Source of the DNA: Bilabrum cf. latius
Lineage: Eukaryota
NCBI GenBank assembly: GCA_965178125.1
Contig: OZ237761.1
Span: 496,001-560,000 of the forward strand
Length of the DNA: 64,000 nucleotides
Direction: 5' to 3'
Shown: one piece after another, positions 1-64,000 of the stretch
How positions within the stretch are numbered: the first letter of the stretch is position 1
How the letters are laid out: each line of letters starts with the position of its first letter
Notes under the pieces: model-generated
Databases searched by the model: none
What the model was told of the DNA's origin: nothing
The model's input: the letters and a program-made list of their open reading frames with translations, nothing else
Position numbers and translations under genes: made by a program

Positions 1-3000
1 AGTCGGCTCCGCCAGCAAATGCGCCTTGCACGTCCTCCATAGCCTCGATTCGCTCCAGCACCTCCGTCCACTCCTCATCATTGGCTCGGGCCTGAACAGG
101 GGCAGAGCCGAAGGCCCGGGGGTCTACGAGTTTCGGAGGCGAGCGAATCGCGTCGGGGAGCAGGCATTGGCAGGAGGTGCGGAGGGCGGACAGCGGCCCA
201 GTACGGTCGCCCGGCTCAGCAGATCGACGCAGCGATGCACCAGCATCAGCTGCAAGCGAATCTCCACCCGTGGAACCGCCATCGCTGACCATGGGATGAG
301 CAGTTGCCAAAGCCGCAGGCACCGAATCACCGGATCCACCCGAGCTGCCTCTACCCCTAGAGTGCGAAAACGACATGGATGCATCGTCCGGCAGGGGCTA
401 CAGCCGCATGCTACCCGACGGAGCCCGCCTTCTCCGGTGAGCGGGCTTGCCTGCCGCTGGCCCGTGGGAGCCCTCGTCTGACGTGGAAGTGCCGACGGAG
501 GAGCTAGAGACACCGGGTGACGAGACGCACGCCCCGAGACCGAGACTCGGCGAGGCTGCTTCCGCATCGCCGCGGGCTTGCCGCAGCTCAACGGATTCCT
601 TTCTGCCTAGCCGTCGCACTGCGGCAGCGGTGGTCGTACCTTCCTGCATGGAGGGCGATGACGAAACACCTGCCGACTGCTGCGAGCCAGCAGATCCCGA
701 GGAGACAGGTCTGCCACTCGTGAACCCGCTGCCAAGCCTAGGCTCAAGCTTGTCGTGGCGTGCAGGGCCCATGAGATCACGGAGTACGCCAGGACCGCGC
801 CTCTCAGCATCGGCGTTTGCGCGAATCGGCCCGGCGTTGGAACCCAGGGCTCGAAGCGTGCTACGCTTCGACCTTGGCGAGGGCATCTGCTTTGCGACCG
901 CAGGTGCCGGGCCCTTGGGGGGGCGCAGTCCGCGGCTCTCCTTGCTAGCCGTTGCGCTGCGACCGATGCTTAGTGGGAGCCCCCTGCGTGATCCCCGGGG
1001 ACTCGTCGGCGCAGACCTAGCAATGGGGCTCGAGGCAGGGCCAGAGCCGCTGCTCTTTACGGAGGAGTCTTCCCCGCTGGATGGTCTGCTCGCGGTCTTG
1101 CCGTCCCTTTGTCCCTGCCGCAGAGAGGCGGGCAGCCTTATGCGAGCACGAGCAGCTGCACGCCCAGCGCCGGACTGTGGGCTGCTGTCGGCAGATTTGG
1201 CACCGCTCGCAGGAGCACCACTCCTGATCCGGATCCGCTGGCCCAGGCCAGGCCGCCTGCCTCCAGGGTGTGCCTGGTTGAGAGGCGGAGAAGGGCGACC
1301 GGTCGGTCCAGCAATGCCGACATTGGAATGGTTGGCTTTGGGGGCTTCTGTGGCCGCCCCTGGCACCACCCCGCGGGCTCGCCTCGCGACCACGCGCCTC
1401 GCCCTCCTACCCGTCCTCTGCTCCGCGACAGAGGCGCTGTCGTCGCTGTCGTCAGAGGCGGCGCTCCCGCCTGCCATCGAGTCCGCGTCGTGATCGGACT
1501 GGTCTCTCCCAAGCCGCACTAGCACAGACTCTGCCTCCATGGCTGAGTCGGTCTCACCTGCTTCCGACTCCCCCCGGATGCCAACCAGATCCGGATCGAT
1601 TGGGGGTGAGGGTCCCGCAGCAGATGCCCCCCCTAGTGCAGGGGTTGCAGCTGCCTCGCGATCGCCACCGTCAGAATCGCCGTCATCTGCCATGTCCAAC
1701 GCGCCGTCTGCATCCTCTGCCGCACTCCTCGCCAGGCTGCTGAGGCTACTCTCTCCGCCCAGGCTACCTCCATCGTCACTGCCAGCCTCAACGTCCTCCC
1801 CATCCAGGGGGGGGGCGTCTGCATCTTCACCCGGCTCAGCCGCTTCGCCCTCAAGATCGATTGACTCACCGTCGTTGGTGTCGCCCGCGATAACGACCTC
1901 CTCGCCCTCCTGATCGACGGTGCCAGCGCCTGCCCCTGCCCCAGCACCGGCCTGATCGTCACCACTCGCGCCCTGGGGGCCACCTCCTATCGTTGCCGCA
2001 GCCCCAGCCGCGAGCAGGTCCTCCTCCTCTTCTTCGTCACTTTCACCTCCAGAGCCTACCCTGCCCCACGGCTTGCCGCTCGTCGGGGCGATGGCGTCCT
2101 TCTCTGCCTGAGCCAAGGCCTGATGCACCTTGATGATCGCGGTCTCGGCAGTGCCAGCCGGGTCACTGCCTGTGCTGTCACTCAAGGCAGCAGCGGGTGC
2201 AGCCCCGTCTCTCAGCAAATCCTCCTGTTGCTGCCGCTGCTGCAGAGTCCTTGCGATTGCCACGCGGGACCAAGCACCCGGCAAGGGATACGGGTATTCG
2301 TCGGGGACGGCCCAGTATCGGTACGAGTCTAATCGCAGGCCGGCAGGCCCCACCGCCACACCAGGCATCGCCCTATTGGAATGTTTGCCCGCCCTCCGCT
2401 GCTACTCCTGCACGACCAGCGAGGCTGCCTTATTCTGCTGCGACCCACGAACTGGCCACTCGAGCGCAAAATCGATAAAGCCAGCAGAGTCCATGGCGTG
2501 TGAACTGCTGCTGGATGGCGCCAGGCCGCCAAGAGCACTTTCATGTTCGTCGGGCCCGACTGCTACAGGGTCAAGGTCAGGAAGGTCTGCTCGTCCGGCC
2601 GGGAGAATCGCCCCGAATGCTACCAGCGGGCGAGGAATGCCAGCATTGCTCAGGCGCAGCAGAGCAGCTGCAGCCATCTCTGCCGCGCCGGCCAGCCGCC
2701 CCGTGCCAAACGAGCCGCCCAGCACGCCAGGAAAACCCACAGCGTATCTGTTCTCGCTCCCACCGCCACCATCCCCTGTACCTTTGCTTGACGCGCCTAC
2801 CTTGTTTGCCTCCTTCTTCTTGGCTCGAAGAGATGAGGCCCGGAGCCGGGCGCGGCCAGCAACGGTGCTGCCCTTGGCCTTGGATGCTGGTCCGCTGCTC
2901 TTGCCAACAGCCCCAGAGCCCGCGCGGCCGCGCTTGCCGGCGATTCTAGGAGACACGGAGCGCTTGCTCCCAGACCCGGAGCATTTGCTGCTGGGAGCAG

Positions 3001-5762
3001 CTGTCGCGCCCGCAGAACTTCCCGCCTGCTTTTTGGCAGCGGGAGCGGCCGGGCCTGCCTTCCTTGACGGCTGTCCCTGCTTCTTGCCACTGCCACTGCC
3101 GCCTCCTTTTCCTGCAGCCCCAGCGCTCGCCCTCCTCCCCCTAGCACTGCTGGCGACACCGGCAGCTTTCGGGATAATTAGAAGCGGGCGGCTGACCAGC
3201 CCAGGGCGCAGTGTCATCGGGACCTTCTCCTGCCTGGCGACGTAGTCGGCGCCTGCTGCCGTTCCTGCAAACAGAGCCCAGAGAGCTGGAAAGGCCCCTG
3301 CCATCCAAGCGGCCGGCAGCGCAGACGATCTACCCGAAGTGAGCAGCAACAATCGCGCAGCAGACACAGCGGCCGACGGGACGCCACCGTACCTTACGAT
3401 GGCCCGCGCTGCGAGGAGCGGCGCTGCGTCAGCCGGTGCTTGCCATGCGCACCGCACCCACGATGCTCCGCCTGATGACGACGAAAACGTCGATCCAGGA
3501 CTCGAACGAACGCCAAATCCGCCGCGGCCATCGGCCATTGCCGCTCCATCTGCACCCGACTGAGAGCTACCGCCAGACACACCCCCTGAAGCAGTCACCC
3601 TGCCACTCATGCTTCTCGACAATCCGAGCGAGTTCCGAATGCTGGTAGGCTGAGAAGTCGATCGAACAAGCTGCTCCGTTGCTCGGGCAGACCAACGGAT
3701 CAGTGTACCCGCGAGATCAAGCGCAGCTGCAACTACCTCCGCCCCCATGCCGCCCTTGGGCGGCGTGCAGCTCCCCTGCAGGGACTGCAGGAGCTCTCCA
3801 TCGCTGCTGCTGCTGCTTATCCCCCCTACCACCACACCGCCTACGACACCGCCCATACCTTTGCCTGTGGCTCCGGCAGATGGCGATGCGAATGACGACC
3901 GCCCCAGCCGCAACTGCACGTGCGCCTTGGCTATCCCAAGTGCCACAAGCCTGGCGTGCCAGGGCCCAACGATGGCCCGGTGACGCAGGCCATCTATAAA
4001 TTTGCCTTTGGCATCCCTGTCGCTACTACCTCCCACCCTCCCATCTCTGCCCCTGCCACTTTGTCCAACCCCAGTGCCACCCAACACGCTCCCCGCGACA
4101 GCCCTCCGCACCGCAACATCCTGTCCAATCAATCCATCCAGGGAGCCGTCCATCGAGGCGCCGCGCGCATCCCTCGCCGCCCTGGCCACATCGAGCACTG
4201 CAGCTCTGCGCACGGCCCACGGGGGCACCTGACCCCCCTGCACCAGCCAAGCGAGCGGGTTCCTCTGCGAGAACGAGTCTTGCGGATTCAGGTGCTGGTG
4301 CATCCGGGAGGCAGCCACGATTGCACGCGGGCTTTGGCGCCACCCGTGTGCTGCCTCCACGGATCCCTGGGCCTCCGACGACGAAGGAGGCAGGGACGGT
4401 CCTGCAAAACTGAAGGATCCGGTTCTAGGGCTGCTGCTACCGGCGCTCCCTAACTCGGGTCCAGGTCCAGGTCCAGGTTCAGGTTCAAGTCCAGGTCCAA
4501 GGGGTCGGCTTGCACTCGCCCGTGGCGAGTCCAATACGTGCTGCAACGGGCTGCCGTTCAGTATACGCAAAGCTCCATCTGCTGCAGTTGCCAGCGGCGG
4601 ATGCGGGGGCAATTCTGCCCGGAGTATTCCGAGCACTTTTGCGACCAATCCCTTGCGGAGCACCTGCTTGATGTTCGTCTCGTTCCTCTCGACGAAGAGC
4701 CCTAGGAGGCGAAGCGACAATTTCTGCAGGGTTTTGCGGACGCCCCTGATGGCTCCTGATGGCATGGCGTCTACAGGAAGCAGAGGACTATCAGGAATCT
4801 CCACGGAAGTGGCAGCAGCAGCAGCAGCCCCGGCCTCTGCCCCCTTTCCATCCGGGGAGGCAGCAGCCGACGATGATTTGCCTTTACCTTTGCCTTTGCC
4901 CTTTGCCCCTGAGGAAGATGACTTCTTGCCTGCGTTCGCAGCGAAGATCCTGCGCTCCCTCATCGCCTGCGCCTCCTCAACCAAGATGCCATCGCGGACC
5001 ATCTCGTCCGAAGAGGCCTGATTCAGCACGGTGAGGAGGGCGTCGAAAGAGCCCTCTAGGCGAGCAATTAGGGCGATACTGGTGTTACCGCCCTTTCCGC
5101 CGCCACCCCGTCCTTTCCGGGACCTGGCCAGCCGTTTCACCAGCCGCTTCGGCATGCCCTTCGCTCCCTTTCGACCCCCCTTCGACTTGCCGCCCGAGGA
5201 CTCATCGGCGGCTGCACTGCCAGATGTGGCGCTCTTCTTGCCTCCAGAATGGACTACACCAGCAAGGCGCGCTCTTGCGGCCCTATGGCACAATGGAAGG
5301 AGCGAGTGGAGCAGTCTAGGCCTCCTCGAATTGGCAGCCAGGATTGTCAACAGTTTTCGCAGGCCACAATCTCTCTCCAAGGCGTGCTGGCGCTTTGCTG
5401 CAGCAGAAACGCAAGAGGGATGCAGGCGAATCGATCGGAGACGAATGGAGCGTCACGGCGAAGCGACGCGTAGTTTCAAGCACTGTCGTAAGCTGCGTCT
5501 CACTCTCAGTCTGTGTCAGTCTCTCGAGCACCTGGCAAGTTAGGGTCATGACGTCAATACTACCTGCAGCTACATCTGGCCTGGCCATGCTGAGAGAGAG
5601 GCATAGCCTCTCTACTGCGCCAGCTCTTACCAGGGCCTACTTTCCCTTGACTGTCAAAACCAAATCTGCAATGGACTACAAACCACTGAGTACCACAGCA
5701 AGCGAGCTGGAGGGAAGCTAGAGTAATAATCCGCGAGTCTGATCGTCTTGCGAGGAGGCCAT
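1..5762 (-). CDS. Large protein with ARM-like N-terminal helical repeats and long low-complexity regions (3' end runs off the window)
   Basis: ATG at 5762 is in frame with ORF 5316..5588 via TAGs at 5718, 5676 and 5637 (MASSQDD...KGK*ALVRAGAVERL). A probable intron at ~5387-5456 (boundaries uncertain) joins ORF 2402..5380. TAG at 2402 joins ORF 398..2368 in frame, and after TAG at 398 the frame stays open to base 1. Confidence 0.7.
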
Positions 5763-5913
5763 GCCGCCCCTCTGCACGGAGAGATCCGTGTCTCTTGAAA
5801 ATGTGTCAACCGTAGTGGCGCTGCGCATTCGGCCGTGGTCGAGGTTCCGCAAATGCAAGTTGCTGATGTGACTGCACCAATCAGCGCACTTCGTTCAGCC
5901 GGACTGCTCTGAC

Positions 5914-7530
5914 ATGAGAGTCAATGCAATAGCATCAACGCTGTTAGCACTATTGAGTGTATCTACTCACGTTTTTGCATCACAAGGCCCGGGCGTGCGA
6001 GCCACACTAAGCAGCCGCGGGCTGTCGTACATGGCAGCCCAGGCCAAAGAGCTTCTGATCGAAAAGTTCTCTGATTTTAGCGTTCCTGGCATGGAATCAA
6101 CGCATAAGTCTGTTCAGGTCACGGTAGGAACGGTGACTTGCTCTGGTTTTCGGGTTGGCAAGCTAGACTTCTCGGTTGTTCCGAACCAGGGCTTGCGAGG
6201 TTCGATTTCTGGGCTGGCTATCAAGTGCCAGGCTTCGTGCAAGGCCCGAGAAAAAATCTGGCCGCATCCATACGTGAAAGGCACGTGTGAGGTGACAGCA
6301 GATGCTGGCCAAGCCTCCATTACCCTAGATGTCGGGCGGAATGCGTCGACCGGCCTGCCAACAGTGCGCTCTCCGCAAGCGTCTGTCTCGTTGGGAACTC
6401 TCAAGATCAAGCTCCACGGATCTTTCTGGAGCTGGCTCGTCAACTTTTTCCTCGGTCTATTCAAGGGCAAGATCAAGGACAGCATCACGGGCAACATAGG
6501 CCCGACGGTTCAGTCGTTCGTCAACGACGACTTGAATGGCATGCTGCAGAACATCGACGTGAACCTGCCCTTGAAGTTCAAAGCCCCGTACGACATCGCC
6601 GCGGTGCGATTCGGCCTCACCAAGACGCCTACGTTCGGGAAGGACTTTGCCGCCTTTGACCTGCAGGGGGACGTCTACGACATCCGGGAGCCCGGGGCCC
6701 AGCAGCCGTTCGTGCCTCCGCCCATCCCGCAGACGAGCAACCTGAGCTCCACCCACTACCTGGCGGGCTTTCTGTCGGGGTACACGTTGGAGACAGCCGC
6801 GTGGGTTTTCCAGCGCGCCGGGCTGCTCAAGCTCCCCGTGAACCACGACGTGGTGCCTGCCAGCTTCCCCGTCGCGCTCAACACCACGGACCTGGCGGCA
6901 GCCGCCCCCGAGCTGCTCGTCAAGTACCCGGGCATGTGGGTGGACGTGAATGTTTCACTGGCCACCAACACGTCGATCAGCTTCCAGAAAGGGCTGGCAG
7001 AGCTGTCTGCCCCCATCGAGCTGGTGTTTGCCGTGGAGGACACGGCGGGTCGCTCGGGAGGGGCCTGGGAGCACGTGCCCGTGTTCACGCTCGGCTGCAA
7101 CATGAGCACTGCGCTGTCGATCGACATCCAGCAGGAGGGCTACAACCAGACGCTCAGGGGCAACCTCAGCTACCTGGAGTGCCCCGTGCACGTGGTGTCA
7201 TCCAACGTCGGCAACGTATCCGTTGGGCTGCTCAAGTCATTGGTGGACTTCCTGCTGCCCGATGTGGTGCTCCCAGCAGTGAACATCCTCTTCAACGCCG
7301 GGCTGCCGCTCCCGCGTGCCGACGGGCTGGCGCTGACCCACACGTTTGCCGGCTTTGACCAGGGCTTTGTGCAGCTGGCCTCTGATTTCACCTGGAACCC
7401 CGACGGGGGTCTGGTGTCCAAGGGCGAGGGGCCTGCCCACGGGGCCGGCCTGCCAGTGCAGCTGCATGGAGGCAGGGTGCAGGAGCAGGGGTGGGAGGGG
7501 CTCTAGCTTCGAGGGGCAAGGGGGTGGTGA
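5914..7530 (+). CDS. BPI/LBP/CETP-family lipid-binding protein, secreted
   Basis: Signal peptide followed by GPGVRATLSSRGLSY, typical of the BPI N-terminus; two-domain length (~530 aa). TAG at 7504 read as sense gives ...EGL*LRGARGW then TGA at 7528-7530. Confidence 0.8.
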
Positions 7531-7861
7531 CAATGGTCAACGAGCTGTGCTGCTCTTGCAGGTACTTTAGTAGTGGCAGCTATGTACCGGCAACAACATC
7601 ATTCGCTCATGAGAGGCGTTTGGCCCGGATGTGAGCATGCGCGTGCTGCTAGGCAGGTGCGACCGCAGTCGTCCCACGGATCGCTCCGATTGGATGGCTG
7701 CGGCGATGCACCGCTACGCACGAGATGCTGCGCAATCTTTTGTTTTGGATTGGCGTACAAACACATTTAGTGGTCCGACTGATACTACCGTATTCATATG
7801 CTGGCCGTCAGCGAAGTCAGGTTGGTTGCGTGAACTTGAATATCAGTCACAATCAGCATCA

Positions 7862-8370
7862 TCAAGTCGTGCCGGCTGCTTCTGCGTTCGGATCCTATAC
7901 CACGATAAGAAGAAACTCCTTGTCAGGGGCTACCAGAACTTCATTCTTCCTCGATCGAACTCGCAAAAACGTAAGCTCGTTCGTACTATCCACGTGCCTC
8001 ACAGCACTTCGTGCCGAGGAGCAGAGCTGCAAGGTGCGATAAAATCCGATCAATTTGGATTGCTAGTCTCAACTACATCATGGTGAGCAGGCAGCAACTT
8101 GAGGGAGCAAACGCATGCATCTCACGGATGAAAACAGATCAGCATATTTCTTAGTAAGCTCGGACGACATCGTGCTTCGCAGAGGCACGCCATCGTAGTT
8201 AACAATCAAAATTCCTTCAACGCCCCGATGGGACTGGATTCTGCGTAGTGTCTCCTCAACCTCGGCAGCCTGCGTGCACAGGAACTAGTTCGACGATACA
8301 TAGGTTGGCGTGCTGCAGCCGAGCAATTACTTCATGTTGAAGGGAGGGCAGCGATCAAAACTCTTACCAT
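7862..8370 (-). CDS. DYNLRB: Dynein light chain roadblock/LC7 (3 exons; absent from the ORF track)
   Basis: Exons 8370-8368 (ATG only), 8269-8126 and 8026-7862; GT-AG introns 8367-8270 and 8125-8027. Protein: [102 protein letters not shown], collinear with roadblock (…[27 protein letters not shown]). TAG at 7895-7897; TGA stop. Confidence 0.95.
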
Positions 8371-8513
8371 TGTTAATTTGCGAAGCAGTTGTAGTCGTGA
8401 ACGGTTCAATTTGAAGCATTTGCTAAATTGGAAATCCGTTGGGAAATGCACGTTACCTTCAAGCAAAAATGCAGACAGCTGGGCCGAGGCAGCCTGTTCA
8501 ACCCTGATCAGGA

Positions 8514-9878
8514 TCACTCCTCTTCCCCAGCTGCCTCAGATTTTGACTCCTGCCCCGCGTGCCACGAGGTCTTCACTCCCTTCGCCTTCGCTTCCTCGTG
8601 CCTCCTCGTGTGCTTGTTGTGGTGCACCAGCTCCCACCGGTCCATCCACGGCCCCACGATCCGGGTATCGAACGCGGGATCCTCGTCCTCTCCCCCTGTT
8701 TCTCCACCCTCGCCCGCGCCCCCTGCCTCTGCTGTCCCAGCGGCGATGGCCTTCTCCTCTGCCTCCTTGAGCCGGGTCTCTGTCCGAGCCCGGCTGGCCT
8801 CGCTCCCCAGCATCGCGTCCTCCTGCTTAACCTGCCGATCGTCCACGCCCCACTCGTCCCACCTCGGCACAAACGGCTCCGAATTATCCTTCCCCTCCCC
8901 CTTCTCGCCACCCGAAGCAGCAGCAGCATCACCCCCCCCCCCCCCGGTGGGAGGCAGCACGGGGAGACACTCCTTGATCCCGTAGAACCCCGTGGGGAAA
9001 TCGCTCCGCTGCCACCGAAGGTCAAGGGACCAGCGGATCCCGTCGCTCTTGTTTGCAAGGGAGCGGTGTGGGATCAGGTTGTTGAGAAGCAGCACGCCGC
9101 CCACCGGCACAGGGCACGTCACCACGTCCCTCTTTTGATCGCAACCGATCCGCTCCACCTCACCGGGGGCGATCTCGACGTACCACGTCCCGCCCACGCA
9201 GCACGTGTGCTTGCACTCGATCCCCGAGCGGTGCCCCCTCTTGAGGACCTGCATGCAGCCGTTCTCCTCGTTGGCGTCCACGAGTGGCACCCAGGCAGTT
9301 GCCTGCAGCGGGATCGGATCACCTGCGGGGATGCCCTCGAGGTAGGCGCTGTCCTGGTGCCAGGGAACAACAGCCTGCTCCTGCCCGGGAGTTTTGGTGC
9401 GCAGGTTCCAGACCGGGTACGCCGATATGCCGTGCTTCGTGCCGACCAGCTGCCGCGCCACGCCCATGAGCGGCTCGCTGCCCCACAGCTTCGCAATTCC
9501 TTCTGGGAGTATTCCCTTCTTGTGCAGCAGGACAGAGGCGTTCGGGAACTGCTTCTCGATTTCAATCAGTCGCCGCTCCAACGGTACGTCCTCGCAAAGA
9601 TCCTTGATCTTCCCAGCTGCTTGCAGCTCGCGCGCCAGGGTATCCACAACGTCTGACACAGCCTTCTTGGCGCCTTCAATGAGATCTCCATCGATAATTT
9701 CGCGAGAAATCACGACATAGCCGTCTTCGTAGAATTGCTTCACCTCTGCTTCCGTGAGCGGACCGGCCTCCGGGTCGTACGGAACTGTCCAAGCCGCCAC
9801 ACGGTCAGCTAGCTTCATCGTGGCAGTATCGCCAACCTTGTTCGGAGCAGATCTGCTTGATCCCGCAGCTGACGCCAT
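8514..9878 (-). CDS. Phytanoyl-CoA dioxygenase (PhyH)-family Fe(II)/2OG oxygenase
   Basis: QFYEDGYVVI, VPWHQDSAY (HxD), ATAWVPLVDANEENGCMQVL, PHRSLANKSDGIRWSLDLRW. Likely start is ATG 9878 (MASAAG); ends TGA at 8514. Confidence 0.88.
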   Translation of the reverse strand: MASAAGSSRSAPNKVGDTATMKLADRVAAWTVPYDPEAGPLTEAEVKQFYEDGYVVISREIIDGDLIEGAKKAVSDVVDTLARELQAAGKIKDLCEDVPLERRLIEIEKQFPNASVLLHKKGILPEGIAKLWGSEPLMGVARQLVGTKHGISAYPVWNLRTKTPGQEQAVVPWHQDSAYLEGIPAGDPIPLQATAWVPLVDANEENGCMQVLKRGHRSGIECKHTCCVGGTWYVEIAPGEVERIGCDQKRDVVTCPVPVGGVLLLNNLIPHRSLANKSDGIRWSLDLRWQRSDFPTGFYGIKECLPVLPPTGGGGGDAAAASGGEKGEGKDNSEPFVPRWDEWGVDDRQVKQEDAMLGSEASRARTETRLKEAEEKAIAAGTAEAGGAGEGGETGGEDEDPAFDTRIVGPWMDRWELVHHNKHTRRHEEAKAKGVKTSWHAGQESKSEAAGEEE

Positions 9879-9997
9879 TGTGAGACCAGAGTCAGACTTG
9901 CCTGGGTGATATATGAGGAAGAAAATCATGCACAGAGTTGCACTTGGACCGGTTCTAACCATTAGCGCGTCGAATCCTGCCGCACGGTCTAGTAGCG

Positions 9998-10978
9998 ATG
10001 CGAGTGATGCAAACGTTACCAATTATTGCAATTATATATTCTGCATGCACTTTTGCCCAGGGTCCTTCATCGCTTCGATACAGGGTCGGCATGGAGCCGT
10101 GCTCCCCGGCTGGATCGCAACGATTTTTCATTCAGCCGCCTAGTCTGTACGAGAGAACTAAAATACAGATGCAGCAGCAGCCCGGAGATTGTTTGCACAG
10201 GTCCAATGAATCTGGCGTGATCGATGCGTGGGACTGCGAGCAGACAGGAGGGAGCTACGCGAGCGTGGTGTGGACGCACTACCCGAACGGGACCATCGTG
10301 TCGACGACAGACGGGCAATGCATCACTGCAGGCGCTCGGACCCTGGAAACTAGCACATGTTCGAACGGAACGGACCCGCACGGCGTCGCTGCTGCCCAGA
10401 ATTTCACCGTGGATGCCATGGGTCGCATCTCACCCAGCTCGGCCCCGGGCAGCTGCATCTTCGTTAATTTGAGCAGTCCTGAGCCAACTCCGACGCCGGG
10501 GGGTGCCAACGTCATCGGCGATACGTGCAAGTCGGGTTCTCCGAAGCAGGCATGGGAGATTGTGGGCGGGCGGGGGGCGAGCGGTGGCAACGTGTCGCTG
10601 TGCGTGACAGAGCCTCAGGGGGCCCTCAGGCACTGCCTCGCGGTGTCACTTCGCAGCACGGGTGGATCTCACGGGCCCAACGTGGTCGCAGCTGCCTCCA
10701 ACGACACGGGTGTGATACCCGTGGAGTGGTCGCTCAAGACGAGCGGGGGCAACACGACCGTGGTGCCATCCAGGAACTTCAAGTGCCTGGGGTCCTACTC
10801 GCAGGACGATTGCGACTGCGTCAACCTGACGCACAGCACGGACGAGCCGCAGCCGGGGGTCAATGCAGAGCTGTGGCAATGCGACGAGCCGACGGATTCC
10901 ATGGTCTGGCAGTACGATGCGAGCACCAAGCACCTGCAGAGCCCGTACGGAAATCTGTGCCTGGAGGCAGTGTTCTGA
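9998..10978 (+). CDS. Secreted ricin B (R-type lectin) domain protein
   Basis: Hydrophobic N-terminus; Cys/QxW-type repeats (CKSGSPKQAW, AELWQCDEPTDSMVWQYDASTKHLQSPYGNLCL); ends TGA. Confidence 0.7.
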   Translation: MRVMQTLPIIAIIYSACTFAQGPSSLRYRVGMEPCSPAGSQRFFIQPPSLYERTKIQMQQQPGDCLHRSNESGVIDAWDCEQTGGSYASVVWTHYPNGTIVSTTDGQCITAGARTLETSTCSNGTDPHGVAAAQNFTVDAMGRISPSSAPGSCIFVNLSSPEPTPTPGGANVIGDTCKSGSPKQAWEIVGGRGASGGNVSLCVTEPQGALRHCLAVSLRSTGGSHGPNVVAAASNDTGVIPVEWSLKTSGGNTTVVPSRNFKCLGSYSQDDCDCVNLTHSTDEPQPGVNAELWQCDEPTDSMVWQYDASTKHLQSPYGNLCLEAVF

Positions 10979-11164
10979 GTCTTGCAACACCATTTGTATC
11001 GGATTGATCTTGCCCAATGTGTCATGCAATGACTGCATTCCATCCGCACCAGATCCGCACTCACCATTGGATGCTTCGCGGAACCTCTCGAATTTCAAGT
11101 TGCGCGGCGACACTTTTGCTGGGTGGAGGTGCCCAATAGATCGCTTGCATCTCAGGCTTGTATC

Positions 11165-13258
11165 ATGGCAGCAGCAGGTGGTGCGAGCAGTGGTAGCAGC
11201 GGCGGAAGTATTGATAGCACAAAAGGTCTGGGCGATCATGCTAGCTGGATGAAAGACGGCGAGAAAGAGCTTGCAAAGCTGCTTCTTGAGCTGGACCAGG
11301 GCCACCTGTTCCAGTACTGGGCGGAAGGCGCCGACGAGGACAAGAAGCACGCTTTCTTTGAGCATGTTAGATTATATTGTGGTAGTTCTTGCCTGTGTGA
11401 CGCGGACAGCTCGGAGTTTGCTTGTCCGTGCGTGATTTGTGCGTGACGCGTACCCTGTCGAACAGTCAGCAGATCCACTGTGCTACCGGCCAATCCGCAT
11501 TTGTTTGGTTCGCGGGTCTACCCATTGTACCAAAGTCCAACCATTCGATGTCGACTGACCTCGCAGATCCAGAAACTGGAGAAGAATTACCCCGGCGGCT
11601 TGAAGGCGTACGTATCCAACGCAAAAGAGCTGCTCGCCTCTAGCAAGGCCGGCGATAACCCGTTCGAGGGCATGAAGCCTAGCGTGCCAGAGGGAGAAAA
11701 GCTATCGTTCGGCAGTGACGACTTCGTCGCTGCGGAGCAGGCAGGCCTGAAGGCATTCCGCGATGCCGCCATGGTGCTGGTGGCTGGCGGGCTGGGCGAG
11801 CGCCTGGGCTACGACGGCATCAAGGTGTCTCTGCCCACCGAGAGCGTGACCGAAACCAGCTACATGGAGCTGTACTGCAAGCAGATCCTCGCTCGGCAGG
11901 AGGCGAGCAACAAGCTGGCGGGCGGGCCCCCCAAGCAAGTGCCACTCGCCATCATGACATCGGACGACACCAACGCGAGGACGCAGGCGCTCTTTTAGGC
12001 ACACCAGAACTTTGGAATGGAAGACGGGCAGGTCATCATCATGAAGCAGGAGAAGGTGGCGGCGCTCATGGACAACGAGGCGCACATCGCGCCCATGGAC
12101 GGGAACCCCTACGCCATCCAGACCAAGCCGCACGGGCACGGCGACGTGCACCAGCTCCTTGCGCAGACGGGCCTGGCCAAGAAATGGGCCGAGGAGGGCC
12201 GCACGCACGTGATCTTCTTCCAAGACACGAACGCCCTCTGCTTCCTCGTGTCCGTGGCTGCACTTGGGGTGAGCATCGACCGCAAGTTCGAGGTCAACTC
12301 GGTCGCTGTTCCCCGCAAAGCCAAGGATGCGGTGGGTGCGATCACCAAGTTGGAAAAGGAGGACGGCACCTCTCTCACCATTAACGTCGAGTATAACCAG
12401 CTGGAGCCCATGCTGAAGGCTTCAGGGTATCCCGATGGTGACGTGAACGATGACACGGGCTACAGCCCCTACCCAGGGAACATCAACCAGCTTGTGTTCT
12501 CCATCCCTGAGTACGCCAAGGTGCTCGAGCGGACGGGCGGGCTGGTCCCCGAGTTCGTCAACCCCAAGTACGCGGACGAGGAGAAGACCAAGTTCAAGAA
12601 GCCCACGAGGCTCGAGTGCATGATGCAGGACCACCCCAGGTCTGTCGGGCCCGACGCGCTGGTGGGCTTCACGCAGTTCGACGACTGGACCTACAGCCCG
12701 GTGAAGAACTCTATCGAGGAGGCCGTGAAGAAGTTCAAGGCCGGCGTGCCCGGGCGGTGTGCCTCCGAGGGCGAGTTCGAGGTGTTCGAGTCGTACGCCA
12801 GGCAGTTCCGCATGCTCGGAGCTGACGTGGCGGAGCCCAGCGGGTTTGATGTGCACGGCATGGCGGTGCAGAGGGGCCCACGAGTGGTGGTCGCCCCTCG
12901 CGTGTCTCCTGACTTCTCCACGCTCAAGGGGGTGCTCGCCAACCCCGACAAGATCAAGGTATCTGCCAAGAGCACTCTGGTGCTGGACGCCACCGAGGTG
13001 GTGGTGGAGGGTCTCGAGCTGGACGGTGTGCTGGTGGTCAAAGGCGACCCGGGAGTGAAGGTCGTTTTGAGGGACGTGAAGGTGGCCGATGGCGAGTGGA
13101 AAGAGGAGAGGCTTGAAGACCTCGAGGACAAGGGGGAGGGCGAGCCGGACTGGGTCAAGATCAGGGGGTTCAAGCTCAAGCGGGAGGGCGGGGTAGTGGT
13201 CAAAGTGGCGGGGTCCCCCGGGGAGGAGGTGGTGCTTACGGGGGAACTCACAGCGTGA
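11165..13258 (+). CDS. USP: UDP-sugar pyrophosphorylase
   Basis: Exon 1 11165-11365, intron 11366-11566 (GT...CTGAC...CAG), exon 2 to TGA 13258. Motifs [64 protein letters not shown]. In-frame TAG at 11996-11998 inside the catalytic domain. Confidence 0.93.
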
Positions 13259-13530
13259 TGCAGTGGTGAGCCGCGGCGCTCGGCTGGCTCCAATTCGCAG
13301 CTGTGGCATGGAAACGCTTGGCTTGCCTTGGCTTGGCGCTGATCTAGATCTAGTGCTTCTCTTGCTGTAACTGCTGTTGGCCATGACTCATGCCTCAGCT
13401 TCCTGCACAGCTCAGCCTTCATGGTACATACTCATTTGACGGGCTGCTTCCCCTCGAGGTATCCAAGTTGCGTGCCAATCCGGTATTGCAGCGTCGCACT
13501 GCAGCCAGACGCGCACTACGCAAGATAAAA

Positions 13531-14670
13531 ATGCGATCCCTCTTGGTCCGTATGGCTGCAGCTGCATTGTTGGCGCAATGTAATGCGCTTGTGAGCATTA
13601 ATGCATCGCTGGCTACCCTGCCAGTGGTGTATTTCGGTGGCAATAATGCATCGCGTCCTGACGAGAACATTGCAATGCTGGCCAAGATGCGCGCCGTGAT
13701 GATCGAGAAATGGGAAGGGCCTTGCTGGAATGAATGTATTCACAACAATACGCTCGGAGCTCCTTGCGATCCTGCTTGCGGAGGCGAGTCGTACATGCTC
13801 GATACGCTGAAGCGCGTGAAGCGTGCCAACCCTGCCGTATCGACGGGTTATTATCAAAACTCCCTTTTCGATTGGAAATTCCAAGCCCTCGAGAGCAAGT
13901 TTGAGGCCCAAGACCTCAACCAGAGGTCTTTGAACGGGACTGAGATCGGTATGGAGAACGACAACGGAATGATTGGGGTACCCGTGTTCGCGCATAGTAA
14001 AACGGCGTCAGTAGACATGTGGCTGGACTGGCACAAGCAGCTGGTAAGCACTGGCATTGTGGACGGCACCTTCATGGACAAACCTGACGTGTTTGCGTTC
14101 AAGAACGGGAGTGTGTGGAACCTGTGCGAGTGCGCGACTGGGCCGTGCCACCACTCATGGAGACAGGCCTGCGGCGAGATCTCGGCCGAGGTCGGCGAAG
14201 CCTACAACGCGGGAAAGCGGCGGCTGCTCATCGAGATTTAGAACATCTACCGCCCGCTCGGCGGCTTCATCGCCGCCTCGGTGAACGGGTCCGCGAGGTA
14301 CATTTTCGGCGCGGAGCGGCTGCCCACCAAGGACCTTATCGGGCAGATGCAGGAGATCAAGACGGACCCCAGCCTGGACTACATCTGGATGCCGGTGCGG
14401 GACCAGAAAACCGACTGGGACCCTCAAGACCTGCAGGGCAGCTGCTCGGAGGACTTCGTCGCAAAGTTCCTGGTCGTGGTGGAGGAGGGCGGTCTCCTCG
14501 GCTGCAATGGGTGGCAGGACGAGTACGGCAACCCGCTGGGCAATCCCAAGGGGCCGGCCACCTAGGTGGGGGACGTGTACACGCGCACGTTCGAGAGCGG
14601 CACGGTGGCTGTGTACAACGACAAAACCAGAAAGGGGAGCGTAAGGTGGGGCCCAGGCAGCACTGTTTGA
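13531..14670 (+). CDS. Secreted putative glycoside hydrolase (GHL15-like TIM-barrel family, tentative)
   Basis: Signal peptide MRSLLVRMAAAALLAQCNA; VMIEKWEG, VKRANPAVSTGYY, VDGTFMD, C-terminal PLGNPKGPAT*VGDVYTRTFESG. In-frame TAGs at 14239 and 14563; TGA at 14668-14670. Family assignment is from recall. Confidence 0.6.
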
Positions 14671-14785
14671 TACCGTCAGGGCATGCACCGCCAGCAGCAG
14701 CTGGGGATGCTTGCGCCTTGACACAGACCTTCAAAACAACTAGCTTCGATATGAAAATACCGAAGCAGTGCATGCTAAGTATGAC

Positions 14786-17215
14786 TCAGCTGCTCTACTT
14801 CTGCAGCCCCATCACGTCCCCAGGCCCCAGCTTGCCGCCATGCTCCTGAAGCACACGCACGCACCCATCGTGCCCGCCCACTACAGCAGCCAGCATTGGC
14901 GACCCCATCGCCCCCCCACTCACATCGCCCATGCGCTCCAGCCCGCCTGCCAGCTTGCCCAGCCTCAGCCGCTTGTCCAGCTCCATGGGCCGCCCGTGCT
15001 TGGCCGCGTTGAACACCATGGCCGCGTCTCGCTGGGCCTCCACGGCCCTCCTGAATCGGGCGAGGTGCCACGCCCTTTGGCTGTACTGCTGGATGAGCCG
15101 GATGGTGCGGTTGTACCGGTCAGTAGACACATTGGCTGCCGTGATCTCTCTGGGCACTTGGGCGGGCGTGCGACCGCTGTTGCTGTAGTCCTTACTGGCT
15201 GGGTTGGCGCCAGCCTCGAGCAGCAGCTTGGCGCACTCGTACTGTCCACTGGCGGCGGCGATGTGGAGCAGACGGTCGAGGTCTCCGATTCCATCATCCG
15301 AGGCATACTCATCGTCATCCCAATCGTCGGGAGGAGCATCATGAGCCAGCAGCATGCGCACGAACTCGGCATTGCCCTTGGTAATGGCCTTGTCTAGGAA
15401 CTCCATCACGTCCCACCTTGACAGCTTCCCGGCGTCCATCAAGACCTGCAGCATCGCAGTATTGCCTTCGTCCATCATTTCGTCGATCGCGTCCTCCATC
15501 TCGTCCCAGCAGAAGTATGCCTCTTGGTCCTTCTCGAGCAGCAGTCGAAGGCACTCTGCATGCTGGCCTTGTAAAGCCACTTCTGCAGGCGAGATATCCC
15601 CATAATCTAGTGCGCAGCAGTCCGCGCCTGCATCCAGCAAGGCCCGCACGCAGTCCGCATGGCCATGTTCGCTTGCGAGGTGCAGTGGGGTACTGCCGAA
15701 CCAGTTCCCCTCATCTACCTTGCTGACGAGCTTGAGGAGCAGCTGCAGGCAGCTGATTTGACCAGCCTTCGCCGCGATGTGGAGAAGGTTCTCATACTTT
15801 GGCTCTGAGCCACGACGATACCAAACCATTGCATCGGGAGGTACTCCATCATCTAGCAGCAGCTGCAAGCACTCGGCATGCCCGTTCTTTATGGCTGTCT
15901 TGGCAAGCCAAGGCTTCTAGTCGTCCTCATCCTCATCCTCGTCCTCGTCCGTATCCACGTGTTCAATTGCATCGAGCATGACACGCATGCAACCACTATG
16001 GCCAAAGCGAGCGGCTACATACAGCGGACTGCCTCGATATAGTCGGCGTGTACCCGTGGGGCTGATCCCCGACTCCAGCAGCATGGTCACTGCGGGCAGC
16101 CACCCATGCTTAGCAGCTGCGTGCATGATACTCGGCCCGTCCTAGCAGCGAGCACGCAGATCAGCGCCGGCCTCGATCAGCCGCCTGAATGCGAACTCAT
16201 TCTTCTCGTTCAGAGCGAGCTCCAGTGGTGACACCATCCTGTTGCACTGAATGTTCAAGCCCACCCTGGGCTGGGCCAACAGGAGCTCGACCGCCGCATT
16301 CCTCGATGCACGGATGGCACGGTGCAAAGGGGATTCCCCTTGGCGGTCTTGGGCGTTCAGGTCAGCGTTCGCATCGATGAGCACCTGCATGATTGGTATG
16401 TACTATCTGCATGCTGCCTCATGTAAAGGGGTACTCCCCGTGCATTCCTTTGCACCAACATCAGCGCCTCGCTCGACCATGGCTGCGAACACACGTCCAG
16501 CCTAATCCATGTCTGCGCCGTTGTCCAGGCACCATATCATCCTGTTCAGCACGGAAGACGCGCCGCACCCTGGAGTATTGATGTCGACTCCATGGCTCAG
16601 TAGCGCATCGATCATCGCAGTCCATGCTGTGCTGCACCACCAGGTGGAGTTGATGGCGGCGGTAAGCGGGCAGAGGTGCCCGCTCGCACCTGGATCTGGA
16701 GGACACAGATCTGCCCCGGCCTTGAGCAGTGCACACACTACATCGGCATGGCCATTGCCAATAGCCAAGTACAAGGGAGGCCTAGACTAGTGACCACGGC
16801 GTCCCTTCTCGACGTCAGCGCCAGCCGCAAGAAGTGCTCGCACACAGGCCGTGTTCCCGCACACAGCAGCGAAGCATAGCGGGGAGATACCATGCTTGCT
16901 CTCGGCATCTATGTGCGCACCAGCATCAATGAGGGCCACAACAGCACCTTCAATGCCCAACACGGCGGCGAAGTGGAGCGCTGTAACTTGTTCGAATGGC
17001 AAGGCTGCTCGGTATTGAGTTGCATACCTTCCTAGTACTGCTCTTGCGCGCCGGAAAGCCAATTGGATTGCATTATTGCGAGCATCACAGGAATGGTAGG
17101 TGGCGTTTGGGTCCTCCATTCCTGCATGAAGCACTGATTGCAGTTTGTCGACTGCACCGTCGAGTGTGCTCTGTATCACCCGAGAATCGCGTCTGTGCCT
17201 GCTAGTAGCAGACAT
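14786..17215 (-). CDS. Ankyrin-repeat protein (~809 aa)
   Basis: Five same-frame ORF pieces are joined by TAGs at 16787, 16502, 16403, 16142 and 15917. A further TAG at 14795 precedes TGA at 14786. Many repeats: TALHFAA, SPLCFAA, PPLYLAI, STPLHEAA, ESPLHRAI, STPLHLAS. Confidence 0.85.
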
Positions 17216-17588
17216 AGCAGTAATGGCAAATATTCAGAAATAAAGATGCACTGCCTTGTTGCGTGAATTGACTTGACTTGCCCGTGCGGTAAATGGAGGA
17301 GCAGGGTGTCTGCGTAGGAAACCGGAACATTCAAGTTGTCAGCCATGAAGCAGTTGCTCGGAAGCCCACACGTGTCATAGACTGGAAACAAGCAGCTGCA
17401 GGAAAACAGACCAATATTGTGCGGCAGTTGGCGCTGATGCGAAAAGGTTATGCTGAAGCTTCGCATAGCGACATGAGGACTTGCAAGCGGTCACGCCGAG
17501 TCGAGGCCCCATCACATGGTCTGTAAATCAAAGCTCTTTGACCTGATCTACGAAACAAAGCACCTGCCCGAGCAAACTCAGAGTCCTA

Positions 17589-18420
17589 TCATGTCACGAG
17601 CTGCTGCAGCCCCATCACGTCCCCAGGCCCCAGCTTGCCGCCATGCTACTGAAGCACACGCACGCACCCATCGTGCCCGCCACAACAGCAGCCAGCAGAG
17701 GCGACCCCGTCGCCCCCTGCACCGTTCATCCAGTATCCAGAGCCCGCCGCTACTAGAGCAGGATCAGTTGCTTGGAGCAGGACATGCAGGCAGTCGGTTA
17801 TGACCTACCTTGAGACAGAGGTGCAGCGTGCTTTGGCCGACTTCAAGGGAAAAGCAGCAAGTTGAGGCCAGCAAGCCAGCCGGGTCGCACAGCGTAGTGC
17901 AAAGGTACCGCCGACGTTTGGTTGCAACAAGCACCGCGCGTCCAAGCCTGGATCCGTCTTTATGCCCATTGCGACGGTGATTTCGTGCAACACGGATCGC
18001 GTTGATCTACCGACCGCGTCTATGCTTGCCCCGTGGTCTAGCAATGGGCTGAGGAGCCGCATGAAGGCATCGTGAATTGACGACAGCGTGCAGCGCTGAA
18101 TTCCACGTACGACTGGGGACATCACGCATGCGCCCGCCATAAGTAGCAAACGAACAATGTCTACATCACGAACGAGGATGGCTGCATCCGAGGGGCATCG
18201 AGCTTGGTTTCCAGGTGATACTTCAGAGGACGCCCTAGCGGGAAGGGGCGCCCGCACGCATCCATTATTCCAGCGCACAGCTGCGTAGTACAAATGTGCC
18301 AGTTCATCCTATGATTGGGTATCTTGTCGCGAGAATGCCGATATACTGCACTCGCAGCCAAACACGGCAGCGAAATGTAGCTATTGCAGTGCCACTGCTT
18401 CGAATGGGCAAGTCAACATT
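17589..18420 (-). pseudogene. Degenerate tandem paralogue of the adjacent ankyrin gene
   Basis: 17604-~17716 is nearly identical to 14801-~14913 but has a 1-nt deletion (cccgccacaac vs cccgcccactac). The 5' part PFEAVALQ*LHFAAVFG...LYYAAVRWNNGCVRA resembles LPFEQVTALHFAAVLG...LCFAAVCGNTACVRA. Much shorter than the parent and eroded; 5' limit approximate. Confidence 0.65.
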
Positions 18421-19137
18421 GCATCCCTCGCTATCCCCAAGATATGCACGAAATTGCGAGAATTTTTCTGTGAACGTGTTGCACTCATCCTCCTGCTCCT
18501 CAGAATAATAGCTCTAGTCCTGCTTCACATCGCTAACAGCGAGCCTAGCTCGCATCGTATCTACTATGATACTACCCGAAGGCCACGACAGTCTCAAGCT
18601 CGCCATAATGAAAACAAGTTTATTGATTGATCTTCAATACGGTTGCGTATGCTGCACACGCGCGAGAGAAGTCTTCCCGAGCATGATGAAACCGGAACCG
18701 ATTCAAGAAAAGAGGGAATTGGTCTTCACCGCACCTGGCATCGCAAACTGCTGTTGCTGGTAGTGCTACACGTGTAGCAGCTTCACTAACCACGGGCGAT
18801 CGGTGCTCCATGGCAAGAGTAGGCAGTGCAAAGGCAGGCAAAAGCAATGCTAAGGAAGGCGGTGCAGAATCACCGGCACACCCTCACCACCAGATGTGGG
18901 AGCTATATTCTCTGGTGAGCATGAGGCATTAATTAATATGCCATACGTGATTCGGTGGTCATGTTGCGGCGCGGTGATAGGGAGAGTTGCTGTGTCTTGC
19001 CGCATTTGAGAGACAACTCGAAGCCTAGGAGCCTCATCCATTGCCGAGTCGAGCTAGACTGCGAGCGAGGAAAGTTGTACATCCGCATGCATATCGCGTC
19101 ACAAGTGCCGTGTATTTCTGCCGCCGGTTCTCTTTCC

Positions 19138-20658
19138 ATGCACGTGTTCCCGCTGTCTACCCATGAATCAACGCAGATAGCATTTTGGGCGGCGCTCTTC
19201 TATTTTACCTCCGTGACGGCTGGGATATTCAACAAGCTCATCATTGGTGAATATAAGGTGAACCCCTCCATTCTCACCCTCTTCCACCTGCTCTTCGCGG
19301 TGGTTGCAGATTACCTGTTTTTGCTCATCCAGCACACGACCGGCGGGTGCACCTGCTCCTCCCTGCTGCGAGCAGTGGTGGGAGGCACAACCTCGCCCAG
19401 GGCCTTGGCAGCAGGCCCCGGCCACCAGGGAACATCGGGAAGCGGCTCAACCCCTGCCATGCTGGGAGGCAAGCCGTGGGTGCAGACCCTGCTCGTGTAC
19501 GCACCCATCAGCGCCTTTATCGTGCTGGGCAAGCTGGCGACGTACTTCAGCTACGAGCACGTGTCCATGTCGCTGACACACACGGCAAAGGCTTCAGAAC
19601 CCATCTTTAACGTTGTGCTATCCGCGCTCATCTTTGGCGAGGTGCGCCCGCTGCTGACGTACCTCGCTCTGGTGCCCATCGCCGGGGGCGTGGCTCTAGC
19701 CAGCACCACGGAGATCAGCTACAACCACATCGGGTTCTTCTCGGCGGCACTCAGCGCTATGCTGAAGGTGATGCAGAACATCTACACCAAGCGGGTCATG
19801 GAGAGGCAGCAGTTTTCCTTCTTTCAGATCCATTTCTGGTGCGCGCTGTCCTCCACGCTCACCCTGGCGCCGCTCATCGCCATGCAGCTGGCGGGGTCCG
19901 CGACCAACCCCTTCGCCAACTTCCCTCTGTTCGAGCTGCTCCTATGCAGCGCACTGCAGTACGCGACGAGCATTTCCTCTTACATGGTGCTCTCCCTGGT
20001 CAACCACCTGACGTTCACGATCACCAACTCGATGAAGAGGCTCATCATCATCATCAGCGGGATCATCTACTTCAGGGCGCCGCTTAGAGCAGCAAACATC
20101 GGTGGAATTGCGCTGGCCGTGCTTGGGGTGTTCTGCTACAACTTGAGCAAGATGGGGGAGAAGGGCGGGGGCGCCGCGCAAATCGGTTCCGCAGGCGCCG
20201 TCGGCCCCGGGGCCAAGAAGGGCCGCGTGGTGACGGCCGACGTGGAGAGGGGCGCTGCTGGCGGTGCGCTCATTGGGCACGTGGCGGGACATCCTCGGCT
20301 CATTCGCGCGGCGGGGGCGGAGACTGGTCAGGGGCAGCCGGACAGCGCCCCGCTGATCGGGCGTTCCCTGGTTCCTGGCGGGGGGGACGGTGCTGTCGGT
20401 GACCCCGAGATGGGGGGCGGGTCCGGGGCCGAGGAAGGGGGTGTTGAGGTTGAGATGAAGAGGCAAGGGGGCGCGGTGGCTCGTGCAGTCGCAGTGGGTG
20501 TGGGTGCCAGCGCGACCAGCGCCTCTGCCGCAGCTGGGGTGCAAGGCAGGTCCGTGGGGTTCCGTCCCGACGAGGATATCGATGGGACGGACGCGGATCG
20601 CCAGAGGCACGACTCAAAGTACCTCGGGGATATCTCTAGGATGGACAGCTATGGTTGA
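19138..20658 (+). CDS. Triose-phosphate/nucleotide-sugar transporter family (SLC35E-like)
   Basis: IFNKLII, SYEHVSMSLTHTAKASEPIFNVVLS, LVPIAGGVALAS, QNIYTK, LSLVNHLTFTITNSMKRLIII; ~9-10 hydrophobic segments. Start uncertain (the ORF extends to 18955); ends TGA. Confidence 0.88.
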   Translation: MHVFPLSTHESTQIAFWAALFYFTSVTAGIFNKLIIGEYKVNPSILTLFHLLFAVVADYLFLLIQHTTGGCTCSSLLRAVVGGTTSPRALAAGPGHQGTSGSGSTPAMLGGKPWVQTLLVYAPISAFIVLGKLATYFSYEHVSMSLTHTAKASEPIFNVVLSALIFGEVRPLLTYLALVPIAGGVALASTTEISYNHIGFFSAALSAMLKVMQNIYTKRVMERQQFSFFQIHFWCALSSTLTLAPLIAMQLAGSATNPFANFPLFELLLCSALQYATSISSYMVLSLVNHLTFTITNSMKRLIIIISGIIYFRAPLRAANIGGIALAVLGVFCYNLSKMGEKGGGAAQIGSAGAVGPGAKKGRVVTADVERGAAGGALIGHVAGHPRLIRAAGAETGQGQPDSAPLIGRSLVPGGGDGAVGDPEMGGGSGAEEGGVEVEMKRQGGAVARAVAVGVGASATSASAAAGVQGRSVGFRPDEDIDGTDADRQRHDSKYLGDISRMDSYG

Positions 20659-20822
20659 TGCTTTGGTCTTTAAGTATCACGGGAAGGTGTTGATTGGATT
20701 TTATCTTCATTTTCCTTTTTTGATTGGCGGTCGGTTACAACCGCTTTTCGGGGTCGTCGAAACCGAGAGTGCGCATCACAGCCACGCCCGTGGACAACTC
20801 TGTCCATCCGTTGGTTCGCGAC

Positions 20823-23568
20823 ATGGTAGACTCTGCGATAGTTGGATTATCATGTCTATTTGCGGTGTCATTCATCTGGAATATTGCTATGGTGTATCTC
20901 ATGTGCCGACTGGACCCCGAGCTGCCAAATGGCCTGTCTCGGACTCTCTATGCTATAGTGTGCGGAGACGCGAGCAATCGGCCGAGCGACAAGTATGCTA
21001 TGCGTAAAACTATCGATGATGAGGGTGATGGGGGTGCTGCTGGGCGTGGTCAGGGCCAAGAGTCCAAGGAAGCTCCACCAAGACAGCAGTCTGTTCGAAA
21101 GCACAAGCGCAAGGCAACCCTCCTGACCGTTGACGACGTTCTCAGCACAAACCAGTAGTGGGAGATCGATCCAAACAAGCTCAGGATGAAAAGCATAATT
21201 GGCAAAGGCAACTTTGGGTGAGGCGGCCAGCCTGGCTGCACGCACAACCGATACGTTTGCCCTCTAGTCGATTGCACCACCCACCACGTCTGGTCCATGC
21301 AACGGGTGATAGTTTGAAGCTTTGTTTCGTCTAATTTTGAATTTCTTTCAACTGCAGGGAAGTATGGCTGGCGCTGTGGCTCGGTTCACCCGTTGCTGTG
21401 AAAACTATTCTGGCACGATTGCAGGACAAAGAGAAGCTTGTGGACAGATTTATCCAAGAAATTATTATGATGAGGTAAGTTGACATCAAAGCAACAATAG
21501 CAATCTGACGAATCGCTTGCCTAACGCTCGCACCTGTTGCCATGGAGTCTCGCCACGTCGCAGCGTGCTTCATCACCCGAACGTGGTCTTGTTCCTGGGT
21601 GCATGCACAAAGAAGCCCAATTTGTGTCTCGTGCTGGAATATTGTACACATAGATCCCTGCATCACTTCCTGAAGAACGAGGACAAGCATCACATCCGCA
21701 TCACAATGTCGCACGTGCTCCGCTTCGCGCTTGACATCGCTCGAGGGGTGTACTACCTGCACCGCAAGCAGAGCATCGTGCAGCGCGATCTGAAGGCAAG
21801 AAACATCCTCGTGGATGAGTCCCTCAACGCCAAGGTGGCCGATTTCGGGCTGTCGAGGGTGATCGACGAGGAGGAGGCGAACAAGCTCACGGCCTGCGGG
21901 ACCCCGGCGTGGACCGCTCCAGAGGTGGTGCGCATGGAGCAGTACACGGAGAAAGTGGACGTGTACAGCTTCGGCATCATCATGTGGGAGCTCATCACGC
22001 GCCAGGAACCATACGGCGGCAGGAAGGGCGTGCAGATCGCTTACGCTGCAGCCGAGCAGGGCTTGAGGCCGGACATTCCCTCGTACTGTCCTTAGGACTA
22101 TGCCGACCTCATGCAGGAGTGCTGGCAGGACCAGCCGGACGATCGACCGACCTTCTCCAACATCCTGAAGCGGCTATTTCAGCTGAAGAAGCGAGCGGAC
22201 GCGGTGGCCCAGAACGCCCTGCCCGTCCTCAAGCGCGCATACCAGCAGGCAGAGGCTGCGGCGGCCGCAGAGAATGGCACCGTTGTCAATATCAACGCAA
22301 CCGTGGGGCGGCCGGCCGGACCCCGGGCCAGCGCGGCGACAGGGTCCGCCACGGGGTCGGCAGGGGCTGCTGTATCCTCGGCGACTGGTGGTGCTGCTGC
22401 TGGGGGCTCTGCAGGGGGCGGTGAGGACCTGGAGCTGCCGAGGCCTCCCCCCGGGAGCGTGGGGTCGGCCACGGGAACTGCCGCGGGCCACAGCGGGGGC
22501 TCTGCCTCTGGCTCTGCCACTGGTGGGGCGGGGCAGGTGGGTTTGAGCGACAAGGGCCAGTCGGGCAAGTCATTCGAAGTGCTCCCCACCGCGCAGGAGG
22601 GGCGAGGCATTGGCGATAGGAATGGAAATGGGGATGGAGATGCGGGTGGGTCCGAGACAGATGGCGGGATTGCCCTTGGTGGGTCCTTGCTTTCGTTTGG
22701 AGGGCCCCTCGGATCCACTACCGCCAGCGTAGTAGCAGGAGGAGGAGGGCAGCAGCAGTCGGGGCAGCCGGAAGGCAGCAGCGGCGCCGATGATGTCTCG
22801 CCCGTAATCACGCCCGCGGCCTCCCGCGCGGAGAGCATGCTGGTGCCGGGCACTGGCAGCAGCGATGCCATCCAGGGCCGCAGGCCTGGCCTCACGCGGG
22901 AGAACACATCGAGGGGGGACAGGGAACTCAGGGAACACTTTGGACCTCTTCCGCGGGGCATCGACCGCACCAAGAGCACGAACACGATGTCCAGGTCAGT
23001 GAGCAGCCGGGGTGACTCGGTCAGCAAGCACGGGGGCAGCGGGGGCAAAGACGCCCTTGCGGCCGGCTCTTCGGAAGCAGGCAGGGACGAGGGCGAGGAC
23101 GAGGAGAAGGAGAGAGAGAGGGAGGAGAGGAGGAAGAAGAGAAGGGAGGCGAAGAGGAACGAGGCGTTAGAGGCGGTTCAGTCGGCTCTGGCCCAGGGGG
23201 TGGTGCAGGTGCAGGCGCCCGATGCCGAGGTTGGGTGGGACGGGAGCGTGTCAAGTGATGACGAGGACGAGGACGAGGGCAAGGGCTAGGGCGGGGAAGA
23301 GGAGAGGAGGGTGGGGCGGGCTGGTGCCGGCAGCGGGTCTGCGTAGGCGTGGGATGAAGAGACCGGTGGGGCGGGTGTGGGAGGCGGGGCAGCGGGGGCT
23401 GCGCGTGGTGCTGCTACTTCAGCTTCCGAGTCGGGCGGGGGCCATCGGGGAAGAGATGGTTCGGTCGCTGTCCCAGTTGGATCGCAGCATGGTGCTGGCG
23501 GCCAGCAGGGAGCGAGGCAGAGTTAGGTATAGGGCGATTTCTTGCCTGGCACCGTGCCGATGGGATGA
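20823..23568 (+). CDS. TKL-group protein kinase with N-terminal transmembrane segment
   Basis: Exons 20823-21217, 21358-21474 and 21564-23568 (introns 21218-21357, 21475-21563) give WEIDPNKL..IGKGNFGEV..VAVK..HHPNVVLFLGAC..QRDLKARN..DFG..GTPAWTAPE..DVYSFG. TAGs at 21156, 22093, 23287, 23344, 23524 and 23530; TGA at 23566. Confidence 0.9.
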
Positions 23569-23687
23569 CCCTCAGGATAGTACCGAACTGGATGCTGGTC
23601 TGATGATGTCCGGGTAACCGCACGGTGCGAGTAGCAGGAAAGTTGCCTGTACAATCTGATGGTATACAACTTCAGCTGTTTGATTCT

Positions 23688-24407
23688 TTATTTTCTCTGC
23701 TTGACCACTGCAAGCCTCGCAAGGTCCTCTGCCACCAGCCTCGCCCCGTGGTCCTGCAGCACTCCCACGCATTCCTGGTGCCCATTGCCGATAGAAGCCA
23801 GCAGCGGCGACCCCATCTCCCCATTGCCTACATTTCCCTTGATTGCTAGCCCGCCCGCAAGTTTGCCCAGCCTCAGCCTCCTGGCCAGCTCCATGGGCCT
23901 GCCCTCGGCAGCTGCCTTGAACACCATGCTTGCGTCCCTCTTGGCCTCCACTGCCCTCCTCCAAGCCGCCACCCGCCTCGCCCTAGCGATTCTCGGCCAA
24001 GGACTATACTTTTGAAAATCTTGGAATAAGGGACCGAGGTGTTTTTTGGCCTCGTCCCAGCACCAGTACAGGATGCGTTGCATGCACAGCTCCGCATCGT
24101 CCTCGCCTTCTCGCAGAGCTTGTCGCAGCCGTACCCTGCTGTCAGAGTTAGCCAGCTCCTGGAGGCTCATTCTAGGAATGATGGGATCTTTTTCGTTGAT
24201 TTTCATGCGCCACGCAGGGTTACCGTCGCGATCCTTATCGGCCGGGTCCACACCGGCCCGAAGAAGCAGTAGAGCGACGGCTGGGTTCTGATCGCGGCCT
24301 GTATGAAATGCCGAATGTAGAGGGCTCCAACGCCACTGCGCTCGGTAGGGCCAATTGAATACACCTTTATTCCATGCCTGCGTCTCCGCTGTGTTCAAGA
24401 CGTCCAC
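23688..24407 (-). CDS. Short ankyrin-family paralogue (5' end unresolved)
   Basis: SPLHSAF..LLLRAGVDPADKDRDGNPAW. C-terminal ~90 aa are clearly homologous to the 14786..17215 protein (RRAVEAxRDAxMVFxAAxxGRPMELxxRLRLGKLAGGL). Ends in TAA at 23688-23690. Confidence 0.65.
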   Translation of the reverse strand: MDVLNTAETQAWNKGVFNWPYRAQWRWSPLHSAFHTGRDQNPAVALLLLRAGVDPADKDRDGNPAWRMKINEKDPIIPRMSLQELANSDSRVRLRQALREGEDDAELCMQRILYWCWDEAKKHLGPLFQDFQKYSPWPRIARARRVAAWRRAVEAKRDASMVFKAAAEGRPMELARRLRLGKLAGGLAIKGNVGNGEMGSPLLASIGNGHQECVGVLQDHGARLVAEDLARLAVVKQRK

Positions 24408-25174
24408 AACTACTGACTCACCAAGGTCTTGTGGCCGACATCAACCCCGCAGGCAAGCACACAACTTAGTGCGCACACCTGACCACCCTCGCAGCACCTC
24501 GAAATCGCAACCCATCGCCCCTGCAACATTTGATGCCACAAGACCATATGCGTACCGTTAAAGCTGCCTCGGGCCAGAGCAGACGAAACGCGATCACAAC
24601 CTCACCCAGCCAGCTGGTTCATCGAGCTTTTTTCTGAACGATGGGTCACGCACATCAACCATAAAGTCCTTATTTGTTGTGTCTGCGAAACATAAAGGGG
24701 AATGACAGGCTAATTCGCACGGGCTAGAGGACCGCGACAATCGCTTGTTTGCATGCATTCGCTTGCATACCTGGCCATTCCCTCGAATTAATCCCATGGC
24801 ACTTGTGTTCTCCATTACCTAAGGCAGGAATGTCCATAACCCTTGATCAAGCGTTGCTGTTCCAGACTGCTAGGATGCGGATCAGATGCGGATCCGACAG
24901 GCAGCATCATGCAAACATGATATTCGATTTAAGCAAAGTGCAAAGTTTGTTTGTATCTCTAGGCATTGCCAAGTCTACCATTCCTGATCAAGGTGGCTTA
25001 CGAGGACTTCAAGTGTTCTTCTCAGGCTTGCTTAGTTGCTTGGTGGGTGCTTCTGCTTCAAGTTGCAGCTGTAACTTTGTCTCGGTTGAAGAGTGACGGG
25101 CTGAGCTTGCCCCATCCCTTCTCTCCCAGAATTCCTCTCATTTCTGAGCCAATGCAAGAGCTAGCCGATACCAC

Positions 25175-26632
25175 TCAATCCTCTTCGTCCTCGTCCTCAT
25201 CCTCACCATCCTCGGGGGGATCCACCTTGGGCACCTCTACCTCCGTGCTGAACAGCGGGGCGACGTACTCGTCCTCGAGCAGCTTCTCCGCAAAGCTCTC
25301 GATCGTCACGCGGTCCGGACCATCGTACACGGGTGCCTCGGCCTTCTGGGCTCCGGCACCCTCCCCTGCCTCCTCGTCCTCCTCCTCCCCGCCATCCTCG
25401 TCTTCGTCGTCCCCGCCGCCGCCAAGCTTCCAGGCATCGGACTTTCGCCACTGCGAACAAGATCAAACACAAATATGAAGAAGAAGCTCATATGCCTGGA
25501 TAATAGAGAGAGCGCGCCGTGAATTGACGCCGCCACCAGGGTGTCAGGGTAGAACGCTCGATGCCTTGCACTGCGAGGAGAAGGAGAAACCCAGAGAAAA
25601 GTCACGTGCACTCACCGCTCGCCGCAAATGCGTCCACTGCATCGCTTCGAACTACCCCGGCGGTGTGACTAGTGCGAGGGCCTTGCTGAGGCTGTGCTCG
25701 TCGATGCCCCCGCATGTGGTGGGGTCGTAGCAAGACAGCGCGCTGCGTTGCAAGGGGGAAGAAAAAGGACAGGAGGATAGAGGGAGGAGAGGAAGGGTGG
25801 CTGGAACGAGGATGGTATACACCGATGCTGCTATCAAGTGCTGAAATTGGCGCGCTGCAATCAAGAGCTCCTCTGGCACATCATCGGTGTCATCATCATG
25901 CGCAGAACTGCTAGAAGGAGCTGCAGCGGGCTGTCGGTGCAGTTGGCGAAGCAGCAGCAAGCAGCAGCGGACGAATTTGTTCTCACTATCGCAAGGCGGG
26001 CTCTCCGTATCCCCTGGTTACCAGAAATAGTCGGATCAGCATGTCCGCTCCATCCGTAGACGGAGCAGGTGCTTGCTCGCCTTCCGCCGCCTGCGCCTCC
26101 CCGTCGGCATCGCCGCCCGAGGACACGTCGACTGGATCGGTCCCGGAGCAAGCGGCCACGAGATTCCATACCTCTGCATAATTCTTGGTGTATTCTTTCG
26201 GGGCCGGTGGCGCCGGTGGAGCAGCCTCCCCATCCTCTTCACCCCCGTCCTCGCCGTCTGCGCTGCCATCACCGTCCTCGCCATCTTCAGCGTCCTCGTT
26301 GTCACCGCCTCCTTCATCTCCATCCTCATCGCCGTCCTTTTCTTCTCCATCGCCAGCATCTTCTGCCGGTGGTGGTGCTTCAACTTCTACTTCTTTGTCA
26401 ATGCCTAGAGAAACGCAGACCTACTGAAACGAATCCGACGACAACTGCACAGATCCAGACATACCACCGGAACCATTCACCTACTCCTTGAATGCAGCCA
26501 GTGCGGCATCGGGATCATCTGCGAGGGTTGTACGGTTCACAGAGAGCCAAATTCACCAAGTGCAACCGTGGATTCGACTTGTTGCGGGTCTTCGTGCTGC
26601 CAGCAAGGCTACAATGGCTCACATTCCGACAT
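25175..26632 (-). CDS. Multi-exon acidic (Asp/Glu-rich) protein, possibly with a degenerate EF-hand
   Basis: ATG 26632 followed by a GTGAG donor; exon YDPDAALAAFKE*VNGSG (TAG 26481); exon IDKEVEVEAPPPAEDAGDGEE..; ALSCYDPTTCGGIDEHSLSKAL; last exon ..VTIESFAEKLLEDEY..EDEDEED then TGA at 25175. Internal splice sites only partly resolved. Confidence 0.55.
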
Positions 26633-26831
26633 GGACGCTACCTTAGCAATGGCTTTAGATAATACAACGAGTTTTTCATCAAGTTGAGGCTTCGACATTC
26701 TCGTAGGAGCAAACACTTGTAAAAAATGTGACCGTTCGCAGGCTTTGTGGCGTGTGCTTTAAATTTGCGCAACGGACTGAAACTAGTTTGCAGTCGTATC
26801 CCTCATGGCTGCCCGCGGTGGTGCATCTACT

Positions 26832-27719
26832 ATGGCATCAATGGGAGAAGAAAACATATATAATTGGATCAAGCGGGAGGCAGAGGCTCCTCCGAAGCCA
26901 AAGATGTATCGAAGCAAGTTTAGGGGCAAGGCGACAGACGTGACCTACTCCACCCTCAAACCTGCCAAAACAAAGTTAGCTGCCGCCACCATGGGAAGAA
27001 CAGTGAAGGGAACAGTTAACCCGAAAAAGTTTCTCAAGAGAGGCGAGAAAATGCCACGGGCTGCAGACCCTCGAGTCCTACGTGAGTTGCAGACTTTTGT
27101 TTGCTTTGCATGGGAAGCTTCTACCACCGCCCAAAGCACTAGACTTGTACATTCAGATTTATATGAAGCATATTTATTCTTTTCTGTCGCAGCCAAGCGA
27201 TTTAAGAGAAAGGATCCTGTTCGGAAGCCGCCGGTCCCTTCCAAGGACGACAGACCGGTATTGGCTGCCAAGGGCAGCAAGGACTACGTGGTGTCCAACG
27301 CGCTGGAAAACATCCTAGCCGTGCCACCTTAGCGACCAGCAGAGCCGGACTACCGCCACAAGGAGGACTACGGGAAGGTGCCCGAGTACCTGGAGGTGAT
27401 CAAGCAGGAGGTGGAGGAGGAGAAGGAGCTGTTCGACACGATGATCGCGCAGGCCGAGCTCCAGGAAAGGGAGGATCACGGCGAGGCAGTGGCCAGGCGA
27501 ATGCCGGAGGAAGAAAGGGAGGAGCTGCTGGAGGCCCTGAAGGCCAAGTGGGACGACGTCAACGAGGAGTACCAGAAGATCTCGCACCAGACCATCTCGA
27601 CCAGCAACGCGACGATCGGACAGGTGCGCAAGAAGGAGGAGTGCGAGAGGCAGCTGGACCAGCTGGAGAAGGATATCGAGAGACTCAGCAAAAAGGGCCC
27701 CATCTTCGTGGTCGACTGA
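26832..27719 (+). CDS. ENKUR: Enkurin-domain ciliary protein
   Basis: EENIYNWI..PKPKMYRSKF..RKPPVP..DYVVSNALENILAVPP*..DYRHKEDYGKVPEYL..EEREELLEALKAKWDDVNEEYQKI..RKKEECERQLDQLEKDIERLS. Probable intron 27082-27192; TAG at 27330; TGA end. Confidence 0.88.
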
Positions 27720-27996
27720 GCGTCTGTGAGATGAAGTTGGGCCAGGCGGGAGGCCTGGAGGATCTGAGGGTGCCCTGTGCTAGGTTGTCTGGTCTACCGA
27801 GGGGCTTGCTACTCGCTCGATGCATTCGTTGAAACATTAGTTCATATCGAATCTCTTGCGTAGTTTAGCTCAATGGCTCGGGTTGCCCAGCTGGGCACCT
27901 GCCATGTTTGCGTGGCATGATCGATCGGATCATCAATTTCGTGAGGCATGCCCGTCGACTTGAATTCAGAAACACCGCTTGTTTGGAGCGAAACTG

Positions 27997-30900
27997 ATGT
28001 AGAAAAGCTTGTTCTCATTTTTTAACAAGCCATCAAAGCCTAGCGACGGTGGCAGCGCACCAAGAGCAACACCTTAGAAGGCTGTGAAAGTAAGCTGATG
28101 GTGCTAAATTCAAACTGAGATTCAGCCGCTGACATTGCTGCTCGAGCTTGCGCACGCTGAATCTGTCTCTGTATTCCCTCACAGAGTGGTATCAATGAAA
28201 ATCAAGCGAAGAAAGCCCCAGGAGGTACCCCGTCGGCAGCCAGCAAAGCTGCGCCGAAACTCGAATCTGGGAAGGCAGGCGAGTTAGGAGCGTCTGTTGT
28301 CGGCCGTAGGGTTCGAATCTGGTGGCCCAAGATGAAGCAATTTTATGCAGCTCTGATCAAAAAGTTTGATGGGGCTCGAGACGAGCACTACATCCGGTAC
28401 GATGACGGCGAGGAGGAGTGGATCACACTTGCGCAAGAGAGAGTGAGCAGGGTTTTGGGAATCGCTGCAGTGCTGTTATGTTCTTGTCCACGCAGAAACC
28501 TCCGAGATATTCCCGCCTTTTATTCCGCAGTTCGAGCTCGAGGACACGACGGCTGCTACAACGCCCGCAAAAGGGGCGGCATCTCCAGGCCCATCCTCCA
28601 TGTCTATCCCAGGAGGATCCGCGGGAGGATCTGCGGAGCAGAAGCGAAAATCTAGCGGCAAAGCGACATCATCGGCTCGATCACCATCATCAGGCGCCGC
28701 TTAGGCCCCCATGGAAACCGGAGAGGGCGAGGGCGAGGGCGAGGGCGAGGACGCTGCCCTCCAGGGCATCACCTTCGACGAGGAGACGGACGAGGACGAA
28801 GATGAAGATGAAAAGGTCGGGGCCGCTGCGAGGCGATCCCGACTGAAGAAGAAGAGCGCTTCGAAGGCGAAGGGAAGCATCGGCAAGAAGAGGTCGCGCG
28901 CAGCCGTGCAGGACAGCGATGACGACGAGTACAGCGCCGGGGAGGACGAGGAGGAAGAGGACGACGACGACGAGGAATTCGAAGCCAACGTGGGAGCAGC
29001 ATCCGAGGACGATGGGGATGCAGGGCCTGGAAGCGAAGATGAAGATGAATACGACGACATGGTGGTGGCTCCCCCGAAGAAGAAGAAGGCGAGGAAAACG
29101 CCCGCCAAGGCCCGGTCGCCCCGAACACCAGCAAGCTCGGCATCGTCCGCTGTCGCTACGGCATCGGCGCGCAAGTCGTCTGCGTATGGGGACAGGGACT
29201 ATGCGGTGGACCCCGTGGATTCTCTGGCAGGCGCTGTCGGTTGGGAGAGGCGATCGGGGGGCGGGGTGCTCCACGGAGCTTCCGGGGCCATGGCGAGTGC
29301 AGGCGGCCCGTCTGCCTCTGCCTCCTCGTCCTCCTTTGTCGCTTCTGGCGGCAGCAGCGGGTCCTGGTCGACACCCGTGGCGGTCCCCGACACGCCGACG
29401 AAGCGCCCCCTGCCCGTCGGTTTCACCGAGAAGGAGATGGACAAGATGGTGCTGGGGCTGGGCCAGCACCACCACAACCGGTACAGCTTCCTGTGGCAGC
29501 CCAACAGGAAGGACGGCCACCGTCGGGCCCCTTCCCACCCCGACTACGACCCCAACACCCTGTGCGTCCCACCTGATTTCCTCAAGAGCCAGACCCCCGC
29601 CATGCGCCAGTGGTGGGAGATCAAGAGCAGGTACATGGACACCGTGCTCTGCTTCAAGGTGGGCAAGTTCTACGAGTGCTTCCACACGGACGCAGACGTC
29701 CTCGTCAAAGAGTGCGACTGCATCTACATGAAGGGGCTCAAGGCGCACGCGGGCTTCCCCGAGATCGCCTACGGGCGTATGTCGGAGGCTCTTGTGGCCC
29801 GTGGCTACAAGGTGGCTCGCGTGGAGCAGACGGAGACGCCTGCCCAGCTGGCCCAGCGGAAGAAGGAGACGCCAAGGGGCCAGAAGAAGCCGCAGGTAGT
29901 GCGCAGGGAGCTGTGCGGCCTGAAGTCAAAGGGGACGAGGGTCACTGGCCCGATGGACGTGGTGGAAGACGGGCCGGGGGGCGGGTCTTCGCCAGGTGCG
30001 ACGGCTGCGCTGGCTCGCGCTCGGGAAGCGGCCGGGGCCGCGCTTCCCTCTGATGCTGCCGTGCTTCTCGGCATCTTCGAGACCCCTCTGCAGCAAGCGG
30101 GAGAGGCCGGGGCGGCGACCCAGGGAACAAGCGCCCGGAGCCGTGGCCCGAACGACCCGGACGTGCGGATCGGCGCGTGCATGGTAGACGCCGCTTCCGG
30201 CCAGGTGTGGCTCTCGGAGTTCCTGGACAACTCGCAGCGCACGCGGTTGCGCACGCTAGCGGCGAGGGCGCAGGTGGTTGAGCTGCTCACCTGCGATGGC
30301 AACCTGACCGAACCTTCGGCGAGGTTCCTCCGTTTCGACTGCGCGACGGCCGTCCGCACGCAGCTCAAGCCCGGCAACCAGTTCTGGGGAGGGGCCAAGG
30401 CGGCCAAAGAGCTTGAAACCGCACCTTACTTCGCGGAGGCAGCGGGGGCTGCTGCGGGAGGAGCAGACGGCGATTCTGCCGCTTCCGGTTCTTGGCCCGC
30501 AGTGCTGCGATCCTGCGCTGATCTGGCCAAGGCGGCCGGTTACACGCCCAGCCAGAGCGCCGGTTCTGCCGACGCCGTGTGTGCCGATGTGGCACCGGGG
30601 GCGGGCGCGTTCGCTGCGTTCGCCGGCACGCTGGGTTACCTTCGCAGGTGCCTGATTGACCACTCCGTGCTGTCCATGGGGCGAGTCAGTGCCTACATGC
30701 ACGAGGCAGAGGTCAGCGCGGGCGGCGCAGCGTCCGGCGCAGGCGCGTCGCCCTCGGCTGCCGCTTCTTCTTCCTCCTCCGAGGCTGCTAGCGGAGATGC
30801 CGACGCTGTGTCGGCCGCAGCTACCGCGGCGTCCTTGCGACTAGACCCGCCCGGCCCCCGCATGGTGATGGACGGCAGCACGCTGGTGAACCTGGAGGTG

Positions 30901-32729
30901 CTCGCCAACTCGTTCGATGGGTCGATCAAAGGCTCGTTGCTGGAGTGCGTCGACAGCTGCGTCACGTCGGCCGGTCGCAGGAGGCTGCGCAAGTGGATGT
31001 GCCAGCCGCTGCGCGAGGCCATCGATATCAATCGCAGGCTTGATGCCGTGGATGACCTGATGTCGCCGGAGCTGGCAGAGGCCGTGGGCCAGGCCAGGAA
31101 CACTCTCAGGCAGGTGCCCGACCTCGAGAGGCTGCTGCACAGGATCCACGCATCGGGCTCCAAGCACCTGAGCCAGCACCACCCAGATGCCAGGGCCATC
31201 CTCTACGAGGCCCAGACGTACTCCAAGCGCAGGATCAAGGACCTCACCGCTGCCATCCGGGGCTTCAAGGCGCTCAACGAGGTCAGGCAATTGTTCCGTG
31301 CGGGCGCCGGCGATGCTGCATAGGCTCTTCTCCCCGAGGTTAAGAGTACGCTGCTGCGGGACGTGCTTGGCGAGGCCATGCCGGATGTGTCCGAGCAGCT
31401 TGACACGTTCGAGCGCTCTTTCAACGCCAAGCAGGCCGAGTCGACGGGCCGCATCGAGCCCAGGAAGGGCTTCGACCCCGAGTACGACGCTGCCGAGGCA
31501 TCCAAGGCCGAGGTGCTGCGCAAGCTGTCCGAGCACCTGCAGGAGTGCAAGGACCTGCTGCGGTGCTCGACCCTCAAGTTCTGGGGGAACAACAAGGACA
31601 GGTACCAGGTCGAGGTACCCGAGAGCAAGTGCTCCGCCGTGCCGGACGACTGGTTGGTCAAGAGCCAGAGGAAGGGCACGTGCAGGCGCTACTGGACTCC
31701 GGAGGGGCAGGATCTGCTGGCCGAGCTGGTCAAGGCGGAGGAGGCTTCCCAGCTGGCCGTGAACGACTCGATGCGGAGGGTGTTTGCTCGCTTCGACGCG
31801 CACAGGGCCAAGTGGACGGCCACCGCCGAGGCAGCCGCGGTGCTCGACGCGCTGTGTTCCCTGGCCATCTGGAGCTCGCAGGGCGACGGGGCCGGCGCCA
31901 TGTGCAGGCCCGTGTTTGTAGACCGAGTGGAGGCTGCGGCCGCTTCTGCTGGGGCAGGCGCCTCTCCTAAGAAGGCGAGCACCACGGCATTCCTGCAGCT
32001 CAGGTCGGCGAGACACCCCGCGGTGACGCGTGCCATGAACCAGCGCGGCGACGCGTCTTCGTACGTGCCCAACGACGTGACCGTGGGGCGGTACACCCCG
32101 ACGGGCGGCGCCGGGTCGCTCTCGTCGTCACCATCGAGCGCGGTCGGCGGCGAGATCGGCCCCGGTGGTCCCGAGTGTGTGCTCATCACAGGCGCCAACA
32201 TGGGCGGCAAGAGCACCTACCTAAGGCAGACCTGCGCCTGCGTGATCCTGGCGCAGCTGGGCGCGTATGTCCCCGCCGAGTCGTGCAAGCTCTCGCCCGT
32301 GGACCGCGTGTTCACGCGCGTGGGCGCTAGCGACCGCATCCTCGCGGGACAGTCCACCTTCTTCGTCGAGCTGGCAGAGACCTCCACCATACTCTCGCAG
32401 GCCACGACGGACTCGCTGGTGATTCTGGACGAGCTGGGGAGGGGCACGAGCACTTTCGACGGCAACGCGATCGCTGGGGCTGTGACGGAGCACCTCACGC
32501 GCAAGGTGGGCGCCAGGACGCTCTTCGCGACGCACTACCACACGCTGACCGAGCAGTTTGCGGCAGATCCAAGGGTGCAGCTGGGGCACATGGCGGTGCT
32601 GGTAGGTGAAGATGACGAGGACGAGGACGAGGACGAAGAAGATGAGAGCGGAGCTTCGAGGAAGGCAGGAGGCAGCGTGCCAATGGAGGACGGCGAGGGC
32701 CAGGGCGGCGCATCCGGCGCGGCGTCCTC

Positions 32730-32789
<60 letters not shown>

Positions 32790-33198
32790 TGCTGCCAGCG
32801 GACTCATGGGGCGGCGGGCCCCCGCTGTGACCTTCCTTTATCGATTTGCACCCGGCGCGTGCCCGAAGAGCCACGGCCTCAACGTCGCCAGGCTTGCTCG
32901 CCTCCCCGAGCAGGTGCTCGAGCGGGCCGCAGCGCGAGCAGAAACCTTCGAGCTGGCGCTAGAAGGGGCCATCCGCGCAGCGAAGGGGGAGGCGGCCGCA
33001 GCGGCTGCGCGGGCGGTTGGAACAGCAGAGGAGACGAGGGGTGGTCAAAGCAGTGCCATGGAGCTGGCCAGGAGTGCGCTCGCAGCAGTGGCGAAGAGTG
33101 CGAATGGCGAGCTGCCGGCAGCGGGCGAGGCGGAGGTCGCGATGGCGAAGGTGCCGGACGAAGCCCTGATGAAGATCCTGAGTGCTATGACGGAATGA
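27997..33198 (+). CDS. MSH6: DNA mismatch repair protein MSH6 (PIP box, Tudor domain, MutS domains I-V)
   Basis: Exons 27997-28089, 28185-28442 and 28531-33198. PIP box M*KSLFSFF; Tudor VGRRVRIWWP..HYIRYDDGEEEWI; DYDPNTL, TPAMRQWWEIKS, FKVGKFYE, GYKVARVEQTETP, TGANMGGKST, DELGRGTST, FATHYH, CPKSHGLNVARLA. TAGs at 28000, 28075, 28702 and 31321. Confidence 0.96.
32725..32790 (+). repeat. (TCCTCG)n microsatellite encoding 22 Ser inside the MSH6 ATPase domain
   Basis: Read directly: tcctcc followed by ~10 TCCTCG units, in frame in MSH6. Confidence 0.9.
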
Positions 33199-33371
33199 AT
33201 TTTTTTCCTGCGATGATGGTACCTTGGCTTTCGTGGTGATCTCTAGGCAAGGCTCAAAAGGGCATGCGCGCGTGCGACCACATGCACTGCATGGCAATGC
33301 TGAGTGCGACCCAATAAAAATAAAATGCAGTTTATTGTGACAGCCACTGCTTCATTCACGACTAATTCCAG

Positions 33372-36300
33372 ATGTACGGCGAATCTAACATTACATTGCT
33401 ACGCCATCACGATGTCCTGGCTCTTGGTCGCTGGCACCAGCTCGCTGCAAGCTCGAGACGAACTAAGCGCAACGGTCAGGGCGAATCGAGCCCCGCCAAG
33501 CAGGACAAGACGGACACAATGCTGAGGCTGCCCCAATTGGAACTCCAAGGATTGCCAAATGGATGCGAAATTCAGTCACTTGCGGTTGGAAAGGGCCTCG
33601 CGTTTGCTGTGGCGGCCGCGAGTGACGGTAGCGTGTACGGCCTCGGGGACAATCGATCGGGAGCCCTAGCCCTGGAGCCCCCCGGGATCGAACACGCCGA
33701 GAACGCCGCTGGGGGTACAAGCTTAGTGTCTCCGGCTAGCGACGGAGGTGGGGATATTCGAAAGCCTAGCTGGCAACCGTCGCAGGTGCAATGCAACCAG
33801 CCGTACGAACGATGCGGCGCTCCTCCCATGGTGACCACATTTACGCGGTTGCCACTGCTAGGTCCTGGTATGAGCAAACACCGAGCTTGTATGGTTTCAT
33901 GCGGTTTGGCTCACTGCGCGATCCTCACCCAGGACGGAAGGCTCTTCACCGCGGGCCAGGCGTCTCACGGCAGGCTCGGCCGGCCGCTCCCGTGGTCCGA
34001 TTTGGAATCAAAGAGCAGACAGCCCGGCCCGCCCGGCAATGGGGCCTCATCGCAAGCATCACGTCGTCTGGACCGCGAGTGTCACCACCGGCACCCCGAT
34101 GCCTGGCTTCCTCTCGGCGAGGTGGTCGCGGGGCGCTGGGCGGACCCAAGGCTGGCCGCGGGCGAAGTGGCGCTCTGTGATGCAGGCGGAAGGAAACCTC
34201 GCTGGCCGCTCCCGGAGAAACCGTGGACCGCGGGCGCGGGCAAGCAGGCGCGCATAGGCGACGGGTGCGGCAAGCCGACGGGGTTTGTGGCCTGGGTGTC
34301 GGTTTCTTGCGGGGACAGGTACACTGTGGCGCTGGCAGAGGCGAAGGGTTCCGAGGAGGACTGGGCTCGATCCGAGGGACTTGTTGCAGAGGAGCTCCTC
34401 GAGCACGGTGATGCTGCTGCTGCTGCTGCTGGTGCTGAATCCGGGAGTGTGCCACACACTAGTGCGGATCACGCCGCTGGCCCTGGGGAAGGCATCGGCA
34501 GCGGTGCGGGAGCTGCAAAGGGTAGGGGAGATGGGGTGAAGTCAGCCGTGGGAAAGACCCGCGTTGCGGCGAGGAACGTTCCTCCACGGCTTGCGTTCGC
34601 ATGGGGAGACGGCGCCAGGGGGCGCCTTGGCACTGGCGATGAAGGGGGCAGCGAGGTTCCGCTGCCCCTCTGGACACTGCTCCGGAAACGTGCGCGGCGC
34701 CGGTGGGGGCACGTCACCCAGGTGTCCTGCGGCAGATCACACTCCCTTGCGCTGGCAGCGAAGGGGGCTGTGGTCACGTGGGGCGATTCCGGCGGGGATG
34801 GTAGGCTGGGGCTCGGCCGAGGGGAAGCAGCTCATACTCCTCAGGAGGTGCAGGGCGGGGGCTTGGGGGGCCGACCTGCGATACAGCTGTCGGCAGGTGA
34901 TAAGCACTCGTTGTGCTTGGACTCGGAGGGGCTGGTGTGGGCATGGGGCTGCTCTGCAGACGGGCGCTTGGGGATCGTAGGGCAGGACACGTCCGAAGAC
35001 GTGCTGTGGCCCGTCTGTGCTTCCAGGCAGTCGGGATGGCCGCTCACGGGAGTCAAGGCAAGGACCATCTCGGCTGGAGGGAAGCACAGCTGCTGCGTCG
35101 ATGACATAGGTAGGCTGTGGGTATGGGGCGCAAGCGACTGCTTCGGGCTATCGCCGGGCAAGACAGACCCGCTGGCCTTGCCGGTGCATGTCGAGTCCGA
35201 CATCATGGCTCCCAGGCTAGTCTCTGTTGATCCCTTGCCTACCGGGCTCCCGGATATGCACGACGATGCACCGCGCAGCATGGTGGGCCACGCCTCGGTG
35301 CTCGCCCCTCCACCCTCCATCATGCACGGGTCCCACGCCTCGCCACGCACAGGTGCCGCCGCTACCCAGCGCCACAGCGGGGCAGGGCCGAGCGAAGCAG
35401 CCTCTGTCGCTAGCTCGGCCCACAGCAGGGCCAGACATGGGATTGCGGCTAGATCTGCCCGAGGCGATGCTTCTGTGGTTGGCTCAGTCGCAGGAAGTCG
35501 TGCCGGCAGCCGCTCTGGGGTCAGGTCGGTAGCGGCATCGTCGGTCGGGAGGCACCGTGCAGGTAGCATGGCCCGCTCTGTGGGTCGAGGTGGAGGCTCG
35601 TCTGTCGGTCGCTCGTCGTACGAAGGCGGCACTGGTGCCAGTAGTGGCTACGCAAGCGGGCATCGCGAGCTGGGGGGCTCGTCTTCTCGCGTGGTGCGCG
35701 GAGGCGGTCACGTGGTGCACGCGTTGTGTGCCGCGTCTTGCGTGGTGGTCTGCGTGTCATCGGTGCGGCCCGAAGACCACTCGGAGAAAGAATCGCAGCC
35801 AAACGGGAGGAGCAGCGGGTTGGGTGCTTTGAATGAGGAAGGTCGTGCAGCCGGCTTCGTGCCCGATTCAGCGCTGGCCTCTACTGCAGGTGGCACCGGC
35901 CGGCGGAAGCAGTCCGCCAATGTGCGCGGCCTATTCGCTTCTAAGCGCGCGGACAAAGAAGAGACATAGACCCGCGCAGATGCCATTGTTCTAGACTTGC
36001 GCGCTGACGTTGCTTCTTCCGCTGGCGTGACGGGTCCCCAGGACGAGACTGCGGCACCGGACCAGACGCTCCGGTTCCGCAGGCTGATGCAAAAAGAGGC
36101 GCCGCGGCAGCCTCCCAGAACTGAGCTGTCGTTACGCAGAGATCGGCATGCAGTGGCTGCGGCGGTCATCGTGGATGAGAACGCCGACGAAGAAGACAGG
36201 GTGCAGCGCGCAGCGAATGCGATCGGGAAGCACCGCCTGCGAAAAGTGGTGAAAGGTACTGCTACCGGTATGGGCAAGGGTACAGTCGCAACGGGATCGA

Positions 36301-38645
36301 AGTATCGACACGGTGTGCCTGTGGGGTCGCCCCTTCGAGGCAATGCGTCTTATAGCGCGACCAAGAAGTCGAGCCCGCGAGCTGGAATCATGGGCTCGTC
36401 CGCAGGGGCGTTCCCGCTGGGTCGCTCGAGTCACAAGGCCCCTGCAGCTCGCGCGCTTATGACACGCACCCGAGTGCGCGGCCTGCGGCTCAAGGGCGGT
36501 GACGCCAGTGATGGTGTAGCGGGTCATCAGCCAGTCCACCCCTACTCGACGAGCACGGGATTCCGACGGGAGCTGCTCCGTTCAGGACTCGATGCTGATC
36601 ACGAGGCTATGGGAAAGGAAATGGTGCACGTGCAGATGCGACAGGCAAAACTAGCCAAGGGAAAGGATAGGCGCGAGCGGCTGCATGCTGGTGTGGTAGA
36701 CGACACGGGCAGCGTATCCTCGTCGGATTCTGACCACGACACAGAAATCGACCGCATGATGGCCGCCGAGTCAGACGCGGCGAGAAGGCACCGCCGGCTG
36801 CAGCAGCAGCTGCGAGCCATGGCTGGCCACCGCTGGCAGAGCTCTCTTATCGCTCTCAAGCTCCGGCGGGAAGAGCTGGAGGAGGCCAAGGCACGGATCC
36901 GCAGGGGCGTGCGAAGGCAGCAGAAAGAGCCGTGGGCTGCTGCTGTGGACCAGATGCGCGCAGGGGGGAAGAGACGGCCGGCAGCCTTTCGGTGGGACGC
37001 GCCCGGGGACGGGCAGCCGCGCAGGGTGCGTGTCTTGCCCACGGGAGCGGTACAGGAGCTGCCTGGATCTGCGGCCGGGGCCGGAGCTGAGAGGAACATC
37101 TTGCCTCGGTTCCAGTACCAGAAGACGTGGGCACTGCGTAAGAAGAGCTACAGCAGAGCTGGGAATGACGCCAAGGAATCTTCCATCTCCAAGTCTGACG
37201 TCGTCTCGGCCGGCCTGTTTTCTGCCACCGATGCGCAGCAGAGCGCGGCAGACGACGGATGGAAGCAACGGAGTAGCGCGCGAGAGGAAGCCCAGAGGCT
37301 GCTGGGCGTGTCCTTCGGGCCAGCGCACCATGATGTGTTCCCCGGTGCACAGAAGAACCTGGTCGATGCTAGGGAACAACTGGGATCTCCCGTGCCTCGC
37401 ATACATCTGCACTCCACTTCGACCGGACGCAAGGCAGGCCATGCCGGTGGCAAGATACCATTGCGTCAAGAGAACGCCCCTGACCAAATGCAAGCATCAA
37501 TGGAGCCGCGCTCTGCCAGAGCCCGCCTGCAGCAGTAGAGCGCCGGTGAATCTGCAACCCGTTCGCCAATGCCCCCCGGTTCTCGGCATCGGCGGCCGGT
37601 GCGCCGGGCACGACCAGGCGGAGCGGCTCGCCTGGTGCATCAGGGAAGCACCGGCACGAGAACCGGTGGAGGTCAGGGCATGCTGCTGTCGGCGAGAACG
37701 ATGCGGGCGGCTCCGCCAGTCGCGAGGTCTGTGCTACAGGACGGCGACGGCGGGGTGCTTGGGCTGGCACCGGGCACAGTGCCCCTGGAGGCACGCGCTA
37801 GCCCCGTGCAGGGCGGGGGCCCTGGGCACGCACTCGCTTCTCAAGAAGCGGCGGTACTGAGGGACCAAGCGGAGTATCTCCAGTGGCAGCACTAGAACAG
37901 AGCCTATGTCGTGCATGGGCAGGGTAGCGACACCGATGCATCGAAAGAACCGAAAGGCGCATCAAGTCCGCCGGGTACTCCCGTCGGCAGAGGTGATCAG
38001 CCCCATTAGATCTAGTCTGGTCTGGAGGCCAGTCGCAACCACGTGGCTGTCGGAGCCAGCTGGAGCCGTGGCGGATTGCGCGGGGCCGGTTCCGCAGGGA
38101 TCCGCACGCGCGGGATCCTGCTGGCCCGCGATGCCTCTCTGAACTCTCTCCTGAGCGATACCTCGTACCTGGGCGCCCCCGCCGTGGACCTCACCAGGTC
38201 TCAGAGACAGCGCGCAGCCGCCGCCGCAGGGTCGCTAGCGGCTGCTGAGGCGGTTGCAACCGAAATTCGGAGGTCTGAAGGCGGCTTGGTGGCTACGTCT
38301 TCTCCCAGGGGGAGCAGGAATGCTGAGCGCACGCAGTCCGAGGCACTCGCAGCGCGTGCGGAGCAGGTGCTCCGAATGCGGACAGCTGATGAGCGGCTGC
38401 GGGCATCGACAGGCGTGGGCGGGGTGCAGGGGCTGCAGGCAGCGAGGGAGCATATGGAGAGGCGAGAAGGGGTGGCCTCGAGAGTTTTGGGTGGGAGTAC
38501 GAGCGAGCGCGGGCAGCCGCTTCAGGACCACGGGTTGGATGCGATCGCAAGCAAAGCAGCCGCCGACGCCATCGCTGCCACGTGGCTAGTTCGGCCTGAC
38601 GCAGCCGGAGATGTGCAGGCTGGTGGCCCCTCGGCTTGGAAGTGA
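33372..38645 (+). CDS. RCC1-repeat protein with long disordered C-terminus
   Basis: VSCGLAHCAILTQDGRLFTAGQASHGRLG, VSCGRSHSLAL, SAGDKHSLCLDSEGLVWAWGCSADGRLG. ORFs 33372, 35997, 37569 and 38043 are in one frame, linked by TAGs at 35967, 37536, 37893, 38007 and 38013; TGA at 38643. Confidence 0.85.
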
Positions 38646-38822
38646 TCTCAGCTCGTGCTTACTATCCGCGGCTTGTTGATAATTGCAGTGCCAGCGGACT
38701 GCTGGTCCTGCCGAACCCCTGGATTCCTCCGATGCCTCACGATAATCGGAGCTCCCTTTCGGCGCGATTGGCGTTAGCAGAACATTCGCAACGGCCTATC
38801 GTATGGCACTGACTGTGGTGCA

Positions 38823-41800
38823 ATGAGCATGATACGAATTCCCACAAGCGGTCGCCTTGAAGTGTCTGGCAAGGTCTTGGCTGACAGCGAGCCTAATCCC
38901 GACGACGTAGACAGCTCTTATGACGGTGCTTCAACCGATACAGCCTACGATATAATTGTAGATCATTCCATTAAAGCAACTGATCCAGATGGACGCGCAG
39001 ACTTAGTGAGGAATTCGGGAATACTTCTGTTGATCGTGCTTTGTGCCGTTGTGGCGCTGACAACGGCACTCTTTGAGCAATTGAGCACACTTACCAATCA
39101 TATACCGCAGTTTGTTAGACTCTCCGTCAGTGAATCGGCATCAAAAAGATCATGGAGAGTCTACCGGTCGTCAAATGCCATCCGGGCCTTGCATGATGCG
39201 GTGAGATTTCGTGACAGACGCTGCGACCAAACGAACCCCCTCCGTCGTCGCTACATCGAAACCGGCAGCGGGTAAGCCTTACGCTGTATCGCAGCTTTGT
39301 GATGGTCATTCCGATGCCATGGCTGCATTGGAGCCGCCTCCACTTGTCCGGCGGAAGGCAGACATTCCGAAAAGCTCAACCTCACCCGGTTCGACCGTGG
39401 CACCGGCCAAATTTGGGGCATTTGCACGAGATTGCGATGGATACTTCGAAGATCTGTCGCATTTTGACTTTGTTGCGACGTCGGGTCGATTTCTTGACTT
39501 CATTGAAGGGCCGTTTGCGTGCCGACCACTGCAGCCAAGTGTTGGGCACTGTCCTCCTGATTTACAAGTTCGATACGGTGGGTATCATCAACATGTTGCC
39601 GGTTATCGCCTGCAAGTAAAATCGAGCTCGCTTGGATGCGGCTGGTACGTCTGGCGGGGCAAAGTTGACAGCGAGAATCTCCTCGCTTTCGCGAAGCAGG
39701 ACCCGTTGGTGTTTGCGCACTGTTCCACTGACCTATCTCAAAGGCTGCCCAATGCTGAAGGTGTGCGACGACAGGCGGACATAGCAGCCGCGGGATCGTC
39801 GATTGCAGAGGTAGTGAATCGGCTGCTCGCTTGCATGGTGCCTCCGTACCCCGCGGCTATGCTGGCTTTCCTCCGCCTTGGAGAGGCCATCGAAGCGCAC
39901 TAGCTCAGCGAATAGGCTGCCATTGAGACCGATCCAGCGGGTAGTTTAACGTCATCGCGCGATGGCCTGGAATGGGTGGCAGTGCCTGACCAGGGCTTCC
40001 CTAAGCCTACCATTGGGCATAGTGCTGGGCTTGCACCATCAGCACTCGGTGGTGGGCCAGCACCGAGATCGTGCTGGCACAACCGAGAAGTTATCGAACT
40101 GGCTCGCAGTTTGCTGGACGGTAGGCCTGACAGTACCGATAGTTCTTCTTCTTGGGCCAGGCAGTATGCGGCCGATATGGGCGGCTTGCCCTCTGCTGCA
40201 GTGCTTTCCATGGCAATGGCCGATCGTAAGGACAACAGCGCCGAATCAGCGGGGAATACGTGGCGAAGCAGGCACGATTCCAATGCTGATGAAAATAGTT
40301 ACCTTGGCGACGGCCTCTTATCTCCTATGCAAGCCTCCCTCGACGAGGACCGGCGACCGGCACCGAAGCAGCTGCATGCCGCCATGCGCGCAACTTCTGA
40401 CGACATGCTTCCGGGGTCTCCGAAGCAGCCACATCCGCACATTGCTGGCAGTTCAGCCCACAGCAAGGAGAGGGCGAATTCCGGAGATGCCAAGGTCGTT
40501 GAGTCTGACTCAGGGTACTCGTCAGCGAGGAGCCAGGTGGTCGACGGGTCCATGGGCTTCATCAGCCAGGAGAGCCGCCGCAGCTTTGGGTAGCGGGGAG
40601 CACAGGCTCCACGGGCTACAAACAGTGGCACGGGATGGGGTACGAACGGGGAGCATGCAGATGGTAAGGATGGGAAAGGAGCAGTCGAGGACCAGCCCAT
40701 TGCAACTAGCAGAGACAAAGCGGTCTGCGCCCCTGCCTCAAGTGTGACCTCTTCGAAATCCAGGAAGTCGACCAACTCATCAAACGCATCCGGACGGACT
40801 GTCGGAACAGCCCACCTGTCTGCAGCTAGCCGCGGCACACGTCGAGGCACGCGTGGGGACGACGCAGAGGGGACACCGAATGCTGGCACAGTTGGAGAGT
40901 AGCAGGCCTCTCGCCAGCTAGAAGCCAGGGTGATGCCGAATGCTGGCACAGTTGGAGAGTAGCAGGCATCTCGCCAGCTTGAAGCCAGGGTGATGCCGGA
41001 ACCACCCCGCCCCGCACAGATAGAAGCGCTGTAGCAAGAGCTCAGCGCACCCCAAAGCCCTTGGAAAAATCATGGTCTGTCTGCTGCCAATAAGCACAAT
41101 GAGGCCCCGTCCACAGTTGTGGCCTCAACAGCGACCGATACTCACGCTGGGGATGCAGGAGGGCGCGGGCCCAGTCGGTCTTCGTCAGCGCATTCGAACC
41201 ATGTAGTCGCATCACAGCGAGGGCATCCAGTCCAGAGTGCCCCTCCCATCATTGAGACGGAGGGGGATAGCAGTGCATCTCCTGGCACAACGAAGAGTCC
41301 CACTGCTGCGCCAGAGAGCAGCAGCTACAACAGCACTGGCCCGCTGATGCGACTTGGATCTCAGCAGTCCATCAGCGCTATTTTTGGCGCAATAGGGGCT
41401 TCACGAACATCAAGGCAAGCCTCGGTACGATCAGGAATGAACCAGACAGCTAAGATGCAAGCCAAGCAGGATGCCCCTCCACAGACCGCTCCAGTGCAGA
41501 GCTCTATGCGCAGAGCAGCTTCCAATGCATCTACCGTTGGAGTCCGGCGTGGCAGCATATCAGATTTGGTTGCTCACGATGTTCCAGAATCAGACTACTC
41601 GTCCACAGTTGCCTCGGAGAGCGAAATTGCTTCCCCACAGCTGGGTGCAGCAGCCCACGAGAACCCACCGCCCAGGCGGCGATCGTCGTTGAAGCTGCCT
41701 CGGCTGAAGTCTATGCAGGACTGGGACGTTGGGCTGGAACCACTGTCAGAGCAGACAGCCGGAGAGATAGGGGAGGAAGAAGGTCCGTCCAGCGTGAGAT

Positions 41801-44800
41801 CAGCGTCGTTGAGCGGCACGAATTAGACTCCAAGGAGCCCAGCTTGCCATTCCAGACAGCGGTCCAGGTCAGACAACAAGCCTCCCCGTGACGTATCCCA
41901 AGTATCTGCAGCCTCTACCCTTCCTAACAGACACTCGTCGTTGTACGATGAGATCAACCTTAAGGAAGCACCGACTCGCACGGATGGCGTGCAGAATGCA
42001 CGGAGACAGCCGACATCGCGATGGTCGCAAAGCTCGGGTGGAATGCCAGGCCCCATCGCCAGACGGGATGTGAGGACCAAATTACCCCCCTTCCAGGTAC
42101 AATCTGGCAGTGAAGCCGGAAATCCACGCACTCGTGCCCGTCCTGGCGCCCGTGCTCGTCAGGACGCTAGCTCGGATGGGTCCGCTACTACCGCTGTTGA
42201 ATCAACACGGTCTAGCTGGGAGGTTGCTAGCACCGATCAATTGCGAGCCCCTCCCAGAAGCAATCTGAAAAATGATAAAGGTGCTGCAATACCAAAGACA
42301 ACCTTGGATTCGCACACACGATCAAAGAGGGGGTGGGCTGCGCTTGGCGAGACCAGTCTTGGGGAGCTGTCTGGCCTTGCATCCGAGTCATCTTCGGATT
42401 CATCGGCTTCATAGAGCTCTGACCTAAATGGCGAACGTGGTACAGACTCCAGGTTAAAGGTCGGGGGCAGGTCGACAGAAGCATCTGCCGTGCGCGATAC
42501 CCTGGGAGATGCGGCTGCACAGAAATCCTCTTCAGAGTCGTCCTTCGAATCGTCGTCGTCAGACACATCTGACAGCGACGCGGGAGCCACGGAGCACCCT
42601 TCGATCCGGTCTCATTAGTCTCTGCGGCTTATTCTGAATCGTTCTTCCAAGAAGTCGCGAAATTAGAAGGATCGATCACGGCCGCGCAGAGCCAGCGTTG
42701 AGCGGCAGCTGCAAAAGACACCAACTCACAGTTCCCTGAGATCTGCGTCCATTACTCGAGATGAAGAATCCACCTCTAGGAAAATCCAAAGAGATGCGAA
42801 GGAGGTGCTTAAAGCAACCCAGGGCGTTGTGCTGCTGGTCGGAAATTCTCGAAAGGGGTACGAGGTCAAGCGCCCAGATGACGATGTCCCCGATGAGCTC
42901 AAGCGTTAGGTGAAGTCTTCTTCGGTACCGTCTACCACTGGAAGCCTATCGATGGGCACCGAGTTATCGGATACCTCTGACCGTGGTAGCAACAGGCGAC
43001 GCAGGGGCAAGCAGGCCTCGGCTGGCAGCCTGTCGCTGGATGGTGAGTCTTCGGATACCTCTGACCGTGGTAACAACAGGCGACGCAGGGGCAAGCAGGC
43101 CTCGGCTGGCAGCCTGTCGCTGGATGGTGAGTCTTCGGATACCTCTGACCGTGGTAGCAACAGGCGACGCAGGGGCAAGCAGGCCTCGGCTGGCAGCCTG
43201 TCGCTGGATGGTGAGTCGTCAAGCAGTGGTTCTTCACACGAGCAGGTACCGCAGCATCGCTCGAATTCTGCTCAGGTTCAGAATACAAGTGCCGTGGCGG
43301 TAGATCGCATACGGTATTCTGCAGGTGGACCAACCCCATCAGACTAGCCTCGAAGATCCGATCTTATTGAGCAAAGCTTAGTAGAGCCTACGAGCTCGTC
43401 TAGCAGCGCGCTGTCAGACCTGAGCTCATTCGAATCGGTCGAAGAGGTGCCTGAGACTCCACCTCCAAGGTCGCCTCGAACGGCGGCGAGGATGCTGCAC
43501 GAGGGCCAGCAGCACTTCGAGTTCCTCCGAGCCGTTGCTCTCCTGAAAGAAGGACAGGCCCTCCGGAAACTTGCGGATTCCTGGGTCACACCGCCTTCAG
43601 CACGGGTCCTGTGGTTCCTGCCGGGCACGGGGCTGCCGAGGGGCAGGAAAAGCAAGAGAGCTCAGGTGGACCTGCGCAGTAAGCTAATACCGCCCCTGCG
43701 AGAGCGATGTCGGGAGCTGGGCATCAAGCCGGGCTGGTTTGGCGATCAAGCGCTCGAGGTGTGGCCGTACTCTGCACTCTGCTACGGCACCGAAAAGAAG
43801 GACCGAGCTGACGCTGAGGGCATCCGAGTCGTGCGCCTTGCCTAGGTGATCGAGGCTCGGAGGGGCGTAAGCGCGGACAGAGCGGCTGTACGGTTGACCA
43901 CGGCTGTGCGATAGGTACCCGCCCATGAGTGCTTTCATATCGTGCTAACGGGTGGCAAAACCCTGAATTTTCAGGCAACTGACCTGGTGTCTCGCAACGA
44001 GATCGTTGATGCTATTCAACGCGTGCTCGCTGCAATCACCGGCAACCCAAGACTACATCGTTCGCTGATCACAGTAGGTACTGCGGCTAGTCACCTCAAC
44101 CGCATCGAGTACCTGGACTGGGAGCAGCAGCGGGGGATGTACGACGAGTATCAGTACAAAGTACAGAAGTAGGAGCGCCGTGAGCGGAGGCGGGAACGGA
44201 TTGCCAGGCGCGCCGCGAGCTCTGGGCGGGATCAGCACCGCGACAATACGAGGAGTAGCACCCCGGCGAGACCTGCCCACGATAGGTTGGGAAGTGCACC
44301 TCGGGATGAGAGGCACGGGTCAGATGAGCTGGAGCATGTTCTGGAAGGCACCACACGCAGCTCAAGCTCCAGTACACGGTCATCATCGAGATCTCACCCT
44401 TCAGCGAGACATTCTTTGCCGTTGCAAACTCGTGTTATGCAAGGTCCGGCAACGCAGCGCCGACCGGAGCCCGCTTTTGAGCATGCGCCACCGGTGATAG
44501 GGCCGTCAATCGGATCCGATACGACCGCATCTGGCAGCTTGCTGTCCCATGAGTCTCTCAGCGCCTTGCTACGACAGGGATCGGCTCGCTAGTAGCAGTC
44601 AAGCGAATTCGGTCGACAAGAAGTTAAGGCGAGAACTACGCCTGGGAATGGCAGAGTAGCACATGGAGAAGACGTCAGAGATGATACTGCGCGAGAGACC
44701 ATAGTGACAAGCTCCACTCCATCCAGTGCTCTCTTGGATCCAAGTGCCACAAGTAGGAGCACCGATTCAGATGTGCACGACAGTGCTGACTCTGGGGGCA

Positions 44801-47772
44801 GCGGTAGTGCGGGCTCACAGAGCGACGCAGGAAGGAGTTCTGATCCCTCCGGGGACACTAGGGAGGGTCCATCTCTCTAGGAGCAAACGCATGCGAGTGC
44901 AAAGATGGATTTCTCGAAGCAGGTCGGGGACGGCTCACCGGAAGATTGTCATGGATCGTACCGTGTGTTCCATACAGCAGAATGTCCGGCGCAGGCTGGT
45001 TAGGGTACGCTTGCGGCCGCACAAACTAGTCAGAACGCACCTGTTCCGGATGACACTGCTCCGAGCTCGCCTGCAGCGCATGATCACGGAACGCAGCTGA
45101 CTACAGTTGTAACACGCGAACGCCGAGCTAGCTTTTCGTCGCAGCGAGGTCTTGAAAGGGTCCTTAGCGAGGCAAAGAATCGCAAGGCCAGGTCTAGTCT
45201 CATGTCAATCGGGAACTCCTGGAGGTCTGCAAGGTCAAGGGTGCCATTTGCAGCGAAGGCTAACGAGCACAGCTCTGACAGCAGCCACGTGGGTACACAC
45301 AACGCTTCAGTTGGGTCTGCTACTCCAAGGCAAGAGGCCCATTCCGTCGCGGCGACCGAAGCTGTTGGTGAGCTCCACGGATCGGTCGCAGCACCAAGTG
45401 TGGCAGAGACAGCTGCCAATACGCCTAGGTCTCGACTCATCTATATGCAGCCAGTGGGTGCTGAGCATCCGTACGAGTCCTCTAAATCCTCATTAGGAGC
45501 AGAGACAGGCCTTGAGGCTCATTCAGAGGAGGAGACAAGGGGAGCAGGCGATGATTCTGGCGAGCATGGTGCAGCAGGGGCGACAGTTCGAACTGACATC
45601 GAGGCAAGGCAGTCCGACGAGAAGTCCCACGGGGGGCTAGATGAGCACTACACGCCAAGTGCTCTGCAAGCAATCGGTGTGGACGCGGAGCAGCGGCGTG
45701 CTCCCGACTTGATCCTCCCCGAATCCGGCGAGGCTACCGAGCGGGTCAGCAAGAGAGAGCCTGATTAGCGAAGCAGCGGATCCGATGCGAGCAGTAGCAG
45801 TTCGGTTGAAGAGTAGAACAATGGGCAAAACAGCGATCAAAAGGCGGTTTTGCAGCCCAGCAGCTCGCCTGCCAGGCGCAACAGCAGCAGTGACAAGAGC
45901 CGCCCCTCCTGCAGCGATGCCAAAGCAGGCGACACTGTCGAGAATGAGCTGCAGCAACCTGACACGACTCCTGCCATGCGCCGATGGAGTTTCCTCGCAG
46001 AACAGGAAGAAACAGTGAGATAGCTTGCATCCGCGTCTCTCTCGTCCAGCGTTGCCTCTAGGCGGTCGACCCCGCCGCCCCCGCCACCGAGACAGCTTGC
46101 AGCTCGGCGTGGGTCCGAGCCACGCGCGCCTGATTTCCCCTCTCCAGAAGTGTCCAACTCCAACATTGTGCCGACACCGACCGCCCCAAACAGTGGCACA
46201 CAGGCTAGCGGTGGATTGCAAACCCAACAGACAGGTAGCAAACCCCTGACAGCCGGAGAGAAGAGGCGACAGAGGGCCTTGGAGAGGCGCAGGGCCATGC
46301 AAATCGACTCCGCTTCCCCGCTCGCTAGTCCTGGGTCCTCTGCGTCGCCACTTCAGTTGAAATGGCCCGGAGATCAGCATCGCGGGGACAGAGACGCGAT
46401 ACACGATCAGCGCACGGCAAGCGCAGCGAGGCGGCGGCCATCGTCAGGCAGGTCTTCGGCGGGTGAAGAGTCATCGTCAAGCGAGGGGGATTCGTCGACT
46501 GGCAGTTACCAGAGGCATGGGACAGGGCAATCTAGGCCTGTCAATGCAGCACTGGCAATGGGACGAAGGCGCAGGCGCAGATCGGGAAGCAGCCTTTCGA
46601 GCAGGAGTACTTCTACAAGCGACAGTGAGGCCGCCTCGAGCCATCTATCCAGTGCACTCGACGGTGTCAGCAGCACCACTAGCAGTCGAAAAGACGAAGG
46701 GATTATGCCCGCGCAACACTCTGGCACTTCACCAGCAAAGCGAACTGACATCGCACCAGCTCGAGAAGCCGCCGATGTGAGCCACTCTGATGTCGCGACT
46801 AGGCGTACCAGTCGGACAGCTGAGCAATCCAAGGAGAAGGAGAGCCAATCCTCTGCCGAGATACCTGTAAGAGATCTCGTGAAGTTTAGCTTGATTGCAA
46901 GCAGCGCTGACGAGTCTGTAGGCGTTGCTGCGGGAGACGAATCTGATGCCGGCAGCGAGGTTGACTCAGATGGGCACGCTCAGGTAGATGCAGAGGCTCC
47001 TCCTCGCTTGCCGCCGTCCGTGATTTCTTCCTCCTCGCCCACTCCGAGCATGGATGAATCGGTCAGGGCAGGCGTGGAATCCATGGCATCAAGGGCCCAA
47101 GAATCTCAGCTACCAGCTTCATCCGAGCAACGAGGCACACACGGTGCTGGTACGGTATCTGTCGAGCCTGCCATAGAGGCTGAGCCCGCATTGGCTGCGC
47201 AAGCCTAGCCGGAGGCCCCGGGGACGACTGTCCAAAGCGGTGCAACTCCTTTGACACCGGCCAAGGTGTCCCTTGCTCGACTTCGCTCGCCGCATGGCCA
47301 TGTGGTGGAGCAGGGTGCCCTTCGCAAGAATCGCCTGGCGCAGATCGCCAACGGAGTGCGGAGCACCATTCGGCTGTCCAAGGGAAGCAACAAAGCAAGT
47401 GAATCGCGCGCAGCTAAAGCTCGAGACTCCTCCAGAGCTGGAGGCGAAATGCCTGCGGGTCTGCCCCCTCGGTCCAAACGAGCGCCGGAAAGTGCGAGTG
47501 CCGCTGCTGGGCGAGTCAGTCTCAAGGAAGCCAAGAGGAGGCAGAAGCAAGAAGAAGCGCCTTGGGAAGACGCATCTACTGTGCTGTCTGAGACAACTGC
47601 ATCCACGCTGAGAACCACGAATCAGCCTTCCTTCAGGATAAGAGAGACTGGACCTACGTTTGGATCACTTCTCCCAAGGGGCTCGACCGCCCAAGCGCTG
47701 CTTTCCAGCAAGCTGGCCGAGGTCCGGCGCCGAGCCATGCTGAGAAGTGAGGCGGGTGATGCCGAAACGTGA
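38823..47772 (+). CDS. Giant (~2,900 aa) protein with N-terminal PX-like domain(s), a central PH-like domain and Ser-rich disorder
   Basis: Intron 39201-39294 gives SWRVYRSSNAIRALHDA|LCDGH..LEPPP (PX-like); possible intron 39006-39110. The frame is free of TAA/TGA from 39205 to 47769 and holds 23 TAGs. PH-like block ~43520-44040: LLKEGQALRK..VVRLA*VIEARRG..ECFHIVLTGGKTLNFQATDLVSRNEIVDAI. Confidence 0.8.
40876..40995 (+). repeat. 60-bp tandem duplication (2 copies) in coding sequence
   Basis: ccgaatgctggcacagttggagagtagcaggc.tctcgccagct.gaagccagggtgatg x2, encoding PNAGTVGE*QASRQLEARVM; two third-position differences. Confidence 0.9.
42967..43218 (+). repeat. 84-bp tandem repeat (3 copies) in coding sequence
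   Basis: Copies start at 42967, 43051 and 43135; each encodes SDTSDRG(S/N)NRRRRGKQASAGSLSLDGES. Confidence 0.93.
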
Positions 47773-47883
47773 GGTGGGGGCCCAGTAATGCAATGATGGC
47801 TTGGACCGTGGCATGCAGTTTAGTGCTCCGAGAGTATTCAATTTTTGCATTCTACATTGTTTGTGATCTGCATCCTTCCATTC

Positions 47884-50800
47884 TTAGTCGACACTGAAAC
47901 CGGAATTCGCGAGCCTGTCGGCCTGTTTGCCCACTGGCGGTTCTCTCGCCACCACTTTGTCCCTCACACGGCCTTTCTTGCCCGACTTAATCCAACCCTT
48001 AATTCTCTCCCGGTCACTGGCCCATTCACTCTTGTACCCCAGCCCAGCATCCGGGCCGATCGGGCTGCCTGGCGTCGTGGCCATAAGACCCGGAGTCACC
48101 ATGTTCCCTGCAGGATATCCCATCTGCAGGCCCTGCTGCATGGCTGCCGTGCGGAACTCAATGGAGCGGCGGGCTCGGAGGCCACCAGAGCTGCGAGTGT
48201 ACGGGACAGCCGCGGGCCCAGACTCTCCTCGCGGAGGAGCCTGCAGCTGCAGAGTACGCCGCATGGAGTCTGCGGAATCGCGCATGCGGCCAAAAACAAA
48301 ACGACGAAAGGCATCATCACTGCCCACAAGGTTGGCCTGTTCCAGCTTGCGCTACTCCTCGTCCTGCTGCTGCTTTGACACCACTGGTGGCTCTGCATTG
48401 ATTGTCCGATTGTATAGCTTGACAAACTCCGAGGCTGCGCCGGCGCCAACGCTGCCAGAGGCATTGACCCACGAGCTGTCGCCGGTCCCAGCACCCCGCT
48501 GGACTGGGCTACCTGGCTGCCTTGTCGACGGCTGCTGCGCAGCATATCGAGCCAGGGCCTCCGCACTCGGAGCATGTATAGTATCCGCCAGTGCACCAAG
48601 AGCAGCCCGGGTCCTCGCCCGCCTCAAGACGGTAGCATGCGCACCTTTGGCGATGTTGCGGGCATCTGCAACCTCTCCAGCACTCGAAGCGTCTTCGATG
48701 GCCTCTTGAACAGTTGATTTCCCAAGCTTGTGCGCGTTGCTCATCTCATGGTTAATGACGTCTTGTGGGGGCAGTGGCACCCTGTAAGGATCGGCAGTGT
48801 AGATGGTGAGCCCGATGGGATCTGGGGGCGGCACCTCTTCTACCTCTTTGCCCTTTGCGTAATCTTCGAATTGCCGACCAATGGCTGCGAACGTGGCATC
48901 GTCGTCAAGAAATCGGGTCCACTGTGATATGCCGTCCTTAGGAAGGAAATGCGATGGATTCGTGCTTGGCTTGCCGTGGACCATTACACGGAGAAGTCCA
49001 TCCGCGCTTCTCCTGTAATTGCCTGTCTAGAGGGCATCCGCTGCTGAAGAGAGGGGCACGACGCCTCCTTGTTCCAGAATGATGTCCGTAGGGAGCCGCT
49101 GGATCAGGTCAGCGCTGTCACGCTGGCCTTCAGCCTCTGTCGGTGCACGGTGGGACTGATACTCGTGCTGCATGACTGGTGTCCCACGTTGACGGTCGCG
49201 AGGATACACCACGATTGCGCCAGCGTCCGCGCTAGTTCGGTCTACGTCACCTTCACCACTACGACTGTGCAGCTGCTATCGAATGCCGACAGGGGGTCGC
49301 GGGCCTTCCGGGCGGCCTGCAGCTTGCACTGCCCCAGGGCTGCTCGTAGCACTTGTGTTAGTTTGTGTATCCAGCCTGGACTCTCCAGCTTCGGCCATGG
49401 ATGCAGCCATCTAGATATCTGGATCTGTTCTGTCGCTGTTGACGGCGTGTTCTAGCTACCCAAGCGACTGCTTCCCTTGGTCTATGGCTCGATCCATCTC
49501 TCCACCTACGTAGTCGTAATCGCCATCCTTAACCAAGCGAACAAAATTGGCCCTCGCGTATCGCATAAAGCCCCTGACCAGTGCGGCCCCGCGGTTCCGA
49601 GTGAGCTGCAGCGCCTCTTGGGACGCGAGCCTGGCCTTTCTGGGCACCCCATCAAGCTCGATGAACGCTCCTGCTGTCCTCTCCAAGGCCCCATCCAGAG
49701 CCGTTTGCTCCTCCATGTACGTCCTGAGGTCTTGTAAGGCAAACATGGGAGGGTTGTACGGTGACAGGTCCTTTGGTTCGCGGGGTGCGATGGGATGCTT
49801 CACGCGCTGCTCACCTGTCCCGCCATCCACCCACACTCGACCCTCGGAGCCGACCAGCCGGCGCTTCGCGGCGATCGCGCGGGCCACTCGGGCCCCTATG
49901 GTCCAAGTCTGCAGGCCGGTCAGCCAGTGCCTGATGTTGCTGGCCCTGACTGGCTTGGCCGACTTTGCCTTCACTTCCGCTTTCGCCGCCTTGGACCGCA
50001 GCACGAGAACCGCAAGCTCCTGCGCCTTGCGAGTGCGGGTTCGCACCATCCAGCGTCGAACGGCCTGCTGTATCTGCGTGGCCCCCTCACTGCGACTTGT
50101 CGGCTACTTGGACGCAATCAGCTCTCCTCTGCCATCCTCCTGCACCTCTTTGGATGCCTAGCGCAGGGCGGTCAGGTGGTCAAGGATGCGCTCGTGCAGC
50201 CGAGCCTCGGCCAGCTCCATCGCAGCGATCACGTCGTCTGCCAGGTCAGCGAGGCCAAATTTTTGCGCCGCGACTAGTTCGGCATACGTCATCTCGGACC
50301 GATCTAGCTCCTCTCCGCTTCTTGGGTCGATCGTCAGGAACTGAAACCGAGTGAGGCTGTGGGTGCTGCTGAAGGGGTTGATGAGAGGGAGTGGGATGGC
50401 CTGGGGTTTCTTCCGGCGGGCGGCGCGAATCTCGATGGTTCGCTCCTTGTCGAAGTCTGTTCGTCTGTACCGCATGCGCACAGCTATAACGGCTCGACGG
50501 GTGCGGCTGCTGCCAGCGCCTTCTGGTATGCGTACGGGCGCGACAGCCAAGGTGACAGGGTCCGAGAACTTGCCAGCACCCAGCTTATCTTCTGCGCTGA
50601 AACCGGCTGCCGCCTCAATGGCAGACGCGATTCGCTTCTGCTTCTCGGTCATGCTTTCGCCCGCTGCTGTGGTGTCGATCCCGATGCCTAGCCCGTGCGC
50701 CGACGGCCGCATTGGCCCTGGTCCGGGCTGCCTAAGTCCCAGGTCCTGCATGAGCTGAACAGCACCCATGACCAGCTTGTGGCTGGCAACATTGGACACA

Positions 50801-52185
50801 ATGGAGTCGAAGCTATGCCGCTGCAGGATTGATACGCCTGTTCGGGCATTGTGCGTCTCTACGACGAAGAACCTCATCTTTGCTAACCTGAGAAGGGCGG
50901 CCGATTGCTGCTTGGCGAGCTCCCGCCTAGCCTTGTATGCCGCTGCGTCCGCGTCTGACATCTCTGCAGGAGCAGCAAGGCTTGCGATTCCACGGGGTCC
51001 CTCGGGCGCCTCGGTCCGCACCTTGCTGGCCGTGCCTCCGAACGCGCTGGTGCGACGGCCCCCACCCACCACGCTGTTTCGCCTGCGCCCCTTTGCCTTG
51101 CCCTTGCCTCCTGCCCCTGGGCGGGCTTCAGCCTTGGATGAGGCTTGATTCTGTGTGCTAGGAAGCTCCCCCCTATGCTCGGCTGCAGCCATGGCCGCGG
51201 CCTCTTGCAAGGTCATTGCGCCCATCTACCCGACAGCTCCCATGCTCATACGGCGGGCCGTGACACTAGCCCGCCGGGCTGCCAATCTGGAGCGCTTGCG
51301 GGTTTGCTGCTAGTAGAACCCTTTGATTATTTGCTCCATCGTGCGTCTATAGACTGCGACGTCTGATTGTTCTTGTAGGGACGACAGGTCGGCCCTCAAT
51401 GTCACCAGCGTCATGTCACCTGCGTCGGATTTCGACAGGCGGCAAGCCACGAACTTGAGCTCCTACGAGTTCACTCGAAATGACGGCTGCTTTGAAAGCA
51501 TGGTTTCGCGGCGGCTGAGCTTTCTAGAGAGATGCGAAGACTTGCCTCTTCGCAGTGGTTCCTTGCTGCTTGGCCTTGATTTGGACTCTTGAGAATGCAG
51601 GCCACTATCTTGGGATGCCTCGGTGGCTCGGCTCTCGGGTCGGCCACGGCGCTTCTACGAAAGCACGGAACCTGTACCCTGAAACGATTGAGCTGGATGC
51701 AATCGCTTTGCAGCCTGGCTGCTTGTCCCTGTAGATGAAAAGCGTGAGGCCTGAGAACTGTGTTGCTGGAGCTCCTGCTCGCTGGCGGTCTGGTCCACCG
51801 GGCGGGAGGCCTCAAGGCACGCTGATCGAACCCTCTGCAAGTAAAACTTTGCCGCGCGCTTGAGTACTGTCGAGTGTTCATCCTCAAGTTTTGTCGCGTC
51901 GATAGGCCTCCGAATTACCGAGCCGTCGACGAAGTCCTCTTCCTCCGCCCAGAAAGCCGTGCGAAGCTCGTGCTATGCAAAGAGGCGAACCGCTCGCTCA
52001 GATGTATCCGTCCGGCCATGTAATTGACTGACACTTTTTGACTTTTTGGCAGTGTGCGGCCCAGAACTAGCTAGCTTGCGAGCTACTGCAGCTTGTCGAA
52101 GCTTCTTCGATAGCACGGAGGGAGGCACTTGCAGGTCCGAGACAGCCGATTCAATGGTTTCGAGCATTTGCTGCGTCGTACTCAT
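47884..52185 (-). CDS. Uncharacterised 1,433-aa protein with one IQ-like motif
   Basis: Seven same-frame ORF pieces joined by 12 TAGs (51973, 51655, 51463, 51310, 51226, 50158, 50104, 49456, 49411, 49276, 49027, 48352). ATQIQQAVRRWMVR at ~50040-50080. Ends TAA at 47884. Confidence 0.78.
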
Positions 52186-52565
52186 GGCAAATGAATGAGC
52201 GGTTAGTGCACTTGTTGATGTTCCAGCATCCCTAGTTCGGATGACACGGCCTATTTGTGTGCCTGCAGTAGCCGTTGCAATGTGCTTGACTTGCGTATGT
52301 CGATCGTGCGATTCTGGCTTGCACTATACGCCGACACTCTTGTGATCTGTGCCTCCACATGGTACCCAACTTTCGCATGACTGGCATGCACCCATATCAA
52401 TATTACGTAGAGATCTACGCTATGATTTAAGACCCAAGGAGCGGAGCTCGAATTGTGGTTCAGCACGCAACAAAAAGTCAATGTCGGATCAGGTCGTCCA
52501 CAGCCCAACACTAACCCCGGGCGGGCATTGTCCAATAAGCTTCGGTTTGAAGCAAATTGTGCCTA

Positions 52566-55500
52566 ATGTCAGCTGCTAGAAGCAGCGCAAGACGCCCCCG
52601 AACAACCGAGGCGGGTAGAAAATTGCTTGCCGCGGTAGCAGCCGGCGACGCCAGCACGGTCCAGGCAGCCATTGATGATCATGGTCTTAATGTAGTCTTG
52701 CAGTTAGAGGATGATGTAAGTTGATAGTGTCTTGTTGCAGCAGCGGTTTTGCAGGGCTCGCTAATCCCTACCTTGTTGATAGCACCCAGAGCGTATTGCG
52801 CAGGAGGGCAAGCTTGCGACACACGTCGCAGCTTTGAATGGAAGACTAGACATTCTTCAAATGTTACTCCCAGAGAGCGGATTGGAAGGCGGCAATGGGC
52901 AGGCACCGGATGCAGGATCGCAGCTGCTCCGCCCCGGACCGGTTGGGTGGACAGCATTTCACTTCGCTGCCCACGGAGGACACTCGGATTGTATTGAGTT
53001 GATGGCAGACCGGGCAGGTTCATCCCCAGCATTGGTATGTAGAGACTAGCGCGGGCGCAGCGCTCTGGACATCGCATGCAGGCTGGGCAATGTCCGCAGC
53101 TGTCACGCCATCTGGCGAGCGGCATCGCAGCTGGAGGAAGCAGCGCGAGGCGTTCGATCTTCTGCCGGTGGCGATCAGCCTGATAGCGTGCCGCATCAAG
53201 CGCTAGCTGGTTCCATGGTACATGGGGACGGCCGGGCCAGCTAGCCCGCCTCGGGATCACACTCATCACACAGGTCCATCTCTGCCCAGCAAGCCGCTTC
53301 GATGACTTTAGATGACATTATCGCATCGAAGCACCCGCCCATCCCGCCACGCCTGCCCCCACCCTCCCGTGGCGCAACGGCCGCTGCCCCGGCCGCCGCC
53401 GCTGCAGGCAAGTCCGAGCCCGCGAGCCACGCCGACAGGGAACAGCGGGCCGCCAGGCATGCGTGGGAGGCACAACACGCGCGCCTGGTGCTGAGCCAGG
53501 ATCCAAGCGGCCTCACGCCGGTGCACCACAGCTGCCTGGCGGCCCAGCTGGACGCTCTGCGGTGGAGCGTGGGAGCAGCCTGCCTGCCCCTAGGGGCAAT
53601 GGCCAAGGGAGGGGCCACTCCGCTCATGCTGCTGTGTCAGGCACCTTCACCGAGCAAGCAATCAGTCTCTCTGCGGTCCCCCGGAGTCCTCCGATGGATG
53701 CTAAGCCCGGCAGGCGGGGGGGTGCCCCGCGGCAACACGGGAAGACAGGAGGGTGTGGGCGCAGTCGACCAGCAGGGAGCGACGCCGCTGCACATGGCGT
53801 GCGCGTCGGCTGTGAGGGCACTCACTGCACTCGCGCAAGCCTCATCGAAATCACCGACTGCAAGGGCTGCAGAGACTGCGGCCGCGAGTGCATCCGCGCT
53901 GGTGCTACTGTTGCTCCAGGCTGGCGCTGACCCGAACAAGACGGACACTCGCGGCAACACACCCAGGTCCTTAGCGGATGCAGGGCCCAAGCTGCCACCA
54001 TCCGCACGACTGAGGCTGGGAGACGGGGCGGATGGGGCAGAGGACGTGCTGGCCGCGATCTTGGGTCTTGGCCGGCCACGAGCTTCCGATGGGCCAACGG
54101 AGAGTGGCGCTGGCGGAGCCGCGGCTGAGGGTGGGACGCCAGCGCTGCTTGACGACGGCAGCAGCCGTGACGGCGCATCTACCATTGGTTCGGGGGGTGG
54201 CGCAAGCCGGCACAGGTCGGGTGGTGCGGGTTATGGTGGTGCGGTGGGCGTGCCTGGGCCAGCTGAGCTCATGAGGCAGGCTGCGATGGCGCCAGGCCCG
54301 CCCCTGGCACCGCAGCTGAGGAGAGAGGACGGGGATGCCGCAACGGGCGGAGATGGATCGGGTAATCCCGCATCGTCCACATCGTTCGCTGTCTCGCCCG
54401 GCACGATCGAGCTGCAGTGGGAGCCGCCTGCCCCACTGGGACCAGCGTGTCCTCGTGTGGCGGGCTACGAGATGCAGTGGAGGACCGTAGGCAGGGTCCT
54501 TCGGTCCGCGGGTAGCAGAGCATCGGCACCCCAGTTCGCCCTGCGCCCCGAGCGGCCGTCCGAATGGACCACCGGGGGTGCCCCTCTTGGCGCAGCCGGC
54601 GCTGCTTGGGCCATGGCTGCTGCCGAGGACGGCGCGAGGTCCCGGAGCGGGTCGCAGAGCCCTGGGTCTGGCATGGGCGCGCAGGAGGATGAGGACAGCA
54701 TGCACGCAGCCGTGTCTCCCGAGCAGCTGGCAGCGTGCATGGCTAAGCTGGGGCCTCTCGCGAACGGGCAGGCGTACCAGATCAGGCTGCGTGCGGTAGA
54801 CGAGAAAGGCGGTCGCGGCGAGTGGACGGCGCACGAGGCGCCTCCGCAGATGACGGTGCTGGCAGGCGGGAGTGGTGGCACGTCCTACTCGGGAATGCCA
54901 GGCCAGGCAGCGGGAGGCGCGCAGCAGCAGCAGCAGCACCAGCAGGAGACCAGCTCTCGAAAATCCGGGCTTGTGCTTCTATGCGCGGAGGGCGCCGAGC
55001 CCGCGGGCACGGAGGCCACGGCAAGGCTCGTGCAGGGGGGAGCTGAGAGTGCGGGCAGCATGCACGTGGCTGGCCTCTGGCCCCTCGCAGCAGCTGCTGC
55101 TGCTGATGGGGACTCCACGACGCTCCGATCGGTTTGCGATGCGTCGCAACGATTTGCTTGGGCTCTGCCTAGCCGTCGGGCAGGCGAGCCGTTCGTACAG
55201 GCCGGAGGCTCCCTCACGCCGACTCGCTGCTGGCTGGCACTGCCTGCACCGGGGCACCTGCCCGCGCTTGCATCCTTGGCGAGGCCTTCCTGGCTCTCGC
55301 GGGCGTTTCGGGGGCTGCCTCTCGGCGAAGGCTCGAGGCGATCGCCGCTGCACGCCGCGGCAAGCGCTGGGCGCTGGGTCGAGTGCACGACCCTCGCTGC
55401 TTCGCTGCTGCCGAGCGGCACCGGGACAGGTTCTGATAGCGGGGTGGACTCTGACACCAGTGGCATTCCAACCACGGCTGAGGCCTCGCAGGCTGCGGTG

Positions 55501-58500
55501 CTGCTACTGCGGGGCCTTGCGTCGCGCGACGCCAGAGGCGCCACCCCGCTGCTGCTGGCTGCGGCCAGGGGCAACGCGAGGACGCTGCTAGCTCTGCTGA
55601 CACTGGCCGCTGCCGCCGAGGCTGACCTTTCCCAGGCGCAGATCAGTCCGAACCCGCGACTGTCTGAGATTCTGAATTACGGTGACGCCCGGGGATTCAC
55701 CCCGCTGCACTACTGCGCGATGAGGGCTTCTCATGGAGAGTTCGGTGCCAAAGAGGTGGCACAGGCACCCACCGGGGACGGAACTGGGTACAAACTGGCG
55801 GGCGTTCCCTGGACGCTCATGTATCGGCTGCTGCAGGAAGCAGGCGCCGACCCGTAGGCAAGGGCGCAGGACGGCCGCACGTCAGTGGACGTGCTGGTGG
55901 CCGCGCGATCGTCCCCTCGACAGGCAGCTCGGGAGGCATCGGCAGCGCTGGCCTCACTTGCTGGCAATGCGGGCGTTGCGCCGGCAAGCCCGTCTTCGCC
56001 CCCAGCTGTGGAGGACGTGCTGCCTGCATTGCCGACGGGGAGCTCCGGCGCGAGTTCCACGATGCTGTCCGAGGCTGAGGGCGCGGCTCGGTCGCACGGA
56101 GCAGGCGCCGTGATCGTGGCGGTGCCTCCGCCCGCACTCAGGGCAGGGGCAAGGGCCGCTGCGTCCTGCGAGGTGGCCCTGTTTGCGCTCCCGAATAAGC
56201 ACTGCACGGAGCAGCCGCAAGCCGTGCCCTGGCAGGTAGTGGAGGACGGGGGCAGCGCTCTTGGGCTGGGGCCTGCAAGCACGTCGGCAGATGGAGAGAT
56301 GCTGCCGCCAGAGGTGCGCCACACCAAGTCGAGCGGGCCGTTCGGCGGAGAGGCAAACTTAAAAGCCCTGCTTGTCGTGAGAGCTCGCTGGTCTGCCGCG
56401 GTGGGAGCGACTGCTAGCCGCCTGGGAGCTATGCCCGACGGCCTGGCTGTGCATGAGAGCATCGGAGGTGGGGCCGCTGTTGACCCTGGAATAGGAGCAG
56501 CTGATGATGCGGCGGGGGCTGAAACTGGATCCACGCGGGCGGTTGCCGTGCTGCTGCCACTGCCCTAGCACCCAGATGGCGTGGGCACGAGCGTTGCCGC
56601 AGGGGTCGGGGCCGATGCTGTCCCGTGTGCTTGGGCTCTAGCAGCCAGGTGGGTGGATGCTGCCGGCAAACGGGGCCCTTGGTCTGCTGTTGCATCGGCT
56701 AGAATCGCAGCGGGCAGCGGTGAGAAAGGGACCGAGACTGCTAGTGATGCCGCGTCAGGCTCCGCGACTGGGAGCAAGCAGCCTTCCACATCGCTCGCTC
56801 GTGTGGTAGGCGCTGGTACGCGCAGCGCCCCAGTACCTAGTGCCAGCGATCTGTCCCCTGCAGACTTGCAGGTTGCGATCCGGGGCACGAGAAGCGCGCT
56901 CGATCGACTTCTGGGGCATGGTGAGGCTTCCAAGGCCCTCCGTCGAGAGGCGCAGGCGGGCGCGATCGCTCTCCCCCAGGTGATCAGGGCCTGCTCTTCT
57001 CTTGGTGACCCGGTCCAGCAGCGTGCTGCTCGGCAGCTGACGGAGGCATGGGCAGCGGACCTTGCGGCGGAAGGAGTGCCAACGCCGCTACCGCTGCCGG
57101 CCGACACGGGAGATGCCGTGAAGGCCCTCCCTTGGCTGGGGTGGGCAACAATTCGCAGCTAGGAACAGGCGCGAGCGTGGCAGTGCGGCTGTGTGCCGCG
57201 GCAGCGAGCTGACCTGCAGCCGGCTCGAAGGAACGGGGCCGCGCCAGCTGCCGCGCAGATTGGCATCGAGGCAGCCTTCCGGTTGCCCCAGAAGGTGCTG
57301 TGTGCAATATTGCCAGGGCACGCAGTTGCAGCGCTCATGGACTAGGGCGAGTCAGCGGCCGGGACACCAACCACTTGGAGCACGACTGCCGCTGGCAGCC
57401 CGATTGTGCCACCTGCCCGCCTGGTTGGCAGTGCCGCCCGACTGCGTCTTCGGGATGTGATGAAGACCATGACAGGTGGAGTGTCAGGCTGGCGTGATGC
57501 CGTCTTGCTAGCAGGCGCCCTAACAGGCGGCGGAGACGGTGCCCCGATCTGGGTGGCAGCGCGCACGATGGCCGCCCGAGAGATCAAGGCAGACGCGGCG
57601 GGCGCGGCAGAGCCTGTCACGGACGCAGAGAGCGGAGTGGACCCTTCCACGCTTCCAACTGGGGACGACTCAATATGCGACCGCGCATCTGCCCTGCGCT
57701 GGATGCAAGATACGCTGGCCTCTGCCGCGCTGGCGGTGGCAGCGACGGCCGCCGCGGGCTTTGAGACCGCTTGCAGCTGGATGCTGGGTCTCTCACCTTC
57801 GGCAGGCGCTGGCGATTTCCGGCCTTCGGATGCGCTGGATTGCCTCACTCTGGGCCCATTCCTCGTAAAGGCATCAGCTCGCCGACTCGCGCAGAGGGCC
57901 GGCATCCTTGGGGTGCGAGCCGAGATGGCAAGGCGTGCGCACCAGGCAGAGTAGGCGCAGCGCAAGGCGCTAGCGAAGGCAAAGCAAGAGGCCGCCAGGC
58001 GGGTGCAAGAAGCGGCCAAGGCCGCTGGCAGGGCCCAAGAGGAGGAAGAGGACCTGCTGGCCATGCCAGTGGCAGGGGCCGGTGCCGCCGGGCAGGCTTC
58101 TACCAAGGAGGCCGACCCCTTTGCTGGCATCACCTCTGGGCAGAAAGCTGTGGACGACAGCAGCGCAGCCACCGCTGGCAACGGCTCTGCTTCAGGGTCC
58201 GACAAGGCGGAGAGCATGAGGGACCTGGTCTCGCAGATCGACCAGAAGGCATGGAAGGACGCCAGAATGTGGAGGGCCGCCGCCGCCATGCGGGTACTCG
58301 CCAGGGGCTTGGACCGCAAGGCCATGTCTGCGGTTGCACCCCGCGCCCGGCTCGGGGAGGGCACGGTAGTGGTGGACCGCGAGTGGCTGGCAAGATGCAG
58401 CGCTGCTGCGGCCAGCGTAGCGCAGACATCTGCGCCATAGCTGGCTGAGCTACGTGCCGAGATTGACGGTGACTAGGACGACACCCAGCAGCACGCTGGC

Positions 58501-60060
58501 TCGATCGGGGTGCTGTCGGTTGCGGCAGCCGAGGCGCCGCGGTCCCTGGTCTCCCCACTCGCAGCCTCGGCATCGAGGACGCTTGCTCGATTGGCCGGGC
58601 TACCTTCCGATGCCACCAGTGCCAAGCTCTCCGCATCGAAGTCGGTCGAGGCCTCTCCTCGCGTGGTCGCGCATCGGCTGGTCTCTCCTCGCGCCCTTGC
58701 GGGGCACCATGCGCGGAGTCACGTGTCGAGGCAGGAGGACGATGCTGCCGTATGTGGTCGAGCGACTGTCTTGGCTGGGCTGTGGGATGGAGTGCTGGGA
58801 TCGCCCAGCGACGGTAAGATACTCGGTAGCGATGCCGATCGTGGCGCCGCACTGAATGCCTGTGCAGCTGCAGGTGACGCAGCCGGGGCGACGGCTGGGC
58901 TGTCCGTACTTTCTGATGCAACGGACTCGACAAGCCGACTGGATGCTGCCCTCAATGCAGCCGCGCTTGCTGCTGGCGGCACAGCCAAGAGCATCATGGG
59001 AGCCATTGATGAGTCGGTGGGCAAGCGCCCGAGCGAGGGCCAAGTGCTGCGCCGGGCACGTGCCCACTTGGCCACCATGGCCGCGTTGCTGTTCGCATCG
59101 ACGACGGTGCCTCCTTCTGGCAATTTGTCGCCGGGGCGTAGCATGCAAGGCTAGTGGAAGCACCTTACCACGGCGCTGCGATTCGCAGGGCATGCGCTCG
59201 CATTGGCAGCCGAGGCCGAGGCTCGGACTCCAGGCCCGCTTCAGTCCATCGCAACCCGGGTGGCGCTCGCGGCGGTGCTCGTCGCTGGAATCGCGGTCGC
59301 AGCTCGGACAGACGGACAGGGACTCGCAGGAGCCCCACATGTGCTTGCAGGCGAGTCAAGTCCGACAGCGCCGGCTGCCTCTGGAGCAGGTGGCGATTCC
59401 ATCTCGGCCGAGGAGGGCGCATCAGCTTCCTCAAGCGACGTGCCTGTCCAGCCCGCCGTGCTACTGGCAGTGGCCGCGCGCGCAAGCGACAGCGTCGCAT
59501 CCTCATTGCGCCTCCTGCTGGCTCCGCTGCCGGCTCCAGAGGGCATGATGGCACAAAGGGCTGCTGGCCAAGGAGGTCCACGCGCTGACAGTGCTGCCGA
59601 GTCTCATACGGAGATGCTCCTGGCGATTCGTCAGCCGGCAGTTGCCTTGCCTGCAGCACTGGTGGCTGCCGCTCATGAGGCAGCGCGTGCCATTGGAACA
59701 GGACATGCCGCTGCTTTGGGGGCTGGTCTAGATTGGGCGCTGTCTGGGGCCGGCCTCGGTCGCCGCGCGGCTCCAGGAGCTGTCCTCGAGATGCTGCGGC
59801 CGGCAAGGCCGGCCGTAGAGATTGACGGAGAGGTGATGCTCGTGGATGATTAGGGCAAGCAAGTGATGCAGTCGCTGGCGCGGTAGCAAGCACAGCTAGC
59901 CCCCGGGAGTGCAGCGAACCGGACGAGGGATCTGACAGCTTCCCTGAGGCTCAACAGCCCTTCGCCTGGAATGCTGAGGTCAATGCGAGTGCGAGCGCGG
60001 TTCACGGGGCCGGGTGGCAGTGGCGAATGGTCCAGTGTGTTCCCCCTGCAATTTAGCTGA
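52566..60060 (+). CDS. Large ankyrin-repeat and fibronectin type III-like protein (~2,470 aa)
   Basis: Exon 1 52566-52715, intron 52716-52803 (GTAAGT...CAG), then one frame to TGA at 60058 with 12 TAGs. Ankyrin motifs GWTAFHFAA, GATPLHMAC, RGFTPLHYCA. FN3-like IELQWEPP..GYEMQWR..YQIRLRAVDEKGGRGEW and terminal RVRARFTGPGGSGEWSS. Confidence 0.82.
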
Positions 60061-60125
60061 TACAGTATCACTCCATCGATCAAGACCTTTTGCACTTATA
60101 CCCATCTGAGCATGGCCAACTTAAA

Positions 60126-63100
60126 TCACGAATAGTCCAATTCAATCGCCCCGCGCAGGCTGGCCCCGCCGTGACCCCACCCAGGGCACTGGATGCTTAT
60201 CCGGTTTGGCACACCCACACGAGCGGGCAGCTGCTGGAAGGTCGCGGCCTTGCCATTCACAACTACTGACCTGACCTGGTCCGGTTCACCGTCACGGAGC
60301 AAGACCACGATACTCGGGCACTAACCCGCTGGGACAGGTGCCCAGTCGATGTTGACGCACGCAGCACCAGCACTTGCCTCGCTTCGCAAACCGCTCTGTG
60401 CGCGCCCGTCACCAGTGCAGCTACCCAACTTCCTGGACACGTTCAGCAGCGGGCTTGAGAAAGCCCACTGGTCCTAATCATCAAGCCTAGCCGAGATCTA
60501 GATCTACCCCGCTTCAAAATGAGCACCGACAATTGCGGGAAGCCGCAGCTGCGCGGCCGCGTGCGACCACATGTTGTGCAGCTGCCAGTCGGCAACACCA
60601 CCCTGCCCCGCTGCTGGCACGCCCGGGCGAATGTAGTTATCAGAGCCCGTCCACGTTCCTGCCAGAATATCAGGGTACACCAGTGCGTGGTTCGCGAACG
60701 AGTTTTTCTTCACTTCGTCCCAAGCCGTGTCCGACAGACCCATCTTCCCGAGGGCCTCGACGTACGGCATGATGCCGCAGGGCCATGTGTTCGCGTAGTG
60801 CCCTTGGCCACCCCACGCAACGTAAGACTGATTCGTGAATTGCGCACCGATTGGGGAAGGGTCCCGCAGCCCAGATTGAATGGACCCCAGCACGTTCTCA
60901 ACCAGTGTTGCAGCACCAGCGGGTGCCTGCTATGGCACACCGGCCAGCAGGGCCCACGCGTTGGGTTCAAGCCACACGGCAGAGTCGTTGCTGCGGACCC
61001 CCGGTGGGCACGAGCCTGCGCTGCAACCTATCCATCCACTGCCCGGGCTGATCCAAGCTCGTCGGTAGTACAGCGGAGTTCCGTCAGCAGCCCGGTTCAC
61101 GGCCGCACGATTGAGCGAGATCACCAGCTCGCTGGCAAGACGATCCATGGCAGCCGCCCTGGCGCAGAGTGCCAGAGACGGGTCTGCATCGCATGTAGTC
61201 GACGTAGTCACCTCGACCGCGAGCCGAAATGCGTCTGCGGCGGCAGGCAGCATGTAAGCAGCCATGGCAGAATTCATCACTGTCTCCCCCTCAGTCTTGA
61301 GCTCGTCGCACTGGTCTGTGGTCAGGCCAATCGAGTGGCAAATTCCGTCGTTATGGTCTGCGAGAACAAGATGGAGACGTGAAAAGTACAAACGACACCG
61401 AATGATAGACTGCTAAAAGCGCCGCGCAAGCAAGTATCATTCGTGGCAGGCAGTAGAGCGGCATCATCACAGCCTTGCTTACCCATATGCAACATCTTGA
61501 GAAGGCCATGCTACCCTTTCCCAATGATAGTGTCGAGGCGCTGAAATAGCCACCAGAGAGCCTCGTGCAGCGGTACCCTGGCGGATGGCCCAGGGGCGCC
61601 AGCTGGTCCGGGCTCACCATGCTGGCTCACGTTGCGAGACAAGTTCTTGAACAGCACACCAACATCTCTCGTAGAAAGCACGTACCGCGCAGCAGCACCG
61701 AGCGTCCAGATCTCTAGGTCACTGGGATGCATCTACCGGCCGAGCGGGCTCGTGTAGTTCTCGCTGTACACCTGCCCGAACGTCTGCACGCCCCAGGGCA
61801 TGGTCCAGGCCGCATCGGCTTGCTGGATGGAAAACCGCACCATTTCAATCGTCGAGCCGCGACCGAGCGCCGACTCACTCACACCATAGCCAGAAGACTG
61901 TGCCCGATGCTCGTTCTGGCCAGCCTCATGGTGGAAGTTGTACACGAGCGGGGCGACGTGGCCGAGCGGGTCACGGATGGCACCTTGGAAGCCTGCGTGA
62001 TACTGGTACACCCCGGCCTGGTTAATGAGGAAGCCCTGCCAGAACGAGTCGTACGACATCGCGCCTCGGGTGTAACCTGCCTGCCATACCTGCTCTCGCT
62101 CTGCCCACGCGGCTGCGTCAGGGTCTCGCTTCGCGTCGGGCTGAAACCGGATACCGGTCGAAGCGAACTTGCGCGAGCTGGCCGTGAGCCACAGCGAAGC
62201 CCCACCCGGGGATGAGTGCGCTTGGAGCAGCGGTGCGATGAGGCCCACGGCTCCGCTAGGTGACTCTGGGACGCCTGGTGGCACGTACCCGCTAGCTAAA
62301 TGCAGCTGAGCTGCAAGGCCAGAGCCGATCATGCCATCTCCTGCATCGCCGTCCAAGGCATACGATGCAAGCGGTGCCTGGATGGCGAGCGATGTTGATG
62401 GTCCCGCAGCTGCACCGTCTGTGCCATCAAGAGGCTCTACAACCCTGGGCTGGTCAGGGCGCGACGAGTCCGGAAACAGAAACGTTCCGTTGGCAGACAC
62501 GGAGCAACCCCCGAAATCTGAAGTGGCCTGTGCTGTGGTACTAGCGCCATGCTTCGCGCCGGGTGCGAGCAGGACCAGAAACTGCGGCCTGGGGTGTTTG
62601 TCGTGCAGCGAGGGGGTTGGAAATTGTGACGGCCACGCATCCAAGCTTGATCCTGCCGCTGCTTCGGTCTGTGAGTGCGACAACGGCACAGCAGACGGCC
62701 CCGCCGCTACTGAATGGTCGTCGCTCATCGATGGCGCGGTTATCTGGTCGAAGAGCAGCAGCGCTAACGAGTCGGCAGGGCACGGGGCAGAGCTGCCTAC
62801 CAAGGCAGGGGTTACCGCGTATCCTCCAGGCAACCCGCCCTCAGTAGCCTGCAGCAGACCTCCGGGTCCTCGCCAAAACGTGCTTCTCACGCACGAGGCC
62901 GAGACGTTGTGGCCCCACGTTCGGCTGGCCTCGGTGTTCCAGCCCGTGGGAAGCAGCTCCTGAGCCAGCGTGGACCAGACCTCCGTATAAGCAGGAGGAT
63001 TGCTTGAAGTAGCCATCAATGCGGCGGAGACTGACACATTCACCTGGGACACGACGAAAGGAACGTCTCCAAATGGAGCTTGCACGACGTGCGAAATTGA

Positions 63101-63574
63101 AGCCGTACCTGCGCCTGCCGCTGTTGTCTTGCTTGCCTGTCCGACCCCAAACCGAATATTTAAATCTTTGCATTGACCGCCATCTGCAGTGTGGACTGGA
63201 CAACGGGATGAGGCTGCGATTCGGTCGCCTGCAGACACCCACCCCGCACCGCCCCGGAACTGCTTGAGAGACGCATCGAAGCCGTTCATGAGCTTGGGTC
63301 CACCCTCATCCTAGCGCAATGTCACAAGACCATCGGCTGCGCACAAGGCGACTAACCTATCGTTGCCAAACTGGTGTAACAAGGACCCGCTCTACGACTC
63401 GTTCGAAGCCCCGAGATAGGATACCGCAGGAAGAATGCCATCAGGTGTCGACCCCCAGCTGCCCCACATGTTACTCCCAGGACTATTATGTGGGCTATCT
63501 GGTTGCCCAAGAGATGGAACCAGCTGGGTCAATGCCAGTACGCATGCCGATATAATGAACCTGCAATAGTGCAA
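60126..63574 (-). CDS. Secreted GH94-like (alpha/alpha)6-barrel glycoside hydrolase/phosphorylase
   Basis: Signal peptide MHYCRFIISACVLALTQLVPSLG. Intron 61482-61358 gives G*HGLLKMLHMDHNDGI, spaced like the GH94 GxHGLxxxxxxDWND motif; also RDPLGH, SDLEIW, GETVMNS, WLEPNAWALLAG. Nine TAGs (63392, 63311, 61733, 61511, 60930, 60504, 60498, 60474, 60321); TGA at 60126. Confidence 0.72.
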
Positions 63575-64000
63575 CTGCCACCATGCAAACGATACGAAAT
63601 ATCATGCTACTCGACTTGCGGATTTAGAACAATGAGGAAAAGCTAGGATAACTATAATGGTTTGACTGACATGCTGTGGGCTCTTAAAGAAGCGAAATTT
63701 GCTCACAAAGATCCGTAAAATCGTGATCTTTTTGAAACGTGTCGTTTTCTCAAAATACGAATTTGGTCGTTCATCGTGCAGCTAGCGTGGTCCACACTGT
63801 TAGATTGTCGCTTCTATTGCGCCAGGCAGTCCATATTGTGCGACAAACACATCATTATACCTAATAGGATTGCTTAGACTGCCAGAAAGTGGTTTGAGAT
63901 TGCCGATTAGCGCTTGGGTCTGCACGTGGTATCGCGAAGGGAGCTATACTAGTGCTCACGTGGAGCCTTTTGTGATTCATAGCAGTCCAGTGTCTTTTAA

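Follow-up and report, generated by a model that had tools for sequence, protein, structure and literature searches.

Probable UAG-only reassignment to glutamine or glutamate in the nuclear genetic code of Bilabrum cf. latius and its relatives

Genes of the window and their in-frame TAG codons

The window, by which we mean the whole 64-kb stretch of Bilabrum cf. latius DNA that was analysed, was rebuilt into 19 stop-to-stop frames with only TAA and TGA taken as stops. The frames were picked on length, codon-position GC and Pfam matches, and they total 18,547 codons. The features referred to below are the following:

2..5452, minus strand: unk1, no Pfam family, 1,817 codons, running off the window start; TAG at 2402-2404 and 398-400; open only when TAG is read
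5872..7530, plus strand: LBP/BPI/CETP-family gene; single TAG at 7504-7506, 8 codons ahead of the TGA
7865..8068, minus strand: last exon of a roadblock/LC7 dynein light chain; TAG at 7895-7897, in the motif LIVV-TAG-DP
11447..13258, plus strand: main exon of a UDP-sugar pyrophosphorylase (USP), Pfam UDPGP; TAG at 11996-11998 (codon 184)
13387..14670, plus strand: GHL15-family gene; TAG at 14239-14241 and 14563-14565, both within the Pfam stretch 146-406
14786..17233, minus strand: ankyrin-repeat gene (Ank_2, 252 bits) with six TAG, the lowest bases of the codons being 16787, 16502, 16403, 16142, 15917 and 14795
17589..18524, minus strand: decayed ankyrin paralogue, possibly a pseudogene, with four TAG
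21484..23568, plus strand: main exon of a TKL-type protein kinase (PK_Tyr_Ser-Thr, 199 bits); TAG at 22093-22095 in the kinase domain and, in the tail, at 23287, 23344, 23524 and 23530
26781..27719, plus strand: enkurin gene; TAG at 27330-27332 (codon 184) and a second TAG at 26784, before the first ATG
28447..33198, plus strand: MSH6 with MutS domains I-V; TAG at 28702-28704 and 31321-31323, the latter in MutS_III
33366..38645, plus strand: RCC1-repeat gene; TAG at 35967, 37536, 37893, 38007 and 38013, none within the repeats
39205..47772, plus strand: big1, 2,855 codons, 23 TAG; conserved domain at codons 1427-1640; orthologues P0124, L001, L002, P0131 and P0134
47884..52488, minus strand: big2, 1,534 codons, 14 TAG, ending in TAA; relatives P0125-P0128 are 92-96% identical, with P0127 at 87%
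52780..60060, plus strand: big3, 2,426 codons, 13 TAG; N-terminal ankyrin repeats
60126..61436, minus strand: unk2, 3' part of a gene, no Pfam family, six TAG
61322..63601, minus strand: unk3, 5' part of the same gene as unk2 or of a neighbouring gene, four TAG

No match in PDB or Pfam was obtained with unk2 and unk3. Altogether 90 in-frame TAG codons were counted, spread over 15 of the 19 frames, in agreement with a preceding sequence-only reading of this DNA, which had put the number at about 90 and the interrupted gene models at 15 of 19. The roadblock exon contributes one more TAG (7895-7897, minus strand) beyond the 19-frame count. Four of the 90 (codon 2 of enkurin, codon 1 of big3, codon 8 of unk2 and codon 23 of big2) lie upstream of the first ATG in the frame and may belong to UTRs or introns, and a further four are in the decayed ankyrin paralogue (17589-18524), so that about 82 can be regarded as safe.

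When these 18,547 codons were read in the two other frames, 142 and 139 TAG were counted, against the 90 in frame. For the other two stop codons the off-frame counts were 41 and 71 (TAA) and 263 and 332 (TGA) against none in frame, a zero that is partly due to construction, since the frames were delimited by TAA and TGA. The effect of each codon on frame length was compared by summing the 15 longest ORFs: the sum was 9,237 aa under the standard code, 18,516 with TAG as sense, 9,318 with TAA as sense and 12,108 with TGA as sense. Thus, reading TAG as sense doubled the sum, whereas reading TAA as sense added only 81 aa. At the composition of the window, the probability of a run of 1,500 codons free of TAA and TGA is about 1e-10; six frames are longer than 1,500 codons. 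The 18 frames that end within the window are terminated by TGA in 16 cases and by TAA in two.

TAG codons lie within conserved domains

The sequence-only reading had placed TAG codons inside the conserved domains of USP, MSH6, a TKL kinase, enkurin, roadblock and ankyrin repeats, and Pfam and structure alignments between them confirmed this. The Pfam stretches spanning a TAG are UDPGP 97-297 (TAG at codon 184), GHL15 146-406 (codons 285 and 393), PK_Tyr_Ser-Thr 29-231 (codon 204) and MutS_III 811-1140 (codon 959), and five TAG are inside the ankyrin region of the gene at 14786-17233. Frame and domain were also found to run on past the TAG, as had been claimed. Alignments to solved structures were ungapped across the TAG in USP (E = 7.7e-147 with 9uml), the kinase (E = 3.6e-48 with CTR1), MSH6 (E = 2e-104 with human MSH6) and roadblock (E = 6e-15 with solved roadblocks). 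With enkurin they were gap-free in three of the five chains shown; here the TAG (codon 184) is 14 residues ahead of the Pfam stretch, yet within the structure alignments.

In-frame TAG codons in relatives

A 4,138-base metagenome contig (L001) derives from a deeply diverged relative and carries an orthologue of big1. It consists of one frame of 1,379 codons with 16 TAG and neither TAA nor TGA, whereas each of the remaining five frames contains 7-17 TAA and 21-35 TGA. The claim that no internal TAA or TGA occurs, which in the window is true by construction, therefore holds independently in this contig. A separate metagenome record (L002) is 99.88% identical to L001 across 1,692 bases and has four in-frame TAG, and so has the corresponding part of L001.

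Among closer relatives, two predicted proteins stop immediately before a TAG of the window (P0124 at big1 codon 237 and P0128 at big2 codon 421). Relatives at least 84% identical cover seven window TAG sites, at which they have E twice, Q twice, L once and the end of the protein twice. At the other extreme, the big1 orthologue P0131 (36% identical), encoded on a 23.6-kb contig, is an uninterrupted protein of 2,145 aa under the standard code. Taken together, these comparisons indicate that the UAG reassignment is common to a clade, to which belong a deeply diverged environmental lineage and strains whose proteins are 84-99% identical. TAG codons change fast among the relatives and are mostly located at tolerant positions.

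Two scans were negative for relatives: 594 pattern matches to a big2 segment in a first set of metagenome data, and 17 in prokaryote genome contigs, included none. A word-based search for big1 homologues yielded one match among 8,000 candidates, with low-complexity words dominant.

Residues found opposite TAG

At USP codon 184 the alignment column has E in 84 and Q in 2 of 120 homologues, and both 99% identical relatives (P0004 and P0129) have E. Glutamate was also found at big1 codon 1547, within the conserved domain, in all three homologues (L001/P0132, P0131 and P0134), and as the partner residue at big2 codon 393 and big1 codon 1138. In the ankyrin genes, a TAG of the decayed paralogue corresponds to GAG of the intact copy within an otherwise identical stretch of 78 bases. 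Glutamine occupies the roadblock column in all five solved homologues shown, all of them metazoan, and of seven residues tried at this TAG the Pfam model Robl_LC7 scored Q best (33.4 bits) and E worst (31.6 bits). Close relatives have Q at big1 codon 233 and big2 codon 795, and at big2 codon 716, where the window has CAG, the protein of one relative ends. TAG codons of L001 are paired with CAA, CAA and AAG in the window, and those of the window with CAG and GAG in L001, at a divergence that is saturated (third codon positions 36% identical). Other residues were L at big2 codon 777 and K at big1 codon 1508 and in two distant enkurins. Three further TAG columns vary too much to be informative: MSH6 has S there in the human protein, the kinase column has I and P, and the enkurin column has A, K and K.

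In a rough likelihood calculation Gln and Glu were at most 4.4 ln units apart under all weightings tried, the Glu/Gln difference ranging from +4.4 to -3.7 ln units depending on the weights. The window TAG sites taken alone favoured E by 4.7 ln units, and the subsets restricted to the TAG sites of the relatives or to close relatives favoured Q by 2.5-2.7 ln units. The next-best residue was K, 11.7-18.5 ln units behind the leader; Leu and Ser ranked below the fourth-best residue, which was itself at least 17 ln units behind. Pfam scores with E and Q at the TAG were at most 0.5 bits apart for UDPGP, GHL15, two kinase models and MutS_III, whereas the ankyrin models disagreed (Ank_4 +4.1 for E, Ank_2 -1.9). 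The ankyrin consensus positions gave no E/Q signal, and hand parsimony counts were equal for Gln and Glu. Taking these data together, the expectation of the sequence-only reading that UAG most likely encodes Gln is not established: support for Gln and Glu is about equal, with Leu, Ser, Lys, Tyr and Trp far behind.

Two other approaches were tried and rejected. A model based on neighbour-residue context placed L, Q, E and R within 2.7 ln units, and in its control Q came first in 4 of 20 trials. The per-gene covariance of TAG was discarded although Q was the best-fitting residue; its control returned a non-synonymous partner for 10 of 11 test codons. By this measure TAG follows A/T-ending rare codons generally.

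Alternative readings of the TAG codons

The TAG codons could be untranslated, being errors of sequencing or assembly, parts of pseudogenes or short introns, or sites of RNA editing. This is very improbable: 15 of the 19 frames are hit, by TAG alone, in-frame TAG occur also in relatives from separate samples and records, the alignments contain no insertion at TAG, and TAG positions vary between relatives as codons do. UAG might also be both sense and stop according to context, as in Condylostoma and the karyorelict ciliates. Four TAG, distributed over three genes, lie within the last 15 codons of the frames, where 1.31 would be expected (p = 0.044), among them one 3 codons ahead of the TGA in the ankyrin gene (lowest base 14795) and the one near the end of the LBP/BPI gene. 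This mild excess would be compatible with some termination at TAG, and a TAG terminator would not be visible in window frames, since these are delimited by TAA and TGA. However, the same pattern would arise if former TAG stops have become sense codons, with translation continuing to the following TGA, and we consider the context-dependent meaning unlikely.

If UAG has a single meaning, the amino acid signal is self-contradictory, the constrained sites being split between Glu and Gln. Reassignment to Gln only, the assignment of Iotanema and some ciliates, has just short of an even chance of being correct. It agrees with the roadblock column and Robl_LC7, with the CAA, CAA and CAG pairs of L001, with the Q residues and the protein end in close relatives, and with Gln being the residue to which UAR or UAG is most often reassigned (as given in the available text of PMC11687900), but it has to accommodate the E-dominated USP column with its two close relatives and E at three sites of big1 and big2 and in the ankyrin paralogue. 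These same positions, together with the likelihood of the window sites, argue for Glu only, with UAA and UGA as stops, to which we assign a real possibility though distinctly below even. The balance of Q and E in close relatives would also fit TAG = Glu, with a synonymous transversion set against a non-synonymous transition, better than TAG = Gln. Against Glu stand the roadblock residues, the L001 pairs, the two relative-based subsets and the absence of D among partner residues except in one paralogue, and the Pfam comparisons do not separate it from Gln. Decoding of UAG as both Gln and Glu, by one suppressor tRNA charged by both synthetases or by two tRNA(CUA) species, would account for constrained sites that are firm in both directions and for the equal parsimony counts. 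The same split is, however, expected at positions tolerant of Q and E, the exchange of these residues is among the commonest and the sample is small, which makes dual decoding quite improbable. As to other residues one anticodon change away (Leu, Ser, Lys, Tyr and Trp), the L and K partners mentioned above speak for them. Leu was found at one of the five residue-bearing TAG sites among the seven covered by close relatives and at no well-aligned site of L001, outgroups or paralogues; S, Y and W occurred at no well-aligned site of near relatives, S being confined to distant homologues. With even Lys so far behind in likelihood, such a residue hardly comes into consideration.

Comparison with known codes and lineage

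A code in which UAG is Gln and UAA and UGA are stops is NCBI table 15. Nuclear reassignment of UAG alone is indeed rare, as the sequence-only reading had held: in the available text of PMC11687900 UAA and UAG are nearly always reassigned together, and the few UAG-only cases are UAG = Gln in the fornicate Iotanema spirale, Hartmannula sinica, Trochilia petrani and Protocruzia tuzeti, UAG = Leu in an uncultured rhizarian and in TARA phyllopharyngean ciliates (see also PMC5304391), and UAG = Ser in Scotinosphaera. Glutamate is encoded by UAG in an uncultured oligohymenophorean ciliate, where UAA is Lys (PMC10553269, PMC11687900), and by UAR in peritrich ciliates and Blastocrithidia (PMC11687900, PMC12153298). 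UAG = Glu with UAA and UGA as stops does not appear among the known codes in the available text of PMC11687900.

The code of the window resembles that of Iotanema, Hartmannula, Trochilia and Protocruzia in the UAG-only change with UAA and UGA as stops, and the data here support Gln as one of two residues. The organism differs from this group in its GC-rich genome (0.55-0.67) with canonical GT-AG introns, in its oxygen-dependent PhyH dioxygenase and flagellar genes, and in its position near bicosoecid stramenopiles in the sole gene tree. The Leu and Ser codes share the restriction to UAG, but these residues fit poorly here. The oligohymenophorean code is set apart by UAA, which ends two window frames and does not occur in frame in L001. 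With peritrichs and Blastocrithidia a stop-to-Glu change may be shared, whereas theirs involves UAA and UAG together, and in Blastocrithidia also UGA. In-frame UAA beside UAG, as in a UAR-type code, was not found: L001 contains no TAA, and TAA as sense lengthens the ORFs of the window negligibly.

In the single gene tree the organism adjoins a clade with Cafeteria roenbergensis, which hints at a lineage within the bicosoecid stramenopiles. The suggestion that this is an undescribed reassignment of independent origin is plausible; literature searches turned up nothing reported for a comparable lineage, and the placement is that of this one gene tree.

Proposed code and mechanism

Judged from the sequence comparisons, it is highly probable that in the nuclear code of this organism UAG specifies an amino acid, Gln or Glu, that UAA and UGA still terminate translation and that the change is common to the clade. 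The best reading of the data is a new case of UAG-only reassignment. Decoding would involve a cytoplasmic tRNA with the anticodon CUA, derived from tRNA-Gln or tRNA-Glu, and the grip of eRF1 on UAG would have been lost or weakened. The 64-kb window contains no tRNA genes and no Rfam matches. Twelve sequencing runs contain this DNA, with no RNA run among those listed.

A more specific proposal is that UAG means Glu, or Glu and Gln, with UAA and UGA as stops, in a clade that has so far escaped notice and consists of flagellates with GC-rich genomes, probably stramenopiles; we regard this as well possible, at rather less than an even chance. The lineages of such a clade have diverged to synonymous-site saturation, and a standard-code outgroup is in hand.

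Each independent UAG-only case is a test of how tRNA wobble and recognition by eRF1 allow UAA and UAG to be uncoupled, and the present one would fall outside the ciliates, in a GC-rich genome. The relatives form a graded comparative series (99%, 84-96% and 65% identical, plus the distant standard-code orthologue), which is suited to dating the change and to watching TAG codons emerge. On the practical side, gene calling with the standard code splits 15 of the 19 genes of the window, and it is also the reason why the proteins of the relatives are present in public collections only as fragments (P0124-P0128, P0132 and P0133).

Gene content of the window

Pfam searches found eukaryotic genes on both strands of the window, which has a G+C content of 55-67%. 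The genes assigned to a family encode LBP/BPI, PhyH, a ricin-B lectin-domain protein, UDP-sugar pyrophosphorylase (USP), GHL15, ankyrin-repeat proteins, a member of the triose-phosphate-transporter family, a TKL-type kinase, enkurin, MSH6 and an RCC1-repeat protein; several very long frames matched no Pfam family. The following features are referred to below:

7865-8068, minus strand: last exon of a Roadblock/LC7 dynein light chain gene, TAG at 7895-7897
11447-13258, plus strand: main exon of USP, TAG at codon 184
14786-17233, minus strand: intact ankyrin gene
17589-18524, minus strand: decayed ankyrin paralogue
39205-47772, plus strand: big1, 2,855 codons
47884-52488, minus strand: big2, 1,534 codons

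Introns were few and canonical (GT-AG); they were observed directly at roadblock, and the last gene, MSH6, the kinase and USP are implied to have them as well. Roadblock, USP, the kinase and MSH6 have short upstream exons in different frames (8081-8326, 7865-8068, 11033-11443, 20724-21218, 28161-28802). Because of these boundaries and exons the genome must have introns, though few. The enkurin and roadblock genes indicate the presence of a flagellum.

TAG behaves as a sense codon

Only TAA and TGA were treated as stops in defining frames, of which 19 were retained. As the sequence-only reading had claimed, in-frame TAGs occur in many gene models: there were 90 in 18,547 codons, affecting 15 of the 19 frames, and homology spans several of them. 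Four of the 90 precede the first ATG of their frame and four lie in the decayed ankyrin paralogue, leaving about 82 that are safe; the last roadblock exon contains an additional TAG. The claimed lack of internal TAA and TGA also held, with none in the 18,547 window codons (in frames built on these stops) and none in the 1,379 codons of the metagenomic locus L001 described below. The two off-frames of the same stretches had 41 and 71 TAA and 263 and 332 TGA, both of which were lacking in frame; TAG was similarly frequent in frame (90) and off-frame (142 and 139). The summed length of the 15 longest ORFs rose from 9,237 aa in the standard code to 18,516 when TAG was read as sense, compared with 9,318 for TAA and 12,108 for TGA; reading TAG also extended the longest ORF from 1,016 to 2,855 aa. 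At window composition a stretch of 1,500 codons lacking both TAA and TGA has a probability of about 1e-10; six frames were longer. Eighteen frames have their end within the window, 16 at TGA and two at TAA.

The Pfam stretches of UDPGP, GHL15, kinase and MutS_III extend across TAG. Alignments with solved USP, CTR1, human MSH6 and roadblock ran through the TAG position without a gap, as did those of enkurin with three of the five solved chains among the matches listed.

Relatives of the window genes

Protein searches detected partial proteins from close relatives for USP (P0004 and P0129, 99% identical), big1 (P0124, 84%) and big2 (P0125, 96%; P0126, 93%; P0128, 92%; P0127, 87%). P0124 terminates immediately before the window TAG at big1 codon 237, P0128 immediately before that at big2 codon 421, and P0126 at a site where the window carries CAG; in-frame stop-like codons therefore occur in these strains too. 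Two loci, L001 and L002, 65% identical to the conserved big1 domain, were obtained by scanning JGI metagenomes with an alignment-based method. L001 (4,138 bases, 55% G+C) consists of one frame of 1,379 codons with 16 TAG and neither TAA nor TGA; its remaining five frames have 7-17 TAA and 21-35 TGA. L002, from a separate record, overlaps L001 by 1,692 bases with 99.88% identity and has four in-frame TAGs there. L001 represents a distant relative, since only 36% of third codon positions were identical to the window. A more distant orthologue, P0131 (36-38% identical, on a 23.6-kb contig), is uninterrupted over 2,145 aa and may mark the outside of the code change. In public protein collections the relatives' genes are present only as fragments (P0124-P0128, P0132, P0133), gene calling with the standard code having truncated them at TAG; two of them, P0133 and P0132, derive from the single open frame of L001.

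TAG stands in frame within conserved coding sequence across a clade, and TAA and TGA are absent from the interior of frames and serve as their ends. The finding is real: in a GC-rich flagellate clade outside the ciliates, UAG alone has changed from stop to sense.

Which amino acid is encoded

Close relatives (at least 84% identical) covered seven window TAG sites, with E at USP 184 and big2 393, Q at big1 233 and big2 795, and L at big2 777; the other two coincided with the ends of relatives' proteins. In the comparison with L001 a site was kept only if at least 8 of the 21 residues around it were identical, and weakly aligned rows were dropped, which retained four of nine window TAGs (main alignment) and three of 16 L001 TAGs. 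Opposite the window TAGs of big1, L001 has E (1138), GAG (1547), CAG (1570) and H (1656), and opposite L001 TAGs big1 has AAG (1508), CAA (1515) and CAA (1605). At big1 codon 1547 all three homologues have E. The USP column (120 homologues) contained E 84, A 16, K 6, R 5, S, Q and D two each, and V, T and L once each; among the nearest 24 matches it was more variable, mostly E and A. In roadblock, all five solved homologues among the matches listed, all metazoan, have Q; the Pfam Robl_LC7 bit scores with different residues at this TAG were 33.4 (Q), 33.2 (L), 32.8 (Y), 32.4 (K), 32.1 (S) and 31.6 (E and W). The TAG of the decayed ankyrin paralogue, which may be a pseudogene, is GAG in the intact copy, the surrounding 78 bases being otherwise identical. 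This near-identity (17592-17700 versus 14795-14900, minus strand) has far more diverged flanks and looks like a recent gene-conversion patch.

In a rough likelihood calculation with BLOSUM-derived conditional probabilities, Gln and Glu were within 4.4 ln units, the sign depending on the weighting of the USP column and the roadblock homologues, and all other residues were at least 11.7 units behind. The previous preference for Gln was not upheld, as constrained sites were split between Glu and Gln. From these comparisons we concluded that UAG would specify either Gln or Glu, the two being about equally likely, whereas Leu, Ser, Lys, Tyr or Trp is improbable. TAG turns over fast between relatives and has E, Q, L and K as partners, which would fit single mutations of CAG, GAG, TTG and AAG to TAG at tolerant sites. 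Decoding as both Gln and Glu, which the split might also suggest, appears unlikely. Pfam scores with TAG read as E or as Q were uninformative. Residue-context and per-gene covariance methods were rejected because their own controls failed.

Decoding and gene ends

By analogy with other reassignments, UAG would be decoded by a tRNA(CUA) that arose from tRNA-Gln or tRNA-Glu, and eRF1 would no longer recognise UAG efficiently. No tRNA genes or Rfam matches were found within the 64-kb window. The last 15 codons of the frames contained four TAGs versus 1.31 expected (p 0.044). This mild excess is equally compatible with some persisting termination at TAG, which we consider unlikely, and with former TAG terminators; the late TAGs may be such terminators, with translation now continuing to the following TGA. 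They are at 14795, 7504, 23524 and 23530, in three genes.

Relation to known codes

In PMC11687900, UAA and UAG are described as almost always having the same meaning. Among the exceptions given there, with which the earlier statement that UAG-only changes are rare agrees, are UAG to Leu in an uncultured rhizarian and TARA phyllopharyngean ciliates, UAG to Gln in Iotanema spirale, Hartmannula sinica, Trochilia petrani and Protocruzia tuzeti, UAG to Ser in Scotinosphaera, and UAA to Lys plus UAG to Glu in one ciliate (also PMC10553269). The window displayed the tested defining features of UAG-only reassignment. It differs from UAR codes, in which TAA is sense, and the Leu assignment of the rhizarian and TARA ciliates fits its data poorly.

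The nearest named USP sequences were those of Cafeteria roenbergensis (57% identical) and Bicosoecida sp. ms1 (53%). In a FastTree of 66 of the 121 aligned sequences (best-scoring matches plus named ones; topology only), the window adjoined the clade containing Cafeteria, a one-gene lead to a bicosoecid affinity rather than a placement. The suggestion of a possibly undescribed, independent reassignment is plausible; the literature searched contained no account of nuclear UAG reassignment in stramenopiles, in bicosoecids or in similar flagellates. The case is of high interest for students of code evolution: Gln would be an assignment already known elsewhere, whereas Glu, or both, with UAA still a stop, would be a new variant.

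Other observations

Two overlapping minus-strand frames at 60126-63601, probably one gene split by an intron, had no Pfam or PDB sequence match; their motifs HGLL...ADHNDG and WLEPNAW presumably resemble those of (alpha/alpha)6-barrel glycoside phosphorylases. MutS domain V of MSH6 contains an inserted stretch of about 20 serines together with acidic runs (32700-32800). Two acidic, Asp/Glu/Gly-rich minus-strand frames, at 25178-25462 and 25986-26552, resemble coding sequence in their codon-position GC, and the latter contains in-frame TAG. In big1, exact or near-exact tandem peptide repeats occur at 40880-41000 and 42950-43230: a 20-residue unit present twice, with a TAG in each copy, and a Ser/Arg-rich 28-residue unit present three times.

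What the first reader, a model, noticed from the sequence alone, without database searches (positions are those of the whole stretch)
27997..28029. TAG occupies the invariant Gln of the MSH6 PCNA-binding PIP box
Seen: ATG TAG AAA AGC TTG TTC TCA TTT TTT AAC AAG = M*KSLFSFFNK, spliced in frame by two GT-AG introns to the Tudor and MutS domains. Known: eukaryotic MSH6 starts with a QxxLxxFF PIP box. TAG is codon 2 and sits exactly at Q. This is the sharpest evidence for Gln rather than Leu, Glu or Tyr; as a stop it would abolish the N-terminus.
Basis: partly seen in the sequence, partly recalled or inferred. Interest (0 to 1): 0.88.

Follow-up and report, generated by a model that had tools for sequence, protein, structure and literature searches.

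The report
TAG read as glutamine in MSH6
In this GC-rich protist genome the stop codon TAG is used as an ordinary codon, most likely for glutamine, and one clear example is codon 2 of the mismatch-repair gene MSH6, where TAG stands at the glutamine of the motif that binds the replication clamp PCNA.

Summary
ATG TAG AAA AGC TTG TTC TCA TTT TTT lies at 27997-28023. An RNA-like contig of run X5 begins at 27987, keeps the TAG and splices 28089>28185 and 28442>28531 (GT..AG), as predicted. Exon 3 carries MutS domains I-V.

Of 85 eukaryotic MSH6 homologues, 59 have an N-terminal psi-xx-aromatic-aromatic motif. Position 1 is Q in 48 of them and never E, L or Y. It is highly conserved, not invariant.

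TAG is a sense codon across the window. There are 80 in-frame TAGs in 16,873 codons, and the ORFs end in TGA or TAA.

Independent support for Gln comes from an unnamed gene at 60129-63601 (- strand). The closest homologue has Q at 4 of 9 TAG positions, against 22 of 46 for the window's own CAG/CAA and 0 for its E, K and L positions. Gln is the likelihood optimum.

The MSH6 tree places the organism among stramenopiles. My searches found no nuclear UAG reassignment reported for that group.

Verdict: a table-15-like code (UAG=Gln) in an apparently new lineage. The PIP-box site is good but not unique evidence. No tRNA, eRF1 or peptide data were available.

The parts
27997..27999 (+). ATG start codon of MSH6
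   Evidence: Only in-frame ATG after the TGA at 27961-27963. It lies inside the X5 contig that begins at 27987.
28000..28002 (+). TAG, codon 2, at position 1 (Gln) of the PIP box
   Evidence: The TAG is unchanged in the spliced X5 contig. The homologous position is Q in 48 of 59 motif-bearing MSH6 N-termini.
28000..28023 (+). PIP box codons: TAG AAA AGC TTG TTC TCA TTT TTT = x-K-S-L-F-S-F-F
   Evidence: Read directly. Table 15 reads it as QKSLFSFF. Identical to Thalassiosira P0027 QKSLFSFF.
27997..28089 (+). Exon 1 (31 codons, with a second in-frame TAG at 28075-28077)
28090..28184 (+). Intron 1, 95 nt, GT..AG
   Evidence: Joint 28089>28185 in 1 contig of X5. It is absent from the DNA-like run X1.
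28185..28442 (+). Exon 2, Tudor-like domain
   Evidence: Pfam PF21743 is weak: E 0.0046 and 17.2 bits, below the cut-off of 27.2. It aligns with the VGxRVxxWWP...YDDGEEE block of P0003, P0004, P0027, P0036, P0052 and P0080.
28443..28530 (+). Intron 2, 88 nt, GT..AG
   Evidence: Joint 28442>28531 in 1 contig of X5.
28531..33198 (+). Exon 3: disordered acidic/Ser-rich linker and MutS domains I-V. In-frame TAGs at 28702-28704 and 31321-31323. TGA stop at 33196-33198.
   Evidence: Pfam MutS_I 6.4e-27, MutS_III 1.4e-34, MutS_IV 1.5e-14 and MutS_V 2.4e-68; MutS_II is weak. TAG positions come and the stop.
61325..63601 (-). N-terminal ORF of an unnamed conserved gene. Its 4 in-frame TAGs (63392-63394, 63311-63313, 61733-61735, 61511-61513) were used as an independent test of the meaning of TAG.
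   Evidence: Homologues P0121 (53% identity) and P0122 (42%). The aligned residues are Q; Q and Q; S; V.
60129..61436 (-). C-terminal ORF of the same gene. In-frame TAGs within the homologue-aligned part: 60930-60932, 60504-60506, 60498-60500, 60474-60476 and 60321-60323.
   Evidence: Homologues P0123 to P0127. The closest-homologue residues are I, E, R, Q and Q. Fragment P0124 (91% identity) ends exactly at the TAG at 60930-60932.

Best explanation
The window is nuclear DNA of a GC-rich protist, stramenopile-affiliated by its MSH6. It uses a table-15-like genetic code: UAG is a sense codon that most likely encodes glutamine, UGA is the usual stop and UAA a rarer stop. In the MSH6 gene the mRNA keeps UAG as codon 2. 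Translated as Gln, the protein starts MQKSLFSFFNK. That is a canonical N-terminal PIP box (Q-xx-L-xx-F-F), followed by a Tudor-like domain and the MutS core. Shown here: the sequence, the splicing, the retention of TAG in an RNA-like contig, the sense use of TAG throughout the window, and the alignment of TAG with Gln in homologues. Inferred from what is known of such codes and of MSH6: a tRNA-Gln with anticodon CUA reads UAG, the release factor eRF1 no longer recognises UAG, and the motif tethers MutS-alpha to PCNA with the Gln side chain in the Q-pocket.
For: (1) TAG is sense. Reading TAG through raises ORFs of at least 300 aa from 28 (13,827 aa, longest 1016) to 48 (31,358 aa, longest 2855, 2426, 1817, 1759, 1583, 1534). 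Reading TAA through instead gives 35 (16,294 aa, longest 1016). The 16 ORF pieces taken as genes hold 16,873 codons with 80 TAG, 499 CAG and 153 CAA. Of 16 gene-like ORFs that end inside the window, 14 end in TGA and 2 in TAA.
(2) RNA. The spliced X5 contig covers 27987-28712 with 0 other letters, so the TAGs at 28000, 28075 and 28702 are not edited.
(3) PIP site. Q stands at position 1 in 48 of 59 motif-bearing N-termini among 85 eukaryotic homologues. The rest are K3, D2, S2 and F, T, P, M once each. None is E, L or Y.
(4) Independent gene at 60129-63601 (- strand). The closest-homologue residue at 9 TAG positions is Q in 4. The window's own CAG/CAA positions align with Q in 22 of 46, and E (29), K (18) and L (93) positions in 0. 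The background share of Q is 3.0%.
(5) Likelihood with empirical substitution tables puts Gln first at every alignment-quality cut. The next candidate (S or K) is 5.2 to 9.8 lnL units lower and Glu 12.7 to 14.4 lower. In the control, 60 of 61 sense codons recover their own amino acid.
(6) Relatives' predicted fragments stop where the window has TAG (P0124, 91% identity) or CAG (P0121 and P0125). Matching contig lengths suggest that the fragments of each relative lie on one contig.
(7) Where a homologue anchors the C-terminus, the stop is TGA. This holds for enkurin against FAP106 and for the gene at 60129 against P0127.
Against: No tRNA gene lies in the window (Rfam found 0 matches). No whole genome is held. 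So neither a tRNA(CUA) nor eRF1 could be examined, and there are no peptide data.
One near-identical paralogue pair of ankyrin-gene C-termini differs by GAG against TAG (CAG GAG CAT against CAG TAG CAT), and a third paralogue has GAC there. That fits Glu as well as an E-to-Q change, and the TAG-bearing copy may be a decayed gene.
Five of the 9 TAG positions in the test gene align with S, V, I, E and R.
TAG sites in USP (H/R), the kinase (E/P/I), enkurin (A/K/K) and MSH6 codon 931 of exon 3 (gapped loop) are uninformative.
The likelihood counts several homologues per site, so the lnL differences are inflated.
Among PCNA partners in general, position 1 of the PIP box tolerates charged residues, Gly and Pro (PMC6881253).
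The tool only guesses that X5 is RNA, and contig ends do not define a transcription start.
TAGs lie 3, 8 and 12-14 codons before the ends of three ORFs, so a residual stop function of TAG in some contexts is not excluded.
Confidence: 0.87

Rival explanations
1. TAG is a sense codon for another amino acid, with Glu the most plausible, then Lys or Ser, and Leu or Tyr as in other lineages. The MSH6 N-terminus would then carry a non-canonical PIP box.
For: A paralogue pair differs by GAG against TAG within otherwise identical DNA, with Asp in a third copy. One TAG aligns with E in P0123, and the kinase TAG aligns with E in MLK1. PIP-box position 1 tolerates charged residues in the curated set of PCNA partners (PMC6881253). 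UAG encodes Glu, Leu or Ser in other protists (PMC11687900 passages).
Against: Gln is the likelihood optimum. Glu is 12.7-14.4 lnL units lower, K is 6.8-11.9 lower and S is 5.2-11.2 lower. Leu and Tyr are not among the eight best candidates at any cut. In the test gene none of the 29 E, 18 K or 93 L positions aligns with Q, while 4 of 9 TAG positions do. No MSH6 homologue has E, L or Y at PIP position 1.
Confidence: 0.06
2. TAG is ambiguous. It is read as Gln inside genes but still terminates translation in some contexts, for example close to the 3' end of the mRNA, as in the context-dependent codes of some ciliates and trypanosomatids.
For: Three ORFs have TAG very near their ends: the 815-aa ankyrin protein at codon 813, the BPI-like protein at codon 545 of 552, and the kinase at codons 681 and 683 of 694. 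My ORF definition cannot reveal a TAG stop.
Against: About 1.2 TAGs are expected by chance in the last 15 codons of 17 genes, at the window's density of 80 per 16,873 codons (my arithmetic). Four were seen in three genes, so the excess is weak. Such sites are also what ancestral TAG stops would leave behind after a reassignment. C-termini that homologues anchor end in TGA.
Confidence: 0.05
3. TAG is an ordinary stop. The ATG-TAG is then a two-codon upstream ORF in the 5' leader, MSH6 starts further downstream, and the many in-frame TAGs reflect pseudogenes, read-through or RNA editing.
For: By the standard code the frame reads M*. ATG 27997 lies only 10 nt from the start of the X5 contig.
Against: The next in-frame ATG lies inside the Tudor-like domain (translation). 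Exons 1 and 3 hold three further in-frame TAGs, two of them (28075 and 28702) upstream of MutS domain I. There are 80 in-frame TAGs in 16,873 codons of long ORFs that end in TGA or TAA. The codons after the TAG spell a perfect MSH6 PIP box. The spliced contig keeps TAG, so there is no editing.
Confidence: 0.02

Closest known systems
NCBI translation table 15 (Blepharisma nuclear code): UAG-only reassignment to Gln, as reported for Iotanema spirale, Protocruzia tuzeti and some phyllopharyngean ciliates (PMC11687900, passages read)
   Same: TAG is sense and best fits Gln. TAA and TGA end the ORFs. Table 15 reads exon 1 as MQKSLFSFFNK....
   Different: The host lineage differs. The MSH6 tree puts this organism with stramenopiles, and my searches found no report of a nuclear UAG reassignment for them. 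The genome is GC-rich (0.55-0.70 per 2 kb) and TGA is the dominant stop. The tRNA and eRF1 were not seen.
N-terminal PIP box of MSH6 (human QSTLYSFF, quoted in PMC6881253; the abstract of PMC1919485 says a few N-terminal residues of the yeast protein bind PCNA)
   Same: The pattern is Q-xx-psi-xx-F-F at the extreme N-terminus, followed by a disordered linker and the MutS core. L, F and F are at positions 4, 7 and 8. A Met directly precedes position 1, as in P0038, P0058 and probably P0001.
   Different: Position 1 is written as TAG in the DNA. Binding to PCNA was not tested here.
UAA+UAG to Gln codes (table 6 type): many ciliates, Ulvophyceae, Hexamita, Streblomastix and Amoeboaphelidium (listed in PMC11687900)
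   Same: A stop codon one transition away from CAG is captured for Gln.
   Different: Here TAA does not behave as sense. There are no in-frame TAAs in ORFs of up to 2855 codons, reading TAA through hardly lengthens ORFs, and 2 gene-like ORFs end in TAA.
UAG-only reassignments to other residues: uncultured rhizarian exLh (Leu) and Scotinosphaera (Ser) (PMC11687900)
   Same: UAG is uncoupled from UAA.
   Different: Leu is not among the eight best candidates at any cut. Ser is 5.2-11.2 lnL units below Gln.

Membership tests
MSH6 (eukaryotic MutS-alpha subunit) | MutS domains I, (II), III, IV and V in order | tested here: met
   Pfam MutS_I 6.4e-27, III 1.4e-34, IV 1.5e-14 and V 2.4e-68. MutS_II is below its cut-off, at 18.8 against 25 bits.
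MSH6 (eukaryotic MutS-alpha subunit) | Mismatch-binding Phe-X-Glu in domain I, and a Walker A ATPase motif. Both motif definitions are recalled, not taken from a call. | tested here: met
   The translation shows VGKFYECFH and TGANMGGKST, also DELGRGTS.
MSH6 (eukaryotic MutS-alpha subunit) | Best homologues are MSH6 orthologues | tested here: met
   1627 proteins with E <= 0.001. The top named hits are MSH6 of oomycetes, diatoms and other stramenopiles (38-45% identity).
MSH6 (eukaryotic MutS-alpha subunit) | N-terminal chromatin-reader domain (PWWP in animals, Tudor in plants and algae; recalled) | tested here: inconclusive
   PF21743 gives E 0.0046 and 17.2 bits, below the 27.2 cut-off. Exon 2 nonetheless aligns with homologues that carry precomputed PF21743 (P0003, P0080).
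Canonical PIP box (Q-xx-[LIMV]-xx-[FY]-[FY], PMC6881253) | Aliphatic residue at position 4 and aromatic residues at positions 7 and 8 | tested here: met
   L5, F8 and F9 of the protein.
Canonical PIP box (Q-xx-[LIMV]-xx-[FY]-[FY], PMC6881253) | Gln at position 1 | tested here: inconclusive
   The codon is TAG. Gln is inferred from other TAG sites, not observed in the protein.
Canonical PIP box (Q-xx-[LIMV]-xx-[FY]-[FY], PMC6881253) | Binds PCNA | not testable with these tools
   No PCNA of this organism is in the window, and the peptide is under 30 residues, so no complex prediction was run.
UAG-to-Gln nuclear code (table 15 type) | In-frame UAG in expressed, conserved genes | tested here: met
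   80 TAGs in 16,873 codons. TAG is kept in the spliced MSH6 contig. TAGs lie inside conserved blocks.
UAG-to-Gln nuclear code (table 15 type) | UAG positions align preferentially with Gln in homologues | tested here: met
   4 of 9 positions against a 3.0% background. Gln is the likelihood optimum. Q is at the MSH6 PIP site in 48 of 59. The sample is small and comes mostly from one gene.
UAG-to-Gln nuclear code (table 15 type) | UAA and UGA remain stops | tested here: met
   14 TGA and 2 TAA at 16 ORF ends. Reading TAA through hardly lengthens ORFs. TAA rests on few cases.
UAG-to-Gln nuclear code (table 15 type) | Cognate tRNA-Gln(CUA) and an eRF1 that spares UAG | not testable with these tools
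   No tRNA in the window. No genome is held.

The most novel reading that the evidence does not exclude
This may be the first nuclear stop-codon reassignment in the stramenopiles. It is a UAG-only change to Gln in a GC-rich lineage whose main stop is UGA. It appears to be shared by relatives at about 50-90% protein identity, because their predicted proteins break exactly at the window's TAG or CAG positions. It appears absent from the more distant relatives, whose MSH6 proteins (43-47% identity) were predicted without breaks. The TAGs a few codons before three ORF ends would then be relics of ancestral TAG stops, which would point to a fairly recent change.
Probability: 0.4. Interest if true: 0.75.

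Novelty: new member of a known kind. Interest (0 to 1): 0.62.

Why it matters
Nuclear codes in which UAG and UAA have different meanings are rare. The cases listed in PMC11687900 are a rhizarian, a fornicate, one green alga and some ciliates. A further, independent case in a GC-rich stramenopile-like lineage would add a data point for how stop codons are captured, because models based on AT pressure fit it poorly.

It also matters in practice. Any standard-code annotation of this genome and its relatives cuts proteins into pieces. In the public protein collections the relatives' gene homologous to 60129-63601 already appears as fragments of 74 to 532 residues.

The MSH6 PIP box itself is ordinary biology. 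Its value here is as a clean, easily tested site: one N-terminal peptide would show the residue.

Tried and rejected
- A classifier based on neighbouring amino acids (which residue's +/-3 context best fits the 80 TAG sites) gave R, L, Q. It failed its control, with only 13 of 60 sense codons ranked first, so I discarded it.
- TAG sites in USP, the kinase and enkurin against solved structures fall in variable columns: H/R, E/P/I and A/K/K.
- MSH6 exon 3 codon 931 lies in a gapped loop, with 53 of 60 homologues gapped.
- Ankyrin-repeat TAG sites, read by eye against a recalled repeat consensus, are variable positions. One stands at the usually-Asn position. I gave them no weight.
- The scan of metagenome contigs with MSH6 returned only one distant locus (L001, 26% identity), because the patterns chosen were organism-specific or low-complexity.
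- The scan of genome contigs with the gene at 60129 found no relative.
- The 1534-aa ORF (14 TAGs) had no homologue among 8000 scored candidates of 843-2685 residues.
- No RNA holder is on record for the stretch. X5 and X6 are only guessed to be RNA. X6 and X10 gave no cover over exons 1-2.
- No paper was found for the EukProt record GECG01, so the closest named relative stays unidentified.
- No complex prediction with PCNA and no structure prediction were attempted.
- Supplementary files of papers were not consulted. Supplements of code-survey papers could list this lineage.
Full report
**1. The observation.** The window reads ATG TAG AAA AGC TTG TTC TCA TTT TTT AAC AAG from 27997. By the standard code this is M*KSLFSFFNK, with a second in-frame TAG at 28075. 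An in-frame TGA at 27961-27963 closes the frame upstream, and 27997 is the only in-frame ATG after it. GTAAGC follows codon 31 at 28090, and the intron ends in CAG at 28184. Exon 2 (28185-28442) ends before GTGAGC, and the second intron ends in CAG at 28530. Exon 3 runs from 28531 to a TGA at 33196-33198. All junctions are in phase 0.

**2. The gene.**
- Exon 3 carries MutS domains I, III, IV and V with strong Pfam scores, and domain II weakly. The translation also shows the motifs VGKFYECFH, TGANMGGKST and DELGRGTS.
- Exon 2 matches the PTM/DIR17-like Tudor family only below its cut-off: E 0.0046, and 17.2 bits against 27.2. It nevertheless aligns over the block VGxRVxxWWP...YDDGEEE with the N-termini of six homologues, P0003, P0004, P0027, P0036, P0052 and P0080. 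P0003 and P0080 carry that Pfam family in the precomputed annotation.
- The same alignment runs smoothly across the exon 2/3 junction (..AQER|FELE against ..ATERFRII and ..GAEKYQVL).

**3. RNA evidence.**
- Ten runs hold the stretch or a part of it (five hold half of its words or more), and none is on record as RNA.
- On 27400-29400, run X1 gives a contig that is continuous over 27400-28712, introns included, so it behaves as DNA.
- Run X5 gives one 582-nt contig (depth 17) lying on 27987-28089, 28185-28442 and 28531-28712 with 0 other letters and 0 gaps. Its joints are 28089>28185 (skips 95, GT..AG) and 28442>28531 (skips 88, GT..AG).
- X5 has no cover at 27802-27935, between this gene and the enkurin gene that ends at 27719. 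So X5 behaves as RNA here, although the tool only guesses so.
- The contig contains the ATG and the TAGs at 28000, 28075 and 28702 unchanged. That rules out editing of these sites in that molecule.
- Contig ends do not define a transcription start. All that can be said is that sequence from 27987 onward is present in a spliced molecule.

**4. Is TAG a sense codon in this genome?**
- Under the three standard stops there are 28 ORFs of at least 300 aa (13,827 aa, longest 1016).
- With TAG read through there are 48 (31,358 aa), and the longest are 2855, 2426, 1817, 1759, 1583 and 1534 aa.
- With TAA read through instead there are 35 (16,294 aa, longest still 1016).
- Reading TGA through also raises the total (77 ORFs, 36,958 aa), because TGA is the commonest stop triplet in this GC-rich DNA. 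The longest ORF then stays near 1080 aa.
- The 16 ORF pieces I took as genes hold 16,873 codons with 80 TAG, 499 CAG and 153 CAA.
- Of 16 gene-like ORFs that end inside the window, 14 end in TGA and 2 in TAA. By construction none could end in TAG.
- Where a homologue fixes the C-terminus, the stop is TGA. Enkurin ends level with Chlamydomonas FAP106, and the gene at 60129 ends level with P0127.
- The long ORFs contain no TAA. If TAA were a Gln codon used in the CAA:CAG ratio, about 25 would be expected (my arithmetic).

**5. The PIP-box site.**
- A search with the MutS part of exon 3 returned 1627 proteins with E <= 0.001, of which the best 120 were listed.
- I examined all 85 of the listed hits P0001-P0085, the MSH6/MSH7-like eukaryotic part of the list. 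Of these, 59 have a [LIMV]xx[FY][FYLM] motif in their first 70 residues and 26 do not. Many of those 26 look like truncated gene models.
- Position 1 is Q in 48 of the 59. The other 11 have K (3), D (2), S (2), and F, T, P and M once each.
- Of these 11, three are spurious motif matches (P0018, P0046, P0069). Four have a Q one or two residues upstream (P0049, P0053, P0056, P0073). Four are real exceptions (K, T, D, D). None is E, L or Y.
- The best hit, EukProt record GECG01012788 (45% identity), reads ..RKMQANLFSFFGKK. A Thalassiosira protein reads QKSLFSFF, identical to the window at all seven readable positions.
- So the site is strongly conserved within MSH6 but not invariant.
- For PCNA partners in general I read passages of PMC6881253. 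The canonical motif is Q-xx-psi-xx-theta-theta and the Gln sits in a Q-pocket. In that paper's curated set of PCNA partners, however, 34% of sequences lack the Q, and position 1 is called the most promiscuous position, tolerating charged residues.
- One site of this kind is good evidence but cannot settle the code alone.

**6. Independent evidence for Gln.** Most other TAGs in recognisable domains fall in variable columns:
- USP codon 184 against H and R;
- kinase codon 204 against E, P and I;
- enkurin codon 184 against A, K and K;
- MSH6 exon 3 codon 931, in a gapped loop.

The useful case is an unnamed gene on the minus strand with no Pfam family. Its N-terminal ORF is 61325-63601 and its C-terminal ORF is 60129-61436.
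- Homologues are P0121 (53% identity) and P0122 (42%). One search added P0123 (50%), P0124 (91%, 115 aa), P0125 (66%, 114 aa) and P0127 (81%, 74 aa).
- I took one residue per site from the closest homologue that covers it. The nine TAG sites then give Q, Q, S, V, I, E, R, Q, Q, which is 4 of 9.
- In the same alignments the window's own CAG/CAA codons align with Q at 22 of 46 sites. Its E, K and L positions do so at 0 of 29, 18 and 93. Q makes up 3.0% of all aligned homologue residues.
- Two of the Q matches sit in well conserved blocks. LRxDEGGPKL aligns with IRQDEGGPKL in both homologues. VPAGxCPSIVVL aligns with VPAGQCPSIVVL in the 81%-identical fragment.
- I ran a likelihood test with substitution tables estimated from these same alignments and from ten MSH6 homologues. 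It used 44 TAG-residue pairs at 11 sites. Gln comes first at every alignment-quality cut. The next candidate (S or K) is 5.2 to 9.8 lnL units lower and Glu 12.7 to 14.4 lower. Leu and Tyr are not among the best eight.
- Several homologues are counted per site, so these differences are inflated.
- The control works: 60 of 61 sense codons have their own amino acid as the commonest aligned residue. The exception is CAA.

**7. Relatives seem to share the code.**
- The relatives' proteins were predicted with the standard code, and they come in pieces.
- P0124 ends at ..LLAGVP, exactly where the window has the TAG at 60930-60932.
- P0121 ends at ..QAFG and P0125 at ..SHAAA, each exactly before a window CAG codon.
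- Matching longest-contig lengths (6942 for P0121 and P0125; 4922 for P0124 and P0127; 6414 for P0122 and P0123) suggest that each pair lies on one contig. The breaks would then be internal to the gene.
- I could not see the DNA, so the identity of the terminating codons is inferred.
- The more distant MSH6 relatives (43-47% identity) were predicted as unbroken proteins of 1334-1645 residues. That is easier to reconcile with a standard code in those organisms.

**8. Evidence against, and loose ends.**
- Two paralogous ankyrin-gene C-termini (ORFs 14789-17233 and 17592-18524, minus strand) share an almost identical stretch. In it one has CAG GAG CAT and the other CAG TAG CAT, and a third paralogue (23691-24440) has GAC.
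- This is what TAG = Glu would predict. An E-to-Q change, or decay of the weakly ankyrin-like copy, explains it as well. It does not offset the likelihood gap.
- TAGs lie 3, 8 and 12-14 codons before the TGA of three ORFs. This may be chance, relics of ancestral TAG stops, or a sign that TAG still terminates in some contexts.
- No tRNA or other Rfam family is in the window, and no genome is held. The decoding machinery is therefore entirely inferred.

**9. Who is it, and is it new?**
- I built a FastTree of the MutS core with 33 sequences and 925 columns, rooted on two bacterial MutS proteins. Support values were not examined.
- The tree puts the window in a clade of unnamed sequences together with the EukProt record. 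That clade sits next to ochrophytes (diatoms, Triparma, Tribonema, Chrysoparadoxa, Chrysophaeum), with oomycetes as the next branch. This is a single-gene placement.
- Four full-text searches found no report of a nuclear UAG reassignment in stramenopiles. From these I saw only listings and the starts of abstracts.
- Passages of PMC11687900 list the known UAG-only cases: a rhizarian (Leu), Iotanema (Gln), Scotinosphaera (Ser), Protocruzia (Gln) and phyllopharyngean ciliates.
- The library lacks most subscription journals and I saw no supplements. The holder runs date from 2025, so a description may be in preparation or in print elsewhere.

**10. Verdict.**
The MSH6 mRNA keeps UAG as codon 2 at the Gln position of a canonical N-terminal PIP box.
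- The window as a whole shows a table-15-like code, which reads exon 1 as MQKSLFSFFNK.
- The PIP site is a clean, testable example, but it is neither invariant nor the strongest evidence. The nine sites in the gene at 60129-63601 carry more weight.
- The kind of code is known. The lineage appears to be new for it.

Noticed in passing
window 14797 (- strand, codon 813 of 815), 7504 (+, codon 545 of 552), 23524 and 23530 (+, codons 681 and 683 of 694): In-frame TAGs lie 3, 8 and 12-14 codons before the TGA of the 815-aa ankyrin protein, the BPI-like protein and the kinase. They may be relics of ancestral TAG stops that are now read through, a sign of context-dependent termination, or chance. About 1.2 such TAGs are expected and 4 were seen.
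   Followed up: partly
window 14789-17233, 17592-18524 and 23691-24440, all - strand: Three paralogous ankyrin-type genes share a conserved C-terminal tail (..GHDGCVRVLQ[E/TAG/D]HGGKLGPGDV..). The first two are nearly identical in DNA over about 100 nt and differ by GAG against TAG. The middle copy has only weak ankyrin matches and may be decaying.
   Followed up: partly
window 60129-63601, - strand: A conserved two-ORF gene, probably with one intron near 61325-61436, has no Pfam family. It has 108 representatives with E <= 0.001 in the 1.84-billion-protein library, many of them as the C-terminal part of proteins of 800-1200 aa. Its function was not determined.
   Followed up: partly
window 39205-47772 (+), 47884-52488 (-), 52780-60060 (+): Three very long ORFs of 2855, 1534 and 2426 aa carry 23, 14 and 13 in-frame TAGs. 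The first two have no Pfam family and the third has ankyrin repeats at its start. The 1534-aa one had no homologue among the candidates scored. The first contains two tandem repeats (60 nt x 2 at 40876-40998, with a TAG in each copy, and 84 nt x 3 at 42967-43217).
   Followed up: partly
window 11447-13258, + strand: A UDP-sugar pyrophosphorylase gene is very similar to the solved structure named MbUSP (9uml, E 1.9e-162). It has one in-frame TAG at 11996.
   Followed up: no
window 28713-28760 and 28941-28976: A GAGGGC microsatellite (GEGEGEGE) and a GAG/GAC-rich acidic stretch lie inside MSH6 exon 3. The Logan contigs of all four laid runs break or cross-match there, which gives spurious joints and depth spikes.
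   Followed up: no
window 26781-27719, + strand: An enkurin (flagellar microtubule inner protein) gene lies directly upstream of MSH6, which suggests a flagellate stage. In X5 and X6 its contigs end at 27746 and 27847, consistent with a short 3' UTR.
   Followed up: no

Follow-up and report, generated by a model that had tools for sequence, protein, structure and literature searches.

Nuclear genetic codes that give UAG and UAA separate meanings are rare, and in the portions of the literature available to us the cases described are one fornicate, one rhizarian and a small number of ciliates (PMC5304391; PMC11687900; PMC10553269). In the fornicate Iotanema spirale, UAG encodes glutamine while UAA and UGA terminate, with UAA as the dominant stop; in Rhizaria sp. 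exLh, UAG encodes leucine and UAA is a stop (Panek et al., 2017; PMC5304391). That paper names the GTS, NIKS and YxCxxxF motifs of eRF1 and positions 32 and 69 (human numbering), and reports, for Iotanema, a T32G substitution within the GTS motif and, for the rhizarian protein, an alanine at the Leu69 position (PMC5304391). Among ciliates, phyllopharyngeans have reassigned UAG alone, to glutamine or leucine, and suppressor tRNAs with a CUA anticodon were found in them (PMC11687900, published in 2024). As far as the available parts of these two papers go, the taxa they describe terminate predominantly or preferentially at UAA. UAA and UAG encode different amino acids in Oligohymenophorea sp. 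PL0344 (PMC10553269), and NCBI translation table 15 lists TAG as glutamine (PMC9523058). Codes that separate the two codons probe the idea that wobble-reading tRNAs and eRF1 couple UAG and UAA mechanistically.

Here we analyzed a 64-kb stretch of DNA, referred to in its entirety as the window. The best explanation of its content, which we hold with high confidence, is that it derives from a GC-rich, intron-poor eukaryote of the heterotrophic-flagellate type near Cafeteria, in whose nuclear code UAG is an ordinary sense codon and both UAA and UGA terminate translation. Termination is usually at UGA and in a minority of cases at UAA, and UAG and UAA are decoupled. The feature is real: a UAG-only reassignment, of a known type, in a new lineage.

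The locus and its organism

The G+C content ranges from 55 to 67% across the window. When TAG is read as a residue, the long frames encode eukaryotic domains, namely BPI/LBP, PhyH, a ricin-type lectin, UDP-sugar pyrophosphorylase (USP), GHL15, ankyrin repeats, a TPT transporter, a TKL kinase, enkurin, MSH6 and RCC1. Neither tRNAs nor Rfam matches were found in the 64 kb, which also lacks an eRF1 gene. Contigs of run X5 match the letters of the window but omit three GT..AG segments, at 39006-39110 and 39200-39293, which are introns upstream of the last exon of gene g39, and at 52716-52803. X5 therefore behaves like spliced RNA, a character read from its contigs, none of the runs listed being recorded as RNA. 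Because these contigs skip short GT..AG segments, the window DNA must be nuclear and transcribed and must contain few, short introns. The source is thus a eukaryotic nuclear genome, rich in GC and poor in introns. Between the window and all aligned run contigs there are 2,047 letter differences in total.

The nearest named relative of USP is the protein of Cafeteria roenbergensis (57% identity). The protein of a second gene, g47, which belongs to no Pfam family, found just 7 matches among 1.84 billion representatives, and one of the matching clusters includes Cafeteria roenbergensis proteins; members of its family were encountered only in Cafeteria-like organisms. From the best matches of USP and g47 we take the organism to be a probable relative of the bicosoecid Cafeteria (Bicosoecida, stramenopiles), the basis of this placement being best hits and not a phylogeny. 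An exact look-up of 10 window frames in the protein collection returned 0 of 10, a protein atlas offered no lead on taxonomy, and a Blastocystis-like TGTTTG motif downstream of stops showed no general occurrence in the window.

UAG as a sense codon and the residue it encodes

After trimming to probable starts, 18 genes of the window contained 81 in-frame TAG codons and no in-frame TAA codon in 17,763 codons; before trimming, there were 90 in-frame TAGs per 18,546 codons. Of all TAG sites in the window, residue 184 of USP (11996-11998, plus strand; frame 11447-13258) is the best conserved, and the 419 residues that follow it match the protein P0003 at 99% identity. Similarly, a TAG lies within the kinase domain of the kinase gene, MSH6 has one TAG in domain III, GHL15 has a TAG within or before its conserved part, and the TAG at residue 1379 of g47 precedes a C-terminus common to the protein P0129 and to Cafeteria-like proteins. 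Since TAG stands upstream of conserved sequence in several genes, it must be read through. The X5 contig over 43188-47851 differs from the window in no letter, and X5 as a whole shows one difference (T>C) in 20 kb; because contigs of this spliced run match the DNA letters, the TAGs are not edited out of the RNA. TAG accounts for 0.46% of codons, exceeding TTA or TAT, a frequency that argues for efficient dedicated decoding over leaky near-cognate reading. Its occurrence is commonest within poorly constrained, low-complexity stretches.

The preliminary description had assigned glutamine to UAG, and several correspondences are in keeping with this. Among close relatives there are five in which a TAG stands opposite Q. 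They include residue 795 of g47 (50104-50106, minus strand), which is Q in a sister contig, and residue 233 of g39 (39901-39903, plus strand), which is Q in an 84%-identical relative whose own frame terminates at the next TAG of the window (39913-39915). At residue 55 of g47, Q is found in both of two distant homologues, and a TAG common to the JGI metagenome contigs L001 and L002 stands opposite Q in the window, in a column of S 91, Q 6 and E 0. Furthermore, the frames of relatives terminate opposite CAG (residues 716 and 1330) and AAG (residue 987) of the window, all of them one step from TAG, for which simple arithmetic gives a chance of about 0.004. A per-gene Poisson fit of TAG counts to glutamine content was also better than the fit to glutamate content (logL -41.7 vs -48.1), a comparison confounded by gene constraint.

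Other sites point to glutamate. In the USP column at residue 184, 120 homologues show E 94 times, Q 3 times and L once, and the sister protein, at 99% identity, carries E there. A sister contig of 92% identity has E at residue 393 of g47 (51310-51312, minus strand). L002 carries a TAG opposite an E of the window and its sister, in a column of 120 with G 82, E 23 and Q 0, and the TAG column of the kinase holds E in MLK1, whereas two further kinases have P and I. Single sites show other residues: residue 777 of g47 corresponds to L, the only L among the close-relative correspondences, and a Y opposite TAG is the sole difference between L001 and L002 in 1,588 nt.

General measures did not separate the candidates. 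A neighbor-residue classifier placed L, E, R and Q within 1.1 log units of each other and, with held-out Gln sets ranked first in just 12 of 30 trials, had no power; in PDB alignments at the TAG sites of MSH6, the kinase and GHL15 the columns were variable; and rough likelihoods for Gln versus Glu reversed with the substitution model assumed. We also considered a GAG/TAG difference between ankyrin paralogues as a clue to the meaning of TAG and set it aside, as it is the sole change in an identical stretch of about 95 nt and one of the two copies is frameshifted. The preliminary interpretation is therefore upheld in part, its glutamine not being established, as Gln and Glu are about equal. Judged by these sequence correspondences, we would give glutamine an even chance and treat glutamate as a serious contender, while another or an ambiguous residue seems improbable. 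It is conceivable, if somewhat doubtful, that UAG means Glu, or is ambiguous between Glu and Gln, with UAA and UGA as stops, and that this code is fixed across a GC-rich, Cafeteria-related clade whose termination falls to UGA rather than UAA. If UAG were Glu, it would have been captured by a Glu tRNA without UAA following, and the code would be a new variant. We know of no nuclear code, in any table or paper, in which UAG alone encodes Glu; the ciliate PL0344 reportedly reads UAG as Glu.

The distribution of TAG along genes bears on a further possibility, that UAG is context-dependent as in Condylostoma and karyorelicts, being sense internally and a stop near some 3' ends, in which case eRF1 need not reject UAG outright. 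Four TAGs, spread over three genes, stand among the final 15 codons, compared to 0.97 expected, at 8 codons before TGA in the BPI gene, 3 in an ankyrin gene, and 14 and 12 in the kinase gene; this speaks for such a code, but the enrichment is statistically marginal (P by permutation, 0.017 counting TAGs and 0.06 counting genes) and no gene in the window requires a TAG stop. Moreover, C-terminal tails are often the kind of low-constraint, low-complexity stretch that TAG favors, and known codes of this type deplete rather than enrich these codons before the true stop, according to the available part of PMC11687900. We therefore regard context-dependent termination at UAG as unlikely, and an ordinary sense codon remains the preferred reading.

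UAA and UGA as stops

The window has 19 long frames, of which 16 end at TGA and 2 at TAA, the remaining one continuing past the window edge; an additional acidic gene at 25175-26552 is also TGA-ended. Doubt attaches to two of the TGA ends. The frame ending at 61322 overlaps the next frame, and its end is probably an exon boundary, and the frame at 17589-18524 resembles a decaying copy. Once the genes had been trimmed to their probable starts and the doubtful ends set aside, 16 trusted ends were left, 14 of them TGA and 2 TAA. The sixteen TGA ends counted in the preliminary description are thus found among the long frames, but only fourteen remain after this revision. TGA ends agree with the ends of homologues or transcripts, as seen for USP against P0003 and for g39, whose TGA (47770-47772, plus strand) is followed by the end of the X5 contig at 47851 and the end of an X7 alignment at 47793.

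TAA was found in none of the 18,546 codons in the gene frame, as opposed to 41 and 71 times in the other two frames; the same count is not independently available for internal TGA, as the frames are defined by TGA. When TGA was used as the only stop, gene frames lengthened only by a 5' leader of 4-42 codons, each with 1-3 TAA. As this brought in no hidden coding extension, the absence of TAA does not arise from the frame definition itself. Beyond the two TAA-ended genes, the only TAA-ended frames of at least 70 codons with a gene-like score are one of 74 codons at 28476-28700 and some that lie antisense to TPT and MSH6.

The first TAA end belongs to g47 (47884-52395, minus strand), which has a probable start, MGACQSC, at 52393-52395 and 13 in-frame TAGs; the untrimmed frame (47884-52488, minus strand) has 1,534 codons and 14 in-frame TAGs. 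Its stop at 47884-47886 (minus strand; TTA on the plus strand) faces the end of the convergent gene g39, whose last exon (39295-47772, plus strand) carries 23 in-frame TAGs, across a spacer of 111 bp (47773-47883). P0129 (100 aa) aligns to the final 107 residues of g47 with 42% identity, and its terminus ...ESGFSVD coincides, in a comparison at the protein level, with the terminus ...NSGFSVD of g47 that is followed by TAA. In three distant full-length homologues of 1,107-1,513 aa, the termini lie 9-13 residues past the last shared motif, and that of g47 lies 31 past it, a distance that read-through would lengthen by another 72.

The same boundary is visible in the DNA of relatives. The X7 contig (6,448 bases, about 90% identical) aligns to the window in two blocks, 46899-47793 and 47878-51651, and within the 111-bp spacer 78 unlike letters replace 84 bases of the window. 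The alignment of a contig of X8, from a relative of about 90% identity, begins at 47879. Similarity to relatives thereby ends 21 nt beyond the TGA of g39 and 5-6 nt beyond the TAA of g47. No X5 or X6 contig among those listed covers 47852-48107.

The second TAA end, at 23688-23690 (minus strand), closes a 250-codon ankyrin-like gene (23688-24440) that lacks TAG and whose codon usage resembles that of genes (0.113 per codon). It occupies the same protein-alignment column as the TGA stops of its paralogues at 14786 (14786-14788, minus strand; gene 14786-17233) and at 17589, and A+T-rich sequence begins immediately after it. The frame has no obvious start Met, which suggests that there are upstream exons.

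Together, the C-terminus shared with a homologue, the limits of the X7 and X8 alignments, the coinciding paralogue ends and the lack of in-frame TAA support UAA as a stop in a code in which UAG is sense. This was the central proposal of the preliminary description, which had also placed the TAA at 47884 at 111 bp from a convergent gene end, put the one at 23688 near the end of a paralogue and noted that TAA is never internal; each of these observations was reproduced.

If instead UAA and UAG were both sense and UGA the sole stop, as in the UAR reassignments, which are common, TAA would be rare merely from GC-richness and both TAA ends would be read through. TAA is indeed the rarest stop triplet on the two strands of the window (378, vs 900 TAG and 1,561 TGA), and there are only two TAA ends to judge by; but with the same meaning as TAG, in-frame TAA would be expected 14-27 times, an estimate derived from the A/G ratios of CAR, GAR, AAR and TTR codons, and the Poisson probability of finding none is 6e-7 to 2e-12. 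Furthermore, read-through would add 72 codons at 47884, up to the next TGA and antisense into g39, and 169 codons at 23688, again antisense into a neighboring gene, even though the alignment of relatives ceases just past the first TAA, P0129 ends at the terminal residue of g47, and paralogues end where the second TAA stands. A code with UGA as its only stop is therefore very improbable.

Just as improbable is that the two TAAs are no true ends, with an unseen intron removing them or both genes being pseudogenes: short GT..AG introns do occur in the window, the 23688 frame may continue into upstream exons and one ankyrin paralogue appears degenerate, but X7 aligns at about 90% identity unbroken from 51651 down to 47878, g47 is homologous to P0129 through its last residue, and the 23688 frame uses codons as a gene does and has no TAG. 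UAA as a genuine, if infrequent, terminator thus remains the preferred explanation of both ends.

Relatives and known codes

The sense meaning of UAG appears, by sequence comparison, to be the property of a clade. It was seen in sister fragments of 92-99% identity and in relatives at 84-87%, and in runs X7 and X8, whose DNA is about 90% identical, the gene g47 aligns throughout. In L001 and L002, USP is 81-82% identical to that of the window and contains 1 and 3 in-frame TAGs, respectively, no TAA, and a TGA stop. A further contig, L003 (59% identity, 70.6% G+C), has frames of 1,008-1,373 codons with a third-position G+C above 0.9, all TGA-ended and free of TAG, so that nothing there indicates a sense TAG. 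A search for short relatives of the g39 protein (2,855 aa) gave 1 match, low-complexity matches having probably swamped the sparse search words, and the g47 family alignment gave 598 pattern matches in metagenomes and 0 confirmed relatives. P0123, P0131 and P0132 are fragments of one gene on a single 2,970-base contig; gene callers that apply the standard code split the genes of a clade with sense TAG into such fragments.

How such a code might operate can be sketched by following the reasoning of PMC5304391 and PMC11687900, as given in their available parts. A dedicated tRNA with a CUA anticodon would decode UAG alone, and a tRNA with a UUA anticodon would be expected to be missing, since it would wobble-read UAA too. 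In eRF1, recognition of G at the third stop position would have been lost or weakened, with UAA and UGA recognition kept.

Nuclear UAG reassignment in a bicosoecid or any other stramenopile was not encountered in a literature search of incomplete coverage. The present code would add an independent stramenopile case, and it would be the first of its kind in which UAA is merely a minority stop. This weakens the view that freeing UAG requires UAA as a fixed, preferred terminator.

Set against the known types of altered code, the window fits one. For a code with no dedicated stop (Condylostoma, Blastocrithidia type), the lack of internal TAA and the agreement of TGA ends with the ends of homologues or transcripts are the wrong signature. 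For a code in which UAA and UAG are both reassigned (ciliate, hexamitin, ulvophyte type), UAA should be used as sense, and this occurs zero times in frame. In contrast, three marks of UAG-only reassignment (Panek et al., 2017) are present, namely frequent in-frame UAG in conserved genes, absence of UAA from the frames and UAA at gene ends, the last in a small sample (n=2).

Compared to the individual systems, as far as these are described in the available parts of the papers introduced above, the window is closest to Iotanema in that only UAG is reassigned and UAA terminates, and the same mechanism, with a CUA tRNA and changes in the eRF1 N-domain, may be supposed for both. They differ in that Iotanema is a metamonad and the present organism a probable stramenopile, in that UAA is dominant there whereas UGA accounts for 14 of 16 ends here, and in that glutamine is not established here. 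Like the present organism, Rhizaria sp. exLh is a non-ciliate eukaryote in which UAG and UAA are decoupled, but its leucine does not fit the present sites, with L in 1 of 120 sequences of the USP column and at one site among close relatives. NCBI table 15 shares TAA and TGA stops with a sense TAG, and describes the present code only if TAG is Gln. If TAG were Glu, no table known to us would describe it. PL0344 resembles the window in that UAA and UAG differ in meaning, and its UAG would match if Glu is used here; in that ciliate, however, UAA is a sense codon, whereas here it is a stop. The phyllopharyngean ciliates, finally, have a reassignment that is likewise restricted to UAG, and what sets the present genome apart from those described in PMC11687900 is that it is GC-rich, prefers UGA and uses UAA as a minority stop.

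Placement and apparent turnover of in-frame TAG codons

Sites of TAG, read as a sense codon here, seem from sequence comparison to turn over fast. Two metagenome contigs from different samples, L001 (positions 1-1588) and L002 (1033-2620), differ by 1 base in 1,588, and this single difference, which lies within the gene for UDP-sugar pyrophosphorylase, turns a Tyr codon into TAG. Furthermore, comparison of g47, the minus-strand gene closed by the TAA at 47884-47886, with the sister contig showed that 3 of the 4 comparable TAG sites were unlike.

Two ankyrin paralogues on the minus strand (14786-17233 and 17589-18524) share an otherwise identical stretch of about 95 nt, in which the sole difference is GAG versus TAG. 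The shorter frame, at 17589-18524, contains 4 TAG among its 312 codons, gives only a weak Pfam match and carries a 1-nt indel relative to its paralogue; on its sequence, it looks like a decaying copy.

TAG codons were also found close to gene ends. Three genes carry 4 in-frame TAG at 3-14 codons upstream of TGA, compared to 0.97 expected: one in the BPI gene (7504-7506), one in the ankyrin gene (14795-14797) and two in the kinase gene (23524-23526 and 23530-23532). The excess gave P = 0.017 when counted by TAGs and P = 0.06 when counted by genes, and could reflect either weak constraint on C-terminal tails or some stop activity that UAG still retains.

Overlapping frames, a split kinase gene and a candidate 3'-end signal

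Two overlapping minus-strand frames, 60126-61436 and 61322-63601, contain 10 TAG in total, and no Pfam family or PDB match was found for either. They probably represent a single gene split by an intron, and the TGA at 61322 would therefore be no true gene end. On the plus strand, the separate frame 20724-21218 closes with a kinase glycine loop, ...IIGKGNFG. The TKL kinase gene at 21484-23568 has this frame as its upstream exon, and an intron thus lies between the two.

Within 150 nt past each gene end, 9 of 18 3' flanks contained TGCAT, for which the window-wide rate is about 0.2 per 150 nt. Downstream of the convergent gene g39, a copy occupies 47846-47850, and the spliced contig of g39 from sequencing run X5 ends at 47851, directly past a TGCAT copy. 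TGCAT may be a 3'-end processing signal.

Protein features of g39 and g47

Tandem peptide repeats are encoded inside g39 at 40870-41020 and 42900-43200 (plus strand): the protein contains a 20-residue unit in two copies, with one TAG per copy, and a Ser/Arg-rich unit of about 28 residues in three copies. Among 1.84 billion representatives, the g47 family yielded only 7 matches, and all of them seem to come from Cafeteria-like organisms. The N-terminus of g47 (47884-52395, minus strand) reads MGACQSC, a start that presumably resembles an N-terminal acylation motif.
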